From the NCBI GenBank assembly GCA_047456295.1, contig CP179887.1, positions 559,159 to 623,158 of the forward strand: a stretch of DNA of 64,000 nt. Direction: 5' to 3'. The translations under genes and the position numbers were made by a program. The DNA is from Candidatus Nealsonbacteria bacterium. GTDB lineage: Bacteria; Patescibacteriota; Minisyncoccia; Minisyncoccales; JANBVM01. Shown here piece by piece: positions 1-64,000 of this stretch. Each line of letters begins with the position of its first letter. The stretch's first letter is position 1. The notes under the pieces were generated by a model. The model made no database searches. It saw nothing but the letters and a program-made list of their open reading frames with translations, and had not been told where the DNA came from.

Positions 1-113
1 CTTTTAAAGAATATATTTTTCCTCGCATAGATAATACGCTTAATTGAACCGATTATGTATTTTTATAATATCATATTCTGTTCGATTGCACAACAATTAA
101 ACTTAAAATAAGT

Positions 114-142
114 TTGACTTTAGACGATTTGAAATGTAAAAT
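114..142 (+). promoter_or_regulatory. sigma70-type promoter upstream of tRNA-Ser(GCU)
   Basis: -35 TTGACT at 114-119, a 17-nt spacer, and -10 TAAAAT at 137-142 preceded by TG at 135-136. The tRNA starts at 154. Confidence 0.4.
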
Positions 143-153
143 ATATATGTTAT

Positions 154-242
154 GGAGGAGTCGCGTAATGGCAGCGCACCACCCTGCTAAGGTGTGACCT
201 TTTAACGGGGTCTTGTGGGTTCGAGTCCCACCTCCTCCGCCA
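154..242 (+). tRNA. tRNA-Ser (anticodon GCU), long variable arm, CCA encoded
   Basis: Hand-folded cloverleaf. Acceptor GGAGGAG/CTCCTCC, anticodon loop CTGCTAA, variable-arm stem GACC..GGTC, T arm GTGGG-TTCGAGT-CCCAC, discriminator G, then CCA. Confidence 0.9.
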
Positions 243-393
243 GTCAGGGATTTAGCTGAAGCAATCATTTCTTTCAGGGGTTTTCGAAAACCAACTACGA
301 AGAAATAAATTATGCGGTGGTTTGTAATATTTTGAAAGATAGATTAAAGGACATAGAAGAATTTTTAAGGATAATTGAAAAAACAAAATAAAT

Positions 394-480
394 GGCGGGA
401 TGCCGGAGTGGACGAACGGGGCTGTCTTGAAAACAGTTGTACTTGAAAGAGTACCGTAGGTTCGAATCCTACTCCCGCCG
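394..480 (+). tRNA. tRNA-Ser (anticodon UGA), long variable arm, no encoded CCA
   Basis: Acceptor GGCGGGA/TCCCGCC, anticodon stem-loop GCTGT-CTTGAAA-ACAGT, long variable arm, T arm GTAGG-TTCGAAT-CCTAC, discriminator G at 480. Confidence 0.9.
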
Positions 481-491
481 ATATATAAAAT

Positions 492-513
492 CCGAGGTGT
501 TAACCTCGGTTTT
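492..513. terminator. bidirectional Rho-independent terminator between tRNA-Ser and the 3' end of comF
   Basis: 7-bp stem CCGAGGT/ACCTCGG with loop GTTA. A T-run follows on the + strand and an A/T-rich run follows on the - strand. Confidence 0.55.
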
Positions 514-533
514 GGGTTATGATGAAATAAAAA

Positions 534-1220
534 TTAAACATTTCGAAAATTGTCTTGTCCTGATTTAGCTCTGGCAATCACTATCCCTATAATTTCTTTT
601 ACTCCCGAATCTTTTAAGGTTGTGGCACACTCTTCCATGGTAGAGCCTGTAATGTAGATATCATCAATTAATAAAACCTTTTTGTTTCTAATCTTTTCTT
701 TGTTTTGCCAACAAAAAGCTTTTAAAATATTTTCTTTTCTTTCTTTCTCAGAAACCTTAACCTGAGGTAATGTCTTTCTTTCTTTGATTAAGACATCATT
801 AATTGAAGGTATTTTAAAAAACCTTGAGAGTTGTTTTGCAATCTCTTCTGCCTGATTGAATCCCCTCCATTTTAACCTTGTTTTTTCAAGTGGCACGGGA
901 ATTAAAACAAAATCTGAAAAATCAGGCTTTTTATCAAGCAATTGAAAATGAGCTGTTATTAAAGAACAAAGAGGCAGGGATAGTTCTTTAATAAAGGGTT
1001 CTGATTTGAATTTCTGAATCAGGTTTTTAAGGAGAGGATTTTTATACTCTGTGACAAAATACAAATCATTAATATGTTTTGTTTTAAATTTTTTATGGAA
1101 ACCAGAAACATCAAGAATGCCTTCACAGTCTTTACAGAGATAACATCCTTGTTTCTGGCAGCCAAAACAAAACCTGGGGAAAAGTAATTCGAGAAAAAAC
1201 TTTTTAATTTTTTCTTTCAT
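534..1220 (-). CDS. comF: ComF-family phosphoribosyltransferase-like competence protein
   Basis: N-terminal double Cys-pair motif (CFGCQ...CKDC) and C-terminal PRTase motif VLLIDDIYITGSTM. 228 aa. Confidence 0.8.
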   Translation of the reverse strand: MKEKIKKFFLELLFPRFCFGCQKQGCYLCKDCEGILDVSGFHKKFKTKHINDLYFVTEYKNPLLKNLIQKFKSEPFIKELSLPLCSLITAHFQLLDKKPDFSDFVLIPVPLEKTRLKWRGFNQAEEIAKQLSRFFKIPSINDVLIKERKTLPQVKVSEKERKENILKAFCWQNKEKIRNKKVLLIDDIYITGSTMEECATTLKDSGVKEIIGIVIARAKSGQDNFRNV

Positions 1221-1221
1221 G

Positions 1222-1230
1222 TGATATAAT
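1222..1230 (+). promoter_or_regulatory. extended -10 element (TGATATAAT) upstream of pilM
   Basis: TGn-TATAAT sits 20 nt upstream of the pilM ATG. No clear -35 box. Confidence 0.3.
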
Positions 1231-1249
1231 TATGACATAATAACACAAA

Positions 1250-2329
1250 ATGCGATTATTAGGATTAATTCCCCAAAAATTTTTAGGAATAGATATTGGT
1301 ACTTCTTCTATTAAGGTTGTGGAAATGTCGAGCTGGGCAGGAAGAAAGAAACTGGAAAACTATGGTGAAATCTCAGCTTCGGTTCTCTACAAAAAACCCT
1401 TCAGGACATTTGAAAAAACCATCCTGTTGCTTTCCAGTAAAGATATTGCCAGGGCAATTAAAGCCATCATTGAAGAAGCCAAGATTAAATCAAGCAAGGC
1501 TGCTTTTTCAATCCCTGATTTCTCTACTTTTTTTACCACCTTTGAATTGCCGCCAATGACCCCTGAAGAAATTCCTCAGGCTGTAAAGGCTGAAGCCAGA
1601 CGCCATGTTCCCCTTCCTCTGGGAGAAGTGACATTAGACTGGCAGATACTGGAGAAACCCATTAATACCAGAAAGGGAAAAGTGAAGATTCTTTTGGTTA
1701 CTGTTCCCAACGAAGTTATCAATCAATATCAAAGGATTGCTGCAGATTTAAACCTTGAGCTCCTGGCCCTGGAAGCAGAGATATTCGGTATGATGAGGTC
1801 ATTGGTTGATAAAGACGAGAAAGACATTCTTGGTTTAATTGATATTGGCGCTAGAAGCACGACCTGTAGTATAATTAGTAAAAAGGTCTTAAATATCTCC
1901 CGCAGTTTTGACCTCTCGGGAAATAGTTTGACAGAAAGGATAGCAAAAGGACTGTCGGTAGATTATAAAAAGGCAGAGGATATTAAAAAGAAACATGGAA
2001 TCTTATCTTCTCAGGAAGATGTAAACAGGAACAATAGCAGAGATATTTTAATTCCTTTAATTGATTTAATCATTAGTGAGATTGATAAAGTTTTTAAGAG
2101 TTTTTATCTAAAAGAGAAAAAAGAGGTTAAAAAGATTATTCTCTCTGGAGGAACTGCTCTTTTGCCCGGTCTGTTGGAATATTTTCAGGACCATTTTCCC
2201 AAAAAAGAAGTGGAGATTGCCAATCCCTTTTCAAAGATTTTCTTTCCTCCCATTCTTGATGAAACGTTAAAAGAGATGGGACCTTCTTATACTATTGCCA
2301 TAGGTATGGCCCTGAGGGGATTGGAATAA
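1250..2329 (+). CDS. pilM: type IV pilus assembly protein PilM (actin-like ATPase fold)
   Basis: LGIDIGTSSIKVVEM phosphate-1 motif and a later GGTALLPGL motif. First gene of a pilMNO-pilB block. Confidence 0.85.
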   Translation: MRLLGLIPQKFLGIDIGTSSIKVVEMSSWAGRKKLENYGEISASVLYKKPFRTFEKTILLLSSKDIARAIKAIIEEAKIKSSKAAFSIPDFSTFFTTFELPPMTPEEIPQAVKAEARRHVPLPLGEVTLDWQILEKPINTRKGKVKILLVTVPNEVINQYQRIAADLNLELLALEAEIFGMMRSLVDKDEKDILGLIDIGARSTTCSIISKKVLNISRSFDLSGNSLTERIAKGLSVDYKKAEDIKKKHGILSSQEDVNRNNSRDILIPLIDLIISEIDKVFKSFYLKEKKEVKKIILSGGTALLPGLLEYFQDHFPKKEVEIANPFSKIFFPPILDETLKEMGPSYTIAIGMALRGLE

Positions 2330-2381
2330 TGATTCGTATCTTGAGGAAATAATGATAAACTACTAATGAGGAATTATTAAG

Positions 2382-2909
2382 ATGGTTGAAATAATACCAA
2401 GACCAATTAAAAAAATAGTTCGTTGGGAGGAAATCTTGTTCTATTTCTTGGTATTCTTAATAATGGCAGTGATTGTGATTTATTTTGTATTAGGCTCTCT
2501 TCAAGAAAGGGCCCAGAGCAAACTCCAGGATTTAGAGGAAGGATTGTCTCAGGGAAGAACCCCTCAAATGACTGCTTTAGAACAAGAAGCCCTTTATTAT
2601 AAGGTAAAGATTGATGAATTCTCTCCTTTTCTTGAAAAGCATACCTTAAGTTCAAAATTCTTTGATTTTTTAGAAAGCAGGACCCATCCCAAAATTTTCT
2701 TTTTTCAAATCAATCTAAACCCTGGAAATTCAAAGGTTCTCCTTTCTGGACTGGCCGATAGTTTTCTGTCTTTAGGACAACAACTTTTAATTTTAAGTAA
2801 GGATCCAATGGTTGAAAGCATAAATCTGTCCAATGTGTCTCTCGGCGAAACAGGGGGAATTGAGTTTGCCTTTGATATGGTATTAGCCGAGGAGGTTTTC
2901 AGGTATTAA
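2382..2909 (+). CDS. pilN: PilN-like bitopic pilus alignment protein
   Basis: One N-terminal TM helix, a coiled-coil segment, then a small C-terminal domain. Located directly after pilM. Confidence 0.5.
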   Translation: MVEIIPRPIKKIVRWEEILFYFLVFLIMAVIVIYFVLGSLQERAQSKLQDLEEGLSQGRTPQMTALEQEALYYKVKIDEFSPFLEKHTLSSKFFDFLESRTHPKIFFFQINLNPGNSKVLLSGLADSFLSLGQQLLILSKDPMVESINLSNVSLGETGGIEFAFDMVLAEEVFRY

Positions 2910-2960
2910 TAAAAGCCCTGTCTGTGGCCAAGATCCTGATTTCCCTTTTTTAGCCAAATT

Positions 2961-3479
2961 ATGACAAACTATTCATTTTACATCATTATTGCTTTATCCC
3001 TCTCTTTATTGTTGATATTCGGTTTGGTTTTGCCGAGATATAGGGATTGGGATTCTTTAAACCAGGAGATTTTTAAGAGGGAGATTGAACTCCGCTCTCA
3101 GGAGAACTATTTTCAAGAAATCCAGAGAATTTCTGGAAAGCTTAAAGAAAACCAGGATTCTCTTTCAAAAATTGAATCTGCCTTACCTGAAGATCGTTTC
3201 CTGCCCCAGGTGTTAAACTTTTTCCAAAAAGCAGCTTCTCAGTCAGGCACTAGCTTGAAACACATTGTTCCGGTTTTTGTTGCTTTAGAAAGAGGACAGA
3301 ATATCAGAACCACCAAGGTCAACCTTGTTTTAGGTGGTGATTATTACAGTTTTAAAGATTTTCTTTCCCTTGTAGAAAAATCAGCCAGACTCATTGAGGT
3401 TGAGAATATCTATTTTTCCTATCCTAAAGAAGGAGGTCCATTTATCTTTAATATATCAACAAAGACTTATTCATATTAG
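2961..3479 (+). CDS. pilO: PilO-like bitopic pilus alignment protein
   Basis: N-terminal TM helix, coiled-coil (EIELRSQENYFQEIQ), C-terminal domain. Located after the pilN-like gene. Confidence 0.5.
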   Translation: MTNYSFYIIIALSLSLLLIFGLVLPRYRDWDSLNQEIFKREIELRSQENYFQEIQRISGKLKENQDSLSKIESALPEDRFLPQVLNFFQKAASQSGTSLKHIVPVFVALERGQNIRTTKVNLVLGGDYYSFKDFLSLVEKSARLIEVENIYFSYPKEGGPFIFNISTKTYSY

Positions 3480-3480
3480 T

Positions 3481-3750
3481 ATGGCAATAACATTTCAAGA
3501 GCAACTGAAGAAACAGAAAAATTTAGTCTTTATTTTTTTATCCTTGGTGTTAGTCACTGTTTTTATCATTTGGTGGGGGTACTATTATGTGGGAGAAGAG
3601 CCCCGGGAGGAATTAATTTTAAAACATTTTAAAAAAATAGAGATAGATTTCGAGCTTTTAGAGAACCCTCTTTTAGACCAGCTTCAACCAATAGAGAAGA
3701 TACCGCCTTTTGAGGGAGAGGTGGGCAGAGAAAACCCTTTTATTCCTTAA
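3481..3750 (+). CDS. small single-TM protein in the PilP-equivalent position
   Basis: ATG at 3481 lies 1 nt after the pilO stop. The longer ORF from 3394 overlaps pilO, so I reject that start. TM helix LVFIFLSLVLVTVFIIWWGYYY. Confidence 0.4.
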   Translation: MAITFQEQLKKQKNLVFIFLSLVLVTVFIIWWGYYYVGEEPREELILKHFKKIEIDFELLENPLLDQLQPIEKIPPFEGEVGRENPFIP

Positions 3751-3818
3751 AATTAAAAAGGGTGTTTTGTTAAATTCCTGATTAATTATTTTTATTGAGT
3801 TAGTTTTTTTCACCTCAT

Positions 3819-5531
3819 ATGGCATTATTAAAAGAACTAGTTAAAAAAGGATTTTTAGAAAAAGACAAAGCTGATTTTTTAGAAAAGGAGATCAAGGCTT
3901 CAGGAAAAAAAGAAGAGGAGGTTATTCTGGAAAAAAAGATTGTTTCCGAAGAATTTTTGTTTAACCTAAAATCAGAACATTTAAAGATGTCTTTGAAAGA
4001 TATAGATCCTAAAAAGGTTGCTCTGGAGGTTTTGGAACTCATTCCCGAAGAAACTGCCAAATACTACAAGATGGTTGCTCTATCCAAGAAAGACGATGTT
4101 TTAGAAGTGGGAATGATTTATCCTGAGGATATGGATGCCTTGGAGGCAATGAAGTTTTTGTCAAGGAGGGGTAAATTTGACTATCGATTATATCTGATTA
4201 CTCCCACCACTTTTACTAAGATATTGAAACAGCATCAAACCTTAAAAAAGGAGATAAAAAAGGCTTTAGAGAAATTAGAAGGTGAATTGAAAGTGGAAAA
4301 GGTTTCCAGACCCCCTGGAGCTGAAATAGAGAGACTGGTTGAAGAAGCTCCTATTTCCAAGGTAGTGTCCGTAATCTTAAGATATGCGGTTGAAGGAAAG
4401 GCATCTGATATCCACATTGAACCAGGTCAAGAGACGTTGAGGGCCCGCTTTAGATTACTAGGGTCTTTACATTCCTCATTTTTTCTACCCATTAGACTCC
4501 ATAGGGCTATAGTTTCCAGGATTAAGGTTTTGTCTAATTTAAGACTTGATGAAACCAGGATTCCCCAGGACGGCAGGTTTTCAGCCATAATAAACAATAA
4601 AAACATTGACTTTAGGGTTTCAACATTTCCCACAACCCTGGGGGAAAAGGTAGTGCTCAGGATTCTGGATCCCACAGTGGGTTTGAGGAGCTTTAAAGAA
4701 CTAGGAGTGCTTAAGAAAAATGCTAGAATTATCAATAAAGCGATTCAGAAACCCTATGGATTGATTTTGAGCACCGGTCCAACCGGTTGCGGAAAAACAA
4801 CCACCCTGTATGCGATCTTGCAGATTTTAAATAAAGAAGGAGTAAATATCGTTGCCCTGGAAGATCCGGTAGAATATTTCATAAAAGGGATTAATCAATC
4901 TCAGGTTAAACCGGAAATTGGCTACACCTTTGCCCGAGGTTTAAGGCATATCCTCAGACAGGATCCTGATATAATAATGGTGGGGGAGATTAGAGATAAG
5001 GAAACTGCCTCTTTGGTTACCCATGCTGCTCTGACAGGCCATATTGTTTTATCAACCCTGCACACATCCAACTCCCTGGGAGTAATTCCCAGATTAGTGG
5101 ATTTGGGGGTTCAACCATTTTTGATCCCCCCTACCCTGATATTAGCCATAGCCCAGAGATTGGTCAGAAGGTTGTGTAATGAGTGCAAAAAAAAGGTAAA
5201 GCCCTTAAAAAAGATTGAAGATTTAATTTTAAAGGAGATTGAAGGATTTCCCCCAACAATCAAAAAAGGGATTGATCTTTCAAAACCCTTATTTGTTTGG
5301 GAACCAAAGGGTTGCCCGCATTGTAATAACAAAGGTTTTTCCGGAAGAGTCGGTCTTTTCGAGATTTTAGAAATGACCCACCAACTTGCCGAAATAGTTT
5401 TAGAAGATATTTCAGAAAAAACTATACAGCAGGAGGCTGAGAGACAATTAATGACAACAATGAGGCAGAACGGTATTTTAAAAGTATTAAATGGAATGAC
5501 CACCATAGCTGAGGTTTTAAGGGTAACCTAA
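3819..5531 (+). CDS. pilB: type IV pilus extension ATPase PilB/GspE
   Basis: Walker A GPTGCGKTT, Asp box, Walker B IIMVGEIRD, His box LSTLHT, and the tetracysteine CNEC...CPHC. Confidence 0.9.
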   Translation: MALLKELVKKGFLEKDKADFLEKEIKASGKKEEEVILEKKIVSEEFLFNLKSEHLKMSLKDIDPKKVALEVLELIPEETAKYYKMVALSKKDDVLEVGMIYPEDMDALEAMKFLSRRGKFDYRLYLITPTTFTKILKQHQTLKKEIKKALEKLEGELKVEKVSRPPGAEIERLVEEAPISKVVSVILRYAVEGKASDIHIEPGQETLRARFRLLGSLHSSFFLPIRLHRAIVSRIKVLSNLRLDETRIPQDGRFSAIINNKNIDFRVSTFPTTLGEKVVLRILDPTVGLRSFKELGVLKKNARIINKAIQKPYGLILSTGPTGCGKTTTLYAILQILNKEGVNIVALEDPVEYFIKGINQSQVKPEIGYTFARGLRHILRQDPDIIMVGEIRDKETASLVTHAALTGHIVLSTLHTSNSLGVIPRLVDLGVQPFLIPPTLILAIAQRLVRRLCNECKKKVKPLKKIEDLILKEIEGFPPTIKKGIDLSKPLFVWEPKGCPHCNNKGFSGRVGLFEILEMTHQLAEIVLEDISEKTIQQEAERQLMTTMRQNGILKVLNGMTTIAEVLRVT

Positions 5532-5577
5532 AAAAGATAACGATGACAAGAATCTTAACACTAAGTTTGTTGTAATT

Positions 5578-5943
5578 ATGAAAAATATTTTATTAATAGA
5601 GGATGACCCCTTCCTTGTTAACATTTATACTACCAAATTGAACGAGTGTGGTTTTTCAGCAGAGGTTGCTACCGATGGTCGGGCAGGTCTAAGAAAAATA
5701 AAAGAAAAAAAATTTGATTTGATACTTTTGGATATTGTTTTACCCCACATTGATGGATGGCAGGTTCTAAAGGAGCTTGAGAAAACAGGTAAATTAAAGG
5801 ATTTAAAGGTTTTTATTCTTTCCAATCTTGGTCAGAAAGAAGAAGTGGAAAAAGGTTTGAAGATGGGTGTGGTAAGATATTTTATCAAGGCCCATTATAC
5901 TCCGGCCGAGGTGGTGGATGAAATTAGAAAAATATTAAAATAA
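5578..5943 (+). CDS. stand-alone response-regulator receiver domain (CheY/PilH-like)
   Basis: ILLIEDD, LILLDIVLP (phospho-acceptor Asp) and conserved Lys context. 121 aa with no output domain. Confidence 0.85.
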   Translation: MKNILLIEDDPFLVNIYTTKLNECGFSAEVATDGRAGLRKIKEKKFDLILLDIVLPHIDGWQVLKELEKTGKLKDLKVFILSNLGQKEEVEKGLKMGVVRYFIKAHYTPAEVVDEIRKILK

Positions 5944-5950
5944 TAACATT

Positions 5951-7018
5951 ATGTCAAACTACGTTTCTCAACTTAAAAAACTCCTTGAATTAACCATTAA
6001 AGAACAGGCTTCAGATTTACATCTCTCAGTGGGTCACTCCCCGGTTATGAGAATTGCCGGTCGTCTTATCCCTTTATTAAAAGAAAAAAAGCTTTCTCCT
6101 GAAGACACCAAGAATCTTGCTTTTACCCTTATGACCGATAGCCAGAGAAAAGAATTCCTGAAAGAAAAGGAGATTGACTTTTCCTATAAATTTGAAGAAA
6201 AAGCTCGCTTCAGGATAAACATATTCTTTCAGAAAGGGTATGTCTCTTGCGCCCTGAGATTTGTGCCAGCTAAAATTAAAACCATTGATGAGCTTAACCT
6301 CCCCCCGATTTTACACGAGTTTGCAAAGGCCAGCCAGGGTTTTGTTTTGGTCTGTGGTCCCTCGTCTCAGGGAAAATCAACAACCTTGGCAGCCTTAATT
6401 GACGAGATTAATCATACTAGGACCGATCACGTGGTAACCATTGAAGACCCCATTGAATATGTTTTTACTCCTGATAAGGCCATCATTGATCAGAGAGAGG
6501 TAGGTGAAGATACCCTGAGTTTTGCCAGGGCCCTTCGTTCCACCTTTCGTCAGGACCCTGATGTAATTATGGTAGGAGAAATGAGGGATCCAGAGACAAT
6601 GGCTACAGCCATTACAGCAGCTGAAACCGGTCACCTGGTTTTTGCTACCTTGCATACCAATTCTGCTGCCCAGACAATCCATCGAATCGTTGATTCCTTC
6701 CCTCCCCAGCAGCAGAATCAGATCAGGGTTCAGTTCTCAGGATCTCTGTTGGGGGTGGTTTCCCAACGATTACTACCCAGGATTAAAGGAGGATTGATAC
6801 CTGCCTGTGAAGTCATGATTTCTACTCCTGCTGTTGCCAATCTGATCCGGGAAAACAAGATCCATGAAATTCCTATGTTTATTGAAACCAATCTTGAGGT
6901 AGGAATGATTTCTTTGAATCGCTCTTTAGCCGATTTAGTAAAAAGAAAAGAAATCTCTTTGGAAAGCGCCCTCAATTATTCTCTTTCACCAAGCGAACTA
7001 AGAATACTTATACGTTAG
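5951..7018 (+). CDS. pilT: type IV pilus retraction ATPase PilT
   Basis: ASDLHL, Walker A GPSSQGKST, IMVGEMRD, ATLHTNSAAQTIHRI. 355 aa. Confidence 0.9.
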   Translation: MSNYVSQLKKLLELTIKEQASDLHLSVGHSPVMRIAGRLIPLLKEKKLSPEDTKNLAFTLMTDSQRKEFLKEKEIDFSYKFEEKARFRINIFFQKGYVSCALRFVPAKIKTIDELNLPPILHEFAKASQGFVLVCGPSSQGKSTTLAALIDEINHTRTDHVVTIEDPIEYVFTPDKAIIDQREVGEDTLSFARALRSTFRQDPDVIMVGEMRDPETMATAITAAETGHLVFATLHTNSAAQTIHRIVDSFPPQQQNQIRVQFSGSLLGVVSQRLLPRIKGGLIPACEVMISTPAVANLIRENKIHEIPMFIETNLEVGMISLNRSLADLVKRKEISLESALNYSLSPSELRILIR

Positions 7019-7025
7019 CTAATTA

Positions 7026-8228
7026 ATGAAATTCAATTATCAGGTCAGAACCAAAGAAGGAGAGATTCAGACAGGGATAGTGGAGGCTTCTTCAAAAGAC
7101 GCTGCTCTTTCTCTTTTGCAAAAACACGGATTTTACGTCACCTATCTTGAGAAGGCCAAGCTTCCTTTTTATGCCAGGGGTCTGGAGCTTTTTAGAGGCA
7201 TCACTGTAAGGGACATTGTTTTATTTTCCAGACAATTGGCAATGATGTTTACAGCAAAGGTTTCCCTGGTGGAAGCCTTGAGGGTTTTGGCCAGCCAGAT
7301 CAAGAACCTGGAGTTTCAAGCAAAAATTTTAAATCTATCTGAAGAAGTAGAAGGAGGAACAGCTTTTTCAAAAGCCCTCTCCCTTCATCCCAAGATATTT
7401 TCTGTCCTTTATATTTCAATAATTAAGGCTGGAGAAGTCTCAGGTAAACTATCTGAATCCCTTAATTATCTGGCCGATCACCTGGAAAGGGAATATCATT
7501 TATCATCTAAAACAAAAGGAATACTTATATATCCCTCTTTTATTGTGTTATTGGTTGTTCTGGTTTTCACCTTAATGATTTATACGGTTATTCCTCAGCT
7601 AAAATTGGTACTTGAGGAAAGTGGAGTTGACATACCGATAATTACTCGGTATGTCATCGCAGCCTCTGAATTTTTAAGGGTCTATGGTTTTATTTTCATT
7701 TTGGGATTCTTTATTTCTTTATTCTTGCTCTTTCGATATTACAAGACAGAAAGAGGGAAGGATTTTCTTGATAAGATATTTATTAGATTACCGATCCTGG
7801 GTACCATTTTGAAAACAATATATCTTTCCAGGTTCGCAGAAAATCTTTCTACCTTAATCTCAGGAGGCTTAATGATTACTCAAGCCCTTGATCTTTGCGC
7901 CAATCTTATTGGTAGTTCAGTTTATAAAAAGGCAGTTCTTTCAACAATGGAAGAGGTGAGAAAAGGGGTACCCATATCATCCTCCCTGGCTCTTTTTCCG
8001 GATATTTTTTCCCCGGTTTTCGTTCAGATGACACTGGTAGGAGAAAAAACAGGAAGTTTAGATACCAGTTTAATGCAGATTGCCACCTTTTATCAGGTAG
8101 AGGTTGAAAGGGGAATTACCAATATATTGAGTATTCTGGAACCTGTTCTGATTATCACTTTAGGAATTATGGTCGGGGGATTGATGTTTTCCATTTTAAT
8201 GCCTCTTTATCAAATGATGTCTATTTAG
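7026..8228 (+). CDS. pilC: type IV pilus platform protein PilC/GspF
   Basis: Two GspF-type repeats with interspersed TM helices. 400 aa, located after pilT. Confidence 0.9.
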   Translation: MKFNYQVRTKEGEIQTGIVEASSKDAALSLLQKHGFYVTYLEKAKLPFYARGLELFRGITVRDIVLFSRQLAMMFTAKVSLVEALRVLASQIKNLEFQAKILNLSEEVEGGTAFSKALSLHPKIFSVLYISIIKAGEVSGKLSESLNYLADHLEREYHLSSKTKGILIYPSFIVLLVVLVFTLMIYTVIPQLKLVLEESGVDIPIITRYVIAASEFLRVYGFIFILGFFISLFLLFRYYKTERGKDFLDKIFIRLPILGTILKTIYLSRFAENLSTLISGGLMITQALDLCANLIGSSVYKKAVLSTMEEVRKGVPISSSLALFPDIFSPVFVQMTLVGEKTGSLDTSLMQIATFYQVEVERGITNILSILEPVLIITLGIMVGGLMFSILMPLYQMMSI

Positions 8229-8244
8229 TTTCTTGACAGGGATA

Positions 8245-8253
8245 TGTTATAAT
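8245..8253 (+). promoter_or_regulatory. extended -10 element (TGTTATAAT) upstream of the pilin gene
   Basis: TGn-TATAAT with a TTGACA nearby at 8233-8238, though that spacing is too short to be a canonical -35. Implies a leader of about 140 nt. Confidence 0.35.
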
Positions 8254-8335
8254 AAATATCATAAGAAGAATTGTGTTTTAGAATAATTGATTCTTGCTTT
8301 ATTCAAATTAAAAAATAAAAAAAGTTGTTAAAAAT

Positions 8336-8355
8336 TTAAAGGTCGAATCCTTTAA
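8336..8355 (+). other. leader hairpin TTAAAGG-N6-CCTTTAA upstream of the pilin gene
   Basis: 7-bp stem with a 6-nt loop. It ends 46 nt before the ATG at 8401. Its arms match those of the hairpin at 16661. Confidence 0.35.
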
Positions 8356-8400
8356 TCATCACTCAATAGATATTAAACATAAATAATAAAAATAATTAAT

Positions 8401-8877
8401 ATGATTAAAAAAAATAAAGGTTTCACCTTAATTGAGCTTTTGGTGGTTATAGCTATTATAGGGACTCTGTCTGGGATTGTTCTGGTTTCTTTGGGAGGAG
8501 CAAGAAGTAAAGCCAGGGACGCAAACAGACAATCTGATATGAGGCAGGTAATTACTGCTCAAGAAATGTATTATCTTGATAACGATGAATATCTCGCTAC
8601 TAGTTCTGTAGATTATATACCTCAAATCGGGGAATATCTGGTGGCCTTATATGATCCTCAGGAGAGCCAAGGTGTGCATTATAAATGGATAGACAATACT
8701 ACCGACCATCAGAAATTCTGTGCCTATGCTACCTTAGAGAATGTAGGAGATTGTGTTGGAGATGCCAGCAATACCCGTTATTTCACTTCTTCTCCAAATG
8801 GAACCGGAATATATTGCGGTATTGCAGAGTCAGCTTTTCCCACTCTTACCGATTGTTATTCAAAAGGCTCTTACTAA
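8401..8877 (+). CDS. type IV (major) pilin with class III signal peptide
   Basis: [21 protein letters not shown] prepilin motif. 158 aa, followed by a strong terminator. Confidence 0.85.
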
Positions 8878-8902
8878 TACAAGATATTTATTCTTCTAGG
8901 GA

Positions 8903-8933
8903 ACTGGCGGGAAAAATTTCCCGTCAGTTTTTT
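8903..8933 (+). terminator. Rho-independent terminator after the pilin gene
   Basis: Stem of about 11 bp (ACTGGCGGGAA/TTCCCGTCAGT, one G-U pair) followed by TTTTTT. Confidence 0.8.
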
Positions 8934-8986
8934 ACATTTTATTTAAAATGCTAAAATAAAGTTGTGTTTTTCTAATTTAATTTAAA

Positions 8987-9799
8987 ATGAGATTCTTAAT
9001 TTATCTTTTTTCCTTTTCTTTTGGATTGATAGTGGGGAGTTTTTTAAACTGCGTGATTTACAGACTTCATATTGGTAAGGGGTTTTTGGAGGGAAGATCC
9101 TACTGCCCCAGCTGTAAACACATGTTAACCTGGCAGGATTTAATTCCTGTTTTGAGTTTTTTAATTTTAAGGGGTAGGTGTAGATATTGTAAAAAGCCCA
9201 TTTCCATTCAATATCCTCTGGTGGAATTTACTACTGGAGTTTTATTCACCTTTATAGTTTTTCAAAATATAACTTCATTGTTTTACGGTTCTGTAATTTC
9301 AAGCCTTTTAAATATTTTTTTCTTGTTTCTTGTCTCTTGTTTTTTAATTATTATCTTTGTTTATGATTTAAAACACTATATTATTCCTGACAAGGTAATC
9401 TATCCTGCCATACTGGCAGTTGCCAGCCGGTATCTACTAGCTGATGTTTTTTTAAATCTTTATACGAGAGACGAGCTGGTGAATATTGTTTATTCTGCCC
9501 TGGGAGCAGGAGCCTTTTTTTTGGCAATAGTGTTGTTTTCTCGGGGAAAAGGAATGGGGATGGGAGATGTGAAGCTATCTTTTTTTATGGGATTGCTGCT
9601 TGGCTTCCCAAATATTTTAGTAGCTTTATTTTTAAGCTTTTTTATTGGAGCTACAGTGGGAGTGATATTGATTGTTCTTAGAAAAAGGAGTTTTAAATCA
9701 GAAGTTCCCTTTGCTCCATTCTTGGTTACAGGAACCTTTCTGGTAATGTTTTTCAGTGAAGAGATAATAGATTATCTTAATTTAATTTTGCTAAAATAA
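8987..9799 (+). CDS. pilD: prepilin peptidase PilD (A24 family)
   Basis: N-terminal CPSC...CRYC motif. Catalytic Asp contexts YDLKHYIIPD and GMGMGDVKL. C-terminal VPFAPFL. Confidence 0.85.
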   Translation: MRFLIYLFSFSFGLIVGSFLNCVIYRLHIGKGFLEGRSYCPSCKHMLTWQDLIPVLSFLILRGRCRYCKKPISIQYPLVEFTTGVLFTFIVFQNITSLFYGSVISSLLNIFFLFLVSCFLIIIFVYDLKHYIIPDKVIYPAILAVASRYLLADVFLNLYTRDELVNIVYSALGAGAFFLAIVLFSRGKGMGMGDVKLSFFMGLLLGFPNILVALFLSFFIGATVGVILIVLRKRSFKSEVPFAPFLVTGTFLVMFFSEEIIDYLNLILLK

Positions 9800-9871
9800 G
9801 AACATGGCAGGCCATAACCTTCCATAACCTTGATTTTTACTTGGCCTAAGTTTAAAATAAAAAAAGAATTT

Positions 9872-10735
9872 ATGCTAAGAATATTTAATATCTCAGAATT
9901 TGGAGATTACTCTTTTAATGCGGTAGAGTTTATCAGTTTAAAGTATAATCTTAGAAAAGTTGTTCAATTGGATTTACGTTCTGAACGTAGATTTTTGGAT
10001 TTACAAAAAATAGTTAAAAAATTGGGTTGGGCAGTTGTAAAGTCTAATTTTAAATTTGATTTAGAAGAAAGAAAAAAAGGAAATTTTAAACGTATAGACA
10101 TTAATGATAAAAGAAAGGGAGAGTTCCGTATTTATATTTTTAATCCTAAGAGATTGAGATTTAAAATACCCAATGAACCAAAAGAATTAGCCAGATTAAT
10201 GGGTTATTCCTCTTGTTGTATTGATTCATATATGGAGCGTATGAAGGTAAACAAAGATATATTTGGATGTATGAATATTACCAAAGATTCAAGTTTTTCT
10301 TTCCTGATTAATCCTTTTGTAAGACAAGTATCTAATGCTTACTTAATAAATCACTTCCCTTGCTCTCTTAACTGTAAAAAAAGTTTGAAATTAGCAAAAG
10401 CAATATCGAAAGTAATTCAGTCAAATTATCCATACTTTTATAAAAAAATATATCAATATTGCCATTTTCCTGTTTTAGTGTTCCCTAATTCCAGTGCTAA
10501 TTATGATATGGAAGAAGAAGTTCCTTTTTTGTTGTTAATGGAGAAATCAAAGGAAGAGCAAAGTTATAAAATCTTAAACAACACATTACACGGTGATAAT
10601 AATTTATCTAAGAATTTTAAGAATGCAGATACAATTGTAGTATCCCGGAAAAACATAAAGGTTTTTAGGAATAATATCTTAAAGAGTCAAATTAATAGAA
10701 GCGCCGTAGAATCCTATTTTCTCATTCCTTATTAA
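9872..10735 (+). CDS. hypothetical Cys-motif protein
   Basis: ATG at 9872 is preferred over the TTG at 9830. Motifs GYSSCCIDSY and NHFPCSLNC. I cannot assign a family from memory. Confidence 0.5.
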   Translation: MLRIFNISEFGDYSFNAVEFISLKYNLRKVVQLDLRSERRFLDLQKIVKKLGWAVVKSNFKFDLEERKKGNFKRIDINDKRKGEFRIYIFNPKRLRFKIPNEPKELARLMGYSSCCIDSYMERMKVNKDIFGCMNITKDSSFSFLINPFVRQVSNAYLINHFPCSLNCKKSLKLAKAISKVIQSNYPYFYKKIYQYCHFPVLVFPNSSANYDMEEEVPFLLLMEKSKEEQSYKILNNTLHGDNNLSKNFKNADTIVVSRKNIKVFRNNILKSQINRSAVESYFLIPY

Positions 10736-10740
10736 TACTC

Positions 10741-10770
10741 CTACGAGACCTGTCCTCGTAGAGATTTTGA
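10741..10770 (+). terminator. possible terminator hairpin after the 9872 gene
   Basis: CTACGAG-N7-CTCGTAG (7-bp stem) followed by the T-containing run AGATTTTGATT. Confidence 0.35.
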
Positions 10771-10830
10771 TTCTCGCCATGCTCAAAAATAAAATTATTT
10801 TTTAAACTCAAATACTAATAATATTAGATT

Positions 10831-10858
10831 TTACAATGGTAAGTTTTTATCTTATACT
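10831..10858 (+). promoter_or_regulatory. candidate promoter for the hxsD-hxsD-hxsB unit
   Basis: TTACAA, a 16-nt spacer, TATACT. Lies 45 nt upstream of the 10904 ATG. Confidence 0.25.
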
Positions 10859-10903
10859 GGATAGTAATGAACAAACCCAAGAAAAATTTATATTAATAAA
10901 AAA

Positions 10904-11383
10904 ATGCCAAAACTAAACATTAATAAATCAGAAAACAAAATAGTTATTTCTGTAAACCCTAAGCTTTACCCATTAGAGTCTGTCTACGGGGCAGCTTATG
11001 TTTTTTTAGATAGAGCCTACGTTTTTCTAGATGGTGATTCTAAAAAAGAAATCTACGTTCATCTAAAAGGAAAGAAGAAACTTACAGATGGAGACATAGA
11101 GAATTTGGCAGATGAGTTTCTTAATGAATTGTTGAATTACAGCTTGCGGTATCAGATTTCCAAGGATAACCGTCAGATTAGAGAATATATAGTGGGAGCT
11201 GCCCTAATAGGTGCCTCAGGAGAGAACATCGACAAATCAATGGAATCAGATGAAAAGGATTGGAAAAAGGATCCTTTGGGAATTGCAGTTCCCTGGGAAG
11301 AAAAGTACGCAAAAAGAGATGGTACAAAAAAGAAAGAACCTCCTTTAAAAAGAGCAGTTGGACAAAAGGATGGTAAAAAATAG
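10904..11383 (+). CDS. hxsD: HxsD-like protein (His-Xaa-Ser system), long form with a Lys/Glu-rich tail
   Basis: ADEFLNELLNYSLRY resembles the LLNDYxLRE signature I recall for TIGR03976. Located upstream of HxsB-like and HxsA-like genes. Confidence 0.55.
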   Translation: MPKLNINKSENKIVISVNPKLYPLESVYGAAYVFLDRAYVFLDGDSKKEIYVHLKGKKKLTDGDIENLADEFLNELLNYSLRYQISKDNRQIREYIVGAALIGASGENIDKSMESDEKDWKKDPLGIAVPWEEKYAKRDGTKKKEPPLKRAVGQKDGKK

Positions 11384-11389
11384 AGCATT

Positions 11390-11596
11390 ATGACTATTGT
11401 TTTTAATAAACAATTTTATCATCTGCAGGCTATAAAAAAAGCAATTGAGGCTTATAAAGAATTGGCTGTCTTTAACGTCAAAGAAAAAGATAATAATATT
11501 GAGATTGACATAGATGGGGTGGATAAAGATGTTAAAGACGTTATTAAAGACGAATTTTGCAACTATGTATTGGCAGAAACCAAAAAGTTTACATAG
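11390..11596 (+). CDS. second, short HxsD-like protein
   Basis: 68 aa ending in KDEFCNYVLAETKK, a degenerate form of the same motif. Alignable by eye with the N-terminal half of the 10904 product. Confidence 0.45.
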   Translation: MTIVFNKQFYHLQAIKKAIEAYKELAVFNVKEKDNNIEIDIDGVDKDVKDVIKDEFCNYVLAETKKFT

Positions 11597-11620
11597 TAGC
11601 TTTGTATATTTTTTATCATT

Positions 11621-13081
11621 ATGTTGTCAGATTCAAATAAGATTAAATTAAACAGGGAAAAGGTAGGTTTTTGCCGTTTTAAGAAACTAGATGATAAATA
11701 TCTATTAACCAATGATGTGGGATATTATTATTTTTTAGAACCTGATAAATTTAAAGATTTTATGGAGGGAAAACTAAAAAGAGAAAGTGATATTTATCAA
11801 GAATTGAAAGAGAAAGGGTTTATCAAGGATGATTTTAACATAGATGAAATGGTCAAGACATGTAGCTCCTGTAATATTTCCTCAATTGGTGGCCCTTCCC
11901 TTCATATCATAGTTGTTACCTTGAGGTGTAATTTTAAGTGCATCTATTGTCAGGCAAGTCGTCGTTCAATAGAAGAGAAGCAATATGACATGGATGTAAA
12001 AACAGCAAAAAGGGTTGTTGATACAATATTTGAAAGCCCGAGCAATGTTATTACAATAGAGTTTCAGGGTGGAGAACCATTGGTCAACTGGCCGGTGGTT
12101 AAATTCATTGCTGAATACGCAAGAGAAAAAAACAAAACGGAAAAAAAGAAACTTTTAATTTCTCTGGTTTCTAATTTCAGCTTGATGACAGAGGAAAAAT
12201 ACAAATTCTTAACTGAAAAAGAGGTCAGTCTCTGTACTTCTCTGGATGGCCCTGAAGAGCTTCAGAATAGAAATCGGCCTTTGCTCAATGGAAATGGTTA
12301 TCGGCTTACTACCTCGTGGATTAATAAAATAAAAAAAGATGAGCAGGATAAAGCAAAAAAAGGTCATACCTGTTATTATTTATCTGCCCTCGCTACCATA
12401 TCCAGGTTTTCTCTTAAATATCCAAAAGAGATTATAGACGAATATGTTAAATGGGGATTCAGGGGCATACATTTACGACCCTTAAGCTTTTTAGGTTTTT
12501 CTGGCGGCCCAGCTAAGGAAAAGATTGGTTATTCACCTGAAGAATTTATGGAATTTTGGCGGGAAGCAATGGACTACATTATAGAGATTAATGTCAGAGG
12601 GAAACTATTCTACGAACGGGGGGTGAGGATAATGCTCACAAAGATTTTAACAGACAGGGATCCTGGTTTCCTTGATTTACGTTCACCTTGTGGAGCGGCA
12701 ATTGGTCAGTTGGTCTATAACCATGATGGTAAGGTTTATACCTGTGATGAAGGGAGAATGGTGAAAGATGATACTTTTATGCTCGGAGATGTAAATAAAG
12801 ATAGTTATAAAAAGATAATCTCTAATCCAAAAGTCAAGACAATGGTTACAGCTTCAATATTAGATAATCTATCATGCGATTACTGTGTTTATAAACCTTA
12901 TTGTGGTGTATGCCCGGTTCTGGCTTACGCTCTTTACGGGAATCTTTTTCCCCAGGTAATAAATACTGACCGTTGTAAGGTGCATAAAGAAATGTTTGAC
13001 TATGTTTTTAGAAAATTGCAAAATGAAAGAACAGGTAAGACTTTTAATCAATGGGTAACATTGCCGAGGACAAAAGCTTGA
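11621..13081 (+). CDS. hxsB: radical SAM/SPASM enzyme, HxsB-like
   Basis: CNFKCIYC (CX3CX2C), FQGGEP, SPASM motifs CGAAIGQLVYNHDGKVYTCDE and CDYCVYKPYCGVCP, and an N-terminal extension of about 95 aa. The 486-aa size and the context fit HxsB (TIGR03978). Confidence 0.7.
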   Translation: MLSDSNKIKLNREKVGFCRFKKLDDKYLLTNDVGYYYFLEPDKFKDFMEGKLKRESDIYQELKEKGFIKDDFNIDEMVKTCSSCNISSIGGPSLHIIVVTLRCNFKCIYCQASRRSIEEKQYDMDVKTAKRVVDTIFESPSNVITIEFQGGEPLVNWPVVKFIAEYAREKNKTEKKKLLISLVSNFSLMTEEKYKFLTEKEVSLCTSLDGPEELQNRNRPLLNGNGYRLTTSWINKIKKDEQDKAKKGHTCYYLSALATISRFSLKYPKEIIDEYVKWGFRGIHLRPLSFLGFSGGPAKEKIGYSPEEFMEFWREAMDYIIEINVRGKLFYERGVRIMLTKILTDRDPGFLDLRSPCGAAIGQLVYNHDGKVYTCDEGRMVKDDTFMLGDVNKDSYKKIISNPKVKTMVTASILDNLSCDYCVYKPYCGVCPVLAYALYGNLFPQVINTDRCKVHKEMFDYVFRKLQNERTGKTFNQWVTLPRTKA

Positions 13082-13142
13082 GAGATGAATGGTGGAACCA
13101 AGAATAGCCCGGGATGAAGAAATGCTATTTTATTGAAATCTA

Positions 13143-13151
13143 TGGTATAAT
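13143..13151 (+). promoter_or_regulatory. extended -10 element (TGGTATAAT) upstream of the HxsA-like gene
   Basis: TGn-TATAAT lies 31 nt upstream of the ATG at 13182. Confidence 0.35.
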
Positions 13152-13181
13152 AATATAATAATATTAAAATCATATAAAAAT

Positions 13182-14675
13182 ATGTTAATAAGAAAACTAC
13201 CATCTATAAAAAAGAATATTGAAGCATTTCTCACAAGCGAGGAAGGAAAGATAAGCAAAAAGAGTGCTTTGGAATTAGGTATGGGGGTGGCTATGTTAGG
13301 GACGATGCTGACCCAAACAGCTTCAGCCGTCCACAAGAGCTTTTCTCAAGCTGGCTCTCCCTCCTCTCATGCCAGTCATCTCTCGAAAGGATCAGGTGGT
13401 ATGGCTGCTGTGCATTCGTCTGGTGGACACACTTCCCATATTTCCCATGTTTCTCATAGCTCTCATAGTTCTCATACCTCTCACAGCTCCCACAGTTCCC
13501 ACGGGTCCCACGGCTCCCACAGCTCCCACGGCTCCCACGGTTCCCACAGTTCCCACAGCTCCCACGGCTCCCACGGTTCCCACAGTTCCCACGGTTCCCA
13601 CGGTTCCCACGTTTCCCACAGCAGTTGCAGTTGCGTCGCCTGCTGTCCCTTTGTTTCAGTCTGGAACGGCAGAAGGTTTGTTATTGATAACAATATCTTA
13701 CCTGAATCTGAAAATATATTGAGGAAAGAGACTATTATTGAAGAATTATACAAATTAGAAGTAATACCCAAAATTAAGAACAAAAAGTATCTTCTTAGGG
13801 TAATGGAGTTTGAGAGAGAACACTCTTATTTCCACAATTTTGAATTCATTAAAATTATTCATCCAAAAGAATCAAGCATTGGCATTATCAATAATAAAAT
13901 AGTTGCTTTCAAAAATCTTGTCCTGCCCTCTTCAATTAAAGATAAAAAAGGCAAAGATTGGACAAAGAAACTGTCTGCTTTAAACGATAAAGCATTCTTT
14001 AAAGGCGAGAAAGGCGAGATATTAAATATCAGATTTGATAACATTAAAGACTTAAGAAACTGTCACCTGATTTTTAGAGCCAGCCTTAGAGGAGATTATC
14101 CCAGAATTAAAGAAGTAGAACAGAAACTGGAAAGGATTGTTTCTGGAAACAGATTAATTGATTCCTTGAAAAAGATAGGAGTAGCTTCTATAGCAGTGGC
14201 AAATATTGTTAAAGAAGCAAAGGACGCTAAAGGTGCTTTGGCGAAAGTTGTGCCAAGCATCCATCTATCTGTTATATATACTGATAAAAATAAAGAAAAG
14301 CCAGTTGAGATTGTCCATCCTAGAGAGAAGCTCTCTTTGGGTCTGGTTGATATTTCCCAATATGTTAAAAAAAGTCAGAAATCTTTATTTTTGAGAGCGA
14401 AGTGGACCAGACCTCACAACGTTAGTTTTGTTGGTCTGACAGACACAGAGGGCTTATCTGAAGTTTCTAATATCAGCCAGGAATCTATTAAATTATCCTG
14501 TCTTAAACATTCAGAGAACAAAAATATTGACAAAACTTATTTAAAGAAGGGAAAGGTAGAACTGATTCCCGGGCAATACATCAAGTTGGAGTTCCCTGCC
14601 AAAAAGGAGAAAGCTGAATCTAATCAGAGAACATCCTTTGTCCTGAAGTCTAAGGGATACTATACTCCTTTTTAA
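13182..14675 (+). CDS. hxsA: His-Xaa-Ser repeat protein, HxsA-like
   Basis: 22 uninterrupted H-x-S units (residues 83-148) are followed by CSCVACC and a C-terminal domain of about 340 aa. The N-terminus has a basic stretch, then a hydrophobic segment ending in ASA. Confidence 0.75.
   Translation: MLIRKLPSIKKNIEAFLTSEEGKISKKSALELGMGVAMLGTMLTQTASAVHKSFSQAGSPSSHASHLSKGSGGMAAVHSSGGHTSHISHVSHSSHSSHTSHSSHSSHGSHGSHSSHGSHGSHSSHSSHGSHGSHSSHGSHGSHVSHSSCSCVACCPFVSVWNGRRFVIDNNILPESENILRKETIIEELYKLEVIPKIKNKKYLLRVMEFEREHSYFHNFEFIKIIHPKESSIGIINNKIVAFKNLVLPSSIKDKKGKDWTKKLSALNDKAFFKGEKGEILNIRFDNIKDLRNCHLIFRASLRGDYPRIKEVEQKLERIVSGNRLIDSLKKIGVASIAVANIVKEAKDAKGALAKVVPSIHLSVIYTDKNKEKPVEIVHPREKLSLGLVDISQYVKKSQKSLFLRAKWTRPHNVSFVGLTDTEGLSEVSNISQESIKLSCLKHSENKNIDKTYLKKGKVELIPGQYIKLEFPAKKEKAESNQRTSFVLKSKGYYTPF
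13428..13625 (+). repeat. in-frame 9-nt tandem repeat (22 units) encoding the H-x-S units
   Basis: Units 1-6 use CAT/TCT codons. Units 7-21 are CAC-NNN-TCC and differ only in the middle codon. Units 7-13 and 14-20 form a 63-nt higher-order duplication. Confidence 0.95.
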
Positions 14676-14780
14676 TAAACTTGGCTATGTTAAGGGCAGA
14701 AAGTGATACTTTTCTTTTGCGGTATTAATAAAGGATAAGTATAATAAATATAAGCTATTTTATATAGCTATTTTTTATAA

Positions 14781-15764
14781 ATGGCACAGATTAACCTTAC
14801 ATATTCTTGCAATAGAAACTGTAGCTATTGTTATGCTAAAGGGTTTTTAAAGAGATGGCCTAGGGAGATTACCCTGGAGGGGTTGGAATATATTTTTAAG
14901 TGGACTACTAAACAAGGAAAAAGAGACGTAGCTTTCACGGGAGGGGAACCTACTTTATTTAGCAAAATTAATGATGCCCTAAAACTGGCGGAGAGTTATG
15001 GCTTGAAGGTAATCGTACCTACTAATGGGACCTCTGATTTAAAAGGGATTAATATTAATTCTCCGGCTATAAATGTTTTTTTGATTAATTTCAATCCGCC
15101 TTCAGAATATTCCAACCGAGAATTAGAGGTTTTGTACTCAAACTTGAAAACCTTAAGGAGAATTAAGAAGGTAATCTTTAGATTTAACATCACTTCTCCC
15201 GATATTTCTTATGACTATCTTATTGATGCCTGTGAGAGATTAGATATCCGCCGGGTAAATTTTGCATTGGTTTTACCCTCATCCCTCAATCAAAACGAAT
15301 ATATTAAAAAGGAAAAACTGAAGGATTTCACTCAATATATTTTAAAGTTAGCGAAGAGCCTGGTAGAACATGATATCCGAGGCTGTTTTGCTCAACCGTT
15401 TCCTCGGTGTCTTTTTTCCGAAAAAGAGAGAGCATTCTTGATTAAAAATAGCGATTTTCACAGCATTTGTTGGATGGGAGAACGTTGCATAGTAACTCCT
15501 GATTTGACAATATTACCCTGTCCTCTTTTAGGTGTGGAGGGCCATTCCTTGAAGAAATTTAAGAACCAAAAAGAGATAACAAATTATTATAAAGATGTTG
15601 TTAATAGACTAAAATGGGAGATAGATTTATTTCCAGAGTGTAAAGACTGCGCTTTTAAAAGAAATAAACAATGTCAGGGTGGTTGCCTGATTTATAAATT
15701 CCTCCAGGCAAAGTACTCTGGAAAGTTAACAGACAAAGATTTAAGACCGCCAAGCATAGATTAA
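14781..15764 (+). CDS. radical SAM/SPASM enzyme (HxsC candidate)
   Basis: CNRNCSYC, FTGGEP, CWMGERCIVTPDLTILPC and CKDCAFKRNKQCQGGC. Located immediately downstream of the HxsA-like gene. Confidence 0.65.
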   Translation: MAQINLTYSCNRNCSYCYAKGFLKRWPREITLEGLEYIFKWTTKQGKRDVAFTGGEPTLFSKINDALKLAESYGLKVIVPTNGTSDLKGININSPAINVFLINFNPPSEYSNRELEVLYSNLKTLRRIKKVIFRFNITSPDISYDYLIDACERLDIRRVNFALVLPSSLNQNEYIKKEKLKDFTQYILKLAKSLVEHDIRGCFAQPFPRCLFSEKERAFLIKNSDFHSICWMGERCIVTPDLTILPCPLLGVEGHSLKKFKNQKEITNYYKDVVNRLKWEIDLFPECKDCAFKRNKQCQGGCLIYKFLQAKYSGKLTDKDLRPPSID

Positions 15765-15909
15765 TTTCAAACTTGCCGAGTTTTATTAAATATGTTATTC
15801 TTAATTATGAGCAAAGCGAGAAATCAAGGTTCTTGCTGAAAGCAAGGTTCTTACTAAAGAGATTTATATTTTTCTAAAGGTCAAAAAAATATTCAGTCAA
15901 TAAAAAAGT

Positions 15910-16506
15910 ATGAATAAAAAATTAATATTTTTAATAGGCGCTGTCTTTGTAATAGGGATAACCTTTTTCTTCTTTCTTAGGTATTCCAAAGAAATTGAGA
16001 TACCACGATTCACGGGCGACGAAAGAATTGATAAGATATTTTTTGATAGCACTCAATATCTTACAGAATTATATGGTCCCTTGGAATTAAATGAAGACTC
16101 TTTGATTAATTTAGTTCATATTGTAAAAGAAGATTATGATTATGAAATTTCTTGCCGGCTCGGTCCTGCTTATGAGGTCGCAAATTTAAATAAATACTTC
16201 CCTGAAGAACTGGTTTCTATGGGTCAAATAAGAAACTGTGATGTTGAAACCGCCAGAGCAATAGACGAGGCAGTGCACTCTTCTGAGATGGATTGTAGAG
16301 TTTTTTTAGATCGTTACGATATTCCCCCTCTTACTGATTATTATTTACTTACTTTAGCTGTGGGAGAGAGGGAAATAACCCCAGAATGGATTGCTTTTAA
16401 TCAAGAAATAAAGTGTTTAGAGCCTTTCAAAGATTTTGTAGGAGAAACGGTGGGCAAATTTATAACAATGATAATAGATATAAATGAAAACGTTATTTAT
16501 TACTAA
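15910..16506 (+). CDS. hypothetical N-terminally membrane-anchored protein
   Basis: One N-terminal TM helix (LIFLIGAVFVIGITFFFFL). No recognisable motif. Confidence 0.5.
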   Translation: MNKKLIFLIGAVFVIGITFFFFLRYSKEIEIPRFTGDERIDKIFFDSTQYLTELYGPLELNEDSLINLVHIVKEDYDYEISCRLGPAYEVANLNKYFPEELVSMGQIRNCDVETARAIDEAVHSSEMDCRVFLDRYDIPPLTDYYLLTLAVGEREITPEWIAFNQEIKCLEPFKDFVGETVGKFITMIIDINENVIYY

Positions 16507-16660
16507 AAGTGTATTTATAGAAAATATTCTTTTTGCCACAAAATTTTTGGGAAATAGGTTGTTTTAAACTAATTTTTAGGAATTCTAGAGATGAGTCTTT
16601 AATTTTTAGAGAGATCTTTTATTAAAATAATTTAATTACCCAAGATTTAAAAGTAAATAG

Positions 16661-16689
16661 TTTAAAGGAGGCTTGTTGCCTCCTTTAAA
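16661..16689 (+). other. perfect 12-bp hairpin TTTAAAGGAGGC-N5-GCCTCCTTTAAA
   Basis: Perfect inverted repeat read directly from the sequence. It ends 45 nt before the ATG at 16734 and no U-tract follows. Confidence 0.6.
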
Positions 16690-16733
16690 AATGTTAAGAT
16701 AAAACGTAAAATAAATAAGATATTTATCTTTAA

Positions 16734-17639
16734 ATGGCAATGAAACGAATTGATTTAAAAATAGGTTTCCAATGTAATAATCGCTGTAGATTTTGTGTTC
16801 AAGGAAATAAAAGAGAGACAGCTTCTAATAAATCTAATAAAGAGGTAAAGGCAATTTTAAAAAAAGAAGTAAAAAACCATCAAGGGGTTGTTTTTACAGG
16901 AGGAGAGCCTACTGTTAGAAAAGAACTTATAAGATGGGTAGAGTATTCTAAAGAATTAGGTTATAAAACAATTCAAATCCAAACTAATGGAAGAATGTTT
17001 TCTTATAAGAGTTTTTGTGAAAAAATGATTAAAGCTGGTGCTAATGAATTTTCACCAGCTCTTCACGGTTCCACGGCTGAAATCCAGGATTATTTAACCC
17101 GGGTTTCAGGAAGTTTTAACCAAACCACTATGGGAATTAAAAACCTGAAATCCTTGGGACAATATGTTTTAACCAACTCAGTAATTACTAAACCAAATTA
17201 TAAGGATTTGCCAAATTTAGCTGAATTGTTGGTAGGTTTAAGGGTTAACCAATTCCAGTTTGCTTTTATGCATATTAGCCAGATTATTGCTCACAATCCT
17301 GAATTAATTAAAGAGATTGTACCAAGACACTCAGAGGTAGAACCCTATGTTAAAAAAGGATTAGAAATTGGAATTAAAGCAGGAATTGAAGTAATGACAG
17401 AAGCCATTCCTTATTGTTTTATGAAAGGATACGAGCAGTATATAGCTGAAAAAAAGATTCCTGACACCAGTGTTTTTGATAATGATATAGAATTAGATGA
17501 TTACGGTTATTATCGTAAAACACAAGGAAAAGCTAAAGGAGTTAATTGTTCCTCCTGTAAATATAATAATATCTGTGAAGGACCCTGGAAGGAATATCCG
17601 GAAATTTTCGGTTGGGATGAATTTAAGCCAATTAAATAA
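16734..17639 (+). CDS. compact radical SAM enzyme, island paralog 1
   Basis: CNNRCRFC, FTGGEP, QTNGRMFSY, HG...GSFNQT, and a C-terminal IPYC plus CSSCKYNNICEGPWKEY...FGWDEFKPIK. Confidence 0.8.
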   Translation: MAMKRIDLKIGFQCNNRCRFCVQGNKRETASNKSNKEVKAILKKEVKNHQGVVFTGGEPTVRKELIRWVEYSKELGYKTIQIQTNGRMFSYKSFCEKMIKAGANEFSPALHGSTAEIQDYLTRVSGSFNQTTMGIKNLKSLGQYVLTNSVITKPNYKDLPNLAELLVGLRVNQFQFAFMHISQIIAHNPELIKEIVPRHSEVEPYVKKGLEIGIKAGIEVMTEAIPYCFMKGYEQYIAEKKIPDTSVFDNDIELDDYGYYRKTQGKAKGVNCSSCKYNNICEGPWKEYPEIFGWDEFKPIK

Positions 17640-17663
17640 TTTATAAATAATAATCTATAGGTT

Positions 17664-19322
17664 ATGTATAAAATTTTTTCCAGTTGGTTATTTTATTTTA
17701 TGTCAGTTCATTTAATAGCTCTGATGTCTCTTTTTGTTATTAACCTCAAAGATATTTTTAGACCCTTTAGAAAGATAAGTAAAAAAACATGGTTTATATT
17801 ATTATTGATATTTATTATTGGTTTTTGTTTAAGGAATTCTCAGTATTGGTTAGGACCCCATACAGATGGTTTTGTTTTTCAGGAATCAGCTAATTATTGG
17901 TTAAAACAGGGGGAGTTTGTTAAATGTTGCGCTTTGGGGAATATTAAGAATTGTTTACTTTATGAACAAGTGCTCTTTTTAGCAGGTTATCCGTTTCTTA
18001 TCTCTTTGGTTAGTCTTTTCTTTGGTTTTCACAGTTTAAACGGTCCTATAATTTCAGCCGTTCTTAGCAGTTTAACAATAATAATTATTTTTCTTATCTC
18101 TTACTTAATTTTTAATAAAAAAGTTGGATTATATGCCTCTCTTATATTTTCTCTTCTTCCTTTAAATATAATTCATTCTCAAACTGGTTCCTCGAGACCT
18201 ACTTATTTATTCTTTGTAGGATTGACAATTCTTTTTTATTTTATTGCTTTGAGAGCCAATAAATTGAGTCTGTGGATTTTGACCGTTTTGAGCTTATCTT
18301 ATTCTATTTATGTACGACAAGAAAATTATATACTCTTACCTCTTTTATTGTTCTTCTTCGTCCTCTTTAAATGGGAAGAGATTAGAACCATATTGAAAAA
18401 TTTTTCCTTAGGGAAAACAAACTATAAATACATCATGTATGCTTTTGCCTTGGTTTTACTTTTTTTAATTATTCAGATTCCAGCTCTTTATTGGCTTTTG
18501 CATAACAATCCTTATAATTATTATGACGTTCCTGGTATTTTTGGTCTTTATTATAAAAGAATCCCTTATAATGTTCAGCTTTTTTTAAAACAGTTTTTTA
18601 ATATTGTTCCTTTTTCTCCATTAGAAGAAAAAAACCACTATAGTATATTTGCCACCTTTCTCTTTTTTGTCGGTTTCATACTTATAATTTTATCTACTAA
18701 AGTTAAATATATTTTTATTTTATCTTTATTTTTATTGTATCTGATATTTTATGCCTCATTTTCTGTTGACAATCTTTTTGGTGATGATTATGTAAGGAGG
18801 AGTTTATTTTTTCATTTACCTTATGCTATAATAGCAGCTTATGCCTGGGATTGGGTCGGGAATAGGATAAAAGAAAGAATAAGGATAAAAAAGGAATGGA
18901 TGCTTGTTTTTTTAACTCTCGCAGTTGTTTTTACTTCACATTTATATTTCCCTCGTGCTTTATTTAAAGATGCAAGGGGTCAAATAGGTTTTAATAAAGA
19001 TTATTTTTCAGCTGTTGGTAAAACTCCCAAAGATTCACTTATTATTACTACTAGATTTATGGTTGTTACCAATGATTATTTTAAAGACAACCAAAGAAGA
19101 GCAATTGATATCGACCTTATTTTTCCGGAAAAAAAAGATATGTTTTTAAACGCAATTTCAGAAGAGATTAAAAATAACTATGAAGTATTTTATTTTGAAG
19201 ATTATCGTTGTCAGGCGGAACATATAGATTATTCTTGTCAGTTTATAAATACTTATTTAGAAAAAGAGCATCTTTTTGATGTAAACAGAATTAAGGTTTA
19301 TAAGATAACTTTAAAGACTTAA
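17664..19322 (+). CDS. polytopic membrane protein, GT-C fold (PMT/ArnT-like) glycosyltransferase candidate
   Basis: 552 aa with more than 10 predicted TM helices. The first-loop acidic motif region (HTDGFVFQESANYW) and the spacing of the following helices resemble bacterial GT39/PMT_2 proteins. Confidence 0.5.
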   Translation: MYKIFSSWLFYFMSVHLIALMSLFVINLKDIFRPFRKISKKTWFILLLIFIIGFCLRNSQYWLGPHTDGFVFQESANYWLKQGEFVKCCALGNIKNCLLYEQVLFLAGYPFLISLVSLFFGFHSLNGPIISAVLSSLTIIIIFLISYLIFNKKVGLYASLIFSLLPLNIIHSQTGSSRPTYLFFVGLTILFYFIALRANKLSLWILTVLSLSYSIYVRQENYILLPLLLFFFVLFKWEEIRTILKNFSLGKTNYKYIMYAFALVLLFLIIQIPALYWLLHNNPYNYYDVPGIFGLYYKRIPYNVQLFLKQFFNIVPFSPLEEKNHYSIFATFLFFVGFILIILSTKVKYIFILSLFLLYLIFYASFSVDNLFGDDYVRRSLFFHLPYAIIAAYAWDWVGNRIKERIRIKKEWMLVFLTLAVVFTSHLYFPRALFKDARGQIGFNKDYFSAVGKTPKDSLIITTRFMVVTNDYFKDNQRRAIDIDLIFPEKKDMFLNAISEEIKNNYEVFYFEDYRCQAEHIDYSCQFINTYLEKEHLFDVNRIKVYKITLKT

Positions 19323-19378
19323 GATGAAAATTTTTTATTTATTTTTGAAGAAGATACTTGTAATATAAATTTAATAAG

Positions 19379-20347
19379 ATGTCTAAAGAATTTATTAAAA
19401 AGTCAAAAAGAGACAAAGATGCCAGGCCTCTGGACCAAAGAAATTATGGTAAGGTAGAAAGCCTTTGTATTTTTAGATGTAATTGTAATTGTATTATGTG
19501 TTCAGTAGCCAATGCAATTAAGAAGAATAGCAGGGATAAAAACGAAGGTATAAAACCATTTGAAGAGGTCAAAAAGGATATTGATATAGCGGTGCGAGCC
19601 AAGGCGAACACCTTTGCTTTTTCTGGCGGTGAGCCGACATTGAGAAAAGATTTAATTGAGCTTGTAAAATATGCCAAAAAAAAGATTCCTAATATTGAAA
19701 TACAGTCAAACGGAAGATTGTTTTATTACAAGGGTTATTGTGAAGAATTAATTCGAGCCGGAGTGAATATTTTTGTGGTTTCTTTTTACTCTCCATTGGA
19801 AGATGTTCATGACAGAATAATGGGCGTTAAAGGGGCTTATAGACAAACTCTTCAGGGTTTGAAGAATTTAGAAGAATTAAAACAGACAGTTAAGATAAAT
19901 ATAGTTATTTTAAAGTTAAACTATCGTCATCTTTCAGGGTTAGTGAAATTTTTACTTAAATTAGGAGTTAGAGAATTTCGATTTATCTACGTTACTATAG
20001 AAGGAAATGTGCTTGATAATCCAGAAGATATTGTGGCTAAAATGAGTGTAGTTGCTCCCTATCTCAAAGAAGCGTTAAGAATTGGATTAAAAAAAGTTCC
20101 TTGTTATGTTTACAATATGGTTCCCTGCTTACTCCCCGATTATGAAGAATCAATTAATGATATATTTCAATCTGATACTTATCTTCGTGGCCCTGATTTT
20201 GAATGTTCTATAGATGAAAATAGAAGAAAAAATAAAGTGAAATCTAAAAAATGTAAGGAATGTAAATATAATTCTTATTGTTACGGGATCTGGAAAAATT
20301 ATGCTAAAGTCTTTGGTCTTGGAGAATTAAAACCAGTTAAAGACTAA
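19379..20347 (+). CDS. compact radical SAM enzyme, island paralog 2
   Basis: CNCNCIMC, FSGGEP, QSNGRLFYY, and C-terminal CKECKYNSYCYGIWKNY...FGLGELKPVKD. Confidence 0.8.
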   Translation: MSKEFIKKSKRDKDARPLDQRNYGKVESLCIFRCNCNCIMCSVANAIKKNSRDKNEGIKPFEEVKKDIDIAVRAKANTFAFSGGEPTLRKDLIELVKYAKKKIPNIEIQSNGRLFYYKGYCEELIRAGVNIFVVSFYSPLEDVHDRIMGVKGAYRQTLQGLKNLEELKQTVKINIVILKLNYRHLSGLVKFLLKLGVREFRFIYVTIEGNVLDNPEDIVAKMSVVAPYLKEALRIGLKKVPCYVYNMVPCLLPDYEESINDIFQSDTYLRGPDFECSIDENRRKNKVKSKKCKECKYNSYCYGIWKNYAKVFGLGELKPVKD

Positions 20348-20513
20348 TTTTTCTATAGGATCGCTCAATAAATTTAATATCTAAAACCTCTCTTGTTGGT
20401 TTGAATTTAGACTCTTTTAATGATTTTTAAAATTAAGATTAATCTATCTAAAAACAGGGTATGAGATTTACCGTTGTACTTTATTTTGTAAATTGTAAAA
20501 ATATTGTTAATAT

Positions 20514-20522
20514 TGTTATAAT
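20514..20522 (+). promoter_or_regulatory. extended -10 (TGTTATAAT) placed for a leaderless GT2 transcript
   Basis: TATAAT ends at 20522 and the ATG is at 20529. Confidence 0.35.
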
Positions 20523-20528
20523 TTGATA

Positions 20529-21203
20529 ATGAATGTTAGTATAGTCATACCAACCCTTAATGAAGAAGAGGGAATTCAAAAAACATTGAGAGAGCTCTCT
20601 CTTTTTTTATTGAAAAATAAAAAATTGAAGGTAGAGCTTATTATTATTGATGGTGGAAGCGAGGATAGAACGCTAAAGATAGCCCGGGAAGCCGGCGCTA
20701 AAGTAATAATTGCGGAAAGAGGTTATGGAAGGCAATATAAAGCTGGATTTAAAGAAGCAAGGGGTGATGTTATTATTACAATGGACGGCGATGGAACTTA
20801 TCCTGTGGAAGAAGTTTCAAAATTATTAGAAGTCTTAGAAAAAGAAAATCTTGATTTTATTTCTCTTAATAGATTTAGTAATTTAGGAAAAACATCAATC
20901 AATAAAGTGAATCTAATCGGCAATGTATTTTTGACTTTTTTTACTAATCTCTTATTCAATTTACACTTAGTAGATTCACAAAGCGGAATGTGGATATTTA
21001 GGAAAGATATTTTGCCTAAATTAAACTTGGTATCTAATGGAATGTCTTTTTCAGAAGAAATAAAAATCGAAGCTTTTCAAAAATCTAAAGCTAAAGAAAT
21101 TCTTGGCTCCTATTACAAAAGAATGGGGGGGAGGTCGAAGTTGAAGTTTTCAGATGGTATTAAAAACTTATTTTTTTTATTTAAAAAAAAATTTAATTTG
21201 TGA
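20529..21203 (+). CDS. GT2-family glycosyltransferase (polyprenol-phosphate sugar synthase-like)
   Basis: VSIVIPTLNEE, IIIDGGSEDRT, ITMDGDGTYP (DxD region). ATG at 20529 is preferred over the TTG at 20523. Confidence 0.75.
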   Translation: MNVSIVIPTLNEEEGIQKTLRELSLFLLKNKKLKVELIIIDGGSEDRTLKIAREAGAKVIIAERGYGRQYKAGFKEARGDVIITMDGDGTYPVEEVSKLLEVLEKENLDFISLNRFSNLGKTSINKVNLIGNVFLTFFTNLLFNLHLVDSQSGMWIFRKDILPKLNLVSNGMSFSEEIKIEAFQKSKAKEILGSYYKRMGGRSKLKFSDGIKNLFFLFKKKFNL

Positions 21204-21252
21204 GCTAGTAAGAATCAGAAACTCTTAAGTATTTTTTAAAAATGGTTTAGCT

Positions 21253-22653
21253 ATGAAAAAGATACTGCTTTTAAATTTACCTGGCGATGAAATTTATCTA
21301 AGAGATTATTATTGTAGTTTTATCTCTGAAGGAGATTTTGTCTGGCATCCCGTAGATCTTACCGTCCTTAGTGGTATTCTCTCTCTTGATTACCACATAG
21401 AGGTGATTGATGCTATTGCGGAAAAGATTGGTTTTCAGGAATGCTATGAGAAGATATCTTTAATGGACATAGATACAATTATTTTTCTTTCTGGAGCAGT
21501 TTCTTGGGAAAAGGATAAGGAGTTTTTGGAGAAGATTAAGAAGAAAAGACCCCTCAGGTTAATCGGGACGGGCGATTTATTTCTTTTTCAGGGTGAAAAG
21601 ATACTGAGAGAAAATAAATTTTTAGATGGCCTAATTTTAGATTTTACAGATTCAGAGATATTAAAATTCTTGTCGGGAGAGAAAGGCTCTTTCAAAAATA
21701 TAATTTATAGAAGTGAAAAGGAGATTTTTCTTCCTCGAAAGATAAAAAGGGAAAAGGAAATCTTTTCTCTTCCCTTGCCTCGTTTAGATTTGTTTCCTAT
21801 AAAGAGATATAATTTTCCTATCGCTCGGTATTTTCCCTTTGCCACCATAATCGCCAGCCTGAATTGTCCTTATCACTGCCGCTTTTGTATTTATAATAAT
21901 TTAGACTTTAAATGGCGGGATGTTGATAATGTTGTTGAGGAATTAAAATATATCTATTCTTTAGGTATAAGAGAGGTTCGGTTTAGAGATAATACTTTCG
22001 GTGCTAATAGAAATCAGGCTTTAGACATATGTCGCAAAATGATACTTAATAATTTTAATTTTAGTTGGTCTTGTTCCAGCCGGGTAGATGTTTTGGATAA
22101 AAAGTTATTAGAGATTATGAAAAAAAGCGGCTGTCATACTATTCAATTTGGAGTAGAAAGTGGAAATCAAGAGACATTAGACCGTTTTAACAAAGGGTTT
22201 ACATTAAACCGGGTTAGAGAGATGTTTTCTCTTTGTCAAAGATTAGATATTAGGACTATGGCACATTTCATTCTTGGATTACCTGGCGAGAATCAAGAAA
22301 CCGTTCTGAATACTTTAAGGTTTGCCATAGAGCTAAATTGTGATTTTGCCACTTTTAACATAGCTGCTCCTCGTGTGGGTACAGATTTGAGAAAAAATGC
22401 AATTTCAAAAGGATGGCTTATTGATAATGCATTAAAAAGCAGTGATACTGTTCGTACTTATCCCGTCATAAAGACCGAGAAGCTTTCTCAGAAAAAGTTA
22501 TGGGAATTGAGAAATAAAGCTATAAGAAAATTTTATTTACGTCCACATTACATTATTAAAAGAATCCTTAATTTAAAAAGCTCATATGAACTGAAAATGA
22601 ATATTCGGGAAGGGCTATTATATTTAGCTAACTCGTTTAAAAAAGGATTATGA
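21253..22653 (+). CDS. class B (B12-binding domain) radical SAM enzyme
   Basis: N-terminal Rossmann-like LLLNLPG segment followed by CPYHCRFC. 466 aa. Confidence 0.7.
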   Translation: MKKILLLNLPGDEIYLRDYYCSFISEGDFVWHPVDLTVLSGILSLDYHIEVIDAIAEKIGFQECYEKISLMDIDTIIFLSGAVSWEKDKEFLEKIKKKRPLRLIGTGDLFLFQGEKILRENKFLDGLILDFTDSEILKFLSGEKGSFKNIIYRSEKEIFLPRKIKREKEIFSLPLPRLDLFPIKRYNFPIARYFPFATIIASLNCPYHCRFCIYNNLDFKWRDVDNVVEELKYIYSLGIREVRFRDNTFGANRNQALDICRKMILNNFNFSWSCSSRVDVLDKKLLEIMKKSGCHTIQFGVESGNQETLDRFNKGFTLNRVREMFSLCQRLDIRTMAHFILGLPGENQETVLNTLRFAIELNCDFATFNIAAPRVGTDLRKNAISKGWLIDNALKSSDTVRTYPVIKTEKLSQKKLWELRNKAIRKFYLRPHYIIKRILNLKSSYELKMNIREGLLYLANSFKKGL

Positions 22654-22743
22654 ACGGAGAAAAGCAACAAGATTGTCATAATATTGCGGGGGTTCAAAAA
22701 ATGAGAGATATTTGTAATTTTGTAAAAGATAATTTAATATACA

Positions 22744-23727
22744 TTGAAGATGGAAAACAAAAAAACAAAAAAAACAGTTATTATTACAGGTTATCGTTGC
22801 AACAACCGCTGTCGTTTTTGTATGGAAGCTGACAAAAGGGATATACCCGCTAAAACATCCCTTGAAATAGAACAGGAGATGCTCAAGGCCCATAAAAGGG
22901 GAACTGATTATCTGGAGCTGATTGGTGGAGAAATGACCATCAGGCCGGATATTGTAAGGCTGATAAACTTTGCTAAAGGTTTGGGTTTTTCAACCATTAT
23001 GATGTCTACTAATGGAAGAATGTATTCTTATCCGGAGTTGACAGAATCTATATTTAAGGCAGGTTTAAACAGCCTTGTTTTTTCCATTCATGGACATACC
23101 CCAGAACTCCATGATTGGCTGACCCAGGTGCCTGGAAGTTTCCTTCAGTTAAAGAAAGGGGTAAGAAATGTTCAAAGGATTTCTAAAAGGTTAGGATTAG
23201 ATATCCATATTGGTTCCAATACCACCATTGTTGAACAGAATTACAAGTTCCTTCCTCAGATTGGTGAATATATAAGAAGTCTTGATATTGCTGATAGCGA
23301 ATTTATCTTTGTGGACTGTAATGAAGGAGGGGCATACAACAATTTTTATGAGTTTGTGCCTCAGATTTCAAAAATAGCAGAATATGTTCATAAATGTTTA
23401 GATATAGGAAAGCGTGACCATCTGAGACATTGGCATGTTCGTTATGTTCCCCTTTGTTATTTTCGAGATTACTTAGATCAGATCAGTGAGTTGCAGGAAG
23501 TAGTAACTTTTCATACAGAGCATATTGCACCTGATTTTTACAATCCACACGTTGAAAAGAGCCGGCGGATAGCAGGGCGATTAAAGACAGAAAAATGTAA
23601 AGGTTGCAAGTTATATAATGAATGTGAGGGAATTTGGAAAGTGTATCTTGAACGATACGGAGATGAAGAACTAGAGCCGGTTAAAAATTTAACCAGTCAC
23701 CAGTTAAAAAGTCTGTCTTCTTATTAA
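22744..23727 (+). CDS. compact radical SAM enzyme, island paralog 3
   Basis: CNNRCRFC, STNGRMYSY, HGH...GSFLQL, and C-terminal VPLC plus CKGCKLYNECEGIWKVY...YGDEELEPVK. Confidence 0.8.
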   Translation: MKMENKKTKKTVIITGYRCNNRCRFCMEADKRDIPAKTSLEIEQEMLKAHKRGTDYLELIGGEMTIRPDIVRLINFAKGLGFSTIMMSTNGRMYSYPELTESIFKAGLNSLVFSIHGHTPELHDWLTQVPGSFLQLKKGVRNVQRISKRLGLDIHIGSNTTIVEQNYKFLPQIGEYIRSLDIADSEFIFVDCNEGGAYNNFYEFVPQISKIAEYVHKCLDIGKRDHLRHWHVRYVPLCYFRDYLDQISELQEVVTFHTEHIAPDFYNPHVEKSRRIAGRLKTEKCKGCKLYNECEGIWKVYLERYGDEELEPVKNLTSHQLKSLSSY

Positions 23728-23793
23728 ATTTTAATTGTAAATAAAGTTAGATTAAAAATTTTCGTAGGTAATTTCAGTCTTTATTGTGGGAAT

Positions 23794-24732
23794 ATGCTCA
23801 ATAAAAAAGACTACGGAGGTATAATTTTAAAACCCGGATGTAGTAATTCTTGTGTTTTTTGCGGGTTACCCGAAATGAGGAAAACAACTGTTTCTTCTGC
23901 TGAAATCAGGCGTCAAACTGTTAATTCTTATAAAAATTTAATAGATTTTAAAAAACAAGGAATAAGAAATATTATAATTTCAGGTAATGATCCATTGGAA
24001 TACAAAAGAATAACTCAGATGATAGAGTATATGAAAAAAACTGGTTTTGAATTTATCCAGATGACAACCAATGGGGTAAGATTATCTGACAACTATTTTT
24101 TAGATAGATTTATTAAATCAGGTATTGATAAACTAATAATACCTTTGTATGGATCTAATTTGAAAATTCATGATTCAGTTACTCAAACACCAGGTAGTTT
24201 TATTCGTACTTTAAAAGGAATTAAGGGAATACTAAAGAAAGCAGCAGATATAAAAATTCAAATAAATTCTTTGATACTTCAACAGAATAAAGATAACCTT
24301 TTAGATTTAATGGATTTGGTGGAAAGTAAATTAAATATAAAAGATATTAATTTTTCTATTCCCTGTATCACAAATTGTAGTTATTATTCTTATTATATTC
24401 CTTTCAAAGATTTAGGGCCTTATGTGAGGAAAATTTATGATTACGCTTTAAAAATGAATTATAAGATTTCATTTATTGAGATTCCTTATTGTGTTTTTGG
24501 CTATATTGATAGAGCAAGGATAGATAATGCTGGTCTTCCTCCGAACTTGGGTAAATATTGCCAACCCCCTAAACCCGTTAAGACCTCAATAAAAGATATG
24601 CCTTCCTATAGATTGAAGAGAAAAATTAAGATGTGTAAGAACTGCAAGGCTTCTCCTTTCTGTGACGGATTTTTTATTAATGATATTGATAGATTATTTG
24701 GAACAGGAGACCTTAAGCCACTTTCTAAATAA
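23794..24732 (+). CDS. compact radical SAM enzyme, island paralog 4 (most divergent)
   Basis: CSNSCVFC, TTNGVRL, GSFIRT, and C-terminal IPYC plus CKNCKASPFCDGFF...FGTGDLKPLSK. Confidence 0.75.
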   Translation: MLNKKDYGGIILKPGCSNSCVFCGLPEMRKTTVSSAEIRRQTVNSYKNLIDFKKQGIRNIIISGNDPLEYKRITQMIEYMKKTGFEFIQMTTNGVRLSDNYFLDRFIKSGIDKLIIPLYGSNLKIHDSVTQTPGSFIRTLKGIKGILKKAADIKIQINSLILQQNKDNLLDLMDLVESKLNIKDINFSIPCITNCSYYSYYIPFKDLGPYVRKIYDYALKMNYKISFIEIPYCVFGYIDRARIDNAGLPPNLGKYCQPPKPVKTSIKDMPSYRLKRKIKMCKNCKASPFCDGFFINDIDRLFGTGDLKPLSK

Positions 24733-24899
24733 AGTTTTTTATCAAATCTATAAAATAAGGTTTCAATTTTAATATAAATATTTATGGATTACAGATAAAA
24801 TTCCGAGAAAGCCCCTGAATTCATTCGTGTAGATGAATCGGAAAATATGATAAAATATTGTAAGTCGATTATTTAAAATTAAATCAAAAAAACTGCAAG

Positions 24900-25109
24900 A
24901 TGAAACAGGACAAAAAATACATTATAACCTATAAAAGTCGGGAGCACTATGAAGTCTTAGGTTGGGTTATAGCTTCCTCCCTGGAAGAAGCAAAAAGCAA
25001 GGCTCAACAAGAATTGTTAAAGGAAGCAAAGCATTATAATGTGTCTGAGGCTGAGATTGCCGAATGGAAAGATGGCGATGAATTAGTTTTTCTGAAAAAA
25101 ATAGAATAA
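24900..25109 (+). CDS. small protein A (69 aa), paralog of 26263..26484
   Basis: Its stop lies 1 nt before the ATG of the SPASM enzyme at 25111. It shares a core of about 55 aa with small protein B. Confidence 0.65.
   Translation: MKQDKKYIITYKSREHYEVLGWVIASSLEEAKSKAQQELLKEAKHYNVSEAEIAEWKDGDELVFLKKIE
24916..25079 (+). repeat. dispersed direct repeat, copy 1 (core of small protein A)
   Basis: Hand alignment with 26297..26460 gives 164 nt with about 10 mismatches. Confidence 0.85.
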
Positions 25110-25110
25110 T

Positions 25111-26208
25111 ATGTTTAGACCAAAATCTTTTCATCTCCAGTGGCATATTACAGAAAGATGTAATATGCATTGCAAACATTGCTATACTAACACGCTATTT
25201 TTAAAAAACGAATTATCTCTTCAAGAATTGATTAAAATTTTAGAGCAGTATCTGGAGCAGATTAAAATCTGGGGATTGCCCAGAAGAGATGTTAGGATAT
25301 CATTTACTGGTGGAGAGCCATTTGTAAGGAAAGATTTTTTTGACCTTTTACAGAGATGTTATGAGAATCAAGATATAACCCGATATGGAATCTTAACCAA
25401 TGGGACATTGTTAACTCAAGGCATTATAGATAGATTGAAAGCTCTAAAGATAAGTTATGTTCAGGTAAGTCTGGAAGGAACGAAAAAAATAAACGATTAC
25501 ATCAGAGGAAAAGGCACTTTTAAAAAGATAATAAGAGCAATCAGATTATTGAAAGAAGGAGGTATACCAACAATGATTTCAATGACAGTAAGTAAAATAA
25601 ATATCCAAGAGGTGCCAGCAATAATTAATCTTAGTAATGATTTAAAGGTTAATTTTTTAGGCATTAGGCAACTTGTTCCTCTTGGAAGGGGTAAAGAAAT
25701 AAAAAAATCAGTTTTGACTCCTGAAGAAGTTCGGAAATTATTTTTATATGTTTTGAAAATGAAGAGAGACTTTAAAAGTAATGTTGGGCTGGGTTGTGAA
25801 GATGGTATATTAAGTCAAGAAATGCATTATCTTCCTATTGGTTGTTCTGCTGGTTATGCTAGTTTTACAGTTCTTCCTAACGGTGATGTTTATCCTTGCC
25901 GGAGACTACCTCTCCTTTCAGGAAATCTATTGAAACAATCATTTAGTGATATTTACTATAATTCTAAACAGCTTCAAAGATTAAGGAACTTAAATAATAT
26001 TAATGATGTTTGTCGAAGTTGCCCCTATTTTAACGAGTGTCATGGTGGAGCTAAATGTATAAGTTATAGCTATTTTGGAAATCCTTTTGCTCCGTCGCCT
26101 CAATGTTGGAGACTGTTTGAAAAAATGCCTAATCCAGATTTAAAATGGAAAAGTAGCAAAAATGGGAAAGAGGAAGACTTAGACCAGAGATGGGTTGAAA
26201 GAGATTAA
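25111..26208 (+). CDS. radical SAM/SPASM enzyme
   Basis: CNMHCKHC, FTGGEPF, CSAGYASFTVLPNGDVYPC, CRSCPYFNECHGGAKC. Confidence 0.85.
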   Translation: MFRPKSFHLQWHITERCNMHCKHCYTNTLFLKNELSLQELIKILEQYLEQIKIWGLPRRDVRISFTGGEPFVRKDFFDLLQRCYENQDITRYGILTNGTLLTQGIIDRLKALKISYVQVSLEGTKKINDYIRGKGTFKKIIRAIRLLKEGGIPTMISMTVSKINIQEVPAIINLSNDLKVNFLGIRQLVPLGRGKEIKKSVLTPEEVRKLFLYVLKMKRDFKSNVGLGCEDGILSQEMHYLPIGCSAGYASFTVLPNGDVYPCRRLPLLSGNLLKQSFSDIYYNSKQLQRLRNLNNINDVCRSCPYFNECHGGAKCISYSYFGNPFAPSPQCWRLFEKMPNPDLKWKSSKNGKEEDLDQRWVERD

Positions 26209-26262
26209 GTTACGATGATTTTTTATAAAATTTATTCTATAATGTAATAAATTATTAAGAAT

Positions 26263-26484
26263 ATGGCAACAAAAAAATTACCCTCTATAAAAAAAGAATA
26301 CATTATAACCTATAAAAGTCGGGAGCACTATGAGGTCCTGGGTTGGGTTATAGCTTCCTCCCTGAAAGAAGCAAAAAGCAAGGCTCGACAGAAATTGTTA
26401 AAGGAAGCAAAGTATTATAATGTGTCTGAGGCTGAGATTGGAGAATGGAAAGATGGCGATAATATTCATTTTAATATTTCCTAG
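26263..26484 (+). CDS. small protein B (73 aa), paralog of 24900..25109
   Basis: Its stop lies 2 nt before the ATG of the radical SAM gene at 26487. Its N-terminal KKLPSIKK is shared with the HxsA-like protein. Confidence 0.65.
   Translation: MATKKLPSIKKEYIITYKSREHYEVLGWVIASSLKEAKSKARQKLLKEAKYYNVSEAEIGEWKDGDNIHFNIS
26297..26460 (+). repeat. dispersed direct repeat, copy 2 (core of small protein B)
   Basis: See copy 1. Confidence 0.85.
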
Positions 26485-26486
26485 CC

Positions 26487-27410
26487 ATGCCTGATATTTG
26501 TATTTGGAACAGATGCAATAATAACTGTATAATGTGTACCAACCCTGTTGGTTTTCAAAGTAAAAAAACCTCAAAGGATTATTCTTTTGAAAAGATAACT
26601 GAGAGGGTTCAGACAACTATTGATTTGTGGAACAAGAATCAAGAAAACCTTAATTTTACTGGCGGTGAACCCACCACCCATCCTCGTTTTTTAGAATTGT
26701 GGTATTGGTTTAGAAGAAATTTCCCCAGAAAAAAATTGGTTCTGGCAAGCAACGGCAGGATGTTTAGTTATCCCTGGTTTACAAAAAGTTTTCTCAAGAT
26801 AAATAATCTGGCCATTGAAATAGCTATTTTAGGTCCCAATAAAGAACTGCACGATGCAATTACAGGAACTAAAGGTAGTTTTGAACAAACAGTAAAAGGT
26901 ATTTATAATATCTTAAAATACAGAAAGAGACTTCAAGAGTTAGAACTAAGATTGATTCTCATTAAGCAGAATTATGAATTAACAGGAGAGATTCTTGATT
27001 TAATTGCCAATAATTTTTCTTCAGCAGACAGGGTAATTATGATTTTCCCTGAACCAGAAGGCAAATGCGGGAAGAATTATAAGAGAGTGGGCATTACTTA
27101 CAAACAGGTAAGAAAAAAAATCACTTCTGTAATGGAAAGATTTAATGATAAATTTAAAGACTTGCGTCTTTATCATTTCCCTTTATGTACCCTTGGACCT
27201 GAATTATGGAAATATACCTGGATAACCCAGAGGAGGGATGAAGTAACTTATTTACCAAGTTGTAATGATTGTTCATATAAAAAGTTTTGTTGCGGTATTC
27301 ACAAAGATTATTTAAAGATTGTTGGAGATAAAGAATTTAAACCTGTTAAAACAGACTTAAGATTTAAGATCAAAGACAGTCTCTATCATCCAATTATAGA
27401 TGTTTTGTAA
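26487..27410 (+). CDS. compact radical SAM enzyme, island paralog 5
   Basis: CNNNCIMC, FTGGEP, ASNGRMFSY, GSFEQT, and C-terminal FPLC plus CNDCSYKKFCCGIHKDY...VGDKEFKPVK. Confidence 0.8.
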   Translation: MPDICIWNRCNNNCIMCTNPVGFQSKKTSKDYSFEKITERVQTTIDLWNKNQENLNFTGGEPTTHPRFLELWYWFRRNFPRKKLVLASNGRMFSYPWFTKSFLKINNLAIEIAILGPNKELHDAITGTKGSFEQTVKGIYNILKYRKRLQELELRLILIKQNYELTGEILDLIANNFSSADRVIMIFPEPEGKCGKNYKRVGITYKQVRKKITSVMERFNDKFKDLRLYHFPLCTLGPELWKYTWITQRRDEVTYLPSCNDCSYKKFCCGIHKDYLKIVGDKEFKPVKTDLRFKIKDSLYHPIIDVL

Positions 27411-27412
27411 TT

Positions 27413-28570
27413 ATGTTCCCATCATTTTTATCTGATTTGCCACTTTTAATCCCTCTTTTTGTTATTGGAGGAATCTGTAGCTATACGGATATTAGATATG
27501 GAAAAATCTTTAATAAGTGGATTGTTACAGGACTTTTTTGGGGCATTTCTTTTTATATCTTTCTTTTTTTCTATAATTTCTTTTTCCTTTTTCAAACATC
27601 AAACATCAAATATCTAATGGAGGTGGGTACAAATACCTTAATTTCTTTTTTGGTGGGTTACCTCCTGTGGAATTTTAACCTATGGTCTGCTGGAGATGCT
27701 AAGTTTTTTTCTCTGTGCGCTTTCTTGTTGCCCTTAAAATTTTATTCAAAGAGCTATTTAACCTTTTTTCCTTCTTTCAATCTCTTGGTTAATCTTTTTG
27801 TTCCTTTACTTTTGATTTTAACATTTACTGCTTTTTTAATGGGAATAAAAGAACTATTCAATTATAGAAAAAGATTAAAGAATATTAAAAAGGTAGATAT
27901 TAAAAAAGTGTTTTCTAGGTTTAACACCTTGGGTAAAAAGTTCTCTCAAGTATTTTTGAATTTTATTTTTATATTTATTCTTTTTCAACAGACAGCTTCT
28001 TTTAGAGAGTTTATTCCAGGGGAAGAATTTTTGTTTAATCCCCTCACCTTTTTTTTCTTATTATTTGTTCTTTCAGGTTATCTTTCTAAGATTCAAACAA
28101 AGAAAAAGTGGATTGGTTACTTTATCAATGGAACGGTACTCTTGTACTTTTCTTATTTAATTTTTTCTGGTAAAATTGAGATATTGAAGCTCATTTTAAA
28201 GAATACCCTGTTTTTTATGGTGTTAATAACTTTCTTGCGTCAGGTCTTAAGTTTTTATATAGAAAAGAAAGAGGTAAAAAAGATAAAAATCAAGGATATT
28301 CAAAAAGGAGCAGTAATTTCTAAGAATGAACTGGGTTTAATATTAAGAGGGCTGAAGCAAAAAGGAATGGATAAATCTTTTGGGAAAATAATAGCTGAAG
28401 GATTAAACGAAAACCAGGTTAAAATCATTAAGGATTTATTTACTGAAAACCCTAATATAGAGATAAAAATCTACAAGACATTCCCTTTTGCTCCCTTCAT
28501 GCTTTTATCAGTTGTTATCTCTATTTTAACCGAGAGTTCCTTTATTGATTTATTAATTTTAAAGTTATAA
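27413..28570 (+). CDS. atypical A24-family (prepilin/preflagellin-peptidase-like) aspartyl protease with a large insertion
   Basis: YTDIRYGKIFN (first Asp context), WSAGDAKFF (GDxK second Asp context) and C-terminal FPFAPFML. It has no N-terminal Cys motif. About 230 extra residues, including a soluble segment, sit before the last helix. Confidence 0.65.
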   Translation: MFPSFLSDLPLLIPLFVIGGICSYTDIRYGKIFNKWIVTGLFWGISFYIFLFFYNFFFLFQTSNIKYLMEVGTNTLISFLVGYLLWNFNLWSAGDAKFFSLCAFLLPLKFYSKSYLTFFPSFNLLVNLFVPLLLILTFTAFLMGIKELFNYRKRLKNIKKVDIKKVFSRFNTLGKKFSQVFLNFIFIFILFQQTASFREFIPGEEFLFNPLTFFFLLFVLSGYLSKIQTKKKWIGYFINGTVLLYFSYLIFSGKIEILKLILKNTLFFMVLITFLRQVLSFYIEKKEVKKIKIKDIQKGAVISKNELGLILRGLKQKGMDKSFGKIIAEGLNENQVKIIKDLFTENPNIEIKIYKTFPFAPFMLLSVVISILTESSFIDLLILKL

Positions 28571-28623
28571 AATTAAGTAACACAAAGGTCATGTTAAAAA
28601 AATTAAAATAATTTTGAGAAATT

Positions 28624-29112
28624 ATGAATATTAAAACTCCTTGGTTGGTCTTGGTTTCAATTAGTATAATATTGATTTTAACGGGCTTAGCCTTTTATAC
28701 ATATAATTATTCTGTTTCAGAGCTTCCTCAAGACACCGAACCAGAAATTCAAACTGAAACCCCTGCAGAAGCAGATTCTCAATATCCCAGGAATTTACTT
28801 GAAGCATTTATAATAAGTGTAGAGATAGATTCTCCAAAAGGGAACTTTAAAGTGAAAGTAGATTTGAATAAGATTTTTCCAGAGGAAGTTTCCCACACTA
28901 AAGAAGTAACAGTACTGACAGATGAAACAACAAAGTTTTCTGTTTACTATTTAGAAACTCAAGAAGAAACCCCAGCTACCATAGAAGATTTTGGAGAAGG
29001 AGTAGGCGTGGTTATAGCCATTAAAGAAGACAATGATACTATCTTAATTGAGGATTCCTTTACTGCTTTAAGGATGATGAAAATGATAGGTCCGTTCATC
29101 GATATTCAGTAG
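28624..29112 (+). CDS. hypothetical N-terminally anchored exported protein
   Basis: One TM helix, then an acidic linker and a small domain. Confidence 0.5.
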   Translation: MNIKTPWLVLVSISIILILTGLAFYTYNYSVSELPQDTEPEIQTETPAEADSQYPRNLLEAFIISVEIDSPKGNFKVKVDLNKIFPEEVSHTKEVTVLTDETTKFSVYYLETQEETPATIEDFGEGVGVVIAIKEDNDTILIEDSFTALRMMKMIGPFIDIQ

Positions 29113-29213
29113 TTTGTTATCTATAAGATAATAGATACAAACCAAGAATTTACCTGATAAGCCTTAAAATACCTTAAGAACAGGCAATTTAAAAAAAATA
29201 GACAATCTTTGTT

Positions 29214-30929
29214 ATGTATCCAGACTCAAAACTCACCAATAAAAAGGCAATTGTGTGGCTGACAAGAATAACAATCCTTATCTTGTTTATAGTGGGTAGT
29301 TTTGGATTTGGTGATAAGGCCTATACAGATACCTCTATTTATGACTTTTTTTCAGGGGCAAGAGTAAGCAACTGGGCTTATGAAAAAGGCGGCAGCCAGC
29401 CTGCCAGCCCCACTGATTATACTTCAGAAGCCTTCTGGCCTGACGACTACAACAATATCTCTTCCAGTAATAATGTAAGATGGGACACTATGCTAGCTAC
29501 TAATAATGATTGGGATTCTCAAATTTACACCTTTACCATCAATGAGTTTATCGATACCATCACCAGTCTGACCCTTGAATGGGAGGGTTATGGAGAAACT
29601 GCCAGTGTTTTTCTTACCCATTTTTATATCTGGAATCAAAATTCCAGTACCTGGGAACCATTAGACAGTCTAGATTTTACTTCAGCATCTGATATTACTT
29701 TAACTGGCAGCATTACCACCAACATTAGGAATTATATTAATCCTGTTACCAAGAAGTTAACTATCATGGCTGCTACCCAGAGAGCAAAACAATTGGGTGA
29801 GTCATGTGTTCTAAGTACTGAATGTGCTTCTGGTTATTGTGTAGATGGAGTGTGTTGTAATGAGACTTGTGGTGGTGATTGCGAGGCTTGTGATTTAGCA
29901 GGCAGTGTGGGCACCTGTACTTCGGTAGAAGACGGCACTGATCCTGAGGGAGACTGCGGTACTGGCTGCCAGCGTTGTGTCTCAGGCTCATGTCAGGACT
30001 ATAGTGACATCTGTTCTGCCATAGATTGTTACACTGGTAGCTGTGTGAGTGACGCCTGTACTATCTATTCTGGTGGTGAAAAAGGTACCTGTACTACCTG
30101 TCAGTATTGTAATGATAGTGATGCTGCCTGTGATAACTGGCCAAACAATACACAGGCAGGGGGATGTAATGCTACCTGCCAAGCTTGTCAGTCTGGTTCT
30201 TGTGGTTACGCAACTGCTGGTACTGATCCTGGCTCACATTGTACTAATCCTGTTTCTGGAAGCAAGACCACAGGATGTGCTACGGGTAACTGTAATTCGA
30301 GCCATGTTTGCGGAGTGTATACTTCAGGCGATCAGAATTGTCCAGTATGCTGGACGTGTACAGATTCTGATATAGCTTGCGAAAAGCACAACATATCATA
30401 TCGAGACACTTGTCCGGTTTGTAAAGCCTGTGATGCAAGCGGGGACTGTTCAGACGTTCTGACTGAGAACACAGATACTGATACCGGTTGGGGTTTTAAT
30501 CTTTATGGCTGTATCTCGGATTTCAGAACAGATAATAAAAGATGTTATAGCGGAGTCTGTAGAACATGTGAAAGCCCTGGGTATATTTATGATGATGGCT
30601 GCATTAATTGTGCTGGACAGGGAGGCAAGGCTTGCTGGCGTTACGGAGGAGATCCTGGTATATTCAATGGATTTAGTTGTAATACAGCTTGTGGTACCAG
30701 GGGTTGCGTCCAAGCAAATTGGAACGATACTACAAGTTGTAGTGTCTGTAGACATTGGTGGTCTACTGCCAACTGTTCAACTTTCGCTTCGGGCTATGGT
30801 TATGTGCCAGCTTATTATAATCTCCTTGGCACAGACACTTGTCATTATAGACCATCAGGAACTTCTCAAAACTGTGGTCTAACTACTGGTGAGGGTTGGA
30901 GTAGGCGTCTCTGTGTGTGTAATTGGTAA
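29214..30929 (+). CDS. secreted Cys-rich repeat protein
   Basis: N-terminal TM/signal sequence, a domain of about 190 aa, then about 350 aa of C-x-x-C / G-x-C modules (for example CASGYCVDGVCCNETCGGDCEAC). Confidence 0.7.
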   Translation: MYPDSKLTNKKAIVWLTRITILILFIVGSFGFGDKAYTDTSIYDFFSGARVSNWAYEKGGSQPASPTDYTSEAFWPDDYNNISSSNNVRWDTMLATNNDWDSQIYTFTINEFIDTITSLTLEWEGYGETASVFLTHFYIWNQNSSTWEPLDSLDFTSASDITLTGSITTNIRNYINPVTKKLTIMAATQRAKQLGESCVLSTECASGYCVDGVCCNETCGGDCEACDLAGSVGTCTSVEDGTDPEGDCGTGCQRCVSGSCQDYSDICSAIDCYTGSCVSDACTIYSGGEKGTCTTCQYCNDSDAACDNWPNNTQAGGCNATCQACQSGSCGYATAGTDPGSHCTNPVSGSKTTGCATGNCNSSHVCGVYTSGDQNCPVCWTCTDSDIACEKHNISYRDTCPVCKACDASGDCSDVLTENTDTDTGWGFNLYGCISDFRTDNKRCYSGVCRTCESPGYIYDDGCINCAGQGGKACWRYGGDPGIFNGFSCNTACGTRGCVQANWNDTTSCSVCRHWWSTANCSTFASGYGYVPAYYNLLGTDTCHYRPSGTSQNCGLTTGEGWSRRLCVCNW

Positions 30930-31003
30930 TTCTTAGCATTTCCTGTTTTATATTTAGTGTATAAGGGGATATAAAATTAAATCACCTCCTTGAATGAACG
31001 AAT

Positions 31004-31024
31004 TGAACGGGTCAGACCCGTTCA
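31004..31024 (+). other. 9-bp hairpin TGAACGGGT-CAG-ACCCGTTCA in the intergenic region
   Basis: Perfect inverted repeat with no U-tract after it. Part of the 3' arm (GACCCGTT) recurs 12 nt downstream. Confidence 0.4.
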
Positions 31025-31067
31025 TGGAGACCCGTTAATTAAATAGGAAACAAATAAGTGACTAAAA

Positions 31068-34000
31068 ATGTCTTTTCTAAAATCTAAAATTTTTATTTCT
31101 CTCTTTCTGATTTTAACCTTTTCTCTTTTGATTGGTGGATTTATAGTTGAGGCTGCATTGAACACAGATTACCCCAGGGTTATAGTGACTTTCACGGCTG
31201 ATGTTATTGATCCTGTTGTTACTGTCTTTGATGTTTCTCCTACTTTACTCACTGTCAGCGATGCAGAAACTACCATTTCTTGGACAGTTACTGATTCTGG
31301 AGGTTCCCACCTTTCTCATGTAGAAGTCTGGCGTGCTCCTGATGTTGATGGCGTACCTGGTACATGGGGTTTAATCAGCACCCATCCAGCTCCCGCAGAT
31401 TCTGATTCCTGGTCAAGTGATACCGCTAATTCTCCTCCAGAAGGTATCTGGTGGTATGGCATCCATGTTTTAGATAATGCAGGTAATATGGGAACTGAAA
31501 GTTCGCCAATTGAGGTGATTAAAGATACTACTCCACCTGCTGTTTCTATTGAAGGTGCTCCAGCTGATTGGCAAAACACCGATGCCACAGCTTCGGTTTC
31601 TTGTTCAGGAACAGGAAGTGGTTGTGTTCCAGCAACCTACAGAATAATAACATACGCTTTAAACCCAGGAACCTGTCCTGATGTTTACTCTAACTATACC
31701 TTAACCAGTCCTCAAACCATTTCTTCCCATTTATGGGTTTGCGGAACAGCCAAGGATTTAGGTGAAAACGTTGGTTTTTCCACCCCTGTTGAGTTTAAAG
31801 TGGATAAAGTACTTCCATTTACAGGAGTTATTTCTCCATCTGGTGGTTCTTGGCATAAAGATGATTTTACAGCTACTATTACTGATTTAGACTATGATTC
31901 TGGTCTGGTTACAACCTGTGAGTATCTAGTTGTGGGTTTAAATCCTCTAGAAGGACCTGACTGTTCTTCAGGAATACTAACCAGAAATTGTGGCTCTACT
32001 AACATAAATGTTTTTGTCGGTTCGGGAACCTGCGGTCCTGATAATATCTGTAGATTTGAAGGTGAAAATCAGTGTAAGGTTTCAACGCAATCTTTTGATA
32101 ATGCTGGAAATACTTCTGGTTGGAAAAGTAAACATTTCAGTATTGATTGGACTTCACCTGTGGTTGGAGAAATCTCTCCCTTGAATGCCACTCAGTGGAT
32201 AGAGCAGACTTTTAATGCTTCCCTTGCTGATCCAGTTGGAAAGATTATTGGTTGTTGGTTTTATGTAGACGGAGCTTATAAAAAACAAGCAGATTCTATT
32301 TTACCTATTCCTTGTGAAAATGGAGCAGATTGTACGGTTTCAGTAGATTATACCTTTACTTCTTCAGGAGATTTTAGTGCCCAATTTAGCTGTCAAGATG
32401 AGGCCGGACATATTGACTGGGGGGATCCGGTAACCATTAGTGTTGCAGAGGGGGAGAGTATAACCGCACCAATTATTACTAGTTTAGATTATTTTACCGC
32501 CCATTCTTCTGCTCCAGACCAAGAGTGTACTAATCAGTTTAACTGTTGTACAGAACCAACTACCCAAACAGATTGTTCTGTTAAATTTAATATTAGCGCT
32601 TATGACCCAGATGAAAATCCTTTAACTTATGATTGGGATTTTGGAGATGGAACACCGCATTCAAATAATGAAGACCCTTCGCATTACTACGATACTGCTA
32701 ACACTTATAATGTTTTAGTTGATGTTTTTGATGGAACAGAACATACTCAAGATACATTAGTCGTAACAGTAAATAATCCAACTGTTTCAGTTGGCCTTAC
32801 TGCTGACCCGGCTTTTGGCACTGATTCTCTGTCAGGAGTTGATTTAAGGGCAATTGTAGGTGGGTCAATGTTCGGGACAATAAATTATAAGTTTGATTGT
32901 ACAAATAATGATAGTTGGGAGCTGGAAGTCTCAAATCAAAGTATTGATGATTATACTGCTGTTGCTCTTTGCAGTTATTTAACACCAGCTAGTTATACAG
33001 CTAAAGCCTTTATTCAAAGAGGTGAAGGAAGTGCTGAAGATACTGCCAATATTGATGTATTGCCTTCAGAATGTACTTCTGGACAGCAAACCAGTTGTAC
33101 TTCTCCCCAGGGTTGCTCTCACACCATTACCTGTCAGGGAGACAGTACCTGGCCTCCTTGTCCATCAGATGAGTGTGTAAAAGCTAGTGCCCAGGATTGT
33201 GGCAATTGCGGAACTCAAACCTGTACAGATCTTTGTGCCTGGGATGCCTGTACCGGAGAAGGAGAATGTTCGCCAGGACCAGATTGTTCATCGTGTCCTT
33301 GTCCGACTGATTCCTGTGCGGGTCAGGATTATTATGATTACCCTGATTTCGGAGATTGTGACAGTTATTGTTCTTGTAATACAGGGACAGGAATAGGTCA
33401 GCCTTGTGAGCCTACTATTTATGTTGATGATTCTCGATGTAATCAAGCCCCTATTTGTGATTCTTTGATTGCCTCACCCAGTGCAGGGATTGCGCCCTTA
33501 GATGTATTGTTAACAGGTTCAGGTCACGACCCAGACGGAGTAATTTCTCAATATGAGTTTGATTTTGGAGATGGTTCTCCTTTAATTACCACTTCAAGTA
33601 ATAGTGTGGAGTATACTTATGATACTCCAGATACTTATTGTGCCAAGCTTAAGGTGCAAGACAATGATGGAATCTGGTCAGAAACTCCTGGTGATTGTCC
33701 GTCCACCTGTGGACAAGAAATTACTGTTAGCCCGAATAATCCTCCTCAAGCTCTTATTTCCTGTGATGCGACAAATTGCGGTCCTGGTTCTTACTGTGAT
33801 GTAACTGGAACCTGGATTGCCTACAACAGGAACTGTCAGTTTCATTTATTAAATAAATCCACTGATCCTGATTCAACAAATCCTGAAAATAACAATGATA
33901 TTGTAAAATCAATCTGGTCAATCTTCTATCAGGATGGTACTGCCTGGGAAGATCCTTGGTTGACCTGTATTGCTGATCCGGTTTGTGATATGCAATTACC

Positions 34001-34439
34001 AGCTTTGCCGGCAAACGAGAGTTATTATGCCAAACTATATGTTGAAGATAAGGTTGGTGCAAGCAGTGAAACCCAGAGAAACTTTTATGTCAGGAGAGAA
34101 GCAATTGCAGATTTTGAATGTTCTTTAAAGCCTGAAGAGGGCTGGCAGGTTTGCGGCGACAATTTCAGGGTCTCTGAAGGAGAAATAGCTTATTTCAGGG
34201 ATACCTCTTCGGTATCTGAAGGTGCAACAAGTGTTAGTTCCTGGTCATGGACATTTACAGATGGTATTCCTTCAACCAGCAATCTTCAAAACCCTTCAGC
34301 CAGCTTTGAAGAAGTGGATGCCGTTTCTGGCACAGTAAAATTAGAGATTACAGATAATGTCGGAAGAACAGACAGCAGGTCTTATCAGGTTTCAATTACC
34401 GTTCCTCTCCCTGAATGGCGTGAAGTTCCTCCCTTTTAA
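31068..34439 (+). CDS. large surface protein with PKD-type and Cys-rich domains (adhesin candidate)
   Basis: Signal/TM N-terminus and PKD signatures YDWDFGDGTP, YEFDFGDGSP and WSWTFTDG. A Cys-rich block spans roughly residues 670-800. 1123 aa. Confidence 0.75.
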   Translation: MSFLKSKIFISLFLILTFSLLIGGFIVEAALNTDYPRVIVTFTADVIDPVVTVFDVSPTLLTVSDAETTISWTVTDSGGSHLSHVEVWRAPDVDGVPGTWGLISTHPAPADSDSWSSDTANSPPEGIWWYGIHVLDNAGNMGTESSPIEVIKDTTPPAVSIEGAPADWQNTDATASVSCSGTGSGCVPATYRIITYALNPGTCPDVYSNYTLTSPQTISSHLWVCGTAKDLGENVGFSTPVEFKVDKVLPFTGVISPSGGSWHKDDFTATITDLDYDSGLVTTCEYLVVGLNPLEGPDCSSGILTRNCGSTNINVFVGSGTCGPDNICRFEGENQCKVSTQSFDNAGNTSGWKSKHFSIDWTSPVVGEISPLNATQWIEQTFNASLADPVGKIIGCWFYVDGAYKKQADSILPIPCENGADCTVSVDYTFTSSGDFSAQFSCQDEAGHIDWGDPVTISVAEGESITAPIITSLDYFTAHSSAPDQECTNQFNCCTEPTTQTDCSVKFNISAYDPDENPLTYDWDFGDGTPHSNNEDPSHYYDTANTYNVLVDVFDGTEHTQDTLVVTVNNPTVSVGLTADPAFGTDSLSGVDLRAIVGGSMFGTINYKFDCTNNDSWELEVSNQSIDDYTAVALCSYLTPASYTAKAFIQRGEGSAEDTANIDVLPSECTSGQQTSCTSPQGCSHTITCQGDSTWPPCPSDECVKASAQDCGNCGTQTCTDLCAWDACTGEGECSPGPDCSSCPCPTDSCAGQDYYDYPDFGDCDSYCSCNTGTGIGQPCEPTIYVDDSRCNQAPICDSLIASPSAGIAPLDVLLTGSGHDPDGVISQYEFDFGDGSPLITTSSNSVEYTYDTPDTYCAKLKVQDNDGIWSETPGDCPSTCGQEITVSPNNPPQALISCDATNCGPGSYCDVTGTWIAYNRNCQFHLLNKSTDPDSTNPENNNDIVKSIWSIFYQDGTAWEDPWLTCIADPVCDMQLPALPANESYYAKLYVEDKVGASSETQRNFYVRREAIADFECSLKPEEGWQVCGDNFRVSEGEIAYFRDTSSVSEGATSVSSWSWTFTDGIPSTSNLQNPSASFEEVDAVSGTVKLEITDNVGRTDSRSYQVSITVPLPEWREVPPF

Positions 34440-34451
34440 TATCTATAAATT

Positions 34452-35009
34452 ATGGTAAAAGATAAAGGATTCACCCTGCCTGAGATTATCATGGTTGTTA
34501 GTATTATTCTTATTCTTACCTCAATCGTCATTGCTAATCAAAGGGAGGGTGAGAAGCAATTTTCTCTCCAAAGATCAGCCCATAAATTAGCCCAAGACTT
34601 AAGAGCCACCCAGGAAAAGGCAATGGGTGGGGTGAGATTTCATGGAGCTTTTCCTCAACAAGGATATGGGGTTTATTTTGTCGAAAACTCCAATTCATAT
34701 GTTTTATTTGCTGATTGTGACGGTGATAATGAGTATGACGGAGAATTTTTAGCCTGCCCGGATTGTTCTGGAGCATCCTGTATTGAAAATGTTTATTCAG
34801 AAAAGGTTGAAGAGTTTTTTTTAGAATCAGGGGTTATGATTTCCCAACTTTCTCCCTTTTCACCCTTAAATATTACTTTTTTCCCTCCTGATCCAACCAT
34901 AACGATTAAACCTGAATCTCTTGACTATCAGGCAACTACCACTCTGACCTTTGGGGGGAAAACTAGAACCGTCACTATCAATACCCTCGGTTTAATTGAT
35001 ATTGACTAA
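34452..35009 (+). CDS. pseudopilin / minor pilin
   Basis: MVKDKG/FTLPEIIMVVSIILIL class III signal. Confidence 0.8.
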   Translation: MVKDKGFTLPEIIMVVSIILILTSIVIANQREGEKQFSLQRSAHKLAQDLRATQEKAMGGVRFHGAFPQQGYGVYFVENSNSYVLFADCDGDNEYDGEFLACPDCSGASCIENVYSEKVEEFFLESGVMISQLSPFSPLNITFFPPDPTITIKPESLDYQATTTLTFGGKTRTVTINTLGLIDID

Positions 35010-35013
35010 AAAT

Positions 35014-35538
35014 ATGAAATCAAAGGGTTTTACATTATTAGAGGTAATTGCGGCAATTTTCGTTTTAGTTGTGGGACTGGGAGCTTCTTTTTCTTTAATT
35101 CATCAAACACTTTCTGCTGCTTCGATAGTTAAATCAAGATTAGTTGCTGCTTATCTGGCTCAAGAAGGCATTGAAATAGTTAAAAATACTCGTGATTCAA
35201 ATTGGCTTGAACAAAGAGTTACTGCCATTGCCTGGAATGAAGACCTTACTGAATGCCAACCTCCTGCAAAATGTTGCGAAAGTGATTATAAAACAGATAC
35301 CTCAGTCTCTTATCCTATAACCTCTCTTCTTAGCTGCGATTACGATAGTCTCCGTTATCTTAATATTGATAATAATGGTTTTTATAGTTATGCTGCTGGC
35401 ACCCCAACTAAATTTAAAAGAAATATTTCAATTGATACACAAACAGATAAAGTCAGGGTTTCAGTTGAAGTTGTATGGAAAGAAAGGGGCAGGATTCATG
35501 CCATTGAAGTCTTAGAAGATATAACCAACTGGTATTAA
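35014..35538 (+). CDS. pseudopilin / minor pilin
   Basis: MKSKG/FTLLEVIAAIFVLVVG. ATG at 35014 is preferred over the TTG at 34996. Confidence 0.8.
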   Translation: MKSKGFTLLEVIAAIFVLVVGLGASFSLIHQTLSAASIVKSRLVAAYLAQEGIEIVKNTRDSNWLEQRVTAIAWNEDLTECQPPAKCCESDYKTDTSVSYPITSLLSCDYDSLRYLNIDNNGFYSYAAGTPTKFKRNISIDTQTDKVRVSVEVVWKERGRIHAIEVLEDITNWY

Positions 35539-35578
35539 AAATAAATTTCAAATGAATACTACTAATCATTAAATACTG

Positions 35579-36247
35579 ATGAATCTTAACCATTTATTGA
35601 GAAAAATTATTTTTCCCTTATCCCAAAGCCAGCGTTCCTCATCAGATAGAGGATATACCTTAATTGAAATCTTGGTGGCTGCTGGCATCTTCTTTGTCGT
35701 ACTTGCAGGTCCTACCGGACTTCTCATTTCTTCCTTAAGGAGTCAGACAAGGATTTTAGGTTTGAGGGAAATTATTGATAATAGTTCTCATGTGCTTGAA
35801 TACATGAGTCGGGCTTTGAGAATGGCAAAAAAAGAATTAAACTGTGATATCAAATATGACCCCACGACATGTTTTTGTTTAAAGAGTAATGGTTACGGGT
35901 TCAATTATGAAAAAACTGACAGCAGAATTTTAGCTGGAACAGTTTATAGTGGTCCTGGTATAAAATTTAATAATTACCAGGAACCTCCTGTCTGCCAGGA
36001 ATTCTTCTGGGATATGAATGATAACCGGTTTAAGGAATCAAAGAATGGCTCAGTTCCTATTCCTCTGACTTCAGACGATTTAGAAATCACCCTGCTTGAA
36101 TTTGAATCTTTTGGAGAAGGACAAGCAGATGATTCCCAGCCAAGGGTGACAGTATTCTTTGATATTACTAAAAAGGGTGCTTTGGATTTCCCCCACACAA
36201 GAATTCAGACCACGATTTCTCAAAGAAATTTAGATGTGATGTATTAA
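35579..36247 (+). CDS. pseudopilin / minor pilin with a long leader
   Basis: SSDRG/YTLIEILVAAGIFFVVL. Confidence 0.75.
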   Translation: MNLNHLLRKIIFPLSQSQRSSSDRGYTLIEILVAAGIFFVVLAGPTGLLISSLRSQTRILGLREIIDNSSHVLEYMSRALRMAKKELNCDIKYDPTTCFCLKSNGYGFNYEKTDSRILAGTVYSGPGIKFNNYQEPPVCQEFFWDMNDNRFKESKNGSVPIPLTSDDLEITLLEFESFGEGQADDSQPRVTVFFDITKKGALDFPHTRIQTTISQRNLDVMY

Positions 36248-36290
36248 TCTGGATTGTGAAACCAAAATCGAATATTAAACATCAAACACT

Positions 36291-36632
36291 ATGTTTATTG
36301 ATCAAAGAGGAGTTTCAATGATGTTTGCCGTTCTAATAATGAGTTTTATCTTATCTATTGCTTTGGGAATAAGCATTGTTTTAATCCGTCAGGTTAAAGT
36401 AATGAGGGAAGCTGGTTATTCAGTCGTTGCCTTTTATGCTGCCAATAGTGGAATTGAAGAGATATTATTTCTCTTTAATCCAGATGGTATACCTGAGACT
36501 GCATTAAACGGAGCAAAGTATGAGGTTTCTGTCAATGCCAGTACTACCCCGGGTTGCAATGCGCCAAATTGGTGCATAACATCAACTGGTAGCTATAAAG
36601 ACACAAGACGGGCTATTGAAATAAGATATTAG
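36291..36632 (+). CDS. PilX-like small pilus-associated protein
   Basis: N-terminal hydrophobic helix (MMFAVLIMSFILSIALGISIVL) without a G/FTLxE site. Last gene of the minor-pilin run. Confidence 0.45.
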   Translation: MFIDQRGVSMMFAVLIMSFILSIALGISIVLIRQVKVMREAGYSVVAFYAANSGIEEILFLFNPDGIPETALNGAKYEVSVNASTTPGCNAPNWCITSTGSYKDTRRAIEIRY

Positions 36633-36708
36633 AAGATTACTCCTTTATTTTGCATAAGAATCTTGCCTCTCTGGCAGGACCTTGATTTTGCTTTAACCCT
36701 GATTTGAA

Positions 36709-38760
36709 ATGACCAAAGCAGAGATTAAAAAAAGAATTGAGAAATTAAAAAAGGTGATAAATCATCACCGTTATTTATATCACGTATTAAACAGACAAGA
36801 GATTTCTGACGCTGCTTTGGATTCCTTAAAACATGAGCTTTACAAATTGGAACAGCAATTTCCAGAGTTTATCACCCCTGACTCTCCCACCCAGAGGGTG
36901 GCTGGCAAACCTTTGAAGGGTTTTAAAAAGGTAAAACACAAAATCCCCATGCTTTCCATAGAAGATGTCTTTTCTGAAAAAGAACTCCAGGATTGGGAGA
37001 ATTACTTGAAAAGACTGATTCCTTCTCAAGGATTTGAATATTTCCTTGAATTAAAGATAGATGGATTTGCCGTTACCCTGGTTTATAAAAAAGGTATTTT
37101 GGAGCACGGTGCTACCCGGGGAAACGGCTGGCTGGGAGAGGATGTCACTCAAAACCTTAAAACAATTGAAAGTATTCCTTTACAATTAGAGATTCACTCT
37201 TCTTTTACACCTGGTATCAAGCTTTCAAAAGAGATTGAGGAGAATTTAAGGAAATTGATTAAGGGAGGAATAATTGAGGTGCGAGGCGAGGTTTATATGG
37301 AAAAAAAGGAGTTTGCGAGGTTGAATAAAGAAATGGCAAAGAGAGGAGAAAAAACCTTTGCCAATCCCAGGAATCTGGCAGCAGGCTCAATCCGTCAATT
37401 AAATCCGAACTTGGCTGCTTCCCGGCCCTTGAAGTTTTTTGCTTATGATATTGTTACTGACCTGGGTCAAAAGACACACTCCCAGGTTCACCAGATTTTA
37501 TTTAGTCTGGGGTTTAAAACAGACAGAGGGAAAGAATGCAAAGATTTGGAAGAAATCGTAGCATATTGGAAAGACAGGACTAAAAAAAGAGAGGCTTTTC
37601 CTTTTAAAATTGACGGAGTGGTAGTGAGCGTCAACAATAATGTAGCTTTTAAGAAATTGGGGGTGGTGGGAAAGAGTCCAAGAGGGATAAGGGCCTTTAA
37701 ATTTTCACCCAAGGAAGCAACCACCATTATTGAGGATATAAAATTACAGGTGGGAAGAACCGGAGCTGTAACCCCTGTTGCTGTTTTAAAACCAGTAGAA
37801 ATCGATGGTGTGACCATATCCCGTGCCACCTTACATAATATTGATGAAATAAAAAAATTGGGAGTGAAAATTAAAGATACGGTTTCTGTGGTAAGGGCAG
37901 GAGACGTAATACCTGCTGTAAGCAGGGTTTTTCCCGAATTGAGAACCGGAAGGGAAAGGAAATTTGAGATGCCAGAGACCTGTCCTTCTTGCGGAACAAA
38001 ATTAATAAAACCTAAAGGCGAGGTTATCTTGCGCTGTCCCAACCCTAAGTGTTTTGCCAGAAGAAAGAAATATTTTTATTATTTTATTTCAAAAGGAGGC
38101 TTTGACATTGTGGGCTTGGGTCCCAAGATTATTGATAGGTTGATTGATGAAGGTTTGGTTTCTGACCCAGCTGATTTGTTTAATTTAAAAGAGGGTGATA
38201 TTTTACCTCTGGAGAGGTTTGCTGAGAAATCAACTCAAAATTTAATTAAAGCCATACAATCAAAAAAGAAGATTACTCTGTCTAAATTTATTTATGTCTT
38301 GGGGATTCGAAACATTGGAGAGGAAACAGCTTATCTTTTAGCTGAACATTTTGGTTCTTTGCAAAATTTAAAAAGAGCTTCTCTTTCTGAATTAAAGGAA
38401 ATCAGGGACATCGGTCCTGTGGTGGCTCGTTCAATCTACGAATTCTTTCAAGAAAAAAGAAACCTGAAATTCATTGAAAAATTAAAAAAGGCAGGAGTAA
38501 TAATAGAGGGTTTAAATTCTACTGTTCGGAGTTCAAGATTAAAAGGATTAACCTTTGTTTTAACAGGTACCCTGGAAACAATGACGCGAAAACAAGCCAA
38601 AGACAACATCCGGCTTTTGAGTGGGGAGATATCTGAGTCAGTTTCAAAGAACACAGACTATTTAGTGGTTGGTAAAGAGCCTGGTTCAAAGCTAGAAAAA
38701 GCAAAAAAACTGGGCATAGAAGCAATAAAAGAAGAAGAGTTTTTAAAGATGGTAAAATAG
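36709..38760 (+). CDS. ligA: NAD-dependent DNA ligase
   Basis: Adenylation motif ELKIDG, Zn finger CPSCGTKL...CPNPKC, HhH region and C-terminal BRCT (FVLTGTL). Confidence 0.95.
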   Translation: MTKAEIKKRIEKLKKVINHHRYLYHVLNRQEISDAALDSLKHELYKLEQQFPEFITPDSPTQRVAGKPLKGFKKVKHKIPMLSIEDVFSEKELQDWENYLKRLIPSQGFEYFLELKIDGFAVTLVYKKGILEHGATRGNGWLGEDVTQNLKTIESIPLQLEIHSSFTPGIKLSKEIEENLRKLIKGGIIEVRGEVYMEKKEFARLNKEMAKRGEKTFANPRNLAAGSIRQLNPNLAASRPLKFFAYDIVTDLGQKTHSQVHQILFSLGFKTDRGKECKDLEEIVAYWKDRTKKREAFPFKIDGVVVSVNNNVAFKKLGVVGKSPRGIRAFKFSPKEATTIIEDIKLQVGRTGAVTPVAVLKPVEIDGVTISRATLHNIDEIKKLGVKIKDTVSVVRAGDVIPAVSRVFPELRTGRERKFEMPETCPSCGTKLIKPKGEVILRCPNPKCFARRKKYFYYFISKGGFDIVGLGPKIIDRLIDEGLVSDPADLFNLKEGDILPLERFAEKSTQNLIKAIQSKKKITLSKFIYVLGIRNIGEETAYLLAEHFGSLQNLKRASLSELKEIRDIGPVVARSIYEFFQEKRNLKFIEKLKKAGVIIEGLNSTVRSSRLKGLTFVLTGTLETMTRKQAKDNIRLLSGEISESVSKNTDYLVVGKEPGSKLEKAKKLGIEAIKEEEFLKMVK

Positions 38761-38797
38761 AAACTTTGTTTTTTTAATATTAAAATATATAAGAATA

Positions 38798-39922
38798 ATG
38801 AAAAATCTTTGGTTGTATTTTAAAAAACTTGATTGGTTTTTAATTGTTATCGTGCTGTTGCTGGCCGGGATGGGGATTTTATCTATTTATAGTTCTTCAA
38901 TCAGCAGGAAGGATTTTTTGAACTTTAAAAAACAACTCATATTTTTGGGTGTAGGACTTTTTTTAATGTTTACGCTTAGCTTCTTTGACTGGCGTTTGCT
39001 TCGAGAAGACCCTCATTTAATTTTAATCCTTTACTTTCTTTGCATTGTCATGTTATTAGGATTGTTGTTTTTCGCTCCGGAAATCAGAGGAGTTAAGTCC
39101 TGGTATAAAATAGGCTTTGTCTCTTTTGAGCCAATAGAATTTACAAAGATTGTTTTAATTATTTTATTGGCAAAATACTTTTCAATGAGACATATTGAGA
39201 TGTATCGAGTAATCCACATTTTGATTTCAGGTCTTTATGTTTTTTTCCCTTGTCTGCTGATTTTCCTTCAGCCTGATCTGGGTTCGGTTTTGATTTTAAT
39301 AAGCTTGTGGATAGGAATTCTGATCATTTCAGGAATTAAATTGCGTCATTTTTTGATTTTGCTTTTATGCGGTTTTTTGGTTTTATTATTAAGCTGGTCA
39401 ACAATATTAAAAGAATATCAAAGAGAAAGATTATTAAGTTTTATTAAACCTCAGGTATCGGATGCTCTTAAAACAGGGTGGAGTTTGCGACAGGCAAAGA
39501 TTGCTATTGGTTCAGGAGGAGTCTTTGGGCAGGGAATAGGAAAGGGTTCTCAGACCCAATATGGTTTTTTATCTGAACCCCAGACTGATTTTATTTTCTC
39601 TGCTATTGCCGAAGATACAGGATTGATAGGTGTTGGAATCTTGTTTTTTCTTTTCATGCTTTTAATTTGGCGAATTTCTAGGATTGCCATTGGAAGTAGA
39701 TCAAATTTTTCTCGTCTTTTTGCTTCAGGTCTGGGTGTTCTTTTAGTTTCTCAGACCTTTATCCATGTTGGCATGAATCTTGGCATTCTTCCTATAGTTG
39801 GAATTTCTCTACCTTTGGTAAGCTATGGTGGTTCTGGTTTGATATCTATTTTTATTGGATTAGGAATTTTGCAAAGTATTTATTCTCAATCCCCTAAGGC
39901 AACTTCAGCAGGGGTTTCCTAA
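38798..39922 (+). CDS. SEDS-family peptidoglycan polymerase (FtsW/RodA)
   Basis: 10-TM pattern with the motifs QPDLGS, SEPQTDFIFS and LPLVSYGGS. Confidence 0.85.
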   Translation: MKNLWLYFKKLDWFLIVIVLLLAGMGILSIYSSSISRKDFLNFKKQLIFLGVGLFLMFTLSFFDWRLLREDPHLILILYFLCIVMLLGLLFFAPEIRGVKSWYKIGFVSFEPIEFTKIVLIILLAKYFSMRHIEMYRVIHILISGLYVFFPCLLIFLQPDLGSVLILISLWIGILIISGIKLRHFLILLLCGFLVLLLSWSTILKEYQRERLLSFIKPQVSDALKTGWSLRQAKIAIGSGGVFGQGIGKGSQTQYGFLSEPQTDFIFSAIAEDTGLIGVGILFFLFMLLIWRISRIAIGSRSNFSRLFASGLGVLLVSQTFIHVGMNLGILPIVGISLPLVSYGGSGLISIFIGLGILQSIYSQSPKATSAGVS

Positions 39923-39957
39923 AAAACAGTAAAAACCTGCCTTTTCCCAGCTTCAGC

Positions 39958-39986
39958 TTGACATTTTTAAAACAAAAGAATAAAAT
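39958..39986 (+). promoter_or_regulatory. sigma70-type promoter upstream of rpoB
   Basis: -35 TTGACA (39958-39963), a 17-nt spacer, -10 TAAAAT (39981-39986). Confidence 0.5.
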
Positions 39987-40081
39987 AAGATTACCAGTTT
40001 CGAGATTATTTATACATTGAGATTCGCTATCAATGATTAATTTTACTTTGACTTTTTTATCTTAAAACTTAATAAAAATTC

Positions 40082-40105
40082 GCCCTAATAGTTTAGGGTC
40101 TTTTT
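40082..40105 (+). terminator. terminator-like hairpin in the rpoB leader (possible attenuator)
   Basis: GCCCTAA-TAGT-TTAGGGT (7 bp, one G-U) followed by CTTTTT. Lies 60 nt upstream of the rpoB ATG. Confidence 0.4.
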
Positions 40106-40164
40106 GCTATCATTCCTCCTAATTTATTGATACTAAGTATCGATAAAATTAAGTTTATATAATT

Positions 40165-43100
40165 ATGAAGGGAATAAAAACAAAAAATTTTGGGAGAGTG
40201 AAAACCTCTTTAGTCTTGCCTTATCTATTGACCTTACAAAAAGATAGTTGGAAAAATTTTTGGGAAAGAGATTTAAAAGAATTATTTGAAGAAATATCTC
40301 CTATCAGAAACTATACCAAAAAAGAGCTGGAGCTCTGGTTTTTGGATTATAAGTTAGGTAAACCCACATATAAATCAGACCTTGAGGCAAAAAAGAACAA
40401 TGCTTCATATGAAGCTCCCTTAACCACAACAGTAAGGCTTGTTAATCTAAAAACCAAAGAGATAAAGGAACAGGAAGTATATTTATGTGATTTCCCCTTA
40501 CAGACTGAAAGGGGAACTTTTATTGTTAATGGAGTAGAAAGGGTGGTTATCTCTCAGTTAATCCGCTCACCAGGGGCATTCTTTACTGTAAAAAAAACCA
40601 CAGGAAAGGATTACTTTGGGGCAAAGATTATTCCCAACAGAGGATCCTGGCTGGAGTTTGAAACAGATTCTTCAGGAGCAATAGGAGTGAAGATTGATAG
40701 AAAAAGAAAGGTGCCTGCCACCACTATTTTAAGAATGTTTGGTATTGCCAATGACTTGGATATTAAAGAAAAGTTTGAAGATGTAAATAAAGGAAAGATA
40801 GATTTTATTGAGGAAACCCTAAAAAAGGATTCCACCCATAATCAGTCTGAAGCCTTGGTAGAGGTTTATCAAAGATTGAGACCAGGAGACATGGTCAGCC
40901 CCGATACTGCCAGGGAGTTAATAGAGAATATGTTTTTCAATTTTGAAAGATATGATTTATCAAAGGTGGGAAGATGGAGGATGTGGTCTAGGTTGCCTGA
41001 ACTGAGAACTAAAAAAGGTTCTTTGAAAGCAAAGAGTAAAAAGCAGAAATTGGATAAAAAGATAACAACATCAGACAGGGTTTTAAAACCAGAAGACGTG
41101 ATAGCAGTATTAAGGGAAATTATCCGTTTGAATAATGACCCTCAGGCAAAACCTGACCAGATTGATCATCTGGGAAACAGAAGGGTAAGGGCGTTCACAG
41201 AATTATTGATTAACAGATTGAGGGTAGGATTTATGAGAACGGAAAGGATTATTAAAGACAGAATGTCAACCTTAGATGTTCATACCCTGACCCCTTCCCA
41301 GCTGATTAATCCCAAACCAGTAATGGTGATAGTAAAGCAGTTCTTTATTTCAAGCCAGATGTCCCAATTCATGGATAACCAAAATCCTTTAGCTGAACTG
41401 GAACACAAAAGGAGGTTAGCTGCTACCGGTCCTGGTGGTTTAACAAGAGAAAGAGCTGGTTTTGAGGTTAGAGATGTCCAGCCTTCTCATTATGGTAGAA
41501 TCTGTCCCATTCAAACACCAGAAGGGCCCAATATTGGTTTGGTGGTTCACTTATCATCTTATGCCAGAGTCAATCCCTATGGTTTTTTAGAGAGTCCTTA
41601 TTTTAAAGTTGAAAAAGGAAGAGTATTACCTGATGCCCAATATTTTGGTGCTTATGAGGAGGAAAAATACAATATTGCTTCAGGAGGAATCCCCTTAGAT
41701 AAAAAAGGCAAGATTATACCTCAAAAGGTTGAGGCCAGGTTAAAGGGAAAACCAGACATAGTTGATAGAAATGAAGTTGATTTGATTGATGTTTCCCCGG
41801 AACAATCAATTTCTATTGCTACTTCCTTGATTCCTTTTTTACAAAATGACGATGCCACCAGGGCCTTAATGGGATCAAATATGCAAAGGCAGTCAGTTCC
41901 TCTCATTCAACCAGCTCCTCCTTTAGTGATGACAGGATTGGAAAAAAGAGTGGCCAAGGATTCCGGACAGACAGTTGTCAATAAAGAAAACGGAAAGGTT
42001 ATTGAGGTTGATGCCAGCCATATTAAGGTTAAGAGCTCCAAATCCAGGGTGAAAAATTATGATCTGAAGACATTTGTTAGAACAAATCAATACACCTGTT
42101 TTCATCAAAAACCAGTGGTCAAGAAGGGTCAGCAGGTTAAGAAAGGAGATCTCTTAACCGACGGTGGAGCAATTGTAAAAGGACATTTAGCCTTAGGTCA
42201 AAATATTTTAGTTGCTTTTATTCCTTGGAGAGGAGGAAATTTTGAGGATGCTGTTTTAATTTCTGAGAGATTGGTAAAAGACGACGTCTATACCTCAATC
42301 CATATAGAGAGCTTTAACTGCGATGTTCGAGAAACCAAGCTGGGACCTGAACTAACAACCAGTGATATCCCCAATGTTTCTGAAGAAAAACTGAAGGATT
42401 TGGATGAAGAAGGAATCATCAGGATTGGGGCTGAGATAGGACCAAATGATATTCTGGTCGGGAAGATTTCACCCAAAGGAAAAGAAGAATTAACCTCTGA
42501 AGAAAGACTGTTAAGGGCAATCTTCGGAGAAAAAGCAAAAGAAGTGAAAGATACTTCCTTGAGAATGGAATATGGAAAAAGAGGAAGAGTGATAGAGATA
42601 AAGGTTTTCTCCAGGGACTTGGGATACAAACTTGAGCCTGGGGTAATAAAGAAAATTGAAGTTGAGATAGCCCATATCAGAAAGATTCAAGCTGGAGATA
42701 AATTAGCAGGCCGGCATGGAAACAAAGGAGTAATTTCCAAGGTGTTATCAGTGGAAGAAATGCCTTTCCTGGCAGATGGAACACCAGTAGACATAATTAT
42801 TAATCCCTTAAGCGTGGTTTCAAGGATGAATCTGGGGCAGGTGTTAGAAACCCATTTAGGTTGGGCAGCCAAAAAACTGGGATATTATGCTATTACTCCA
42901 GCTTTGTCTGGAGCAAACGAGGAAGATATAAAAAAAGAACTGAAGGAAGCAGGGTTATCTGAAGACGGAAAGATTCAACTCTTTGACGGCAGAACAGGAT
43001 TTCCCTTTCCGGAAAATATCACCGTGGGATTCATATATATGATGAAATTAATTCATATGGTTGAAGATAAAATTCATATGCGTTCTATTGGACCTTATTC

Positions 43101-43380
43101 TTTAATTACCCAACAGCCCCTGGGGGGAAAAGCCCAATTCGGCGGACAGAGATTTGGAGAAATGGAAGTCTGGGCTTTGGAAGGATATGGAGTTTCTCAT
43201 GTCTTGCAGGAAATGCTGACCATAAAATCTGATGATGTTCCAGGAAGAGCAGCCACCTATGAATCAATATTGAAAGGAGAACCAATAAAGGATCCTAATA
43301 TTCCAGCATCCTTTAATCTGTTGGTTAATGAATTAAAAGCATTAGGACTGAGTGTTGAGATAAAGGAAAAAGAAAAGTAA
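40165..43380 (+). CDS. rpoB: DNA-directed RNA polymerase beta subunit
   Basis: Unmistakable conserved blocks (GTFIVNGVERVV, NMQRQSVPL, GRHGNKGVISK, GGQRFGEMEVWALE). Confidence 0.98.
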   Translation: MKGIKTKNFGRVKTSLVLPYLLTLQKDSWKNFWERDLKELFEEISPIRNYTKKELELWFLDYKLGKPTYKSDLEAKKNNASYEAPLTTTVRLVNLKTKEIKEQEVYLCDFPLQTERGTFIVNGVERVVISQLIRSPGAFFTVKKTTGKDYFGAKIIPNRGSWLEFETDSSGAIGVKIDRKRKVPATTILRMFGIANDLDIKEKFEDVNKGKIDFIEETLKKDSTHNQSEALVEVYQRLRPGDMVSPDTARELIENMFFNFERYDLSKVGRWRMWSRLPELRTKKGSLKAKSKKQKLDKKITTSDRVLKPEDVIAVLREIIRLNNDPQAKPDQIDHLGNRRVRAFTELLINRLRVGFMRTERIIKDRMSTLDVHTLTPSQLINPKPVMVIVKQFFISSQMSQFMDNQNPLAELEHKRRLAATGPGGLTRERAGFEVRDVQPSHYGRICPIQTPEGPNIGLVVHLSSYARVNPYGFLESPYFKVEKGRVLPDAQYFGAYEEEKYNIASGGIPLDKKGKIIPQKVEARLKGKPDIVDRNEVDLIDVSPEQSISIATSLIPFLQNDDATRALMGSNMQRQSVPLIQPAPPLVMTGLEKRVAKDSGQTVVNKENGKVIEVDASHIKVKSSKSRVKNYDLKTFVRTNQYTCFHQKPVVKKGQQVKKGDLLTDGGAIVKGHLALGQNILVAFIPWRGGNFEDAVLISERLVKDDVYTSIHIESFNCDVRETKLGPELTTSDIPNVSEEKLKDLDEEGIIRIGAEIGPNDILVGKISPKGKEELTSEERLLRAIFGEKAKEVKDTSLRMEYGKRGRVIEIKVFSRDLGYKLEPGVIKKIEVEIAHIRKIQAGDKLAGRHGNKGVISKVLSVEEMPFLADGTPVDIIINPLSVVSRMNLGQVLETHLGWAAKKLGYYAITPALSGANEEDIKKELKEAGLSEDGKIQLFDGRTGFPFPENITVGFIYMMKLIHMVEDKIHMRSIGPYSLITQQPLGGKAQFGGQRFGEMEVWALEGYGVSHVLQEMLTIKSDDVPGRAATYESILKGEPIKDPNIPASFNLLVNELKALGLSVEIKEKEK

Positions 43381-43460
43381 GAAACAAAATAATAATGATT
43401 GGAACAATTGTTTAAATGTAGTTTTAAAATCCTGTCTTAACATTCTAAATTCTATTATTT

Positions 43461-46400
43461 ATGAAAGTAGAAAATTTACAGGCAATAAGAATAAAGATAG
43501 CCTCACCTGAGGAGATTTTATCATGGAGTCATGGTGAGGTTATTAAACCTGAAACCATAAACTATCGAACCCAAAGAGCTGAAAAGGACGGACTCTTCTG
43601 CCAGAAGATCTTTGGACCAGAAAAGGATTACCGATGTTACTGCGGTAAGTATAAAAGAATCCGTTACAAGGGTATAACCTGTGACAGATGCGGGGTAGAG
43701 ATAATAAAATCCTCTGTGAGGAGAGAGAGGATGGGGCATATTAAATTGGCAACCCCTGTTTCCCATATATGGTTTTTGAAAGGAATCCCTTCAAGGATGG
43801 GAATGGTTTTAGGCATCTCAATGCGGCAGTTAGATAGGGTTATTTATTTTTCTTCATATATTGTTACAGATGTAAATGAGAAAGCTAAAAAAACTATTTT
43901 AAAGAAGATTGAAAAGGAATATAAAGTGAAAATTAAGAGATTAAATGTTGGTGAGACAGATAAAAAAGGAAAGAAAACCAAAACCTCCAAGAAATCTTTG
44001 AAACCCAAGCTTCAAGAGCTTAAGACAGCAAGAAAGAGAGCCAAGGATGAACTTTTATCCATTAAACCCCTAACAATTTTGTCTGAGGTTGAATACCGTG
44101 ATTTTTCTTTAAAATACGGAGAAGTCTTTGAAGCAGGAACAGGAGCTGAAACCCTAAGGGTTATCTTTGAGAAGCTTAATTTAAAAAAGGAGATTGAGAA
44201 ACTAAAAAAAGAATTACAAGAGATTAGTGCCCAGAAGAGAATAAAGACCTTAAGAAGATTAAAGCTTTTTCAGGCAATGGACAAAGCAAATACCCGTCCT
44301 GAATATATGTTTTTAACGGTTTTATCTGTCCTGCCTCCTGGTTTACGGCCAATGGTTCAATTAGACGGGGGAAGATATGCTTCTTCTGATTTGAATGATT
44401 TATACCGCCGGGTGATTAATCGAAACAATAGATTGAAATATCTTTTAGAAATAGGAGCTCCAGAGGTTATTATAAGGAACGAAAAGAGAATGCTTCAGGA
44501 AGCAGTAGATTCTTTGATTGATAACGGCATGAGGAGGGGAACAACAACCAGGGCAACAACAGGTGGAAGGAGATTATTAAAATCTTTATCTGACATGCTT
44601 AAAGGTAAACAGGGCAGGTTCAGGCAGAATCTTTTAGGAAAAAGGGTTGATTATTCCGGAAGATCAGTAATAGTGGTGGGTCCTGAATTGAAGTTCAACC
44701 AGGTGGGTTTACCAAAAAAAATGGCTTTGGAGTTGTTTAAACCTTTTGTTATTAAAAAGATTTTAGAAAAGGAATTAGCTTTTAATGTGAGGGGAGCCTC
44801 TAACCTGATTGATGAGGAAATAGATGAAGTCTGGGAATGTCTGGAAGAAGTGGTTAAGCAAAAACTGATTTTACTGAATCGGGCACCAACACTGCACAGA
44901 TTGGGTATTCAGGGTTTTTATCCTACATTAATAGAAGGAGAAGCAATCAGGATTCATCCAATGGTATGTAAGGCATTTAATGCTGATTTTGACGGAGACC
45001 AGATGGCGGTTCACGTACCTTTATCTGATATATCTCAGAAAGAAACAAAAGATCGGATGTTGGCCAGTTTAAACATTCTGAAGCCATCTACAGGAATGCC
45101 TGTTGTCACCATTTATCAGGATATTGTTTTGGGCTGTTATTGGTTGACCGATATCTGGGAAAACGCAAAAGGGGAAGGGAAAATCTTTTCCAGCCCAAAT
45201 GAGGCAATCTTAGCATATGAGTTTGGACAGATAGACATAAAAGCAAAAATAAAGGTAAGAATGAAGCCTCCCAAAGGCAGAAAGTCAAAGACTAAAGGAA
45301 AGAAAATCTCTGATGGGTCAGGATTTGTTGAGACATCGGCAGGCAGGATAATATTTAAAGAGGTTTTACCAGAAGATTTTCCTTTTCAAAATAAATTAAT
45401 TAAGTTAAAGGATTTAAAAAAGATTGTGGGGGATATTACCAGAAAATATCCCAGGGGTATTATTAAAGATACCCTGGACAAAATTAAAAATCTGGGATTT
45501 GAATATTCTACCTTAGCTGGTATTAGCTGGGGAATAGATGATCTGGTGGTGCCTAAAGAGAAAAAGAGTATCCTAGACTTAGCTGGAAAAGAAGAAGCAA
45601 AAGTTGAGGATTACTTTAAAAAAGGACTCCTTACTCCAGAAGAAAGATTGGTAAAGATAATTACCATCTGGAGCAGGGCCAAGTCAGAGATAGAGAAAAA
45701 GGTTCCTGAAACCTTGCCCAAGAAAGGTTCTGTGTTCCAGATGATTGATGCAGGAGCTAAAGGCTCCTGGACCCAGTCTGTTCAGATGTGTGGAATGAAG
45801 GGCTTGGTGATAAACCCGGTAGGTGAGATTATTGAGTTACCGGTGAAGGGTTGTTATAAAGAGGGATTCAGTCCTCTTGAATATTTTATTTCCACCCATG
45901 GAGCAAGGAAAGGTACGACTGACAAGGCCTTGAGGACTTCCAGCGCAGGATATTTGACCAGAAGACTGGTTGATGTTGCTCACGGGGTGATAATTTCAGA
46001 GGAAAATTGTAAGGATAAAACAGGGATTGAGATTTCAAAAGAACATGCCAATGAGATCGGTCAGGACTTACTCCTTAAGATTGTAGGAAGGGTTAGCTTA
46101 GAAGACATAAGAGGGGTTTGCAAGAAGGGAGAAATTATTGACTGGGAAAAAGGTAAAAAGATTGTGGAAAATAAAACTGAAAAGATAAGGATTCGTTCTC
46201 CTTTGAGATGTAAAAGCATTAATGGGATTTGTCAGAAATGTTATGGTTGGGATTTAGGAGATAATCAACCTATTAAATTGGGAGAGGCAGTGGGAGTTGT
46301 AGCTGCTCAATCAATTGGTGAGCCAGGGACCCAATTGACAATGAGAACCTTTCATACCGGAGGAGTAGCTGGAGGAGGAGACATTACTTTTGGACTGCCC

Positions 46401-47117
46401 AGGATTCAGGAACTCTTTGAGGTTCGGATTCCAAAAGGAAAGGCAGTGATTTCTTTAACTGATGGAAAGGTAGAGGAAATTACTCCAGAAAAGGTAATAA
46501 AGATTAAAGCTGAAAAAACAAAGAATAAGAAAAAAGAAGAGATTTTAGAATATAAGATTCCTTTAAAATCAGCAACTTGGGTAGAGTTAGGTCAGAAGAT
46601 TAAAAAAGGACAGCAGCTCTGCGAGGGAAGCCTGGACTTAAAGAAATTGTTTAAATTAACAAACAAAGAAGAGACAAGGCGATATATCATAAAAGAAATC
46701 CAGAGAATCTATGTTTCTCAGGGAGTTCAGATCCATGATAAACATTTAGAGGTTATCATCAGACAGATGTTTTCCAGAGTAAAAATTAAGGATCCAGGAG
46801 ACGCCCCATTTGCCCCAGGTGAGATTATTGAAAGATCAAGATTCATAGAGGAAAATCTCAAATTAAAAAAAGGCAAGGCTTCATCTTCATCCAAGAAGCA
46901 GATTCTGAGATTAGCTACAGCCACCCCCCTGTTATTGGGCATCTCAAAGGTAGCCTTGACCAGTGATTCCTTTCTGTCAGCAGCTTCCTTTCAAGAAACA
47001 TCAAGGGTTTTGATTAAGGCAGCGGTTGAAGGCAAGGTAGATAGACTCCGCGGTCTCAAAGAAAATGTCATTATTGGAAAGTTGATTCCATCTGGCACAG
47101 GTTTTATTAAACAATAA
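43461..47117 (+). CDS. rpoC: DNA-directed RNA polymerase beta' subunit
   Basis: Zn-binding CYCGKY...CDRCGVE, catalytic [12 protein letters not shown], and a trigger-loop region. Confidence 0.98.
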
Positions 47118-47125
47118 TGAAAAGA

Positions 47126-47134
47126 TGGTATAAT
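47126..47134 (+). promoter_or_regulatory. extended -10 (TGGTATAAT) upstream of ftsK
   Basis: TATAAT ends 13 nt before the ATG at 47148, which implies a very short leader. Confidence 0.35.
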
Positions 47135-47147
47135 ATATCATTGGGGT

Positions 47148-49319
47148 ATGGCCAGAAAGAAGAAACGAAAAAAGAATAAGAGACCAAGACGCAGGAGAAG
47201 AAAATTCATTAGTTTTTTTCTGTCTGAAGACACAAAAAGACATATTTTTGGCTTAATCTTTTTTCTTTTAACAATAATCTTTACCTTAAGTTTTTTTGAA
47301 AAAGCAGGAGTGGCAGGAAAGTTTATCTTTGCAATCCTCTCTTTTTTAATGGGAAAAACCATGTCTCTGCTGCCTTTTATTTTAGCTCTTTCTGGATTGG
47401 CATTCTTTAGGGGAAATTATAAAAAGATATTAGAACCCTTGGGTCTAGCAATCTCTGTCTCTCTCCTGGGCATCTCTGGGATCCTGGAGGGTTTTAGTCC
47501 GGGGATGAAGCAGGGAGGATGGCTGGGATATATTTTCAGCTGGCCTTTTTTAGAATTCTTTGGTTTTTGGGTCACCCAACTCATATTCTGGGTATTAACA
47601 CTAATTGGAGGACTAATCTTCTGGCATTTATTGAAACAACCACTATCTGAAGAACCTGTTTTAGAAGAGGAGAAAAAACCATCTTTTATCAGAAAGATAT
47701 TTGCTCTTTCTTTTAAGGTCAAGAAATTGGAAAAGACCCCTCTTGTGGTTGAAAAAGAAACAAAATCTGTTAAGAAACCTTCTCTAGGGCTGGAAACCAG
47801 ACCAGTGAAAGCTGTTGTTAAAGGAGAGGAGTATAAAATGCCACCTTTGGAATTATTAGATTCAACAAAGGATCAGCCTTCTGCCGGCGATATCAGAGTA
47901 AACTCAGCCATCATTAAAAAAACTTTGGAGAGCTTTGAAATACCAGTAGAAATGTCAGGGGTAAATATCGGACCCACAGTTACCCAGTATTCTTTAAAAC
48001 CAGCTGATGGAATAAAGCTGTCTAAGATTACCTCTCTTTCCAATGATCTGGCTTTAGCCTTAGCTAACCATCCAATAAGAATTGAAGCCCCTATACCGGG
48101 TAAAAGCCTGGTAGGGATTGAGGTTCCCAACAAGATAAGATCCTTTGTTCGGTTGAAAGATTTGATACATAACCCAAGGTTTCAAGATTCTCCCTCTGCA
48201 TTAAGCTTTTGTTTGGGCAGGGATGTTTCTGGCAATCCTCTGTATGCTGACTTAGGAAAAATGCCCCATTTGTTGGTTGCAGGTTCCACTGGCACAGGTA
48301 AGACAATCTTCCTGAACAATTTAATCCTTTCACTTGTTTATAGAAATTCTCCTGACATGCTAAAATTTCTCTTAATTGACCCCAAAAGAGTGGAGTTTGC
48401 AGTCTACAATGACCTTCCCCATCTTTTATACCCGGCCATTGTTGATGCTCCCAGGGCGGTTAATGCTTTTCAATGGTTAATTGAAGAGATGGAAAAGAGA
48501 TTTAAACTATTAGCCAGGGCAAAATTAAGGAATATTTCCAATTATAATGAGCAGGCTTTTAAAAACAGAACAGAACATTTACCTTACATTGTTTTAATCG
48601 TTGATGAGCTGGCTGATTTAATGGCAGCCAAAGGCAGAGAGGTTGAATCTGGCATTGTAAGGTTGGCTCAGATGGCTCGGGCAGTGGGCATTCATTTGGT
48701 CTTAGCTACCCAGAGACCATCGGTAGAAGTGATTACAGGTCTTATCAAGGCAAACATTACTGCCAGGATCACTTTTCAGGTGGCTTCCCAGATTGATTCC
48801 AGGACAGTTTTAGATACAGGCGGAGCAGAAAAACTCTTAGGTTTAGGAGACATGCTGTACATTTCCAGCGAAATCATTAAACCGAAAAGAATTCAGGGAG
48901 CTTATGTTTCAGAAAAAGAAGTTAAAAAAGTAGTAAAATGGATAAGGACAAATTCCCCAATATCAATAATAGATCAAGAAGTCCTGAGAGAAAAAATAAC
49001 CGAGGCTTTGAATAAAAATTTAGAGGTATCCCAAATAAACAGAAAGGATTTTTCTTTTAAAGAAGATTCTTTATACGAGGAGGCAAAGAGAGTGGTTATT
49101 CAAAACAAGAGGGCTTCAGCTTCCCTGTTGCAGAGAAAATTAAGGGTAGGTTATGCCAGGGCAGCCAGATTAATAGATACGTTAGAAGGAGAAGGCATAG
49201 TGGGACCCAGCCAGGGAGCAAAACCAAGAAAGGTATATATCCTGAGAGATAGTGATGAATATCGTGAGGAAGATATTCAAGAAGACAAAAAAGACAATAA
49301 TGAATGGCAGCAGGTATAG
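47148..49319 (+). CDS. ftsK: DNA translocase FtsK/SpoIIIE
   Basis: Basic N-terminus, 4 TM helices, Walker A GSTGTGKT, Walker B IVDELADL, and a C-terminal gamma winged-helix domain. Confidence 0.95.
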   Translation: MARKKKRKKNKRPRRRRRKFISFFLSEDTKRHIFGLIFFLLTIIFTLSFFEKAGVAGKFIFAILSFLMGKTMSLLPFILALSGLAFFRGNYKKILEPLGLAISVSLLGISGILEGFSPGMKQGGWLGYIFSWPFLEFFGFWVTQLIFWVLTLIGGLIFWHLLKQPLSEEPVLEEEKKPSFIRKIFALSFKVKKLEKTPLVVEKETKSVKKPSLGLETRPVKAVVKGEEYKMPPLELLDSTKDQPSAGDIRVNSAIIKKTLESFEIPVEMSGVNIGPTVTQYSLKPADGIKLSKITSLSNDLALALANHPIRIEAPIPGKSLVGIEVPNKIRSFVRLKDLIHNPRFQDSPSALSFCLGRDVSGNPLYADLGKMPHLLVAGSTGTGKTIFLNNLILSLVYRNSPDMLKFLLIDPKRVEFAVYNDLPHLLYPAIVDAPRAVNAFQWLIEEMEKRFKLLARAKLRNISNYNEQAFKNRTEHLPYIVLIVDELADLMAAKGREVESGIVRLAQMARAVGIHLVLATQRPSVEVITGLIKANITARITFQVASQIDSRTVLDTGGAEKLLGLGDMLYISSEIIKPKRIQGAYVSEKEVKKVVKWIRTNSPISIIDQEVLREKITEALNKNLEVSQINRKDFSFKEDSLYEEAKRVVIQNKRASASLLQRKLRVGYARAARLIDTLEGEGIVGPSQGAKPRKVYILRDSDEYREEDIQEDKKDNNEWQQV

Positions 49320-49358
49320 GACTTGTTTTATGGGATAAAAATTAGTAATCTGAGATAT

Positions 49359-50348
49359 ATGGTAAAAAAGAAAAAGATAAAAACCGAAAAAGCCCAGTTA
49401 GAGGAAGCAATCACTGAAATTAGACAAAGATTCGGCGAGGGATCGATAATGAAATTAAAGGACGCCAAATTATTTAATGTTGGGGTAATTCCAACAGGGT
49501 CTATTTCTTTGGATTTAGCTCTGGGGGTAAATGGAGTACCCCGGGGCAGGGTAATTGAGATTTATGGTCCAGAAATGTCTGGAAAAAGCACTTTAGCTTT
49601 ACATATCTTAGCTGAGGCTCAGAAAAGGAAAGGGGTAGGAGCTTTTATTGATGCTGAGAATGCCTTAGATCCTGATTATGCCAGGAGGCTTGGAGTGAAT
49701 ATTGATGATTTGTTGATTTCCCAGCCTGATTCTGGTGAACAGGCTCTTCAAATCGTTGAAACCCTGGTTAAATCAGGGGAGGTTGACGTGATTGTGGTTG
49801 ATTCAGTGGCAGCTTTAGTTCCCAAAGCTGAGATTGCAGGTGAAATGGGAGAATTCCAAATCGGGCTTCAAGCTCGTTTAATGAGTCAAGCCTTGAGAAA
49901 GCTTTCCAGCCTTATTTCTAAGGCAAAGACCGTGGTTATTTTTATTAATCAGACAAGAATGAAGATAGGTGTGCGGTTTGGTAATCCTGAAACCACTCCC
50001 GGCGGCCTGGCTTTAAAGTTTTATGCTTCAGTAAGAATTAATCTGAGAAGGATTGCTCAGATAAAGCACGGGGATGAAATTATAGGGAGCAGGATAAGGG
50101 CCAAGATTGTTAAAAACAAGGTTGCAGCTCCTTTTAAAATAGCTGAGTTTGACATTTATTACAATGAAGGGATTTCCTATTTTGGAGATGTTGTAAATGC
50201 CGGTTTAAAACAAGAAGTGATTACCAGGGCAGGGAGCTGGTATCAGTATGAGAACGTAAAATTGGGGCAGGGAATGGAAGCCAGCAGAAACTTTTTAAAA
50301 GAGAATCCAGAGATAGTAAAAAGAATAAAAAAAGCTATACTGGGTTGA
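49359..50348 (+). CDS. recA: recombinase RecA
   Basis: [20 protein letters not shown], loop L2 region. ATG at 49359 is preferred over the TTG at 49323. Confidence 0.97.
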
Positions 50349-50388
50349 TAGCTGTGGTATTTGAGCAAGGATTATTGTAGGGATTCAG

Positions 50389-50586
50389 TTATTTGGTGGT
50401 ATAGGGAAGCAATCCTACATACCGAGCCCTCTTAATAGCTTTTGCTAATCTTCTTTGATGACTGGCACAGACTCCAGTTCTTTTTTTTGGTCTGATTTTA
50501 GCCAATCCTGAAGTAAACTTCCTTAGAAGCTCAACATTTTTAAAATCAATTTCCTGGATATTTCTTTGACAAAAATAACAAGCCAT
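50389..50586 (-). CDS. rpsR: 30S ribosomal protein S18
   Basis: CYFC...IDFKN..LLRKF, 65 aa, in the rpsF-ssb-rpsR arrangement. Confidence 0.9.
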   Translation of the reverse strand: MACYFCQRNIQEIDFKNVELLRKFTSGLAKIRPKKRTGVCASHQRRLAKAIKRARYVGLLPYTTK

Positions 50587-50619
50587 TATTGGTTCGTTTT
50601 ATTTTTTTATTTACCTTCC

Positions 50620-51048
50620 TTAAAAAGGTATGTCCTTGACGTTTATCTGCTCTTCTTCGATTATGGGGATTTCTTCCTCTTTTACCTCTTTTGGAGATTG
50701 AGGCGGTGTTGTTTTACCTACGGGCTTAGGTCCCAATTGAAGTCTTTGGACCACAACCTCTGTTCTGTATCTTTTGTTTCCCGAGGAATCCTGCCAGCTT
50801 CTGGTTCTGATTCCTCCTTCGAAAAAAGCCAGAGAACCTTTTATTAAATATTGGGAGGCAATCTCAGCTAATCTTCCGAATAAAACAATGTTATGAAATT
50901 CTGTTTGTTGCTGTTTCTGTCCAGACTTGTCAGTGTAATACCTGTCTGTAGCTAATCCAAAATTGGTAACAGGTTGTCCAGAAGGAAGCATCTTCGTTTC
51001 AGGATTGCGGGTTAACCGACCGATTAAAAATACCTTATTTAAATTCAT
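50620..51048 (-). CDS. ssb: single-stranded DNA-binding protein
   Basis: MNLNKVFLIGRLTRNPE OB-fold start and a C-terminal DIPF tip. Confidence 0.92.
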   Translation of the reverse strand: MNLNKVFLIGRLTRNPETKMLPSGQPVTNFGLATDRYYTDKSGQKQQQTEFHNIVLFGRLAEIASQYLIKGSLAFFEGGIRTRSWQDSSGNKRYRTEVVVQRLQLGPKPVGKTTPPQSPKEVKEEEIPIIEEEQINVKDIPF

Positions 51049-51441
51049 TTATTCACCGAGAATTTCTTCAAGTTTTTTCTCAATTTCTTTTAATTCGACC
51101 TTTGGTTTTGTTTTAATTTTTAGTCTACGTGGAGTTTTTAATACTTTCTTTTTTAATAACTTCTTTTTTAAGATTAGATATCTGAGAATCTGCTTTTCTG
51201 ATTTTATTTTTTTCTCCAAGTTTTCCAGTCTTTCAGGTTTTAAATTAAAGGTCAAATCAAATATCAAGGCTTCTTTCTCTTTTTTAATTGGATAAGCCAA
51301 CCATTTCTTAACAGGAAAATTAACCTGGTTAATTAAACCCTCCTCTTTTATAATGAAAGATTTTATTCTTTCTTCCAGAGACTTTACCTCTTCTTGTGAA
51401 AGAAGAGAAGATATTAAATAGGTAGATTGATATGATTTCAT
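51049..51441 (-). CDS. rpsF: 30S ribosomal protein S6 with a Lys-rich C-terminal extension
   Basis: Position upstream of ssb-rpsR and an S6-like N-terminal 95 aa. Confidence 0.8.
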   Translation of the reverse strand: MKSYQSTYLISSLLSQEEVKSLEERIKSFIIKEEGLINQVNFPVKKWLAYPIKKEKEALIFDLTFNLKPERLENLEKKIKSEKQILRYLILKKKLLKKKVLKTPRRLKIKTKPKVELKEIEKKLEEILGE

Positions 51442-51481
51442 GGTTTTTAAACTTATATACTTGATTATATATCTTTAGATT

Positions 51482-52510
51482 CTAAATTTTAAACTCAAGA
51501 ACATCACCATCCTTGACCTGGTAATCTTTACCCACTGTTTTTATCAATCCTTTTTCTCTGGCTCTTGACCAGGATCCAGAAAGGACTAATTGCTGCCAGT
51601 CAATGACGTCAGCCTTAATGAATTTATCTTTAAAATCAGAATGGACAGCTTCTCCTGCCTTAAGACTATTTGACCCTTTGGTTATTGTCCAGGCCTTTAC
51701 TTCTTTTCCGCCTGTTATTGTAAAAAAGGTAATTAAATTTAAAATATCATAACAAGCCACAACCAATTTATCAAGATGAGATTCCAATCCAAGCTCTTCT
51801 TTGTCTGATTCTGACAATTCTAAGATTTCTTCCTCTTCCTTTAAATTCATTATCAGGTGCTTGAATTTTATATCAGACAATTCTGGCTTGTTATCACTAT
51901 TCAAGATATATAAAATTGGTTTTGTTGTCAAAGCCTGATATTCTTTAATCTCCAATTTTTCTTCACTGGTTAAGTCTATTTGTGATATTAACCTTCCCTG
52001 AGAAACTCCTTGTTTAATTCTTTTCAAGGCTTCAATTTTTTTTGAGGTTTTTTTATCTCTTTTCTTGTCTAACCTTGAGATTATCTTTTCCAAACTCTCA
52101 AGGTCTTTCATTAAAAGCTCAACCCTTATTACTTCAATTTCTTTTTCTGGGTCAATTTGTCCTAAAACATTTTCAACCTCTGGATTCTTAAAAACCCTCA
52201 CTATATTCAGTATAGCATCACAGTTTCTAATTTGAGCTAAGAACTGATTTCCCAGTCCTTCTCCTTTGTGGGCTCCCTTGACCAGTCCTGCAATATCAAC
52301 AAACTCAATAACGGTGGGGGTTGTCTTTTCTGGTTTTATAATCTCAGCCAATTTATTTAATCTTTTGTCAGGAACAGAAACTACCCCGATATTGGGATTG
52401 ATGGTTGTGAAGGGGCGGGGAGCAATATCAACATTCTTTTTGGTAAGGGTTTTGAATAAAGTGGACTTGCCAACGTTTGGTAAACCCACAATACCTACTG
52501 AAAAACTCAT
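51482..52510 (-). CDS. ychF: Obg-like ATPase YchF
   Basis: GIVGLPNVGKSTLF, DIAGLVKGA, and a C-terminal TGS-like segment. Confidence 0.9.
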   Translation of the reverse strand: MSFSVGIVGLPNVGKSTLFKTLTKKNVDIAPRPFTTINPNIGVVSVPDKRLNKLAEIIKPEKTTPTVIEFVDIAGLVKGAHKGEGLGNQFLAQIRNCDAILNIVRVFKNPEVENVLGQIDPEKEIEVIRVELLMKDLESLEKIISRLDKKRDKKTSKKIEALKRIKQGVSQGRLISQIDLTSEEKLEIKEYQALTTKPILYILNSDNKPELSDIKFKHLIMNLKEEEEILELSESDKEELGLESHLDKLVVACYDILNLITFFTITGGKEVKAWTITKGSNSLKAGEAVHSDFKDKFIKADVIDWQQLVLSGSWSRAREKGLIKTVGKDYQVKDGDVLEFKI

Positions 52511-52549
52511 AAAGATATGATATACTAAAAATTGACGAAAAGCAACTCT

Positions 52550-53947
52550 ATGGCCAAATTAAAAAAGACAATGTTCCGCGAATACGATCTTCGGGGACGG
52601 GTCTCAAAGGACGAATTAAATAAAGAAAGTTGTGAGATTATTGGAAAGGGTTTCGGAACCTTTTTAAGACAGCGTAATGTTAAAGAGGTTATTGTTGGAT
52701 TTGATGCAAGGGAGTATTCCCAGAGACTAAAAGATGCCTTGGTGTCTGGAATAATATCTACTGGTGTTAAGGTAATTGAGATAGGCCAGGTTATTGTTCC
52801 CATTGCTTATTTTGCCCAGCGCTATTTAAAGGTAAAAGGTTTGGCAATGGTAACAGCTTCTCATAATCCAAACGGATGGAGTGGATTCAAACTGGGTTAT
52901 GATTTTGAGACCACCCTGCTCCCAGATGACATAAAAAAGCTTTACCAGATTATATTAGAGGAAGATTTTCTTGAAGGTACAGGTGATGTAAAAAAGGAAT
53001 CAGGTATTATCCAAGCTTATAATAATTATCTGGTTAAGAAGATTAATCTTAAAAGAGATATCAAGGTGGTGGTAAATGCTGGTAATGGTACAGCAGGGCC
53101 TATTGTTCCATTGATTTTAAAGAGGGCTGGTTGTGAGGTTGTGGAACAATACTGTGATATTGATTTTACCTTTCCTCATCACGAACCTAATCCAGCCAGT
53201 TTAGAGGCTCTTAAAGCTTTGTCATCTAAGGTTAGGGAAACCAAGGCTGATATAGGGCTTGGTTTTGATGGCGATGGAGATCGTTTGGGGATGGTTGATG
53301 AAAAAGGAGGAATCATCTGGCCTGACCGCTTTATGATATTGCTGGTTCGTCAGGTGCTTAAAGAAAAACCAGGTTCTAGTATTGTTTTTGATGTTAAATG
53401 CTCTCAGGCTTTAATTGAAGAAATTGAGAAAAACAAGGGTAATCCTGTTATGTGGAAGACAGGACATTCATATATAAAGGAAAAAGCCAAAGAGGTTGAT
53501 GCAGGCTTGGCAGGAGAGAGGAGCGGTCACATCTTTTACAGACACGGATATTATGGTTATGATGATGCTGTTTTTGCCTCTTTAAAGCTGCTGGAATATC
53601 TGACAGCTCAGGACAAACCCTTATCAGAGATAATGCTGGAGACCCCTCAATACTTTACTTCTCCTGCCTGGCAGGTGGATTGTGCCGATGAAGTAAAATA
53701 CCAGGTGGTAGAGAGATTAACAGAAGAATTGAAAAAAGAATATGGTTCAGACAAGATTATTGATATCAGTGGTGCCCGGGTTAAATTTGATGACGGCTGG
53801 GGATTGGTCAGGGCTTCTTCTAATTTACCTGTTCTTGTTTTAGTATTTGAGTCAAAAACCAAAGAAGGTCTTAAAAGGATTGAGGATATCTTCCGCCAAA
53901 AACTGTCTCAATATCCAGAGATAGGAAAAGAGTGGAAGAGCGGTTAA
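52550..53947 (+). CDS. phosphomannomutase/phosphoglucomutase
   Basis: Active-site TASHNP, metal loop GFDGDGDR, sugar loop GERSGH. ATG at 52550 is preferred over the TTG at 52532. Confidence 0.9.
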   Translation: MAKLKKTMFREYDLRGRVSKDELNKESCEIIGKGFGTFLRQRNVKEVIVGFDAREYSQRLKDALVSGIISTGVKVIEIGQVIVPIAYFAQRYLKVKGLAMVTASHNPNGWSGFKLGYDFETTLLPDDIKKLYQIILEEDFLEGTGDVKKESGIIQAYNNYLVKKINLKRDIKVVVNAGNGTAGPIVPLILKRAGCEVVEQYCDIDFTFPHHEPNPASLEALKALSSKVRETKADIGLGFDGDGDRLGMVDEKGGIIWPDRFMILLVRQVLKEKPGSSIVFDVKCSQALIEEIEKNKGNPVMWKTGHSYIKEKAKEVDAGLAGERSGHIFYRHGYYGYDDAVFASLKLLEYLTAQDKPLSEIMLETPQYFTSPAWQVDCADEVKYQVVERLTEELKKEYGSDKIIDISGARVKFDDGWGLVRASSNLPVLVLVFESKTKEGLKRIEDIFRQKLSQYPEIGKEWKSG

Positions 53948-54921
53948 AGGAGACCCATGTTCTTCTTGACCTCCTTGATGGTAGATTGAGCAATAATCTC
54001 TGCTTTTCTTTTACCCTGGTTTAAAATCTCATTCACATAAACTTCTCTATTAAGGAGTTCTTTTCTTTTTTGTCTGAGGGGTTCCAAAGATTTTATTAAG
54101 ACCTTAACAAGGGATTCTTTGAATTGTACATAGTTTTGGTCTTTAAACTCTGTTTCCAGCTGTTTAATTGGTTTTTCTGAGAACAATGAATAGATGGTCA
54201 AAAGATTAGAAATACCTGGTTTTTTTTGAGGATTGTATACAATTTCTTTTCCAGTGTCTGTAACAGCAGCCATTACTTTTGATTTAATGATTCTTGGTTT
54301 GTCGAACAGACCAATATATCCTCTGGGATTGCCGGTCTTTGACATCTTTTTTGTCGGATTTTGTAGAGACATGATCTTAGCTCCTGTTTTGGAAAGAAGG
54401 GTCTGGGGTAATTTAAAGGTCTTGCCGAATTGCTGGTTAAATCTTCTGGCAATAGTCCTGGTTAATTCCACATGCTGCTGCTGATCCTTGCCCACAGGGA
54501 CTAATTGGGTTTGATAGAGTAAGATGTCAGCTGCCATTAAAACAGGATAATTCAACAGGCCGGCATTGACATATTTGGGATGTTTCTTGGTTTTTTCTTT
54601 AAACTGAGTCATTCTCTGCAGTTCTCCCACCGGGATAATGGTGCCCAGCAACCAGGCTAATTCAGAGTGTTCTTTTATTTTGGATTGGACAAAGATAATG
54701 GATTTTTCAGGATTCAAACCAGCTGTCAGATAAGTGACTGTTGTTTCCAGGATGTTTTTTTGTAATTGCTCTTTTTTATATGGAGTAGTGATGGCATGTA
54801 AATCAACGATACAGAAAATACATTCATTTTTTTCCTGAAGTTTGACCCATTGCTTGATTGCTCCTAAATAATTCCCGATGTGAACATCTCCTGTTGGTCT
54901 GACACCGCTAAAGATTCTCAT
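53944..54921 (-). CDS. trpS: tryptophan--tRNA ligase
   Basis: HIGN (HIGH motif) and KMSKT (KMSKS motif). 325 aa. Confidence 0.93.
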   Translation of the reverse strand: MRIFSGVRPTGDVHIGNYLGAIKQWVKLQEKNECIFCIVDLHAITTPYKKEQLQKNILETTVTYLTAGLNPEKSIIFVQSKIKEHSELAWLLGTIIPVGELQRMTQFKEKTKKHPKYVNAGLLNYPVLMAADILLYQTQLVPVGKDQQQHVELTRTIARRFNQQFGKTFKLPQTLLSKTGAKIMSLQNPTKKMSKTGNPRGYIGLFDKPRIIKSKVMAAVTDTGKEIVYNPQKKPGISNLLTIYSLFSEKPIKQLETEFKDQNYVQFKESLVKVLIKSLEPLRQKRKELLNREVYVNEILNQGKRKAEIIAQSTIKEVKKNMGLL

Positions 54922-54925
54922 GGTT

Positions 54926-56656
54926 TTATACTTCTATTACTACTGGAAGAATCATGGGACGACGTTGAGTGCGGGAAAAAAGAAACCCGCCTATCTTGTT
55001 CCTTAACTCGTCTTTAATATAGCTCCAGTTGACAGCTCCTCCGCTTCCAGTAGCTTTGTTGACAATCCTTATTACCCTTTTTCTTGTATCCCTGAGCAAT
55101 CCCTTGGATTCCCTGAGATAAACAAACCCTCTTGATATGATGTCTGGAGACCCCTTTACCTTGCCTGTTTGTCTGTCAACAATGGCGATGATGACAAACA
55201 TCCCGTCTTTTGCCAGCATTTGTCTGTCTCTCAGGACTATTTCACCTACGTCACCCACTCCCAGTCCGTCAACCATAATATAACTGGAAGGCACCTTCTT
55301 TTTTTCAACAAAGATATTTTTTTTGTTTAAACTAATAACCTGTCCGTTTTCAGCTACTATAATATTTTTTTCATTAATACCTATTTCTTTCGCCAATTCA
55401 GCATGGGCAAACAGCATAGAGTGCTGTCCATGGATGGGCAGGAAGAACTTGGGCTTCATAATCTTCAGCATCTTTTTTAACTCTTCTTTTTTGGCATGAC
55501 CTCCGGCATGGATATCCATCATCTTATAATGATAGACCTTGGCTCCCTGACGCAAAATCTCATCTTTCATAATCTGGACAGTCCTTTCATTGCCTGGAAT
55601 AACAGATGAAGAAAATACTACGGTATCATTCTTTTTCAGCTTCAAAAACCGATGGTCCCTATTGGCAATCCTCATTAATGCAGCTCCAGTTTCTCCCTGA
55701 GCTCCTGTGCACAAGACAGTGACCCTTGAATCTGGATAATTCTTTATCTCTTTGGCTTTAATAAACGTTCCTTTTTTTGCCTTAACATAACCTAAAATCT
55801 TGGAGATATCAATGTTTGTTCTCATTGAATATCCTTCAATACATACCTTTCTTTTGTATTTTTCAGAAATGGTAATCATCTGCTGGATTCTGTTTATTAA
55901 AGAGGCAAAGGTAGCTGCAATTACTCTGCCTGGAGCTGTCTTAAAGATTTTTTCCAGATTCTCGGAAATCTCTTTTTCTGATAATGAAGAACCTTCTTGT
56001 TCAGCTCCGGTAGAATCAGAAAGCAAGAGTAAGATATTTCTTTTTCCAAGCTGTTTTAATTTTTCAAAATTAGTCGGCAGATCGTTGATGGGATTTTTAT
56101 CAAACTTAAAATCTGAGGTATGCAGGATATTTCCTACAGGCGTCTCAATAAACAAGCCCAGATTATCCGGAATATTATGGTTTTGCTTAAAAAACTCTAT
56201 ATTGAAACACCCTAATTTTATCTTTGAACCATCTTTAACCTCATTTATATTTAATTTTGGTTGACGAGAGAATTCTTCTTGTCTCTTTAAGATTATTCCT
56301 TTGGTCAGGGGACTGGCAAATAATTTCAAATCCTTTCTGAAGATATGTTCGATTAAATAAGGAACAGCTCCGATATGGTCATAGTGACCGTGGGTAAAGA
56401 CGATTCCCAAGATATCTTTCTTTCTTTTTTTAATGTATTCGATGTTTGGAATAATGTAATCAATTCCCGGCATATTTTCTTCTGGCATGCGAAAACCAGC
56501 ATCAATAATTAAAATCTGATGTTTGTATTCCAACAAGGTCATATTGCGGCCTACTTCTCCCAGGCCGCCAAGGGGAATAAGGTGAAGATAAGGAGCTCGC
56601 TTTGGACGAGAATGCTTATACTTGCCTTCTTCGAATTTAGATTGTTTTTTGAACAT
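54926..56656 (-). CDS. rnj: ribonuclease J
   Basis: Metallo-beta-lactamase THGHYDHIG, beta-CASP region and a C-terminal domain. 576 aa. Confidence 0.9.
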   Translation of the reverse strand: MFKKQSKFEEGKYKHSRPKRAPYLHLIPLGGLGEVGRNMTLLEYKHQILIIDAGFRMPEENMPGIDYIIPNIEYIKKRKKDILGIVFTHGHYDHIGAVPYLIEHIFRKDLKLFASPLTKGIILKRQEEFSRQPKLNINEVKDGSKIKLGCFNIEFFKQNHNIPDNLGLFIETPVGNILHTSDFKFDKNPINDLPTNFEKLKQLGKRNILLLLSDSTGAEQEGSSLSEKEISENLEKIFKTAPGRVIAATFASLINRIQQMITISEKYKRKVCIEGYSMRTNIDISKILGYVKAKKGTFIKAKEIKNYPDSRVTVLCTGAQGETGAALMRIANRDHRFLKLKKNDTVVFSSSVIPGNERTVQIMKDEILRQGAKVYHYKMMDIHAGGHAKKEELKKMLKIMKPKFFLPIHGQHSMLFAHAELAKEIGINEKNIIVAENGQVISLNKKNIFVEKKKVPSSYIMVDGLGVGDVGEIVLRDRQMLAKDGMFVIIAIVDRQTGKVKGSPDIISRGFVYLRESKGLLRDTRKRVIRIVNKATGSGGAVNWSYIKDELRNKIGGFLFSRTQRRPMILPVVIEV

Positions 56657-56742
56657 ATATTAAATATTAATTATATTAATTAATAGATAAAGGAGAGATA
56701 CAAATTTCCTTTATTTTAAGATTATTATTAGTTATGATTTTG

Positions 56743-56826
56743 TGCCCCCGACTGGACTTGAACCAGTACGACCTTACGGTCCTTGACTCCTGAAGCCAAG
56801 GTGTCTGCCAATTCCACCACGGGGGC
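56743..56826 (-). tRNA. tRNA-Leu (anticodon CAG), long variable arm
   Basis: The reverse complement folds as acceptor GCCCCCG/CGGGGGC, anticodon stem-loop TTGGC-TTCAGGA-GTCAA and T arm CTGGT-TCAAGTC-CAG.., with discriminator A. Confidence 0.88.
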
Positions 56827-56851
56827 ATGGATATTAAGACATTCAAGGAGT

Positions 56852-57553
56852 CTAACTGTTATTCCAATTTCTAATAGCTTGTTCCCATCTTTTCCAGGTT
56901 CCCACATCCTGCCATTTTCCTTTCCACTTGTATCCAAAGAGTTTTCTTTCTTTGGCCAATATTGGGAAGAGATTTGTTTCTAACATGGAGAATCTTGCTC
57001 TCTTGGGTAAATATTTTCTAATCCCGGGATTCATTATATAGAGACCGGAATTAATGTATAGAGAAAGAGGATTCTTTGATTTTTCGCCAAACTGTATAAT
57101 CCTATCTCCTTTCATTTTAACAGAACCATAGGATTGGGGATTTTTTACCTTGACCAGGCCTACTGTTACCAAGGCTTTCTTTTTTTTATGCCATCTGATT
57201 ATCCTTTTAAGGTTTAGTTCTTTTAATTCGTCTCCATTGGAAACTATTATTGATTTAGAGAACCATTCAGGTTTTAACTTTCTGGCAACAGGGATAAAGG
57301 TGCCCGAGGGCTTTGACTCGATGATAAATTCAATCTTTTCCCTGGGGAAATAGGTAGCCTTCCATTTGTAGAAATCTTCGATATGTTTTTTTTGAATATT
57401 GATTTTAATGTCATTGATTCCATATTTTAGATAAAGGTCAACCAAATAGGTAATCACAGGTATCTTTCCTACTGGCAACAGAGGTTTTGGTATTTCCAGG
57501 GTTAAAGGATAGAGTCTTGTTCCTTCTCCAGCTGCTAAAATAAATCCTTTCAT
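56852..57553 (-). CDS. sugar-phosphate nucleotidyltransferase
   Basis: MKGFILAAGEGTRLYPLT...KPLLPV. The start at 57553 overlaps the upstream stop (ATGA). Confidence 0.8.
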   Translation of the reverse strand: MKGFILAAGEGTRLYPLTLEIPKPLLPVGKIPVITYLVDLYLKYGINDIKINIQKKHIEDFYKWKATYFPREKIEFIIESKPSGTFIPVARKLKPEWFSKSIIVSNGDELKELNLKRIIRWHKKKKALVTVGLVKVKNPQSYGSVKMKGDRIIQFGEKSKNPLSLYINSGLYIMNPGIRKYLPKRARFSMLETNLFPILAKERKLFGYKWKGKWQDVGTWKRWEQAIRNWNNS

Positions 57554-58380
57554 TTTTTCTTTGTTATGAAGATAAAGCTTTTTACCCATTTTTCCTTGTC
57601 TCCGCATTCCAGCCATTTTCCTTTTACCCAGAGACCAAATACCTCTTTTCCCTGTTTGATTCTTTGCTTTAAGGCATTGGCCAGAATGATTTCACCGTTT
57701 TGAGGTTTTGTTTTTTTAAGATAAGAAAATATGTCTGGTGTTAGAACATAATTTCCCACCAGAGCAAAACTGGAAGGAGGATTTTTTTTTGGTTTTTCAA
57801 TCAAATCCTCTATTTTATATAATCTTCCTTTTACCTTTTTCACCTTCGGCACCCCATAAGAAGATAGCTTTTTTTTGGGCATTTTGTAAAGACAGAGAAC
57901 AGGTTTCTTTACCTTGTTAAATGTTTTCACCAGCTGACTTGGCATTCCTTGTTTTCCCCAGGAAACGTCGTCTCCAAAAAGAACCAAAAAAGGTTCTTTT
58001 CCAACCAACTTTTCTGTTCTTAAAATGGCATCTCCATCTCCCAAAGGTTTTTTTTGAAGTGTATACCTGTATTTTATCTTAGGAATTTCTCTCAGAGCTT
58101 TTAGAGCTTGTTTTTTCCTTCTTTTCTTTAATATCTTTAGGAGTTGTTTTTCCTGTCTGAAATATTTTAGGATGTAGTTTTTAAAAATCTCCTTTTTCTT
58201 TGGGGATACCACAAAGATAATCTCTCTGACCCCGGCCTTCAGTGCTTCTTCCACCACATATTGAATTACTGGTTTGGTTCCCAAAGGAAAGAATTCTTTT
58301 GGGATAACCTTTGACAGAGGCAAGAACCTTGTTCCCAGACCTGCTATAGGGATTACTGCTTTTTTAACCTTCATATCCAA
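57550..58380 (-). CDS. galU: UTP--glucose-1-phosphate uridylyltransferase-like
   Basis: KAVIPIAGLGTRFLPLSKVIPKEFFPL and VLFGDD. Confidence 0.8.
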   Translation of the reverse strand: MDMKVKKAVIPIAGLGTRFLPLSKVIPKEFFPLGTKPVIQYVVEEALKAGVREIIFVVSPKKKEIFKNYILKYFRQEKQLLKILKKRRKKQALKALREIPKIKYRYTLQKKPLGDGDAILRTEKLVGKEPFLVLFGDDVSWGKQGMPSQLVKTFNKVKKPVLCLYKMPKKKLSSYGVPKVKKVKGRLYKIEDLIEKPKKNPPSSFALVGNYVLTPDIFSYLKKTKPQNGEIILANALKQRIKQGKEVFGLWVKGKWLECGDKEKWVKSFIFITKKK

Positions 58381-58936
58381 AGAGGAAATTTAAGTTCTTG
58401 GGAAAAGAGCTTTTAGGTTTCTTAAAACGCAACCGGGGAACCTTTTTGTAGTTTTTATTTTTAACCCAGCCTGACTTTGTATAATAATAACAGCCTCCCT
58501 TTTTCCTTTCAATCCTTTTATAATCTGATTTACATTTTTTGGAAATCCAGTTTGCCATTTTGAGTTCTTTTAAACAAGGATTAATGGTTATATGGCCGTA
58601 TCTTGGAGGAATTAAGACATGGTCTCCTTTCTTTGCCCTGACATAATAAACATCTTCAATCTTTCCTTTTTTATCCTTTTGCAGCAGATAAATAGCTTCC
58701 CCCTTTAAAACAATATATAATTCCCCGTAATTCTTATTATGATAATGACCTTTTGTTTTAACGAATTCTTTTCCCAGGAGCAAGGGAGGTATTATAGTGA
58801 TATCATATCTTAAGCTGTTTTTTTCTTTCACCCCCCGATACATATAATATAGTTTAATGTTGGGAGCTGTTTTTGTCCACTCCCTGTCATACAGAACCTT
58901 TTTCATGTCATTTAAATAGCGGACATCAGGCTTCAT
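58364..58936 (-). CDS. cupin-type (archaeal-type) glucose-6-phosphate isomerase
   Basis: GKEFVKTKGHYHNKNYGELYIVLKGEAIYLLQ and IPPRYGHITIN align by eye with the Pyrococcus cPGI motifs (TKGHFH, ...VPPYWAHRTVN). The start at M23 avoids overlap with the upstream gene. Confidence 0.75.
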   Translation of the reverse strand: MKPDVRYLNDMKKVLYDREWTKTAPNIKLYYMYRGVKEKNSLRYDITIIPPLLLGKEFVKTKGHYHNKNYGELYIVLKGEAIYLLQKDKKGKIEDVYYVRAKKGDHVLIPPRYGHITINPCLKELKMANWISKKCKSDYKRIERKKGGCYYYTKSGWVKNKNYKKVPRLRFKKPKSSFPKNLNFLFGYEG

Positions 58937-58968
58937 GGTTTTTATCCCCTGTTTTTTGTTCCCTTTTT

Positions 58969-60933
58969 TTATTTCCATACCCTTTTTGTTTTTATGTGCC
59001 ATTCTGTTACCTCAGCAAATCTTTCCGAAGGATTAGTGATCATGTCTGCGTTTATTCCCCTGATTTCTTTGGATACAAAATAACGATAATAGGGATTGTA
59101 CAAGAATACCACCGGACAGTCTCCAATGAGAATGTCTTGAAACTGTTCTAATTTCTCCTTTCTTTCTGTTTCGTCTAAGGATTTTCGGTTATCTTCCAGA
59201 AGTATATCAGCTTTTTTATTCTGGTAATTAGCCAGATTCAGACCCAGCTCTCCTATTTGGGAAGAGTGCCAGAAAGGAAAGGGGTCAGGGATTGAACTCA
59301 AGACCTCACCGAATAAGATAGCTTCAAATTCTCTTTTTCTGAGGATATCTCTTTCTATGGTGTTGATGTCTAAAGCTTTAATCTTAATATCAACCCCTAT
59401 TTTATTCCATTGGTTTTTTAAAATAGTAGCCACCTCAACAAGGATGTCCTGGTCAACAGTAAAAAGGGATAATTGAAGAGGTATTGTTTCTTCTGGTTTT
59501 TCAAGACAGACCTCGTTTAGTTTTTCTCTGGTTTTGGCTTTTACCTCGCCTGTTCCACTCTTTAAACCAAAGGGTTCTAAGATATCTTCTTTGTATTTTT
59601 CCTGAAACCTGATTACAGCTTCTTTTGTCTTTGAGCCGAAATAGCCGGTGATTGATGCTTCAGGATAAATCTGAGGGTCTTTAGCTAAACACTTCTGGAG
59701 TTCTGTTACCTCTGAATTGTTTGAACCAACAGAAAGATTGCTCTTAAAGGTAAAGGTCAGTGTTCTTTTTATGGTCTTTTCCCTTAAACCGTTTTCATTT
59801 ATTGAAAATCCAGCTCTTTCTAAAATATCATTGGCTTTGTCAAGATTATATTCGTAAATCTGGGCAGGTTCTCTGAAGCCGTAAATATCAGGCAGAATAG
59901 GAGAATGAACAATCCTTCCTTGGTTTGAAAAAACAGTATTTAAAATTTCCTCTTTGTTTGTAGCATAATTCAAGGCTATCCTTATGTTTTTTTCTGCCAG
60001 GACTTTTGAATTCTTTGGATTGAATAAAACACTGAAATATCTGGGTATGGAAAAAGAATGAATATTTCCGCTATCTGGAAGATCTTTCATGGAACTGGGT
60101 GAAAAACCCTTGATTACTCCTTTTTTATATGCGTTTATTAATTCTTCTTCTGAATCAAAAAACCTGAAGGATACCTTGGAAAGATAGGGAGCTTTGGTAA
60201 AGTATAAGGGATTTCTGGTTAAATCCAGAGAAATTATTTCTTCGTTTTTATCCTGGGATAAATCTTCTAACATATATGGTCCAGACCCAATAGGGTTTAG
60301 GTTCAGAGGGGTGAGGAAGAAGTTTTGAGCAGAGACTTTTTTCCAGATGTGTTTGGGTATTATTTTTAAGGTACAATTTTCCAGAAAAATAGGAGAAGGG
60401 TTTTTTAATTTAAAACGCAATATCAAATCAGAGATTTTCTCTACTTCCACCCCCAACCACATGGTTCTTAAAGGGCTTTTAATTTCCGGGTTTTGAATTG
60501 TTTCAATGGTAAAGATTACATCATCTGCTGTCAATTGTTGGGAATCATGCCATTTGATATTATCTCTTAAATGAAATTCATAAACCTCTCCTCTTTCCAT
60601 AATCTCATAATATTTTGCCAGATCTGGTTGAATATTACCTTCTGAGTCATATTTCATTAATCCTGAAAAGATAAACTGGATTAGGTCGCTGTCCACGTCT
60701 GAAATGGCAGCATAAACAGGATTGATGAACCTGGGAGAACCTATCATTCCCTCAACATATATCCCGCCTGGAGCTGGTGCTATCTTTGTTTTGTCAAGAT
60801 AAAAACTAATTGAAAGAGGAGTGAAAGAGACGAGGAATAAAAAAAGGAAGATAAAAAAAGATAGTCTTTCTCTCTTATTCAAAACTTTAAAAAATTGCTT
60901 CCACTGATTTTTTGAAGGCCATTGGTAAGGCAT
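58969..60933 (-). CDS. family-5 ABC-type substrate-binding protein with an inserted peptidoglycan-binding domain
   Basis: N-terminal TM anchor and an SBP_bac_5-like fold. The insert VTELQKCLA...ITGYFGSKTKEAVIRFQEKY (about 59510-59720) looks like PG_binding_1. Confidence 0.7.
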   Translation of the reverse strand: MPYQWPSKNQWKQFFKVLNKRERLSFFIFLFLFLVSFTPLSISFYLDKTKIAPAPGGIYVEGMIGSPRFINPVYAAISDVDSDLIQFIFSGLMKYDSEGNIQPDLAKYYEIMERGEVYEFHLRDNIKWHDSQQLTADDVIFTIETIQNPEIKSPLRTMWLGVEVEKISDLILRFKLKNPSPIFLENCTLKIIPKHIWKKVSAQNFFLTPLNLNPIGSGPYMLEDLSQDKNEEIISLDLTRNPLYFTKAPYLSKVSFRFFDSEEELINAYKKGVIKGFSPSSMKDLPDSGNIHSFSIPRYFSVLFNPKNSKVLAEKNIRIALNYATNKEEILNTVFSNQGRIVHSPILPDIYGFREPAQIYEYNLDKANDILERAGFSINENGLREKTIKRTLTFTFKSNLSVGSNNSEVTELQKCLAKDPQIYPEASITGYFGSKTKEAVIRFQEKYKEDILEPFGLKSGTGEVKAKTREKLNEVCLEKPEETIPLQLSLFTVDQDILVEVATILKNQWNKIGVDIKIKALDINTIERDILRKREFEAILFGEVLSSIPDPFPFWHSSQIGELGLNLANYQNKKADILLEDNRKSLDETERKEKLEQFQDILIGDCPVVFLYNPYYRYFVSKEIRGINADMITNPSERFAEVTEWHIKTKRVWK

Positions 60934-60945
60934 AACACCTGAGGA

Positions 60946-61161
60946 TTATATGACGAGATTGAACAGAGCCAGGATCACAAAAACTATTCCAAAGATTACG
61001 GTTGCCCAGAAGATTTTTTGTTCCATTCCCCTTCTGACAGCATAGAATTCACCTGTGCCTCCAAAAGCAGAACCCAAAGAACTGCCTCTTTGTTGTAAGA
61101 GAATCAAGATAACTAAAAATCCAGCTACCACGATCTGGGCAACGAGTAAAATTTCTTTCAT
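60946..61161 (-). CDS. secG: preprotein translocase subunit SecG
   Basis: LLQQRGSSLGSAFGG motif and two TM helices. The start at 61161 overlaps the upstream stop. Confidence 0.75.
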   Translation of the reverse strand: MKEILLVAQIVVAGFLVILILLQQRGSSLGSAFGGTGEFYAVRRGMEQKIFWATVIFGIVFVILALFNLVI

Positions 61162-61538
61162 CTCCTTAATCCTAGAAAAAAGTTTATTATCCAGATGATT
61201 ATTGTTGTGAAAAACAAAGGAGTAATGCCTGATATCTGAAGTTCTGGAAACAGGATATCCAGGGACCATACCACTATCATATTGAGTATCAAAGAAAACA
61301 GGCCCAGGGTTAGAACCTTCAGGGGTAAGGTAATTTTATCCAGAACAGGCTTAATCAAAAGGTTGATAAGACCCAAGACGCTTCCAATGAAAAGCAAGAT
61401 TTGCCATTCCTGGGTAAATTCTATTCCAAAGAAAATACTTTTCCCGGGGATAATTTCTACACCCACCCCGGGAACAAATTTTGTAGCTAAAAAAATTGCC
61501 AAGCTACCAGCAACAATATGCCAAAATAATCGTTCCAT
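61158..61538 (-). CDS. 4-TM membrane protein of the phage-holin-4_2 / YvlD family
   Basis: NLLIKPVLDKITLPLKVLTLGLFSLILN matches the conserved core of that family. Confidence 0.65.
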   Translation of the reverse strand: MERLFWHIVAGSLAIFLATKFVPGVGVEIIPGKSIFFGIEFTQEWQILLFIGSVLGLINLLIKPVLDKITLPLKVLTLGLFSLILNMIVVWSLDILFPELQISGITPLFFTTIIIWIINFFLGLRR

Positions 61539-61617
61539 ATATATATTAGTTTAACATTTAGTGTTTTTAAGTTAAATTAGGATTTTTCCTGCTTTAAGAG
61601 ATAATAGCAAAAAAACA

Positions 61618-62880
61618 TTAATTTAACAAGCCTTTTAATCTTAACTTCTTGTGATAGGTTATGGCAAATCGATGAGCTTCATCTCTTAGTTGTAAAACCA
61701 GATTAAAGATTTCCCGGGGAAGATTTTTTAACAAAACTGGTTTTTTTTGATTCTCAATGTAAAGTTCATTCTTTTTTTTGGCCAGGGCCATAACCCTTAT
61801 CTGTTTAAATCTAGGGAGTAGACATTGAGAAACAATATTTAATTGGGCTTTGCCGCCATCAATTAAAATTAAATCTGGCAAATCCCATTCTGAATGTTTG
61901 AGTCTTCTGTTTAAGACTTCTTTTATCATTATTATGTCATTTGGTTTTCCTGTCACCTTAATCTTAAATCGGCGGTAAAGATTTGTATCTGGCTTTCCTT
62001 TTACAAAGGTTATCATGGAACCTGTGGCTTTCTGGCCTTGAATGTTGGATATGTCATAAGCTTCAATTTTAGAAATCCTCTTTTTTGTCTTGAGAATCTT
62101 TTTCAGTTCTTTTTCAATTCTTTTCCAATCATGTTTTTTAATTTCTATTTCTCCAAAAATCCTGGCATTAGACAGGGTCTTTTGTAAAGCATTTATTTGG
62201 TCTCTGACCTTTGCTGCTTTTTCATAATCCTGTAAATTGGAAGCTGACTTCATTTGTTTTTTTAAGTTTATCAAAACAGATTTGCTTTTCCCTTTTAAAA
62301 CAGAGATTAGATGTTTGATGTCTTTCTTATATTCTTTTTCTTCAGCATCAGGTCCGGGGCAGAGACCTAAATGACACCAAGGACATAACTGCTTGGGATG
62401 TTTTTTAACCGTGTAATAAGGAAAGATTCTTCTGAGGGTTTTTAATGTTTTTTTCAGGGCAGTCCCGTTCACAAAAGGCCCTATATATTTTACTTGTGTT
62501 TTGTCTTTTTTGGTTTTCTGCCTGATTTGATGGGTGATAAATATCTGAGGCAGATTCTGTTTTGTAATGCCCACAAAAAAATAGTTCTTGTCGTCCCTCC
62601 AGATAACATTATATTTAGGTCTATATTTTTTAATCAGATTTGCTTCTAGAATCATGGCTTCAATCTCAGAACCTGTTTTAATATATCCAATCTTGTTTAC
62701 CTTATTAATAAAAAGGTTATCTCTGTAATTTGATTTTTGAAAATGACTTTTTACTCTTTCTTTAATATTGTTTGCTTTGCCAATGTATAAAAATCCCTTT
62801 CCTTGTTGAAGAGTATAGACGCCTGTTTTTTTAGTGAGTTTTGAGATTTCTTTTTTTGTTAAAAATTTAAACTTTTCCAT
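61618..62880 (-). CDS. uvrC: excinuclease ABC subunit C, short form
   Basis: GIY-YIG (GVYTLQQ...LYIGKA), UVR domain (YEKAAKVRDQINAL) and endonuclease domain (IEAYDISN). It ends right after RDEAHRFAI, so there is no (HhH)2 domain. Confidence 0.85.
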   Translation of the reverse strand: MEKFKFLTKKEISKLTKKTGVYTLQQGKGFLYIGKANNIKERVKSHFQKSNYRDNLFINKVNKIGYIKTGSEIEAMILEANLIKKYRPKYNVIWRDDKNYFFVGITKQNLPQIFITHQIRQKTKKDKTQVKYIGPFVNGTALKKTLKTLRRIFPYYTVKKHPKQLCPWCHLGLCPGPDAEEKEYKKDIKHLISVLKGKSKSVLINLKKQMKSASNLQDYEKAAKVRDQINALQKTLSNARIFGEIEIKKHDWKRIEKELKKILKTKKRISKIEAYDISNIQGQKATGSMITFVKGKPDTNLYRRFKIKVTGKPNDIIMIKEVLNRRLKHSEWDLPDLILIDGGKAQLNIVSQCLLPRFKQIRVMALAKKKNELYIENQKKPVLLKNLPREIFNLVLQLRDEAHRFAITYHKKLRLKGLLN

Positions 62881-62978
62881 TCTATCAAATTTTACTTTAA
62901 AGTTGTTAAATTTTCAATTAAAGATTTGACAAATCAAACAATCAGGAGGTTTATCTCTTTACCTTCCTTTATTACTTA

Positions 62979-63007
62979 TTGAAAAATCTTGAAATTTTAA
63001 GTATAAT
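62979..63007 (+). promoter_or_regulatory. sigma70-type promoter placed for a leaderless or near-leaderless uvrA transcript
   Basis: -35 TTGAAA (62979-62984), a 17-nt spacer, -10 TATAAT (63002-63007), ATG at 63015. Confidence 0.5.
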
Positions 63008-63014
63008 AGCAGTT

Positions 63015-64000
63015 ATGGTTAAAAACTTCATTAAAATCAGGGGAGCTAAAGTCCACAACCTAAAGAATATCAATCTGGATATACCAAAGAACAAACTGAT
63101 TGTTGTTACCGGTGTTTCAGGTTCAGGCAAGAGTTCTTTGGCTTTTGATACCCTTTATGCTGAAGGGCAGAGGAGGTACGTGGAATCCCTTTCTGCTTAT
63201 GCCAGGCAATTTTTAGGAGTGATGCAAAAGCCCAATGTTGATAAGATTGAAGGGATATCGCCAGCTATCTCAATTGATCAGAGAAAGGTGACTCATAATC
63301 CCAGGTCTACTGTTGGAACAATCACTGAGATATATGATTATATGAGGTTGCTTTTTGCCAGAATCGGAACCCCTCATTGTCCGAAATGCGGGAAAAAGAT
63401 CTGGCGGCAGACAATCGATCAAATCACAGAACAGGTTTTAAAGTTACCCAAGAATAATGAGATTATAATCTTGGGGCCTGTAATAAGGGATAAGAAAGGA
63501 CAATATCACGGAGTTTTAGAAGAAATTCAAAGGAGTGGATTTATCAGGGTAAGAATTGATGGAATCATTTATAGGACAGAAGAAGCTCTGGAGTTAAAAT
63601 TAGCAAGGTATAAAAAGCACAATATTGAGGTGGTGGTGGATAGATTAATTTTAGGCAAAGATTTAGACAGGACAAGATTGGTTGATTCTCTGGAAACAGC
63701 CTTAAAATTGGGAAAAGGAATTGTAATTGTTTGGGTTGTAGGAAGGTTAAATCGTTCGCTTCGGTCACTTGTAAGACAGGGAAAGATAAAACAATCCAAT
63801 AAAAGCAAGCGTTCTGATATTTCAGACATCATATTCAGTGAACACTTTGCCTGCGAGGAATGTGGGATTTCTCTGCCAGAATTAGAACCCCGGCTCTTTT
63901 CTTTCAATTCTCCTTATGGAGCTTGTCCTGCTTGTCAGGGTTTGGGTGAAAAATTAGAGGTGGATCCAAAACAGGTATTACCCAATCCCAATCTGTCAAT
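63015..64000 (+). CDS. uvrA: excinuclease ABC subunit A (5' part, runs off the window)
   Basis: My own translation gives [55 protein letters not shown]. It is missing from the ORF track because there is no stop within the window. Confidence 0.93.

Follow-up and report, generated by a model that had tools for sequence, protein, structure and literature searches.

At positions 9830-29112 of the window (the whole 64,000-nucleotide stretch of DNA analysed), a type IV pilus (T4P) locus is split by a 19-kb island of radical SAM genes, which is, judged by its encoded sequences, an expanded His-Xaa-Ser (HXS) radical SAM protein-maturation system. This identity is the most informative feature of the island and was absent from the preliminary description. 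It was assigned because two proteins, HxsD and HxsB, score above the cut-offs of curated equivalog models and an HxsA-like protein reaches that of HxsA4. Comparison with related loci strongly supports that the island was inserted between pilD and the minor-pilin genes, in a slot that holds variable cargo. The explanation which we consider probable is that of a self-contained, expanded HXS cassette in a T4P cargo slot, the products of which would mature a surface protein in five steps.

Layout of the locus

Pfam and NCBIfam scans confirmed the earlier outline of a radical SAM island that splits a T4P super-locus, with all genes on the + strand. Upstream, the gene order was pilMNO-pilB-REC-pilT-pilC-pilin-pilD, an order of the T4P machinery kept in dozens of related loci. 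By Pfam matches this block (1250..9799) encodes PilM (1250-2329), PilN and PilO between PilM and PilB, PilB (3819-5531), then a REC response regulator, PilT and PilC, the major pilin (8401-8877) and PilD (8987-9799); it also contains a conserved 89-aa ORF (3481-3750). A 17-bp terminator-like hairpin is located 3' of the pilin gene (8897-8934). Straight after pilD, 20 genes of the same strand fill the island without a break. On its 3' side (29214-36632) are genes for two adhesin-like cargo proteins, a 571-aa Cys-rich protein (29214-30929) and a 1123-aa protein with PKD matches (31068-34439), and four pseudopilin, i.e. minor pilin, genes (34452-36632; N_methyl match in three of four), then ligA. 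As had been described, integrase, flanking tRNA and direct repeats were absent from the island edges: the tRNAs of the window are confined to 154-481 and 56742-56826, and repeats at the edges were 10-13 nt long and AT-rich. The GC content of the island (0.320) was below that of the T4P machinery (0.370), the adhesin genes (0.417) and the housekeeping genes (0.378).

Genes of the island

The first island gene encodes a DUF483-like Cys-rich accessory protein (9830..10735; PF04467, 33 bits). It had weak tblastn matches (24-27% identity) within the islands of the related loci L010, L012 and L094 and is absent from the compact L003 island. HxsD (10904..11383) scored 60.5 bits against TIGR03976 (cut-off 50) and carries LLNYSLRYQ, which resembles LLNDYxLRE. 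HxsB (11621..13081), a radical SAM/SPASM maturase with a CxxxCxxC beginning at residue 103, scored 491 bits against TIGR03978 (cut-off 370). A second small HxsD-adjacent protein, HxsD2 (68 aa, 11390..11596), gave no match with family models and was recognised by position: all islands seen have a conserved ORF of 66-85 aa between HxsD and HxsB.

The HxsA-like protein (497 aa, 13182..14675; NF038313 HxsA4, 55.2 bits, cut-off 55) is the putative substrate and effector. It is composed of a conserved basic leader, a hydrophobic segment, HxS repeats, a Cys patch and two β-sandwich domains which are linked by a long helix in the AF2 model (pLDDT 83.5, pTM 0.83). The leader is kept across the family alignment (K-L-P-S-I-K-K...F-L-T-S-E-E-G-K-I-S-K-K). 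Of the 26 HxS triplets 22 are contiguous at aa 83-148; 25 of 100 residues in the array are His, and basic residues are absent within the repeats. Also absent is the peptidoglycan-binding domain which is essential in E. coli HxsA. The first β-sandwich is common to secreted multidomain S8/C1 proteases and PKD/CARDB proteins and thus points to an extracellular fate. Compared with locus L002, the window was ~98% identical up to ~13500, followed by 62-84% identity across the HxsA C-domain. This breakpoint suggests an arms-race signature.

The radical SAM proteins of the island all have an intact CxxxCxxC (9/9). Beside HxsB they comprise five HxsC-like and three other enzymes, and none of the five HxsC-like proteins reached the HxsC or HxsC4 cut-off. 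rSAM1 (14781..15764; Pfam Radical_SAM) has a SPASM-like C-terminus, scoring 25.7 bits against TIGR04085, just under the cut-off of 27; its gene comes after hxsA in L003 and L004 and is mostly deleted in L002. A 198-aa protein with a hydrophobic N-terminus (15910..16506) had no family match and has homologs within the islands of L002 and L004. Further downstream are an HxsC4-like protein (16734..17639; NF038332 162 bits, TIGR03977 107 bits, both sub-cut-off) with CxxxCxxC at residue 14, an HxsC-like protein (19379..20347; TIGR03977 120 bits, under the cut-off of 267.9), an HpnJ-like protein (21253..22653; TIGR03471 189 bits, sub-cut-off) with CxxxCxxC at residue 205, which its best NCBIfam matches place in the B12-binding radical SAM class, and two HxsC/HxsC4-like proteins (22744-23727 and 23794-24732; NF038332 155 and 80 bits, sub-cut-off). 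A radical SAM/SPASM protein (25111-26208; SPASM 43 bits) is encoded between sm69 (24900-25109) and its small paralog sm73 (26263-26484). The last enzyme is the best HxsC match of the island (26487..27410; TIGR03977 173 bits, again under 267.9). A homolog of sm69/sm73 is located 5' of the last HxsC-like gene in L003, L004, L009, L010 and L012. The homolog of this last HxsC-like gene itself stands directly 5' of the A24-like gene in L003, L009, L010, L012 and L094; in L011, L093 and L095 this place is taken by another radical SAM paralog.

The A24-like gene (27413..28570) encodes a putative A24-type GxGD membrane aspartyl protease paralog of 385 aa without a PilD-type N-terminal domain. Its own Pfam A24 score is under gathering (PF01478, 20.1 vs 26.5 bits). 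Family assignment was made because many homologs carry PF01478 and the catalytic Asp residues are invariant, i.e. D26 ('YTDIRYGKI') and D95 ('SAGDAKF') in 19 homologs. The top PDB match of the AF2 model (pLDDT 84) was FlaK (3s0x), not significant, and PDB sequences searched with a profile gave no match; the protein is a candidate protease by its sequence motifs. Its gene was directly 3' of an island radical SAM gene in 8/8 contexts examined and is therefore regarded as island-specific. The preliminary description had the island end with a prepilin-peptidase-family protease. The position needs correction: the last gene encodes a single-pass membrane protein of 162 aa (28624..29112), a conserved partner of the protease, which is 3' of the A24-like gene in L003, L009, L010 and L011 and has a homolog at the island start in L004.

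Two genes for glycosylation complete the set. A polytopic GT-C glycosyltransferase of the PMT_2 family (17664..19322; PF13231, 35.9 bits) has counterparts in the L009 (93% identity) and L010 islands and none in that of L003. GT2 (20523..21203; PF00535, 98.8 bits) resembles polyprenyl-phosphate sugar synthases (AglJ / Dol-P-hexose transferase-like); its top NCBIfam matches, TIGR04182 and NF041391, were each sub-cut-off. Conceivably, though we doubt it, the block is a composite of an Hxs cassette and an independent pilin-glycosylation cassette and not one functional unit. The compact L003 island lacks the GT2, GT-C and B12-radical SAM genes, and the related locus L085 carries GT-C/STT3-like, GT2, B12-radical SAM and methyltransferase genes between pilins and pilD, i.e. 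the GT2 and B12-radical SAM pair in a T4P locus without any Hxs gene. Moreover, the 93% identity of the window GT-C with that of L009 exceeds that of its neighbours (74-87%). However, in the window, L009 and L010 the GT genes lie among HxsC-like genes, away from the edges, and L010 retains GT2 and GT-C inside the island although RNase Y separates it from the T4P genes.

The cargo slot and the relation to the pilus

We collected 80 related metagenome loci by PilD (52-66% identity), 71 of which were informative. In 56 of these the four pseudopilin genes and ligA directly followed pilD. Adhesin-like genes came next to pilD in 5/71, other cargo (e.g. a surface protein of 803 aa) in 8/71, and the Hxs island in only 2/71. 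In L043, pilD is followed by PKD/Cys-rich adhesin genes and the island is absent; its T4P proteins resemble those of the window no less closely than do those of the island-bearing L003. Adhesin-like homologs after pilD or among the pseudopilins were present in the island-less L015-18, L021, L026, L032, L034, L043 and L061. These slot counts, the island-less L043 and the lower GC of the island strongly support an insertion, one of two possibilities raised initially. Adjacency of pilD and adhesin genes in the absence of the island, suggested then as a check, was seen in the five loci with adhesin-like genes first; the common arrangement has the pseudopilins directly after pilD. Because the slot collects surface-protein genes, the pilus adjacency of the island is probably mainly positional.

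The second possibility had been a functional link to the pilus. The island adjoins T4P genes in 6 of 11 informative contexts. One arrangement is shared by the window, L003, L009 and L046. Two others are unlike it: in L094, where the A24-like protein is only 33% identical, the island adjoins T4P genes in a different way, and in L010 the T4P genes are downstream of the island, beyond RNase Y. This frequency exceeds pure positional accident in genomes of ~0.65 Mb, in a count that ignores shared ancestry. On the other hand, no T4P gene occurs in 21 kb of L093 or of L011, both of which carry the island including its A24-like protease; ClpP is at the upstream island edge in L004, and ferredoxin, POR and RecG are at the downstream edge in L012. 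Because L093 and L011 have the core (HxsD, D2, HxsB, HxsA, HxsC-likes and A24-like) but lack T4P genes beside it, and because of the flanks in L004 and L012, the island is probably a self-contained, autonomous cassette of a type found in CPR/Patescibacteria. Islands at unrelated positions, which according to the preliminary description would speak against a pilus link, were thus encountered in part, twice in full and twice at single edges. Given the two further T4P-adjacent arrangements, L094 and L010, a link, if any, may operate in trans.

A functional coupling of the island to the pilus is, in our estimate, unlikely, be it with the HxsA-like protein as a pilin-like substrate or with enzymes that modify or glycosylate pilins. 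In such a scheme the dedicated prepilin-peptidase paralog would cleave the HxsA-like protein, read as a leader followed by a hydrophobic N-terminal helix, and the T4P machinery would display, extract or secrete the product. The tight same-strand packing within the T4P locus, the family of the conserved protease and the several T4P-adjacent arrangements are in line with this, and L085 indicates an association of pilins with glycosylation modules in this lineage. However, the HxsA-like leader does not have the G|F/Y-T-L-x-E class III motif which the pseudopilins of the window carry, the residue preceding its hydrophobic segment is not conserved in the family alignment, and Pfam pilin and Flp models did not match HxsA-like leaders even at E<=10. 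Furthermore, the majority of related T4P loci do without the island, and the 21 kb of L093 and of L011 contain no T4P gene beside it.

Proposed maturation and comparison with known systems

Most likely, the self-contained cassette serves to mature and export a surface protein that carries modifications. First, the 497-aa HxsA-like precursor would be made with its basic leader, the element evident from sequence conservation. Second, HxsD and HxsD2 would present 22-26 HxS triplets to the radical SAM enzymes in the cytoplasm, where HxsB, the five HxsC-like and the three other enzymes would install covalent modifications. Third, we infer that the protein enters the membrane via its hydrophobic segment and that the GxGD (A24-type) protease and its 162-aa partner cut off the leader. 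Fourth, the GT2/GT-C pair, where present, may glycosylate the exported Ser-rich array. Finally, the mature protein, a modified His/Ser array with two basic, extracellular-type β-sandwiches, would be kept at the cell surface. By analogy with E. coli, where the HXS system blocks phage DNA entry (Li et al., Nat Commun 2026, PMC13128918), it is possibly antiphage and most plausibly would bar entry of phage DNA. The E. coli DNA-binding model may not apply here because a peptidoglycan-binding domain and basic residues in the repeats are absent.

We consider it quite improbable that the product is a host-interaction or metal-binding surface protein and not a defence factor, i.e. a long His/Ser array, modified and perhaps glycosylated, borne on a β-sandwich stalk, for attachment of an episymbiotic CPR cell to its host or for metal capture: the nearest named relatives, Ca. 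Nealsonbacteria, are described as Methanothrix ectosymbionts with T4P proposed for attachment, the slot also houses PKD and Cys-rich adhesin-like genes, the array is rich in His, secreted proteins of adhesin and protease type share the fold family of the C-domain, and the C-domain is hypervariable between strains, yet the sole experimentally characterised HXS system is antiphage and hypervariability fits phage pressure equally.

Of the described HXS systems 99.7% are in Pseudomonadota (PMC13128918), whereas the host of this island belongs to the CPR. As in the HxsD-HxsB-HxsC-HxsA systems of E. coli and Klebsiella (TIGR03976-03979), HxsD and HxsB are equivalog-level matches, in the substrate an N-terminal export/processing region precedes tandem His-Xaa-Ser triplets, and there are radical SAM partners with HxsC/HxsC4 as their best family match. 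In contrast, the island has 20 genes instead of four, in the order D-D2-B-A followed by C-likes instead of D-B-C-A. Its HxsA-like protein has 26 triplets devoid of basic residues compared with five, and two β-sandwiches replace the peptidoglycan-binding domain. The five sub-cut-off HxsC-like paralogs, the three further radical SAM enzymes, the GT2/GT-C pair, the dedicated A24-type protease and its partner membrane protein are additional. We also compared NCBIfam variant models, HxsA3/HxsA4 (NF038309, NF038313), HxsC4 (NF038332) and HxsD_rel (NF038315). The N-terminal 90 residues of the HxsA-like protein reach the HxsA4 cut-off. HxsC4 is the best match for two radical SAM proteins at 155-162 bits, far under its cut-off of 500. 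These models span leader and repeats only and thus cover neither the C-terminal 340 aa nor the protease module.

Like PilD, TadV/CpaA and FlaK/PibD (MEROPS A24, GxGD), the A24-like protein is polytopic with two invariant Asp, the contexts of which (D-I-R-x-x-K-I and x-A-G-D-A-K) parallel D127 and D194 of the window PilD. Unlike these prepilin and preflagellin peptidases, it has ~250 extra residues including a soluble insert, lacks the PilD N-terminal domain and is encoded with radical SAM enzymes, not pilins; its likely substrate is without a canonical class III signal. Pilin glycosylation modules of T4P loci, e.g. TfpW and PMT-type systems, combine a GT-C enzyme with a polyprenyl-phosphate sugar synthase. 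Similarly, the window has a Dol-P-hexose-transferase-like GT2 and a PMT_2 GT-C gene inside a T4P locus, and L085 holds a comparable cassette beside pilins. Unlike in those modules, the GT genes of the window are dispersed among HxsC-like genes, and those of L010 stay with the Hxs island.

An expanded HXS maturation locus within a type IV pilus locus

In this island, the HXS radical SAM maturation system takes a new and much enlarged form, which has a putative GxGD protease to itself and, optionally, glycosylation genes. Most likely its product is a modified, exported surface protein. Pfam and NCBIfam scans bore out the gene order of the preliminary description, with all genes on the plus strand. 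The type IV pilus (T4P) machinery (PilM, PilN, PilO, an 89-aa ORF, PilB, REC, PilT, PilC, pilin and PilD) ends at 9799. It is followed by the 20 genes of the island (9830-29112), by genes for a Cys-rich protein (571 aa) and a PKD protein (1123 aa), by four pseudopilin genes that extend to 36632, and then by ligA, ftsW, rpoB, rpoC, ftsK and recA. The T4P locus is recognizable as such by PilB, PilT, PilC, PilM/N/O, a pilin with an N_methyl match, a PilD with A24_N and A24 domains and three pseudopilins with N_methyl matches. The window stems from an organism of low GC content (about 0.36), and related records carry CPR/Patescibacteria labels, i.e. Ca. Nealsonbacteria, Ca. Colwellbacteria and one titled Saccharibacteria.

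Two core proteins were identified above the family cut-offs with a clear margin. HxsD (10904-11383) scored 60.5 bits against TIGR03976 (cut-off 50), and the radical SAM/SPASM maturase HxsB (11621-13081) scored 491 bits against TIGR03978 (cut-off 370) with an intact CxxxCxxC motif. A 13-kb contig of run DRR463593 encodes an identical HxsB, in the same synteny as in the window. The HxsA-like protein (13182-14675) reached 55.2 bits against NF038313, the HxsA4 family, at a cut-off of 55. Five radical SAM proteins had HxsC or HxsC4 as best family, every score being below the cut-off (at best 173 vs 267.9 bits for HxsC, TIGR03977, and 162 vs 500 bits for HxsC4). Of the other three, the first has a SPASM-like C-terminus, the second is a SPASM protein similar to those of ACGX systems, and the third is HpnJ-like and belongs to the B12-binding class. 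CxxxCxxC is kept in all nine. The four-gene order D-B-C-A is absent: the 20 genes start with DUF483, D, D2, B and A, and the HxsC-like genes, none of which adjoins HxsB, come after these. The island further encodes a GT2 resembling Dol-P-hexose transferases, a PMT_2 GT-C glycosyltransferase, the DUF483-like protein, a second, HxsD-adjacent small ORF (HxsD2, 11390-11596), a pair of paralogous ORFs of about 70 aa, an A24-like membrane protein of 385 aa and two proteins that have a hydrophobic N-terminus and no assigned function.

Other scans of the island gave little. PADLOC, in a 2023 version without an HXS model, returned only weak generic radical SAM matches to pVip; Rfam reported no riboswitch or other RNA, and promoter-like sites occurred at chance level. 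A modest hairpin lies 3' of DUF483 (10741-10761), a weak hint that the Hxs core starts separately.

Three features of the machinery block are mentioned here. A strong terminator-like hairpin of 17 pairs with a T-run is located between the major pilin gene and pilD (8897-8934), as is typical of attenuation 3' of a highly expressed pilin gene. The 89-aa ORF between pilO and pilB (3481-3750), possibly a PilP-like component, matched no family; nearly all related T4P loci keep it at this position. In most related loci, pilB and pilT are separated by a stand-alone REC response regulator (5578-5943), which is absent from some (L034, L037, L056 and L068). Thus, it constitutes a variable regulatory insert inside the machinery block.

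The junction of pilD and the minor pilin genes

The preliminary description had considered either that the island was inserted into a T4P locus or that its products act on, or travel with, the pilus. Related loci were compared by scanning metagenome contigs with the PilD of the window. This yielded 80 loci with 52-66% identity, which were annotated by tblastn with the window proteins; 71 were informative, the other nine having too little sequence past pilD. In 56 of the 71 loci pilD is followed directly by the four pseudopilin genes, mostly with gaps of 3-180 bp, and then, on contigs of sufficient length, by ligA-ftsW-rpoB. Therefore, the contiguous T4P locus is the common state. PKD or Cys-rich adhesin-like genes follow pilD in five loci, HxsD-HxsD2-HxsB-HxsA in two (L046 and L047) and other cargo in eight, e.g. 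an 803-aa surface protein in L024. The junction of pilD and the minor pilins in CPR T4P loci is thus a slot whose surface-protein cargo varies, with the Hxs island as a rarer occupant, and the comparison strongly supports insertion.

Phylogeny and composition were examined as well. The locus L043, in which pilD is followed by adhesin genes and the island is missing, has T4P proteins at least as close to those of the window as has the island-bearing L003 (PilB 75% vs 69%, PilT 86% vs 81% identity). In a neighbor-joining tree of PilD, island-bearing loci appeared at at least two separate positions; this is weak evidence because the protein is short and the tree carries no support values. The GC content of the island is 0.320 compared to 0.370 in the T4P machinery, 0.417 in the adhesin genes and 0.378 in the housekeeping genes. 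Presence in only two of the 71 related metagenome loci together with this deviant GC is what is expected of a mobile island, and so is the mosaic identity with L002 described below. The earlier statement that integrase, tRNA and direct repeats are missing at the edges held up: no integrase or recombinase was matched by Pfam in the island, the nearest tRNAs are at least 9 kb away, and the only direct repeats at the edges were AT-rich matches of at most 13 nt.

Cargo placement varies in detail. In five loci (L015-L018 and L061) the homolog of the 571-aa Cys-rich protein is encoded between the second and third pseudopilin genes instead of ahead of them; adhesin-like cargo accordingly fits more than one place among the minor pilins. 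Surface proteins of an unnamed family, encoded in L024 (10856-13267) and L005 (4594-5067), share an N-terminal '...LAWTEP(T/P)...PPGGNVP' stretch after a hydrophobic segment. The former occupies the cargo slot after pilD, the latter is encoded upstream of an Hxs island.

The HxsA-like protein and its candidate protease

The HxsA-like protein consists of a conserved basic leader, a hydrophobic segment, an HxS array, a Cys patch and a C-terminal region of about 340 aa. It has 26 HxS triplets, 22 of which are contiguous (aa 83-148), and the 100 residues from aa 61 to 160 contain 25 His, 40 Ser and 13 Gly. Full homologs are rare: a word-indexed search retrieved 36, and a profile search of a representative library of 1.84 billion proteins about 30 full-length representatives. 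Conservation is highest in the leader, and the short HxsA precursors encoded by L011 and L093 match the window protein in this part only (54-59% identity). The C-terminal region is strongly basic (net charge +24) and was modeled by AF2 as two β-sandwiches with a long helix in between (pLDDT 83.5, pTM 0.83); a PDB fold search with it returned generic jelly-roll matches only and no peptidoglycan-binding fold. A profile of the first β-sandwich matched 2,073 proteins. The large multidomain matches sampled were S8 and C1 proteases and proteins with PKD, CARDB, HYR or CUB domains, which supports an extracellular location.

The effector part differs between close relatives. From 3178 to about 13500 the window and L002 share about 98% nucleotide identity. 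Past this point, over the HxsA C-terminal region, the radical SAM gene rSAM1 (14781-15764) and a 198-aa gene (window 13500-16700), identity is 62-84%, and about 750 bp of rSAM1 are deleted in L002. The breakpoint is sharp and lies inside hxsA, directly past the HxS array, a signature of a mosaic or of recombination. This suggests that the exposed effector part was replaced by recombination. Such a mosaic fits diversifying pressure from phages or hosts.

Which protease processes the leader? A concrete candidate, judged from its sequence, is the A24-like protein (27413-28570). Its PF01478 match was below threshold (20.1 bits vs a gathering score of 26.5), and PF01478 is on record for many of the roughly 120 members of its family, most of which are CPR proteins. 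Two Asp residues, D26 in 'YTDIRYGKI' and D95 in 'SAGDAKF', are invariant in 19 homologs with 30-86% identity. The second is part of a GxGD-type motif ('SAGD'), as in A24 proteases, and the pair parallels D127 and D194 of the PilD in the window. In an AF2 model (pLDDT 84) the top PDB match was the GxGD protease FlaK (3s0x), at a non-significant level (E 1.1, TM 0.45, 153 columns), and a profile search of PDB sequences found nothing. The gene lies directly 3' of an island radical SAM gene in all eight contexts examined, most often the homolog of the HxsC-like gene at 26487. This constant position marks it as part of the island core rather than as a displaced T4P gene. A homolog of the 162-aa membrane protein (28624-29112) follows it in four comparison loci (L003, L009, L010 and L011).

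A radical SAM gene comes after each of two paralogous small ORFs (24900-25109, 69 aa, and 26263-26484, 73 aa), whose homologs are kept ahead of the last HxsC-like gene in L003, L004, L009, L010 and L012. The 73-aa ORF starts with 'KKLPSIKK', nearly identical to the 'RKLPSIKK' at the start of the HxsA-like leader, and the underlying DNA is similar. These ORFs may encode a second substrate or a chaperone.

Relation to the pilus and to the HXS system of E. coli

The proposal that the island acts on the pilus or travels with it was partly contradicted. On the one hand, T4P adjacency recurs. The slot used in the window is also occupied in its close relative L002, in L003 (a 636-kb contig), in L009 (CP061210.1, 661 kb, where only the downstream half of the island is visible and synteny extends through rpoB), in L046 and L047, and in L094, where the A24-like protein is only 33% identical and a PKD protein and counterparts of all four pseudopilins are encoded next to the island, on its downstream side. 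The arrangement differs in L010, with island, RNase Y and then HK-REC-PilB-PilC-pilins; at its upstream island end a called 1055-aa gene (1-2297) apparently fuses two radical SAM domains. This adjacency exceeds naive expectation for genomes of about 0.65 Mb, shared ancestry being uncontrolled, and a functional link in trans may exist. On the other hand, islands seemingly away from a pilus locus, which the preliminary description had named as evidence against a link, do occur. L093 and L011 have no T4P gene within 21 kb, and L004, with ClpP at the upstream edge, and L012, with ferredoxin, POR and RecG at the downstream edge, have no visible T4P linkage.

The class III motif G|FTLxE is present in no island protein, including the HxsA-like leader. 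Its 'FLTSEEG...ALELG' stretch looked similar to Flp prepilin leaders; a Flp/Tad-like leader was dropped, since four family leaders matched no Pfam pilin or Flp model at E<=10 and the residue ahead of the hydrophobic segment is not conserved. Together this argues against a canonical pilin-like substrate.

The glycosylation genes are variable. The island of L003 is a compact version of 12 genes that lacks, among others, DUF483, GT2, GT-C and the HpnJ-like (B12-class) radical SAM gene; in the window, L009 and L010 the GT2, GT-C and HpnJ-like genes are interleaved with HxsC-like genes. In L085 a cassette without Hxs genes (4812-9975; a methyltransferase, an 813-aa GT-C/STT3-like protein, a B12-radical SAM protein and GT2) is located between four pilin paralogs and pilD and probably serves pilin glycosylation. 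Therefore, in the window either the pilins or the Ser-rich HxS array could accept the glycan. A GT2 gene is located among the pilins of L064 as well. The GT-C of the window (17664-19322) is 93% identical to that of L009 (1114-2766), compared to 74-87% for flanking island genes, which suggests stronger constraint or more recent exchange.

One joint reading of these data is that CPR bacteria turned HXS into a pilus-associated surface organelle which gates DNA entry. We consider it improbable. If true, a radical SAM-modified, glycosylated HxS-array protein would be processed pilin-like by its own prepilin-peptidase paralog and, at or through the T4P/DNA-uptake apparatus, would select entering DNA, phage or scavenged. 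The A24-like protein would then be of the protease type that has long been sought to account for the non-canonical processing of HxsA in E. coli.

HXS was given a function, blocking of phage DNA entry, only in 2026 (PMC13128918). In E. coli the four genes hxsD-B-C-A constitute a broad antiphage system that stops phage DNA entry, and 99.7% of the surveyed systems were from Pseudomonadota, 99.6% with the order D-B-C-A (PMC13128918). The locus described here shows a system reported as almost exclusive to Pseudomonadota on a much larger scale, in the ultra-small genomes of CPR bacteria; literature searches for a CPR Hxs variant found no description. About 19 kb, i.e. about 3% of the genome-scale contigs of roughly 0.65 Mb in its relatives, are given to the island, and nine radical SAM enzymes would serve one substrate with 26 repeats. 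CP061210.1, which carries the downstream half of the island, is labelled Ca. Nealsonbacteria; should it correspond to the published Nealsonbacteria-Methanothrix enrichment culture, the predictions for the HXS island would be testable there. By comparison with E. coli, the island may have an antiphage role. There, and so far only there, a +8 Da change in an HxS repeat has been shown to depend on all three of HxsB, HxsC and HxsD, as does the N-terminal cleavage of HxsA, which is non-canonical. Export of HxsA follows, and a peptidoglycan-binding domain anchors the protein (PMC13128918). This domain has no counterpart in the HxsA-like protein, which had no Pfam match to it and is predicted to form two β-sandwiches instead. 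For the protease step still missing from the HXS pathway, the putative dedicated GxGD membrane protease of the CPR island is a concrete candidate.

What the first reader, a model, noticed from the sequence alone, without database searches (positions are those of the whole stretch)
13141..13214. HxsA and small protein B share the N-terminal heptad KLPSIKK
HxsA begins MLIRKLPSIKKN. Small protein B (26263) begins MATKKLPSIKKE.

The match also holds at the nucleotide level (aaaCTaCCaTCTATAAAAAAgaAT versus aaaTTaCCcTCTATAAAAAAagAA). Each gene is preceded by a TATAAT element roughly 20-30 nt upstream.

Seven identical residues at the extreme N-terminus of two otherwise unrelated island proteins suggests a common recognition tag, for an enzyme, the A24-like protease or an export step. 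Small protein A lacks it.
Basis: seen in the sequence. Interest (0 to 1): 0.6.

Follow-up and report, generated by a model that had tools for sequence, protein, structure and literature searches.

The report
HxsA leader fragment fused onto neighbour
The seven shared residues are real, but they are shared because the start of the small gene was replaced by a copy of the start of an hxsA-type gene; this looks like an ordinary gene-fusion scar, with no evidence of a purpose-built common tag.

Summary
HxsA (13182-14675) starts MLIRKLPSIKKN and small protein B (26263-26484) starts MATKKLPSIKKE. The heptad sits at the same offset in both, and 18 of its 21 nucleotides are identical.

In HxsA the heptad is the first conserved block of the known HxsA3/HxsA4-type N-terminal leader, K-[IL]-P-x-I-K-K-x-I-x-x-F-L-x-x-E-E-G-K-I-x-K-K followed by a hydrophobic segment. 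A profile of this leader finds 559 protein clusters, always matching at the N-terminus.

In B the heptad is specific to this genome. All 11 other members of B's family lack it, paralog A included. B carries only block 1 of the leader.

The similarity is DNA homology. It runs through the start codon and is closest (20/21, 23 nt exact) to the hxsA of another Nealsonbacteria genome. In relatives, the radical SAM/SPASM gene that precedes B is followed by hxsA after a 51-94 nt spacer or directly.

B is therefore a chimera: hxsA codons 1-11 joined to small-protein codon 4 onward, at an A-run/GAATA microhomology. The ancestral ATG of the small gene is gone, so the captured piece supplies B's start codon and probably its promoter. 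A tag function in B is not excluded, but nothing supports it. Interest is low to moderate.

The parts
13121..13181 (+). hxsB-hxsA spacer segment that aligns with the spacer upstream of B. It holds TATAAT at 13146-13151 and 13154-13159.
   Evidence: Sequence. Gapped local alignment with 26214-26300. A TTGAAA-18-AATAAT promoter-like site at 13133-13162.
13182..14675 (+). HxsA4-type His-Xaa-Ser repeat protein, 497 aa. It has a leader, a hydrophobic segment, HxS repeats, a Cys cluster and a ~340-aa C-terminal domain without a Pfam match.
   Evidence: NF038313 HxsA4 scores 55.2 bits against a cut-off of 55, with profile positions 1-91 on residues 5-93. Homologs P0013-P0039.
13194..13214 (+). Heptad KLPSIKK in HxsA, which is block 1 of the conserved leader.
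   Evidence: Leader logo.
13215..13262 (+). Leader block 2 (NIEAFLTSEEGKISKK), present in HxsA and absent from B.
   Evidence: F16 99%, L17 95%, E20 97%, G22 93%, K26 92% over 153 representative sequences. Alignment A2/A3.
13263..13328 (+). Hydrophobic, signal-peptide-like segment SALELGMGVAMLGTMLTQTASA. The Gly at profile position 33 is conserved.
   Evidence: Translation. G33 81%.
10904..13081 (+). hxsD (10904-11383), hxsD-like (11390-11596) and hxsB (11621-13081), the maturation genes upstream of hxsA.
   Evidence: TIGR03976 at 60.5 bits, NF038315 at 71.4 bits and TIGR03978 at 491 bits, all above their cut-offs.
24900..25109 (+). Small protein A, 69 aa, paralog of B. It keeps the ancestral 5' flank and start (MKQDKKY) and has a divergent C-terminal tail.
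   Evidence: The body is 154/165 nt identical to B.
25111..26208 (+). Radical SAM/SPASM gene, 365 aa. In relatives its orthologs lie immediately upstream of hxsA.
   Evidence: 53% identical to L008:2075-3139. 68% and 64% identical to the L038 and L039 matches. Downstream genes.
26209..26262 (+). 54-nt spacer upstream of B with TATAAT at 26238-26243. It is colinear with the rSAM/SPASM-hxsA spacer of relatives.
   Evidence: The L038 spacer is 51 nt with the ATG at the same offset from the heptad.
26263..26484 (+). Small protein B, 73 aa, a chimera of hxsA-type codons 1-11 and the small-protein body from ancestral codon 4.
26275..26295 (+). Heptad KLPSIKK in B.
   Evidence: Identity is 20/21 nt to the L002 hxsA and 18/21 to the window's own hxsA.
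26289..26300 (+). Junction zone: an A7 run plus GAATA. hxsA (ATAAAAAAGAATA) and the ancestral small gene (CAAAAAAAAGAATAC) share this microhomology.
26487..28570 (+). HxsC-like radical SAM (26487-27410) and a 385-aa A24-like membrane protein (27413-28570). They sit downstream of B and are conserved partners of the small-protein family.
   Evidence: TIGR03977 at 172.9 bits, below the cut-off of 267.9. PF01478 weak hit. The same neighbourhood appears in L001, L002, L008 and L011.

Best explanation
Small protein B is a chimeric gene. Its spacer-proximal region, start codon and first 11 codons descend from the 5' end of an hxsA-type gene. In related genomes that gene lies directly downstream of the radical SAM/SPASM gene which precedes B here.

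A rearrangement joined hxsA codon 11 to codon 4 of a resident small-protein gene, at an A-run/GAATA microhomology. It could have been a deletion, or a template-switch or insertion of an rSAM/SPASM-plus-hxsA-5' segment. The small gene's own ATG was lost, so the captured piece now supplies B's start codon and, by inference, its promoter. This places B and the downstream HxsC-like and A24-like genes under hxsA-type expression signals.

In HxsA the heptad is functional. It is block 1 of the conserved HxsA3/A4 leader that precedes a signal-peptide-like segment. By analogy with the E. coli HXS system, the leader is presumably read by the HxsB/C/D maturation and processing machinery before export.

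In B the heptad is most likely a passenger. It forms an unstructured 10-residue tail ahead of the beta-beta-alpha-beta body.

Shown here: DNA homology, synteny, leader conservation, and absence of the heptad in B's relatives. Inferred: the rearrangement mechanism, promoter capture, neutrality of the tail, and the role of the leader.
For: (1) DNA homology.
- B's 5' region 26209-26300 aligns with hxsA 5' regions with scores of 58 (the window's own hxsA), 63 (L004), 70 (L002) and 41 (L038). Shuffle nulls are 20-25 +/- 3-5, and 0 of 2000 shuffles reach the observed score.
- Against 55 real gene starts in the window the scores average 20.3 +/- 3.7, with a maximum of 30.
- B shares 23 consecutive nt with the L002 hxsA (AAAAAATTACCCTCTATAAAAAA), so it matches at synonymous sites where the window's own hxsA differs.
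- The ATG is at the same offset, and the 24 nt around it match 14-16/24 against a null of 9.3 +/- 2.3.

(2) Synteny.
- rSAM/SPASM orthologs are followed by an hxsA-type gene in L038/L041 (68-69% identical, 51-nt spacer), L007/L039 (64%, 94-nt spacer) and L008-L010 (53%).
- In the window the same gene is followed by a 54-nt spacer, ATG, 3 codons and the heptad, after which the sequence switches to small-protein sequence.

(3) B's family.
- P0002-P0012 and the L040 protein start MKQKKEYIITY or similar. None has the heptad.
- A keeps the ancestral upstream flank and B keeps the ancestral downstream flank.
- B has no alternative start codon.

(4) Leader.
- A 52-position profile of the HxsA N-terminus finds 559 clusters at E<=1e-3, all matching at residues ~1-60, mostly of small His/Ser/Cys-rich proteins.
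- In the logo P7 is 99%, K10 93%, K11 92%, F16 99%, L17 95%, E20 97% and G22 93%.
- These proteins hit the NCBIfam HxsA3/A4 models from profile position 2.

(5) Structure. In the AlphaFold model of B, residues 1-10 are coil with low confidence and the body starts at residue 11.

(6) Background. In E. coli, HxsA undergoes HxsB/C/D-dependent N-terminal processing and export (PMC13128918).
Against: - The spacer upstream of about -12 is not significantly similar to hxsA spacers on its own: 16 against a null of 18.4 for L038, and z about 3 with rank 1 of 56 for the window's own hxsA. Promoter co-transfer therefore rests on colinearity.
- The consensus scan did not call a -35/-10 promoter at B's TATAAT.
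- The left junction (A's tail, ELVFLKKIE) and a possible remnant of rSAM/SPASM in the hxsB-hxsA spacer could not be shown to be homologous. The exact rearrangement path and the donor are therefore unknown.
- No sister genome with or without the chimera was found, so persistence under selection cannot be judged.
- Within B, the variable leader residues 2-4 have diverged while residues 5-11 have not. This pattern is also what selection on the motif would give, although the sample is only 11 codons.
Confidence: 0.75

Rival explanations
1. The heptad is a functional shared docking tag. Block 1 of the HxsA leader is sufficient to bind a component of the island, such as the HxsB N-terminal region, HxsD, HxsD-like or the A24-like protein. 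B would have retained it because it brings B to the same machinery.
For: - Block 1 is strongly conserved in the leader family (P7 99%, K10/K11 92-93%).
- B keeps all 7 residues intact while leader residues 2-4 diverged.
- The tail is exposed and unstructured in the model.
- B's family always sits beside HxsC-like and A24-like genes.
Against: - Eleven other family members from at least five contexts function without the heptad.
- B lacks the more strongly conserved block 2 and the hydrophobic segment.
- The match reaches into non-coding DNA and synonymous sites, which a copy event explains without any selection.
- Only one genome carries the chimera.
Confidence: 0.12
2. The copied module is kept for co-regulation. 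The hxsA-type promoter and translation-initiation region, including the first codons, was selected because it expresses B, the HxsC-like gene and the A24-like gene together with hxsA. On this view the peptide is irrelevant and the nucleic-acid element is not.
For: - TATAAT lies 19-22 nt before the ATG in both genes.
- The ATG offset is identical, and the bases just before the ATG match: TAAGAATATG against TAAAAATATG and TAAGAGTATG.
- The ancestral start of B is lost, so B depends on this module.
Against: - TATAAT occurs upstream of 10 of 57 genes.
- There is no significant similarity in the spacer alone.
- There are no expression data.
- This overlaps with the best explanation and differs only in claiming selection.
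Confidence: 0.1
3. The match is a chance coincidence in a Lys/Ile-rich, AT-rich proteome.
For: Five other unrelated protein pairs in the window share a 7-mer, and one pair shares an 8-mer. KK before EYIITY is ancestral in B's family, so only KLPSI is new.
Against: - A same-offset N-terminal run of at least 7 arose in 2 of 2000 shuffles.
- The DNA alignment scores lie 7-15 sd above the nulls, and there is a 23-nt exact match to a related hxsA.
- The synteny with rSAM/SPASM-hxsA predicts this location.
Confidence: 0.03

Closest known systems
NCBIfam HxsA3 (NF038309) and HxsA4 (NF038313) His-Xaa-Ser repeat proteins
   Same: The window's HxsA reaches the HxsA4 cut-off. Both models begin at the heptad. 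The leader found here, K-[IL]-P-x-I-K-K...F-L-x-x-E-E-G-K-I-x-K-K plus a hydrophobic segment, is what these models encode.
   Different: This HxsA is 497 aa with a ~340-aa C-terminal domain not covered by the models. Many leader-bearing relatives score below the curated cut-offs and carry other cargo, such as Hint-like or Asp/Asn/Tyr-rich regions. B is not a member.
Canonical HXS antiphage system of Pseudomonadota (HxsD-HxsB-HxsC-HxsA; Li et al., Nat Commun 2026, PMC13128918)
   Same: HxsD, HxsB and HxsC-like radical SAM enzymes accompany a His-x-Ser repeat protein with an N-terminal export signal. In E. coli the N-terminus of HxsA is processed in an HxsB/C/D-dependent way before periplasmic action.
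   Different: - No TIGR03979 hit and no peptidoglycan-binding domain was found.
- The leader is different and much longer.
- The gene content is expanded: two HxsD-type genes, five HxsC-like paralogs, a SPASM enzyme, glycosyltransferases, a small-protein family and an A24-like membrane protein.
- The host is a CPR bacterium, and the island sits inside a type IV pilus cluster.
- An antiphage role was not tested here.
RiPP leader peptides read by maturases
   Same: A conserved N-terminal segment is shared by diverse cores and encoded next to radical SAM maturases.
   Different: No leader-binding domain was identified here. The HxsA 'core' is a large exported protein, not a short peptide. B has only 7 of about 27 leader residues.
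Chimeric genes formed by 5'-end or promoter capture through microhomology-mediated rearrangement
   Same: B has a new 5' end from another gene, a junction at an 11-12-nt microhomology, loss of the ancestral start codon, and duplication of the flanking gene body (A and B, 93% identical).
   Different: The donor copy and the left junction were not resolved, and the event is known from a single genome.
Class III (type IV pilin-like) signal peptides cleaved by A24 prepilin peptidases
   Same: The HxsA leader is basic and ends in a conserved Gly just before a hydrophobic stretch. The island encodes PilD and a second A24-like membrane protein.
   Different: There is no Glu at +5 and no N_methyl motif hit in HxsA. 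An Ala-x-Ala signal-peptidase-I-like site follows the hydrophobic segment. B has neither the Gly nor the hydrophobic stretch. This resemblance is a lead only.

Membership tests
HxsA4/HxsA3-type His-Xaa-Ser repeat protein (for ORF 13182-14675) | Match to the curated N-terminal model at or above its cut-off | tested here: met
   NF038313 scores 55.2 bits against a cut-off of 55, covering residues 5-93. NF038309 scores 49 bits, below its cut-off of 65.
HxsA4/HxsA3-type His-Xaa-Ser repeat protein (for ORF 13182-14675) | Tandem His-Xaa-Ser repeats after the leader | tested here: met
   The translation shows about 30 HxS units at residues ~83-145.
HxsA4/HxsA3-type His-Xaa-Ser repeat protein (for ORF 13182-14675) | Encoded beside HxsB and HxsD | tested here: met
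   HxsD, HxsD-like and HxsB lie immediately upstream, all above their cut-offs.
HxsA-type leader-bearing protein (for small protein B) | Leader block 1, K-[IL]-P-x-I-K-K | tested here: met
   MATKKLPSIKKE.
HxsA-type leader-bearing protein (for small protein B) | Leader block 2, I-x-x-F-L-x-x-E-E-G-K-I-x-K-K | tested here: not met
   B continues EYIITYKSREHYEVLG. There is no NCBIfam hit.
HxsA-type leader-bearing protein (for small protein B) | Hydrophobic, signal-like segment after the leader | tested here: not met
   There is none in the sequence. The model is a soluble beta-beta-alpha-beta domain.
HxsA-type leader-bearing protein (for small protein B) | Motif conserved among orthologs | tested here: not met
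   None of 11 other family members carries it.
Canonical HXS system (TIGR03976-03979) | HxsA of the TIGR03979 type with a peptidoglycan-binding domain | tested here: not met
   No TIGR03979 hit and no Pfam domain in the ORF.
Canonical HXS system (TIGR03976-03979) | HxsC above the curated cut-off and gene order D-B-C-A | tested here: not met
   The best HxsC-like protein scores 172.9 bits against a cut-off of 267.9. The order here is D-D'-B-A, with the HxsC-like genes 3-13 kb downstream.
Canonical HXS system (TIGR03976-03979) | Antiphage activity and HxsB/C/D-dependent processing of HxsA | not testable with these tools
   Known only for the E. coli system (PMC13128918).
A24 prepilin-peptidase substrate (class III signal) | Gly at -1 before a hydrophobic segment, with Glu at +5 or an N_methyl motif | tested here: inconclusive
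   HxsA has the conserved Gly (81%) before the hydrophobic stretch, but no Glu at +5 and no PF07963 hit. B has none of these.

The most novel reading that the evidence does not exclude
Block 1 of the HxsA3/A4 leader (K-[IL]-P-x-I-K-K) is an autonomous, transferable docking motif. Its capture by small protein B has rewired an accessory protein of the HxsC-like/A24-like module onto the HxsA leader-recognition machinery. That would be a natural experiment showing that seven residues suffice for recognition.
Probability: 0.1. Interest if true: 0.5.

Novelty: new member of a known kind. Interest (0 to 1): 0.25.

Why it matters
The result corrects a tempting reading. The shared N-terminus does not mark two substrates of one enzyme. 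It marks a recent rearrangement that moved a radical SAM/SPASM gene, together with the first 11 codons of hxsA, next to a small accessory gene.

This is useful for annotating such islands. B should be read as a member of the small-protein family with a captured start, not as a second precursor.

The side results may matter more than the heptad:
- The HxsA3/A4-type leader is a large family (559 clusters at 50% identity) attached to varied cargo.
- In Nealsonbacteria the Hxs-like island sits inside the type IV pilus cluster with an extra A24-like membrane protein.
- The only characterised HXS system is an antiphage barrier in Pseudomonadota.

B also offers a ready-made test of whether leader block 1 alone has any binding activity.

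Tried and rejected
- **Remnant of rSAM/SPASM in the hxsB-hxsA spacer.** I looked for a remnant of the rSAM/SPASM 3' end in 13070-13130. It was not significant: score 17 against a null of 15.5-15.8.
- **Origin of A's tail.** I tested whether A's divergent tail (25060-25112) derives from the hxsB-rSAM/SPASM spacer of L038. It was not significant: 17 against 14.5 +/- 2.6.
- **Spacer-only homology.** B's spacer against the L038 spacer was not significant. Against the window's own hxsA spacer it was marginal: 31 against 17.7 +/- 4.2, rank 1.
- **Chimeric junction elsewhere.** I searched for PSIKKEYIITYK, back-translated, in genome contigs and metagenome contigs and found no matches. These collections also did not return the window's own sequence, so the negative result is weak.
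- **Close relatives of rSAM/SPASM.** The search for related loci in genome contigs returned only relatives at 31% identity or less, which were not useful. The metagenome scan was productive.
- **Promoter scan.** The consensus scan supports a -35/-10 pair for hxsA but calls none at B's TATAAT.
- **Frameshifting at B's A7 run.** Considered and rejected by inspecting the sequence: both alternative frames stop within a few codons (sequence).
- **Third DNA match.** The weak match at 29280-29302 on the minus strand lies antisense inside another gene and has 3 mismatches. I treated it as chance.
Full report
**Observation**

The window is from a Candidatus Nealsonbacteria (CPR) genome. The small protein is identical to the NCBI entry ACKKMR_03290 on a 689-kb contig.

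- ORF 13182-14675 (497 aa) begins MLIRKLPSIKKN.
- ORF 26263-26484 (73 aa, 'small protein B') begins MATKKLPSIKKE.
- The paralog 24900-25109 ('A') begins MKQDKKYIITYK.

KLPSIKK occurs only at these two places in all six frames. The heptad codons are 18/21 identical, and all three differences are synonymous. With one extra A in B's A-run, the DNA match continues through GAATA. TATAAT hexamers lie 22 and 30 nt (hxsA) and 19 nt (B) before the ATGs.

**Is it more than chance?**

A shared heptad by itself is not remarkable here. Among 57 window proteins (19,451 aa), five other unrelated pairs share a 7-mer. One example is EKKEVKKI, shared by PilM and the A24-like protein.

Position makes the difference. 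An identical run of at least 7 at the same N-terminal offset appeared in 2 of 2000 composition-matched shuffles.

At the DNA level, B's 5' region (26209-26300) scores 58 against the hxsA 5' region. It scores 20.3 +/- 3.7 (maximum 30) against the 5' regions of 55 other genes in the window, and 24.9 +/- 4.5 against shuffles. TATAAT within 45 nt upstream occurs in 10 of 57 genes, so that element adds little.

**What the heptad is in HxsA**

The island encodes these genes:
- PilD (8987-9799) and a DUF483 protein;
- HxsD (10904-11383), an HxsD-like protein (11390-11596) and HxsB (11621-13081, 491 bits);
- the HxS-repeat protein, followed by a radical SAM enzyme;
- five HxsC-like radical SAM paralogs, glycosyltransferases and a B12-radical SAM enzyme;
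- A, then rSAM/SPASM (25111-26208);
- B, then the best HxsC-like protein (26487-27410);
- an A24-like membrane protein (27413-28570).

The repeat protein reaches the NCBIfam HxsA4 cut-off (55.2 against 55), and the model starts at residue 5, the K of the heptad.

Full-length homologs keep the N-terminus. Examples are MLIKKLPSIKKN, MKKKIPSIKKD, MKKKLPKIKKE and ..KKEIPLIKKN, each followed by I-x-x-FL-x-SEEGKISKK and a hydrophobic stretch.

A 52-position profile of this N-terminus was searched against 1.84 billion representative proteins. It found 559 clusters at E<=1e-3 and 52 at E<=1e-10. Every listed match lies at residues ~1-60 of proteins that are mostly small (median 103 aa) and rich in His, Ser and Cys.

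Over 153 representative sequences the logo reads P7 99%, I9 73%, K10 93%, K11 92%, I13 74%, F16 99%, L17 95%, E20 97%, E21 87%, G22 93%, K26 92% and G33 81%. Ten of the 153 carry KLPSIKK exactly. These proteins hit HxsA3/HxsA4 from profile position 2.

In HxsA the heptad is therefore block 1 of a known, deeply conserved leader. That leader precedes a signal-peptide-like segment, here ...LGMGVAMLGTMLTQTASA.

**What the heptad is in B**

B belongs to a family of 62-87-aa proteins that is a regular member of these islands. It sits next to an HxsC-like radical SAM enzyme and the A24-like membrane protein in L001, L002, L008-10 and L011-12.

None of the 11 other members found has the heptad. The nearest, P0002 (92% identical) and P0003, start MKQKKEYIITYK. 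B has nothing of leader block 2 and no hydrophobic segment.

In an AlphaFold model (11-sequence alignment, mean pLDDT 73.5), residues 1-10 are coil with low confidence. The body is beta(11-18)-beta(23-31)-alpha(34-49)-beta(56-62). Foldseek found no significant PDB match.

**Why the two share it: DNA ancestry**

*The match reaches outside the heptad.* The ATG is at the same offset. The bases just before it read TAAGAATATG in B, TAAAAATATG in the window's hxsA and TAAGAGTATG in the L038 hxsA. The 24 nt around the ATG match 14-16/24, against 9.3 +/- 2.3 for all ATG-anchored 24-mers in the window.

*B is closer to a foreign hxsA than to the window's own.* B is 20/21 identical in the heptad codons to the hxsA of another Nealsonbacteria genome, L002, with 23 nt identical in a row. 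The local alignment scores 70 against 21.1 +/- 3.3 for shuffles. Convergence on a peptide would not reproduce synonymous codon choices and flanking non-coding bases.

*Synteny predicts the location.* Orthologs of the rSAM/SPASM gene that precedes B are followed by an hxsA-type gene:
- in L038 (68% identical; order HxsD, HxsD-like, HxsB, rSAM/SPASM, a 51-nt spacer, then hxsA starting MIIKKLPLIKKH);
- in L041 (same lineage as L038);
- in L007/L039 (64% identical, 94-nt spacer, hxsA = P0015);
- in L008-10 (53% identical; hxsA-type gene starting MKNRLPKIKKNINDFLTEEEG).

In the window the same gene is followed by a 54-nt spacer, ATG, three codons and the heptad. The sequence then switches to the small-protein body at codon 4 of the ancestral gene.

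*The junction.* The switch lies in ATAAAAAAAGAATA (26287-26300). hxsA has ATAAAAAAGAATA there, and the ancestral small gene has CAAAAAAAAGAATAC. This is an 11-12-nt microhomology.

*The two copies of the small gene.* A keeps the ancestral upstream flank and start. B keeps the ancestral downstream flank. Their bodies are 154/165 nt identical. The ancestral ATG is absent from B, and no other start codon is available.

**Most likely history and mechanism**

An rSAM/SPASM-plus-hxsA-5' segment came to lie in front of a copy of the small gene. The hxsA part was joined in frame to that gene at the microhomology, either by deletion or by template switching. This created B = hxsA(1-11)::small protein(4-67).

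The captured segment now supplies B's start codon. By inference from colinearity it also supplies B's promoter. The heptad on B is most likely a passenger.

B's captured segment differs from the resident hxsA at 8 of about 45 positions, while the A and B bodies differ by 7%. This hints that the source was a different hxsA copy, either a lost paralog or a foreign island. With so few sites this is only an indication.

I could not resolve the left junction (A's tail, ELVFLKKIE), and I could not show a remnant of rSAM/SPASM between hxsB and hxsA.

**How the leader probably works in HxsA (inference)**

In the E. coli HXS antiphage system, HxsA needs its signal peptide for periplasmic localisation. 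It also undergoes an N-terminal cleavage and a +8 Da modification, both of which require HxsB, HxsC and HxsD (PMC13128918).

By analogy, the long conserved n-region of the CPR leader (blocks 1 and 2) would be the part read in the cytoplasm by the maturation proteins before export through the hydrophobic segment. The paper places 99.7% of systems in Pseudomonadota and does not cover this variant.

The conserved Gly before the hydrophobic stretch, together with the island's A24-like membrane protein, makes a prepilin-peptidase-like cleavage conceivable. It is untested, and it would not involve the heptad.

**Comparison and verdict**

The HxsA side is a known family feature (NCBIfam HxsA3/HxsA4). 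The B side is an ordinary chimeric gene with a captured 5' end.

A residual possibility, about 0.1, is that block 1 alone still docks B to the leader-reading machinery. B would then be a natural minimal-motif experiment.

- Novelty: new member of a known kind.
- Interest: 0.25.

Noticed in passing
window 1250-9799 and 34452-36247; L002 and L004: The whole Hxs-like island is inserted in a type IV pilus gene cluster. PilM, PilO, PilB, a response regulator, PilT, PilC, a pilin and PilD lie upstream. In L002, N_methyl pseudopilin genes follow the island. The same placement is seen in two other Nealsonbacteria contigs.
   Followed up: partly
P0049-P0194 (hits of the leader profile); e.g. P0140, P0160, P0094, P0153: The HxsA3/A4-type leader heads very different cargos. 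These include HxS or CHSS repeats, Asp/Asn/Tyr-rich low-complexity regions, and C-terminal regions that look Hint/intein-like. There are 559 clusters at 50% identity.
   Followed up: partly
window 13263-13328 and 27413-28570: The leader ends in a conserved Gly (81%) just before a hydrophobic stretch. A 385-aa polytopic protein with a weak Peptidase_A24 hit is a constant neighbour of the small-protein/HxsC-like pair (L001, L002, L008, L011). This may be a dedicated leader peptidase. It is untested.
   Followed up: no
L038:1913-6526; L007; L008:1-3814; window 25111-26208: In relatives the rSAM/SPASM gene sits between hxsB and hxsA. That is the position HxsC holds in the canonical D-B-C-A order. 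In the window it has moved about 12 kb downstream, and L002 lacks it altogether.
   Followed up: partly
window 16734-17639, 19379-20347, 22744-23727, 23794-24732, 26487-27410: Five HxsC-like radical SAM paralogs all end in a similar Cys-rich tail, C-x2-C-x5-C-x-G-x-[WFH]...G-x2-E-[LF]-[KE]-P-[VIL]-K. All score below the HxsC and HxsC4 cut-offs.
   Followed up: no
window 13650-14675; P0017-P0031; L002:4741-4839: The ~340-aa C-terminal domain of this HxsA type has no Pfam match and follows a Cys cluster (SCSCVACCPF). Many database homologs start only after the repeats, and L002 has an assembly gap (a run of N) inside them. The HxS repeat DNA therefore breaks assemblies and gene calls.
   Followed up: no
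window 25078-25113: Small protein A has a divergent C-terminal tail (ELVFLKKIE instead of NIHFNIS), and its stop codon is 1 nt from the rSAM/SPASM start. This is probably the other junction of the rearrangement, but homology to any donor could not be shown.
   Followed up: yes
L040:12-1143: One metagenome contig has the rSAM/SPASM ortholog (59% identical) followed directly by a small-protein gene without the heptad (MKDKEFIITYRS), overlapping it by 11 nt. This is a second, independent way in which these two genes became neighbours.
   Followed up: no
window 29280-29302 (-): A third, weak match to the heptad DNA pattern (3 mismatches, reading PKLPTINK) lies antisense inside the 5' end of the Cys-rich 571-aa ORF 29214-30929. 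It was treated as chance.
   Followed up: no
window 29214-30929 and 31068-34439: Downstream of the island lie a 571-aa Cys-rich secreted-looking protein without a Pfam hit and a 1123-aa PKD-domain protein. Both positions are conserved in L002, where the first carries AF_1625_C.
   Followed up: no
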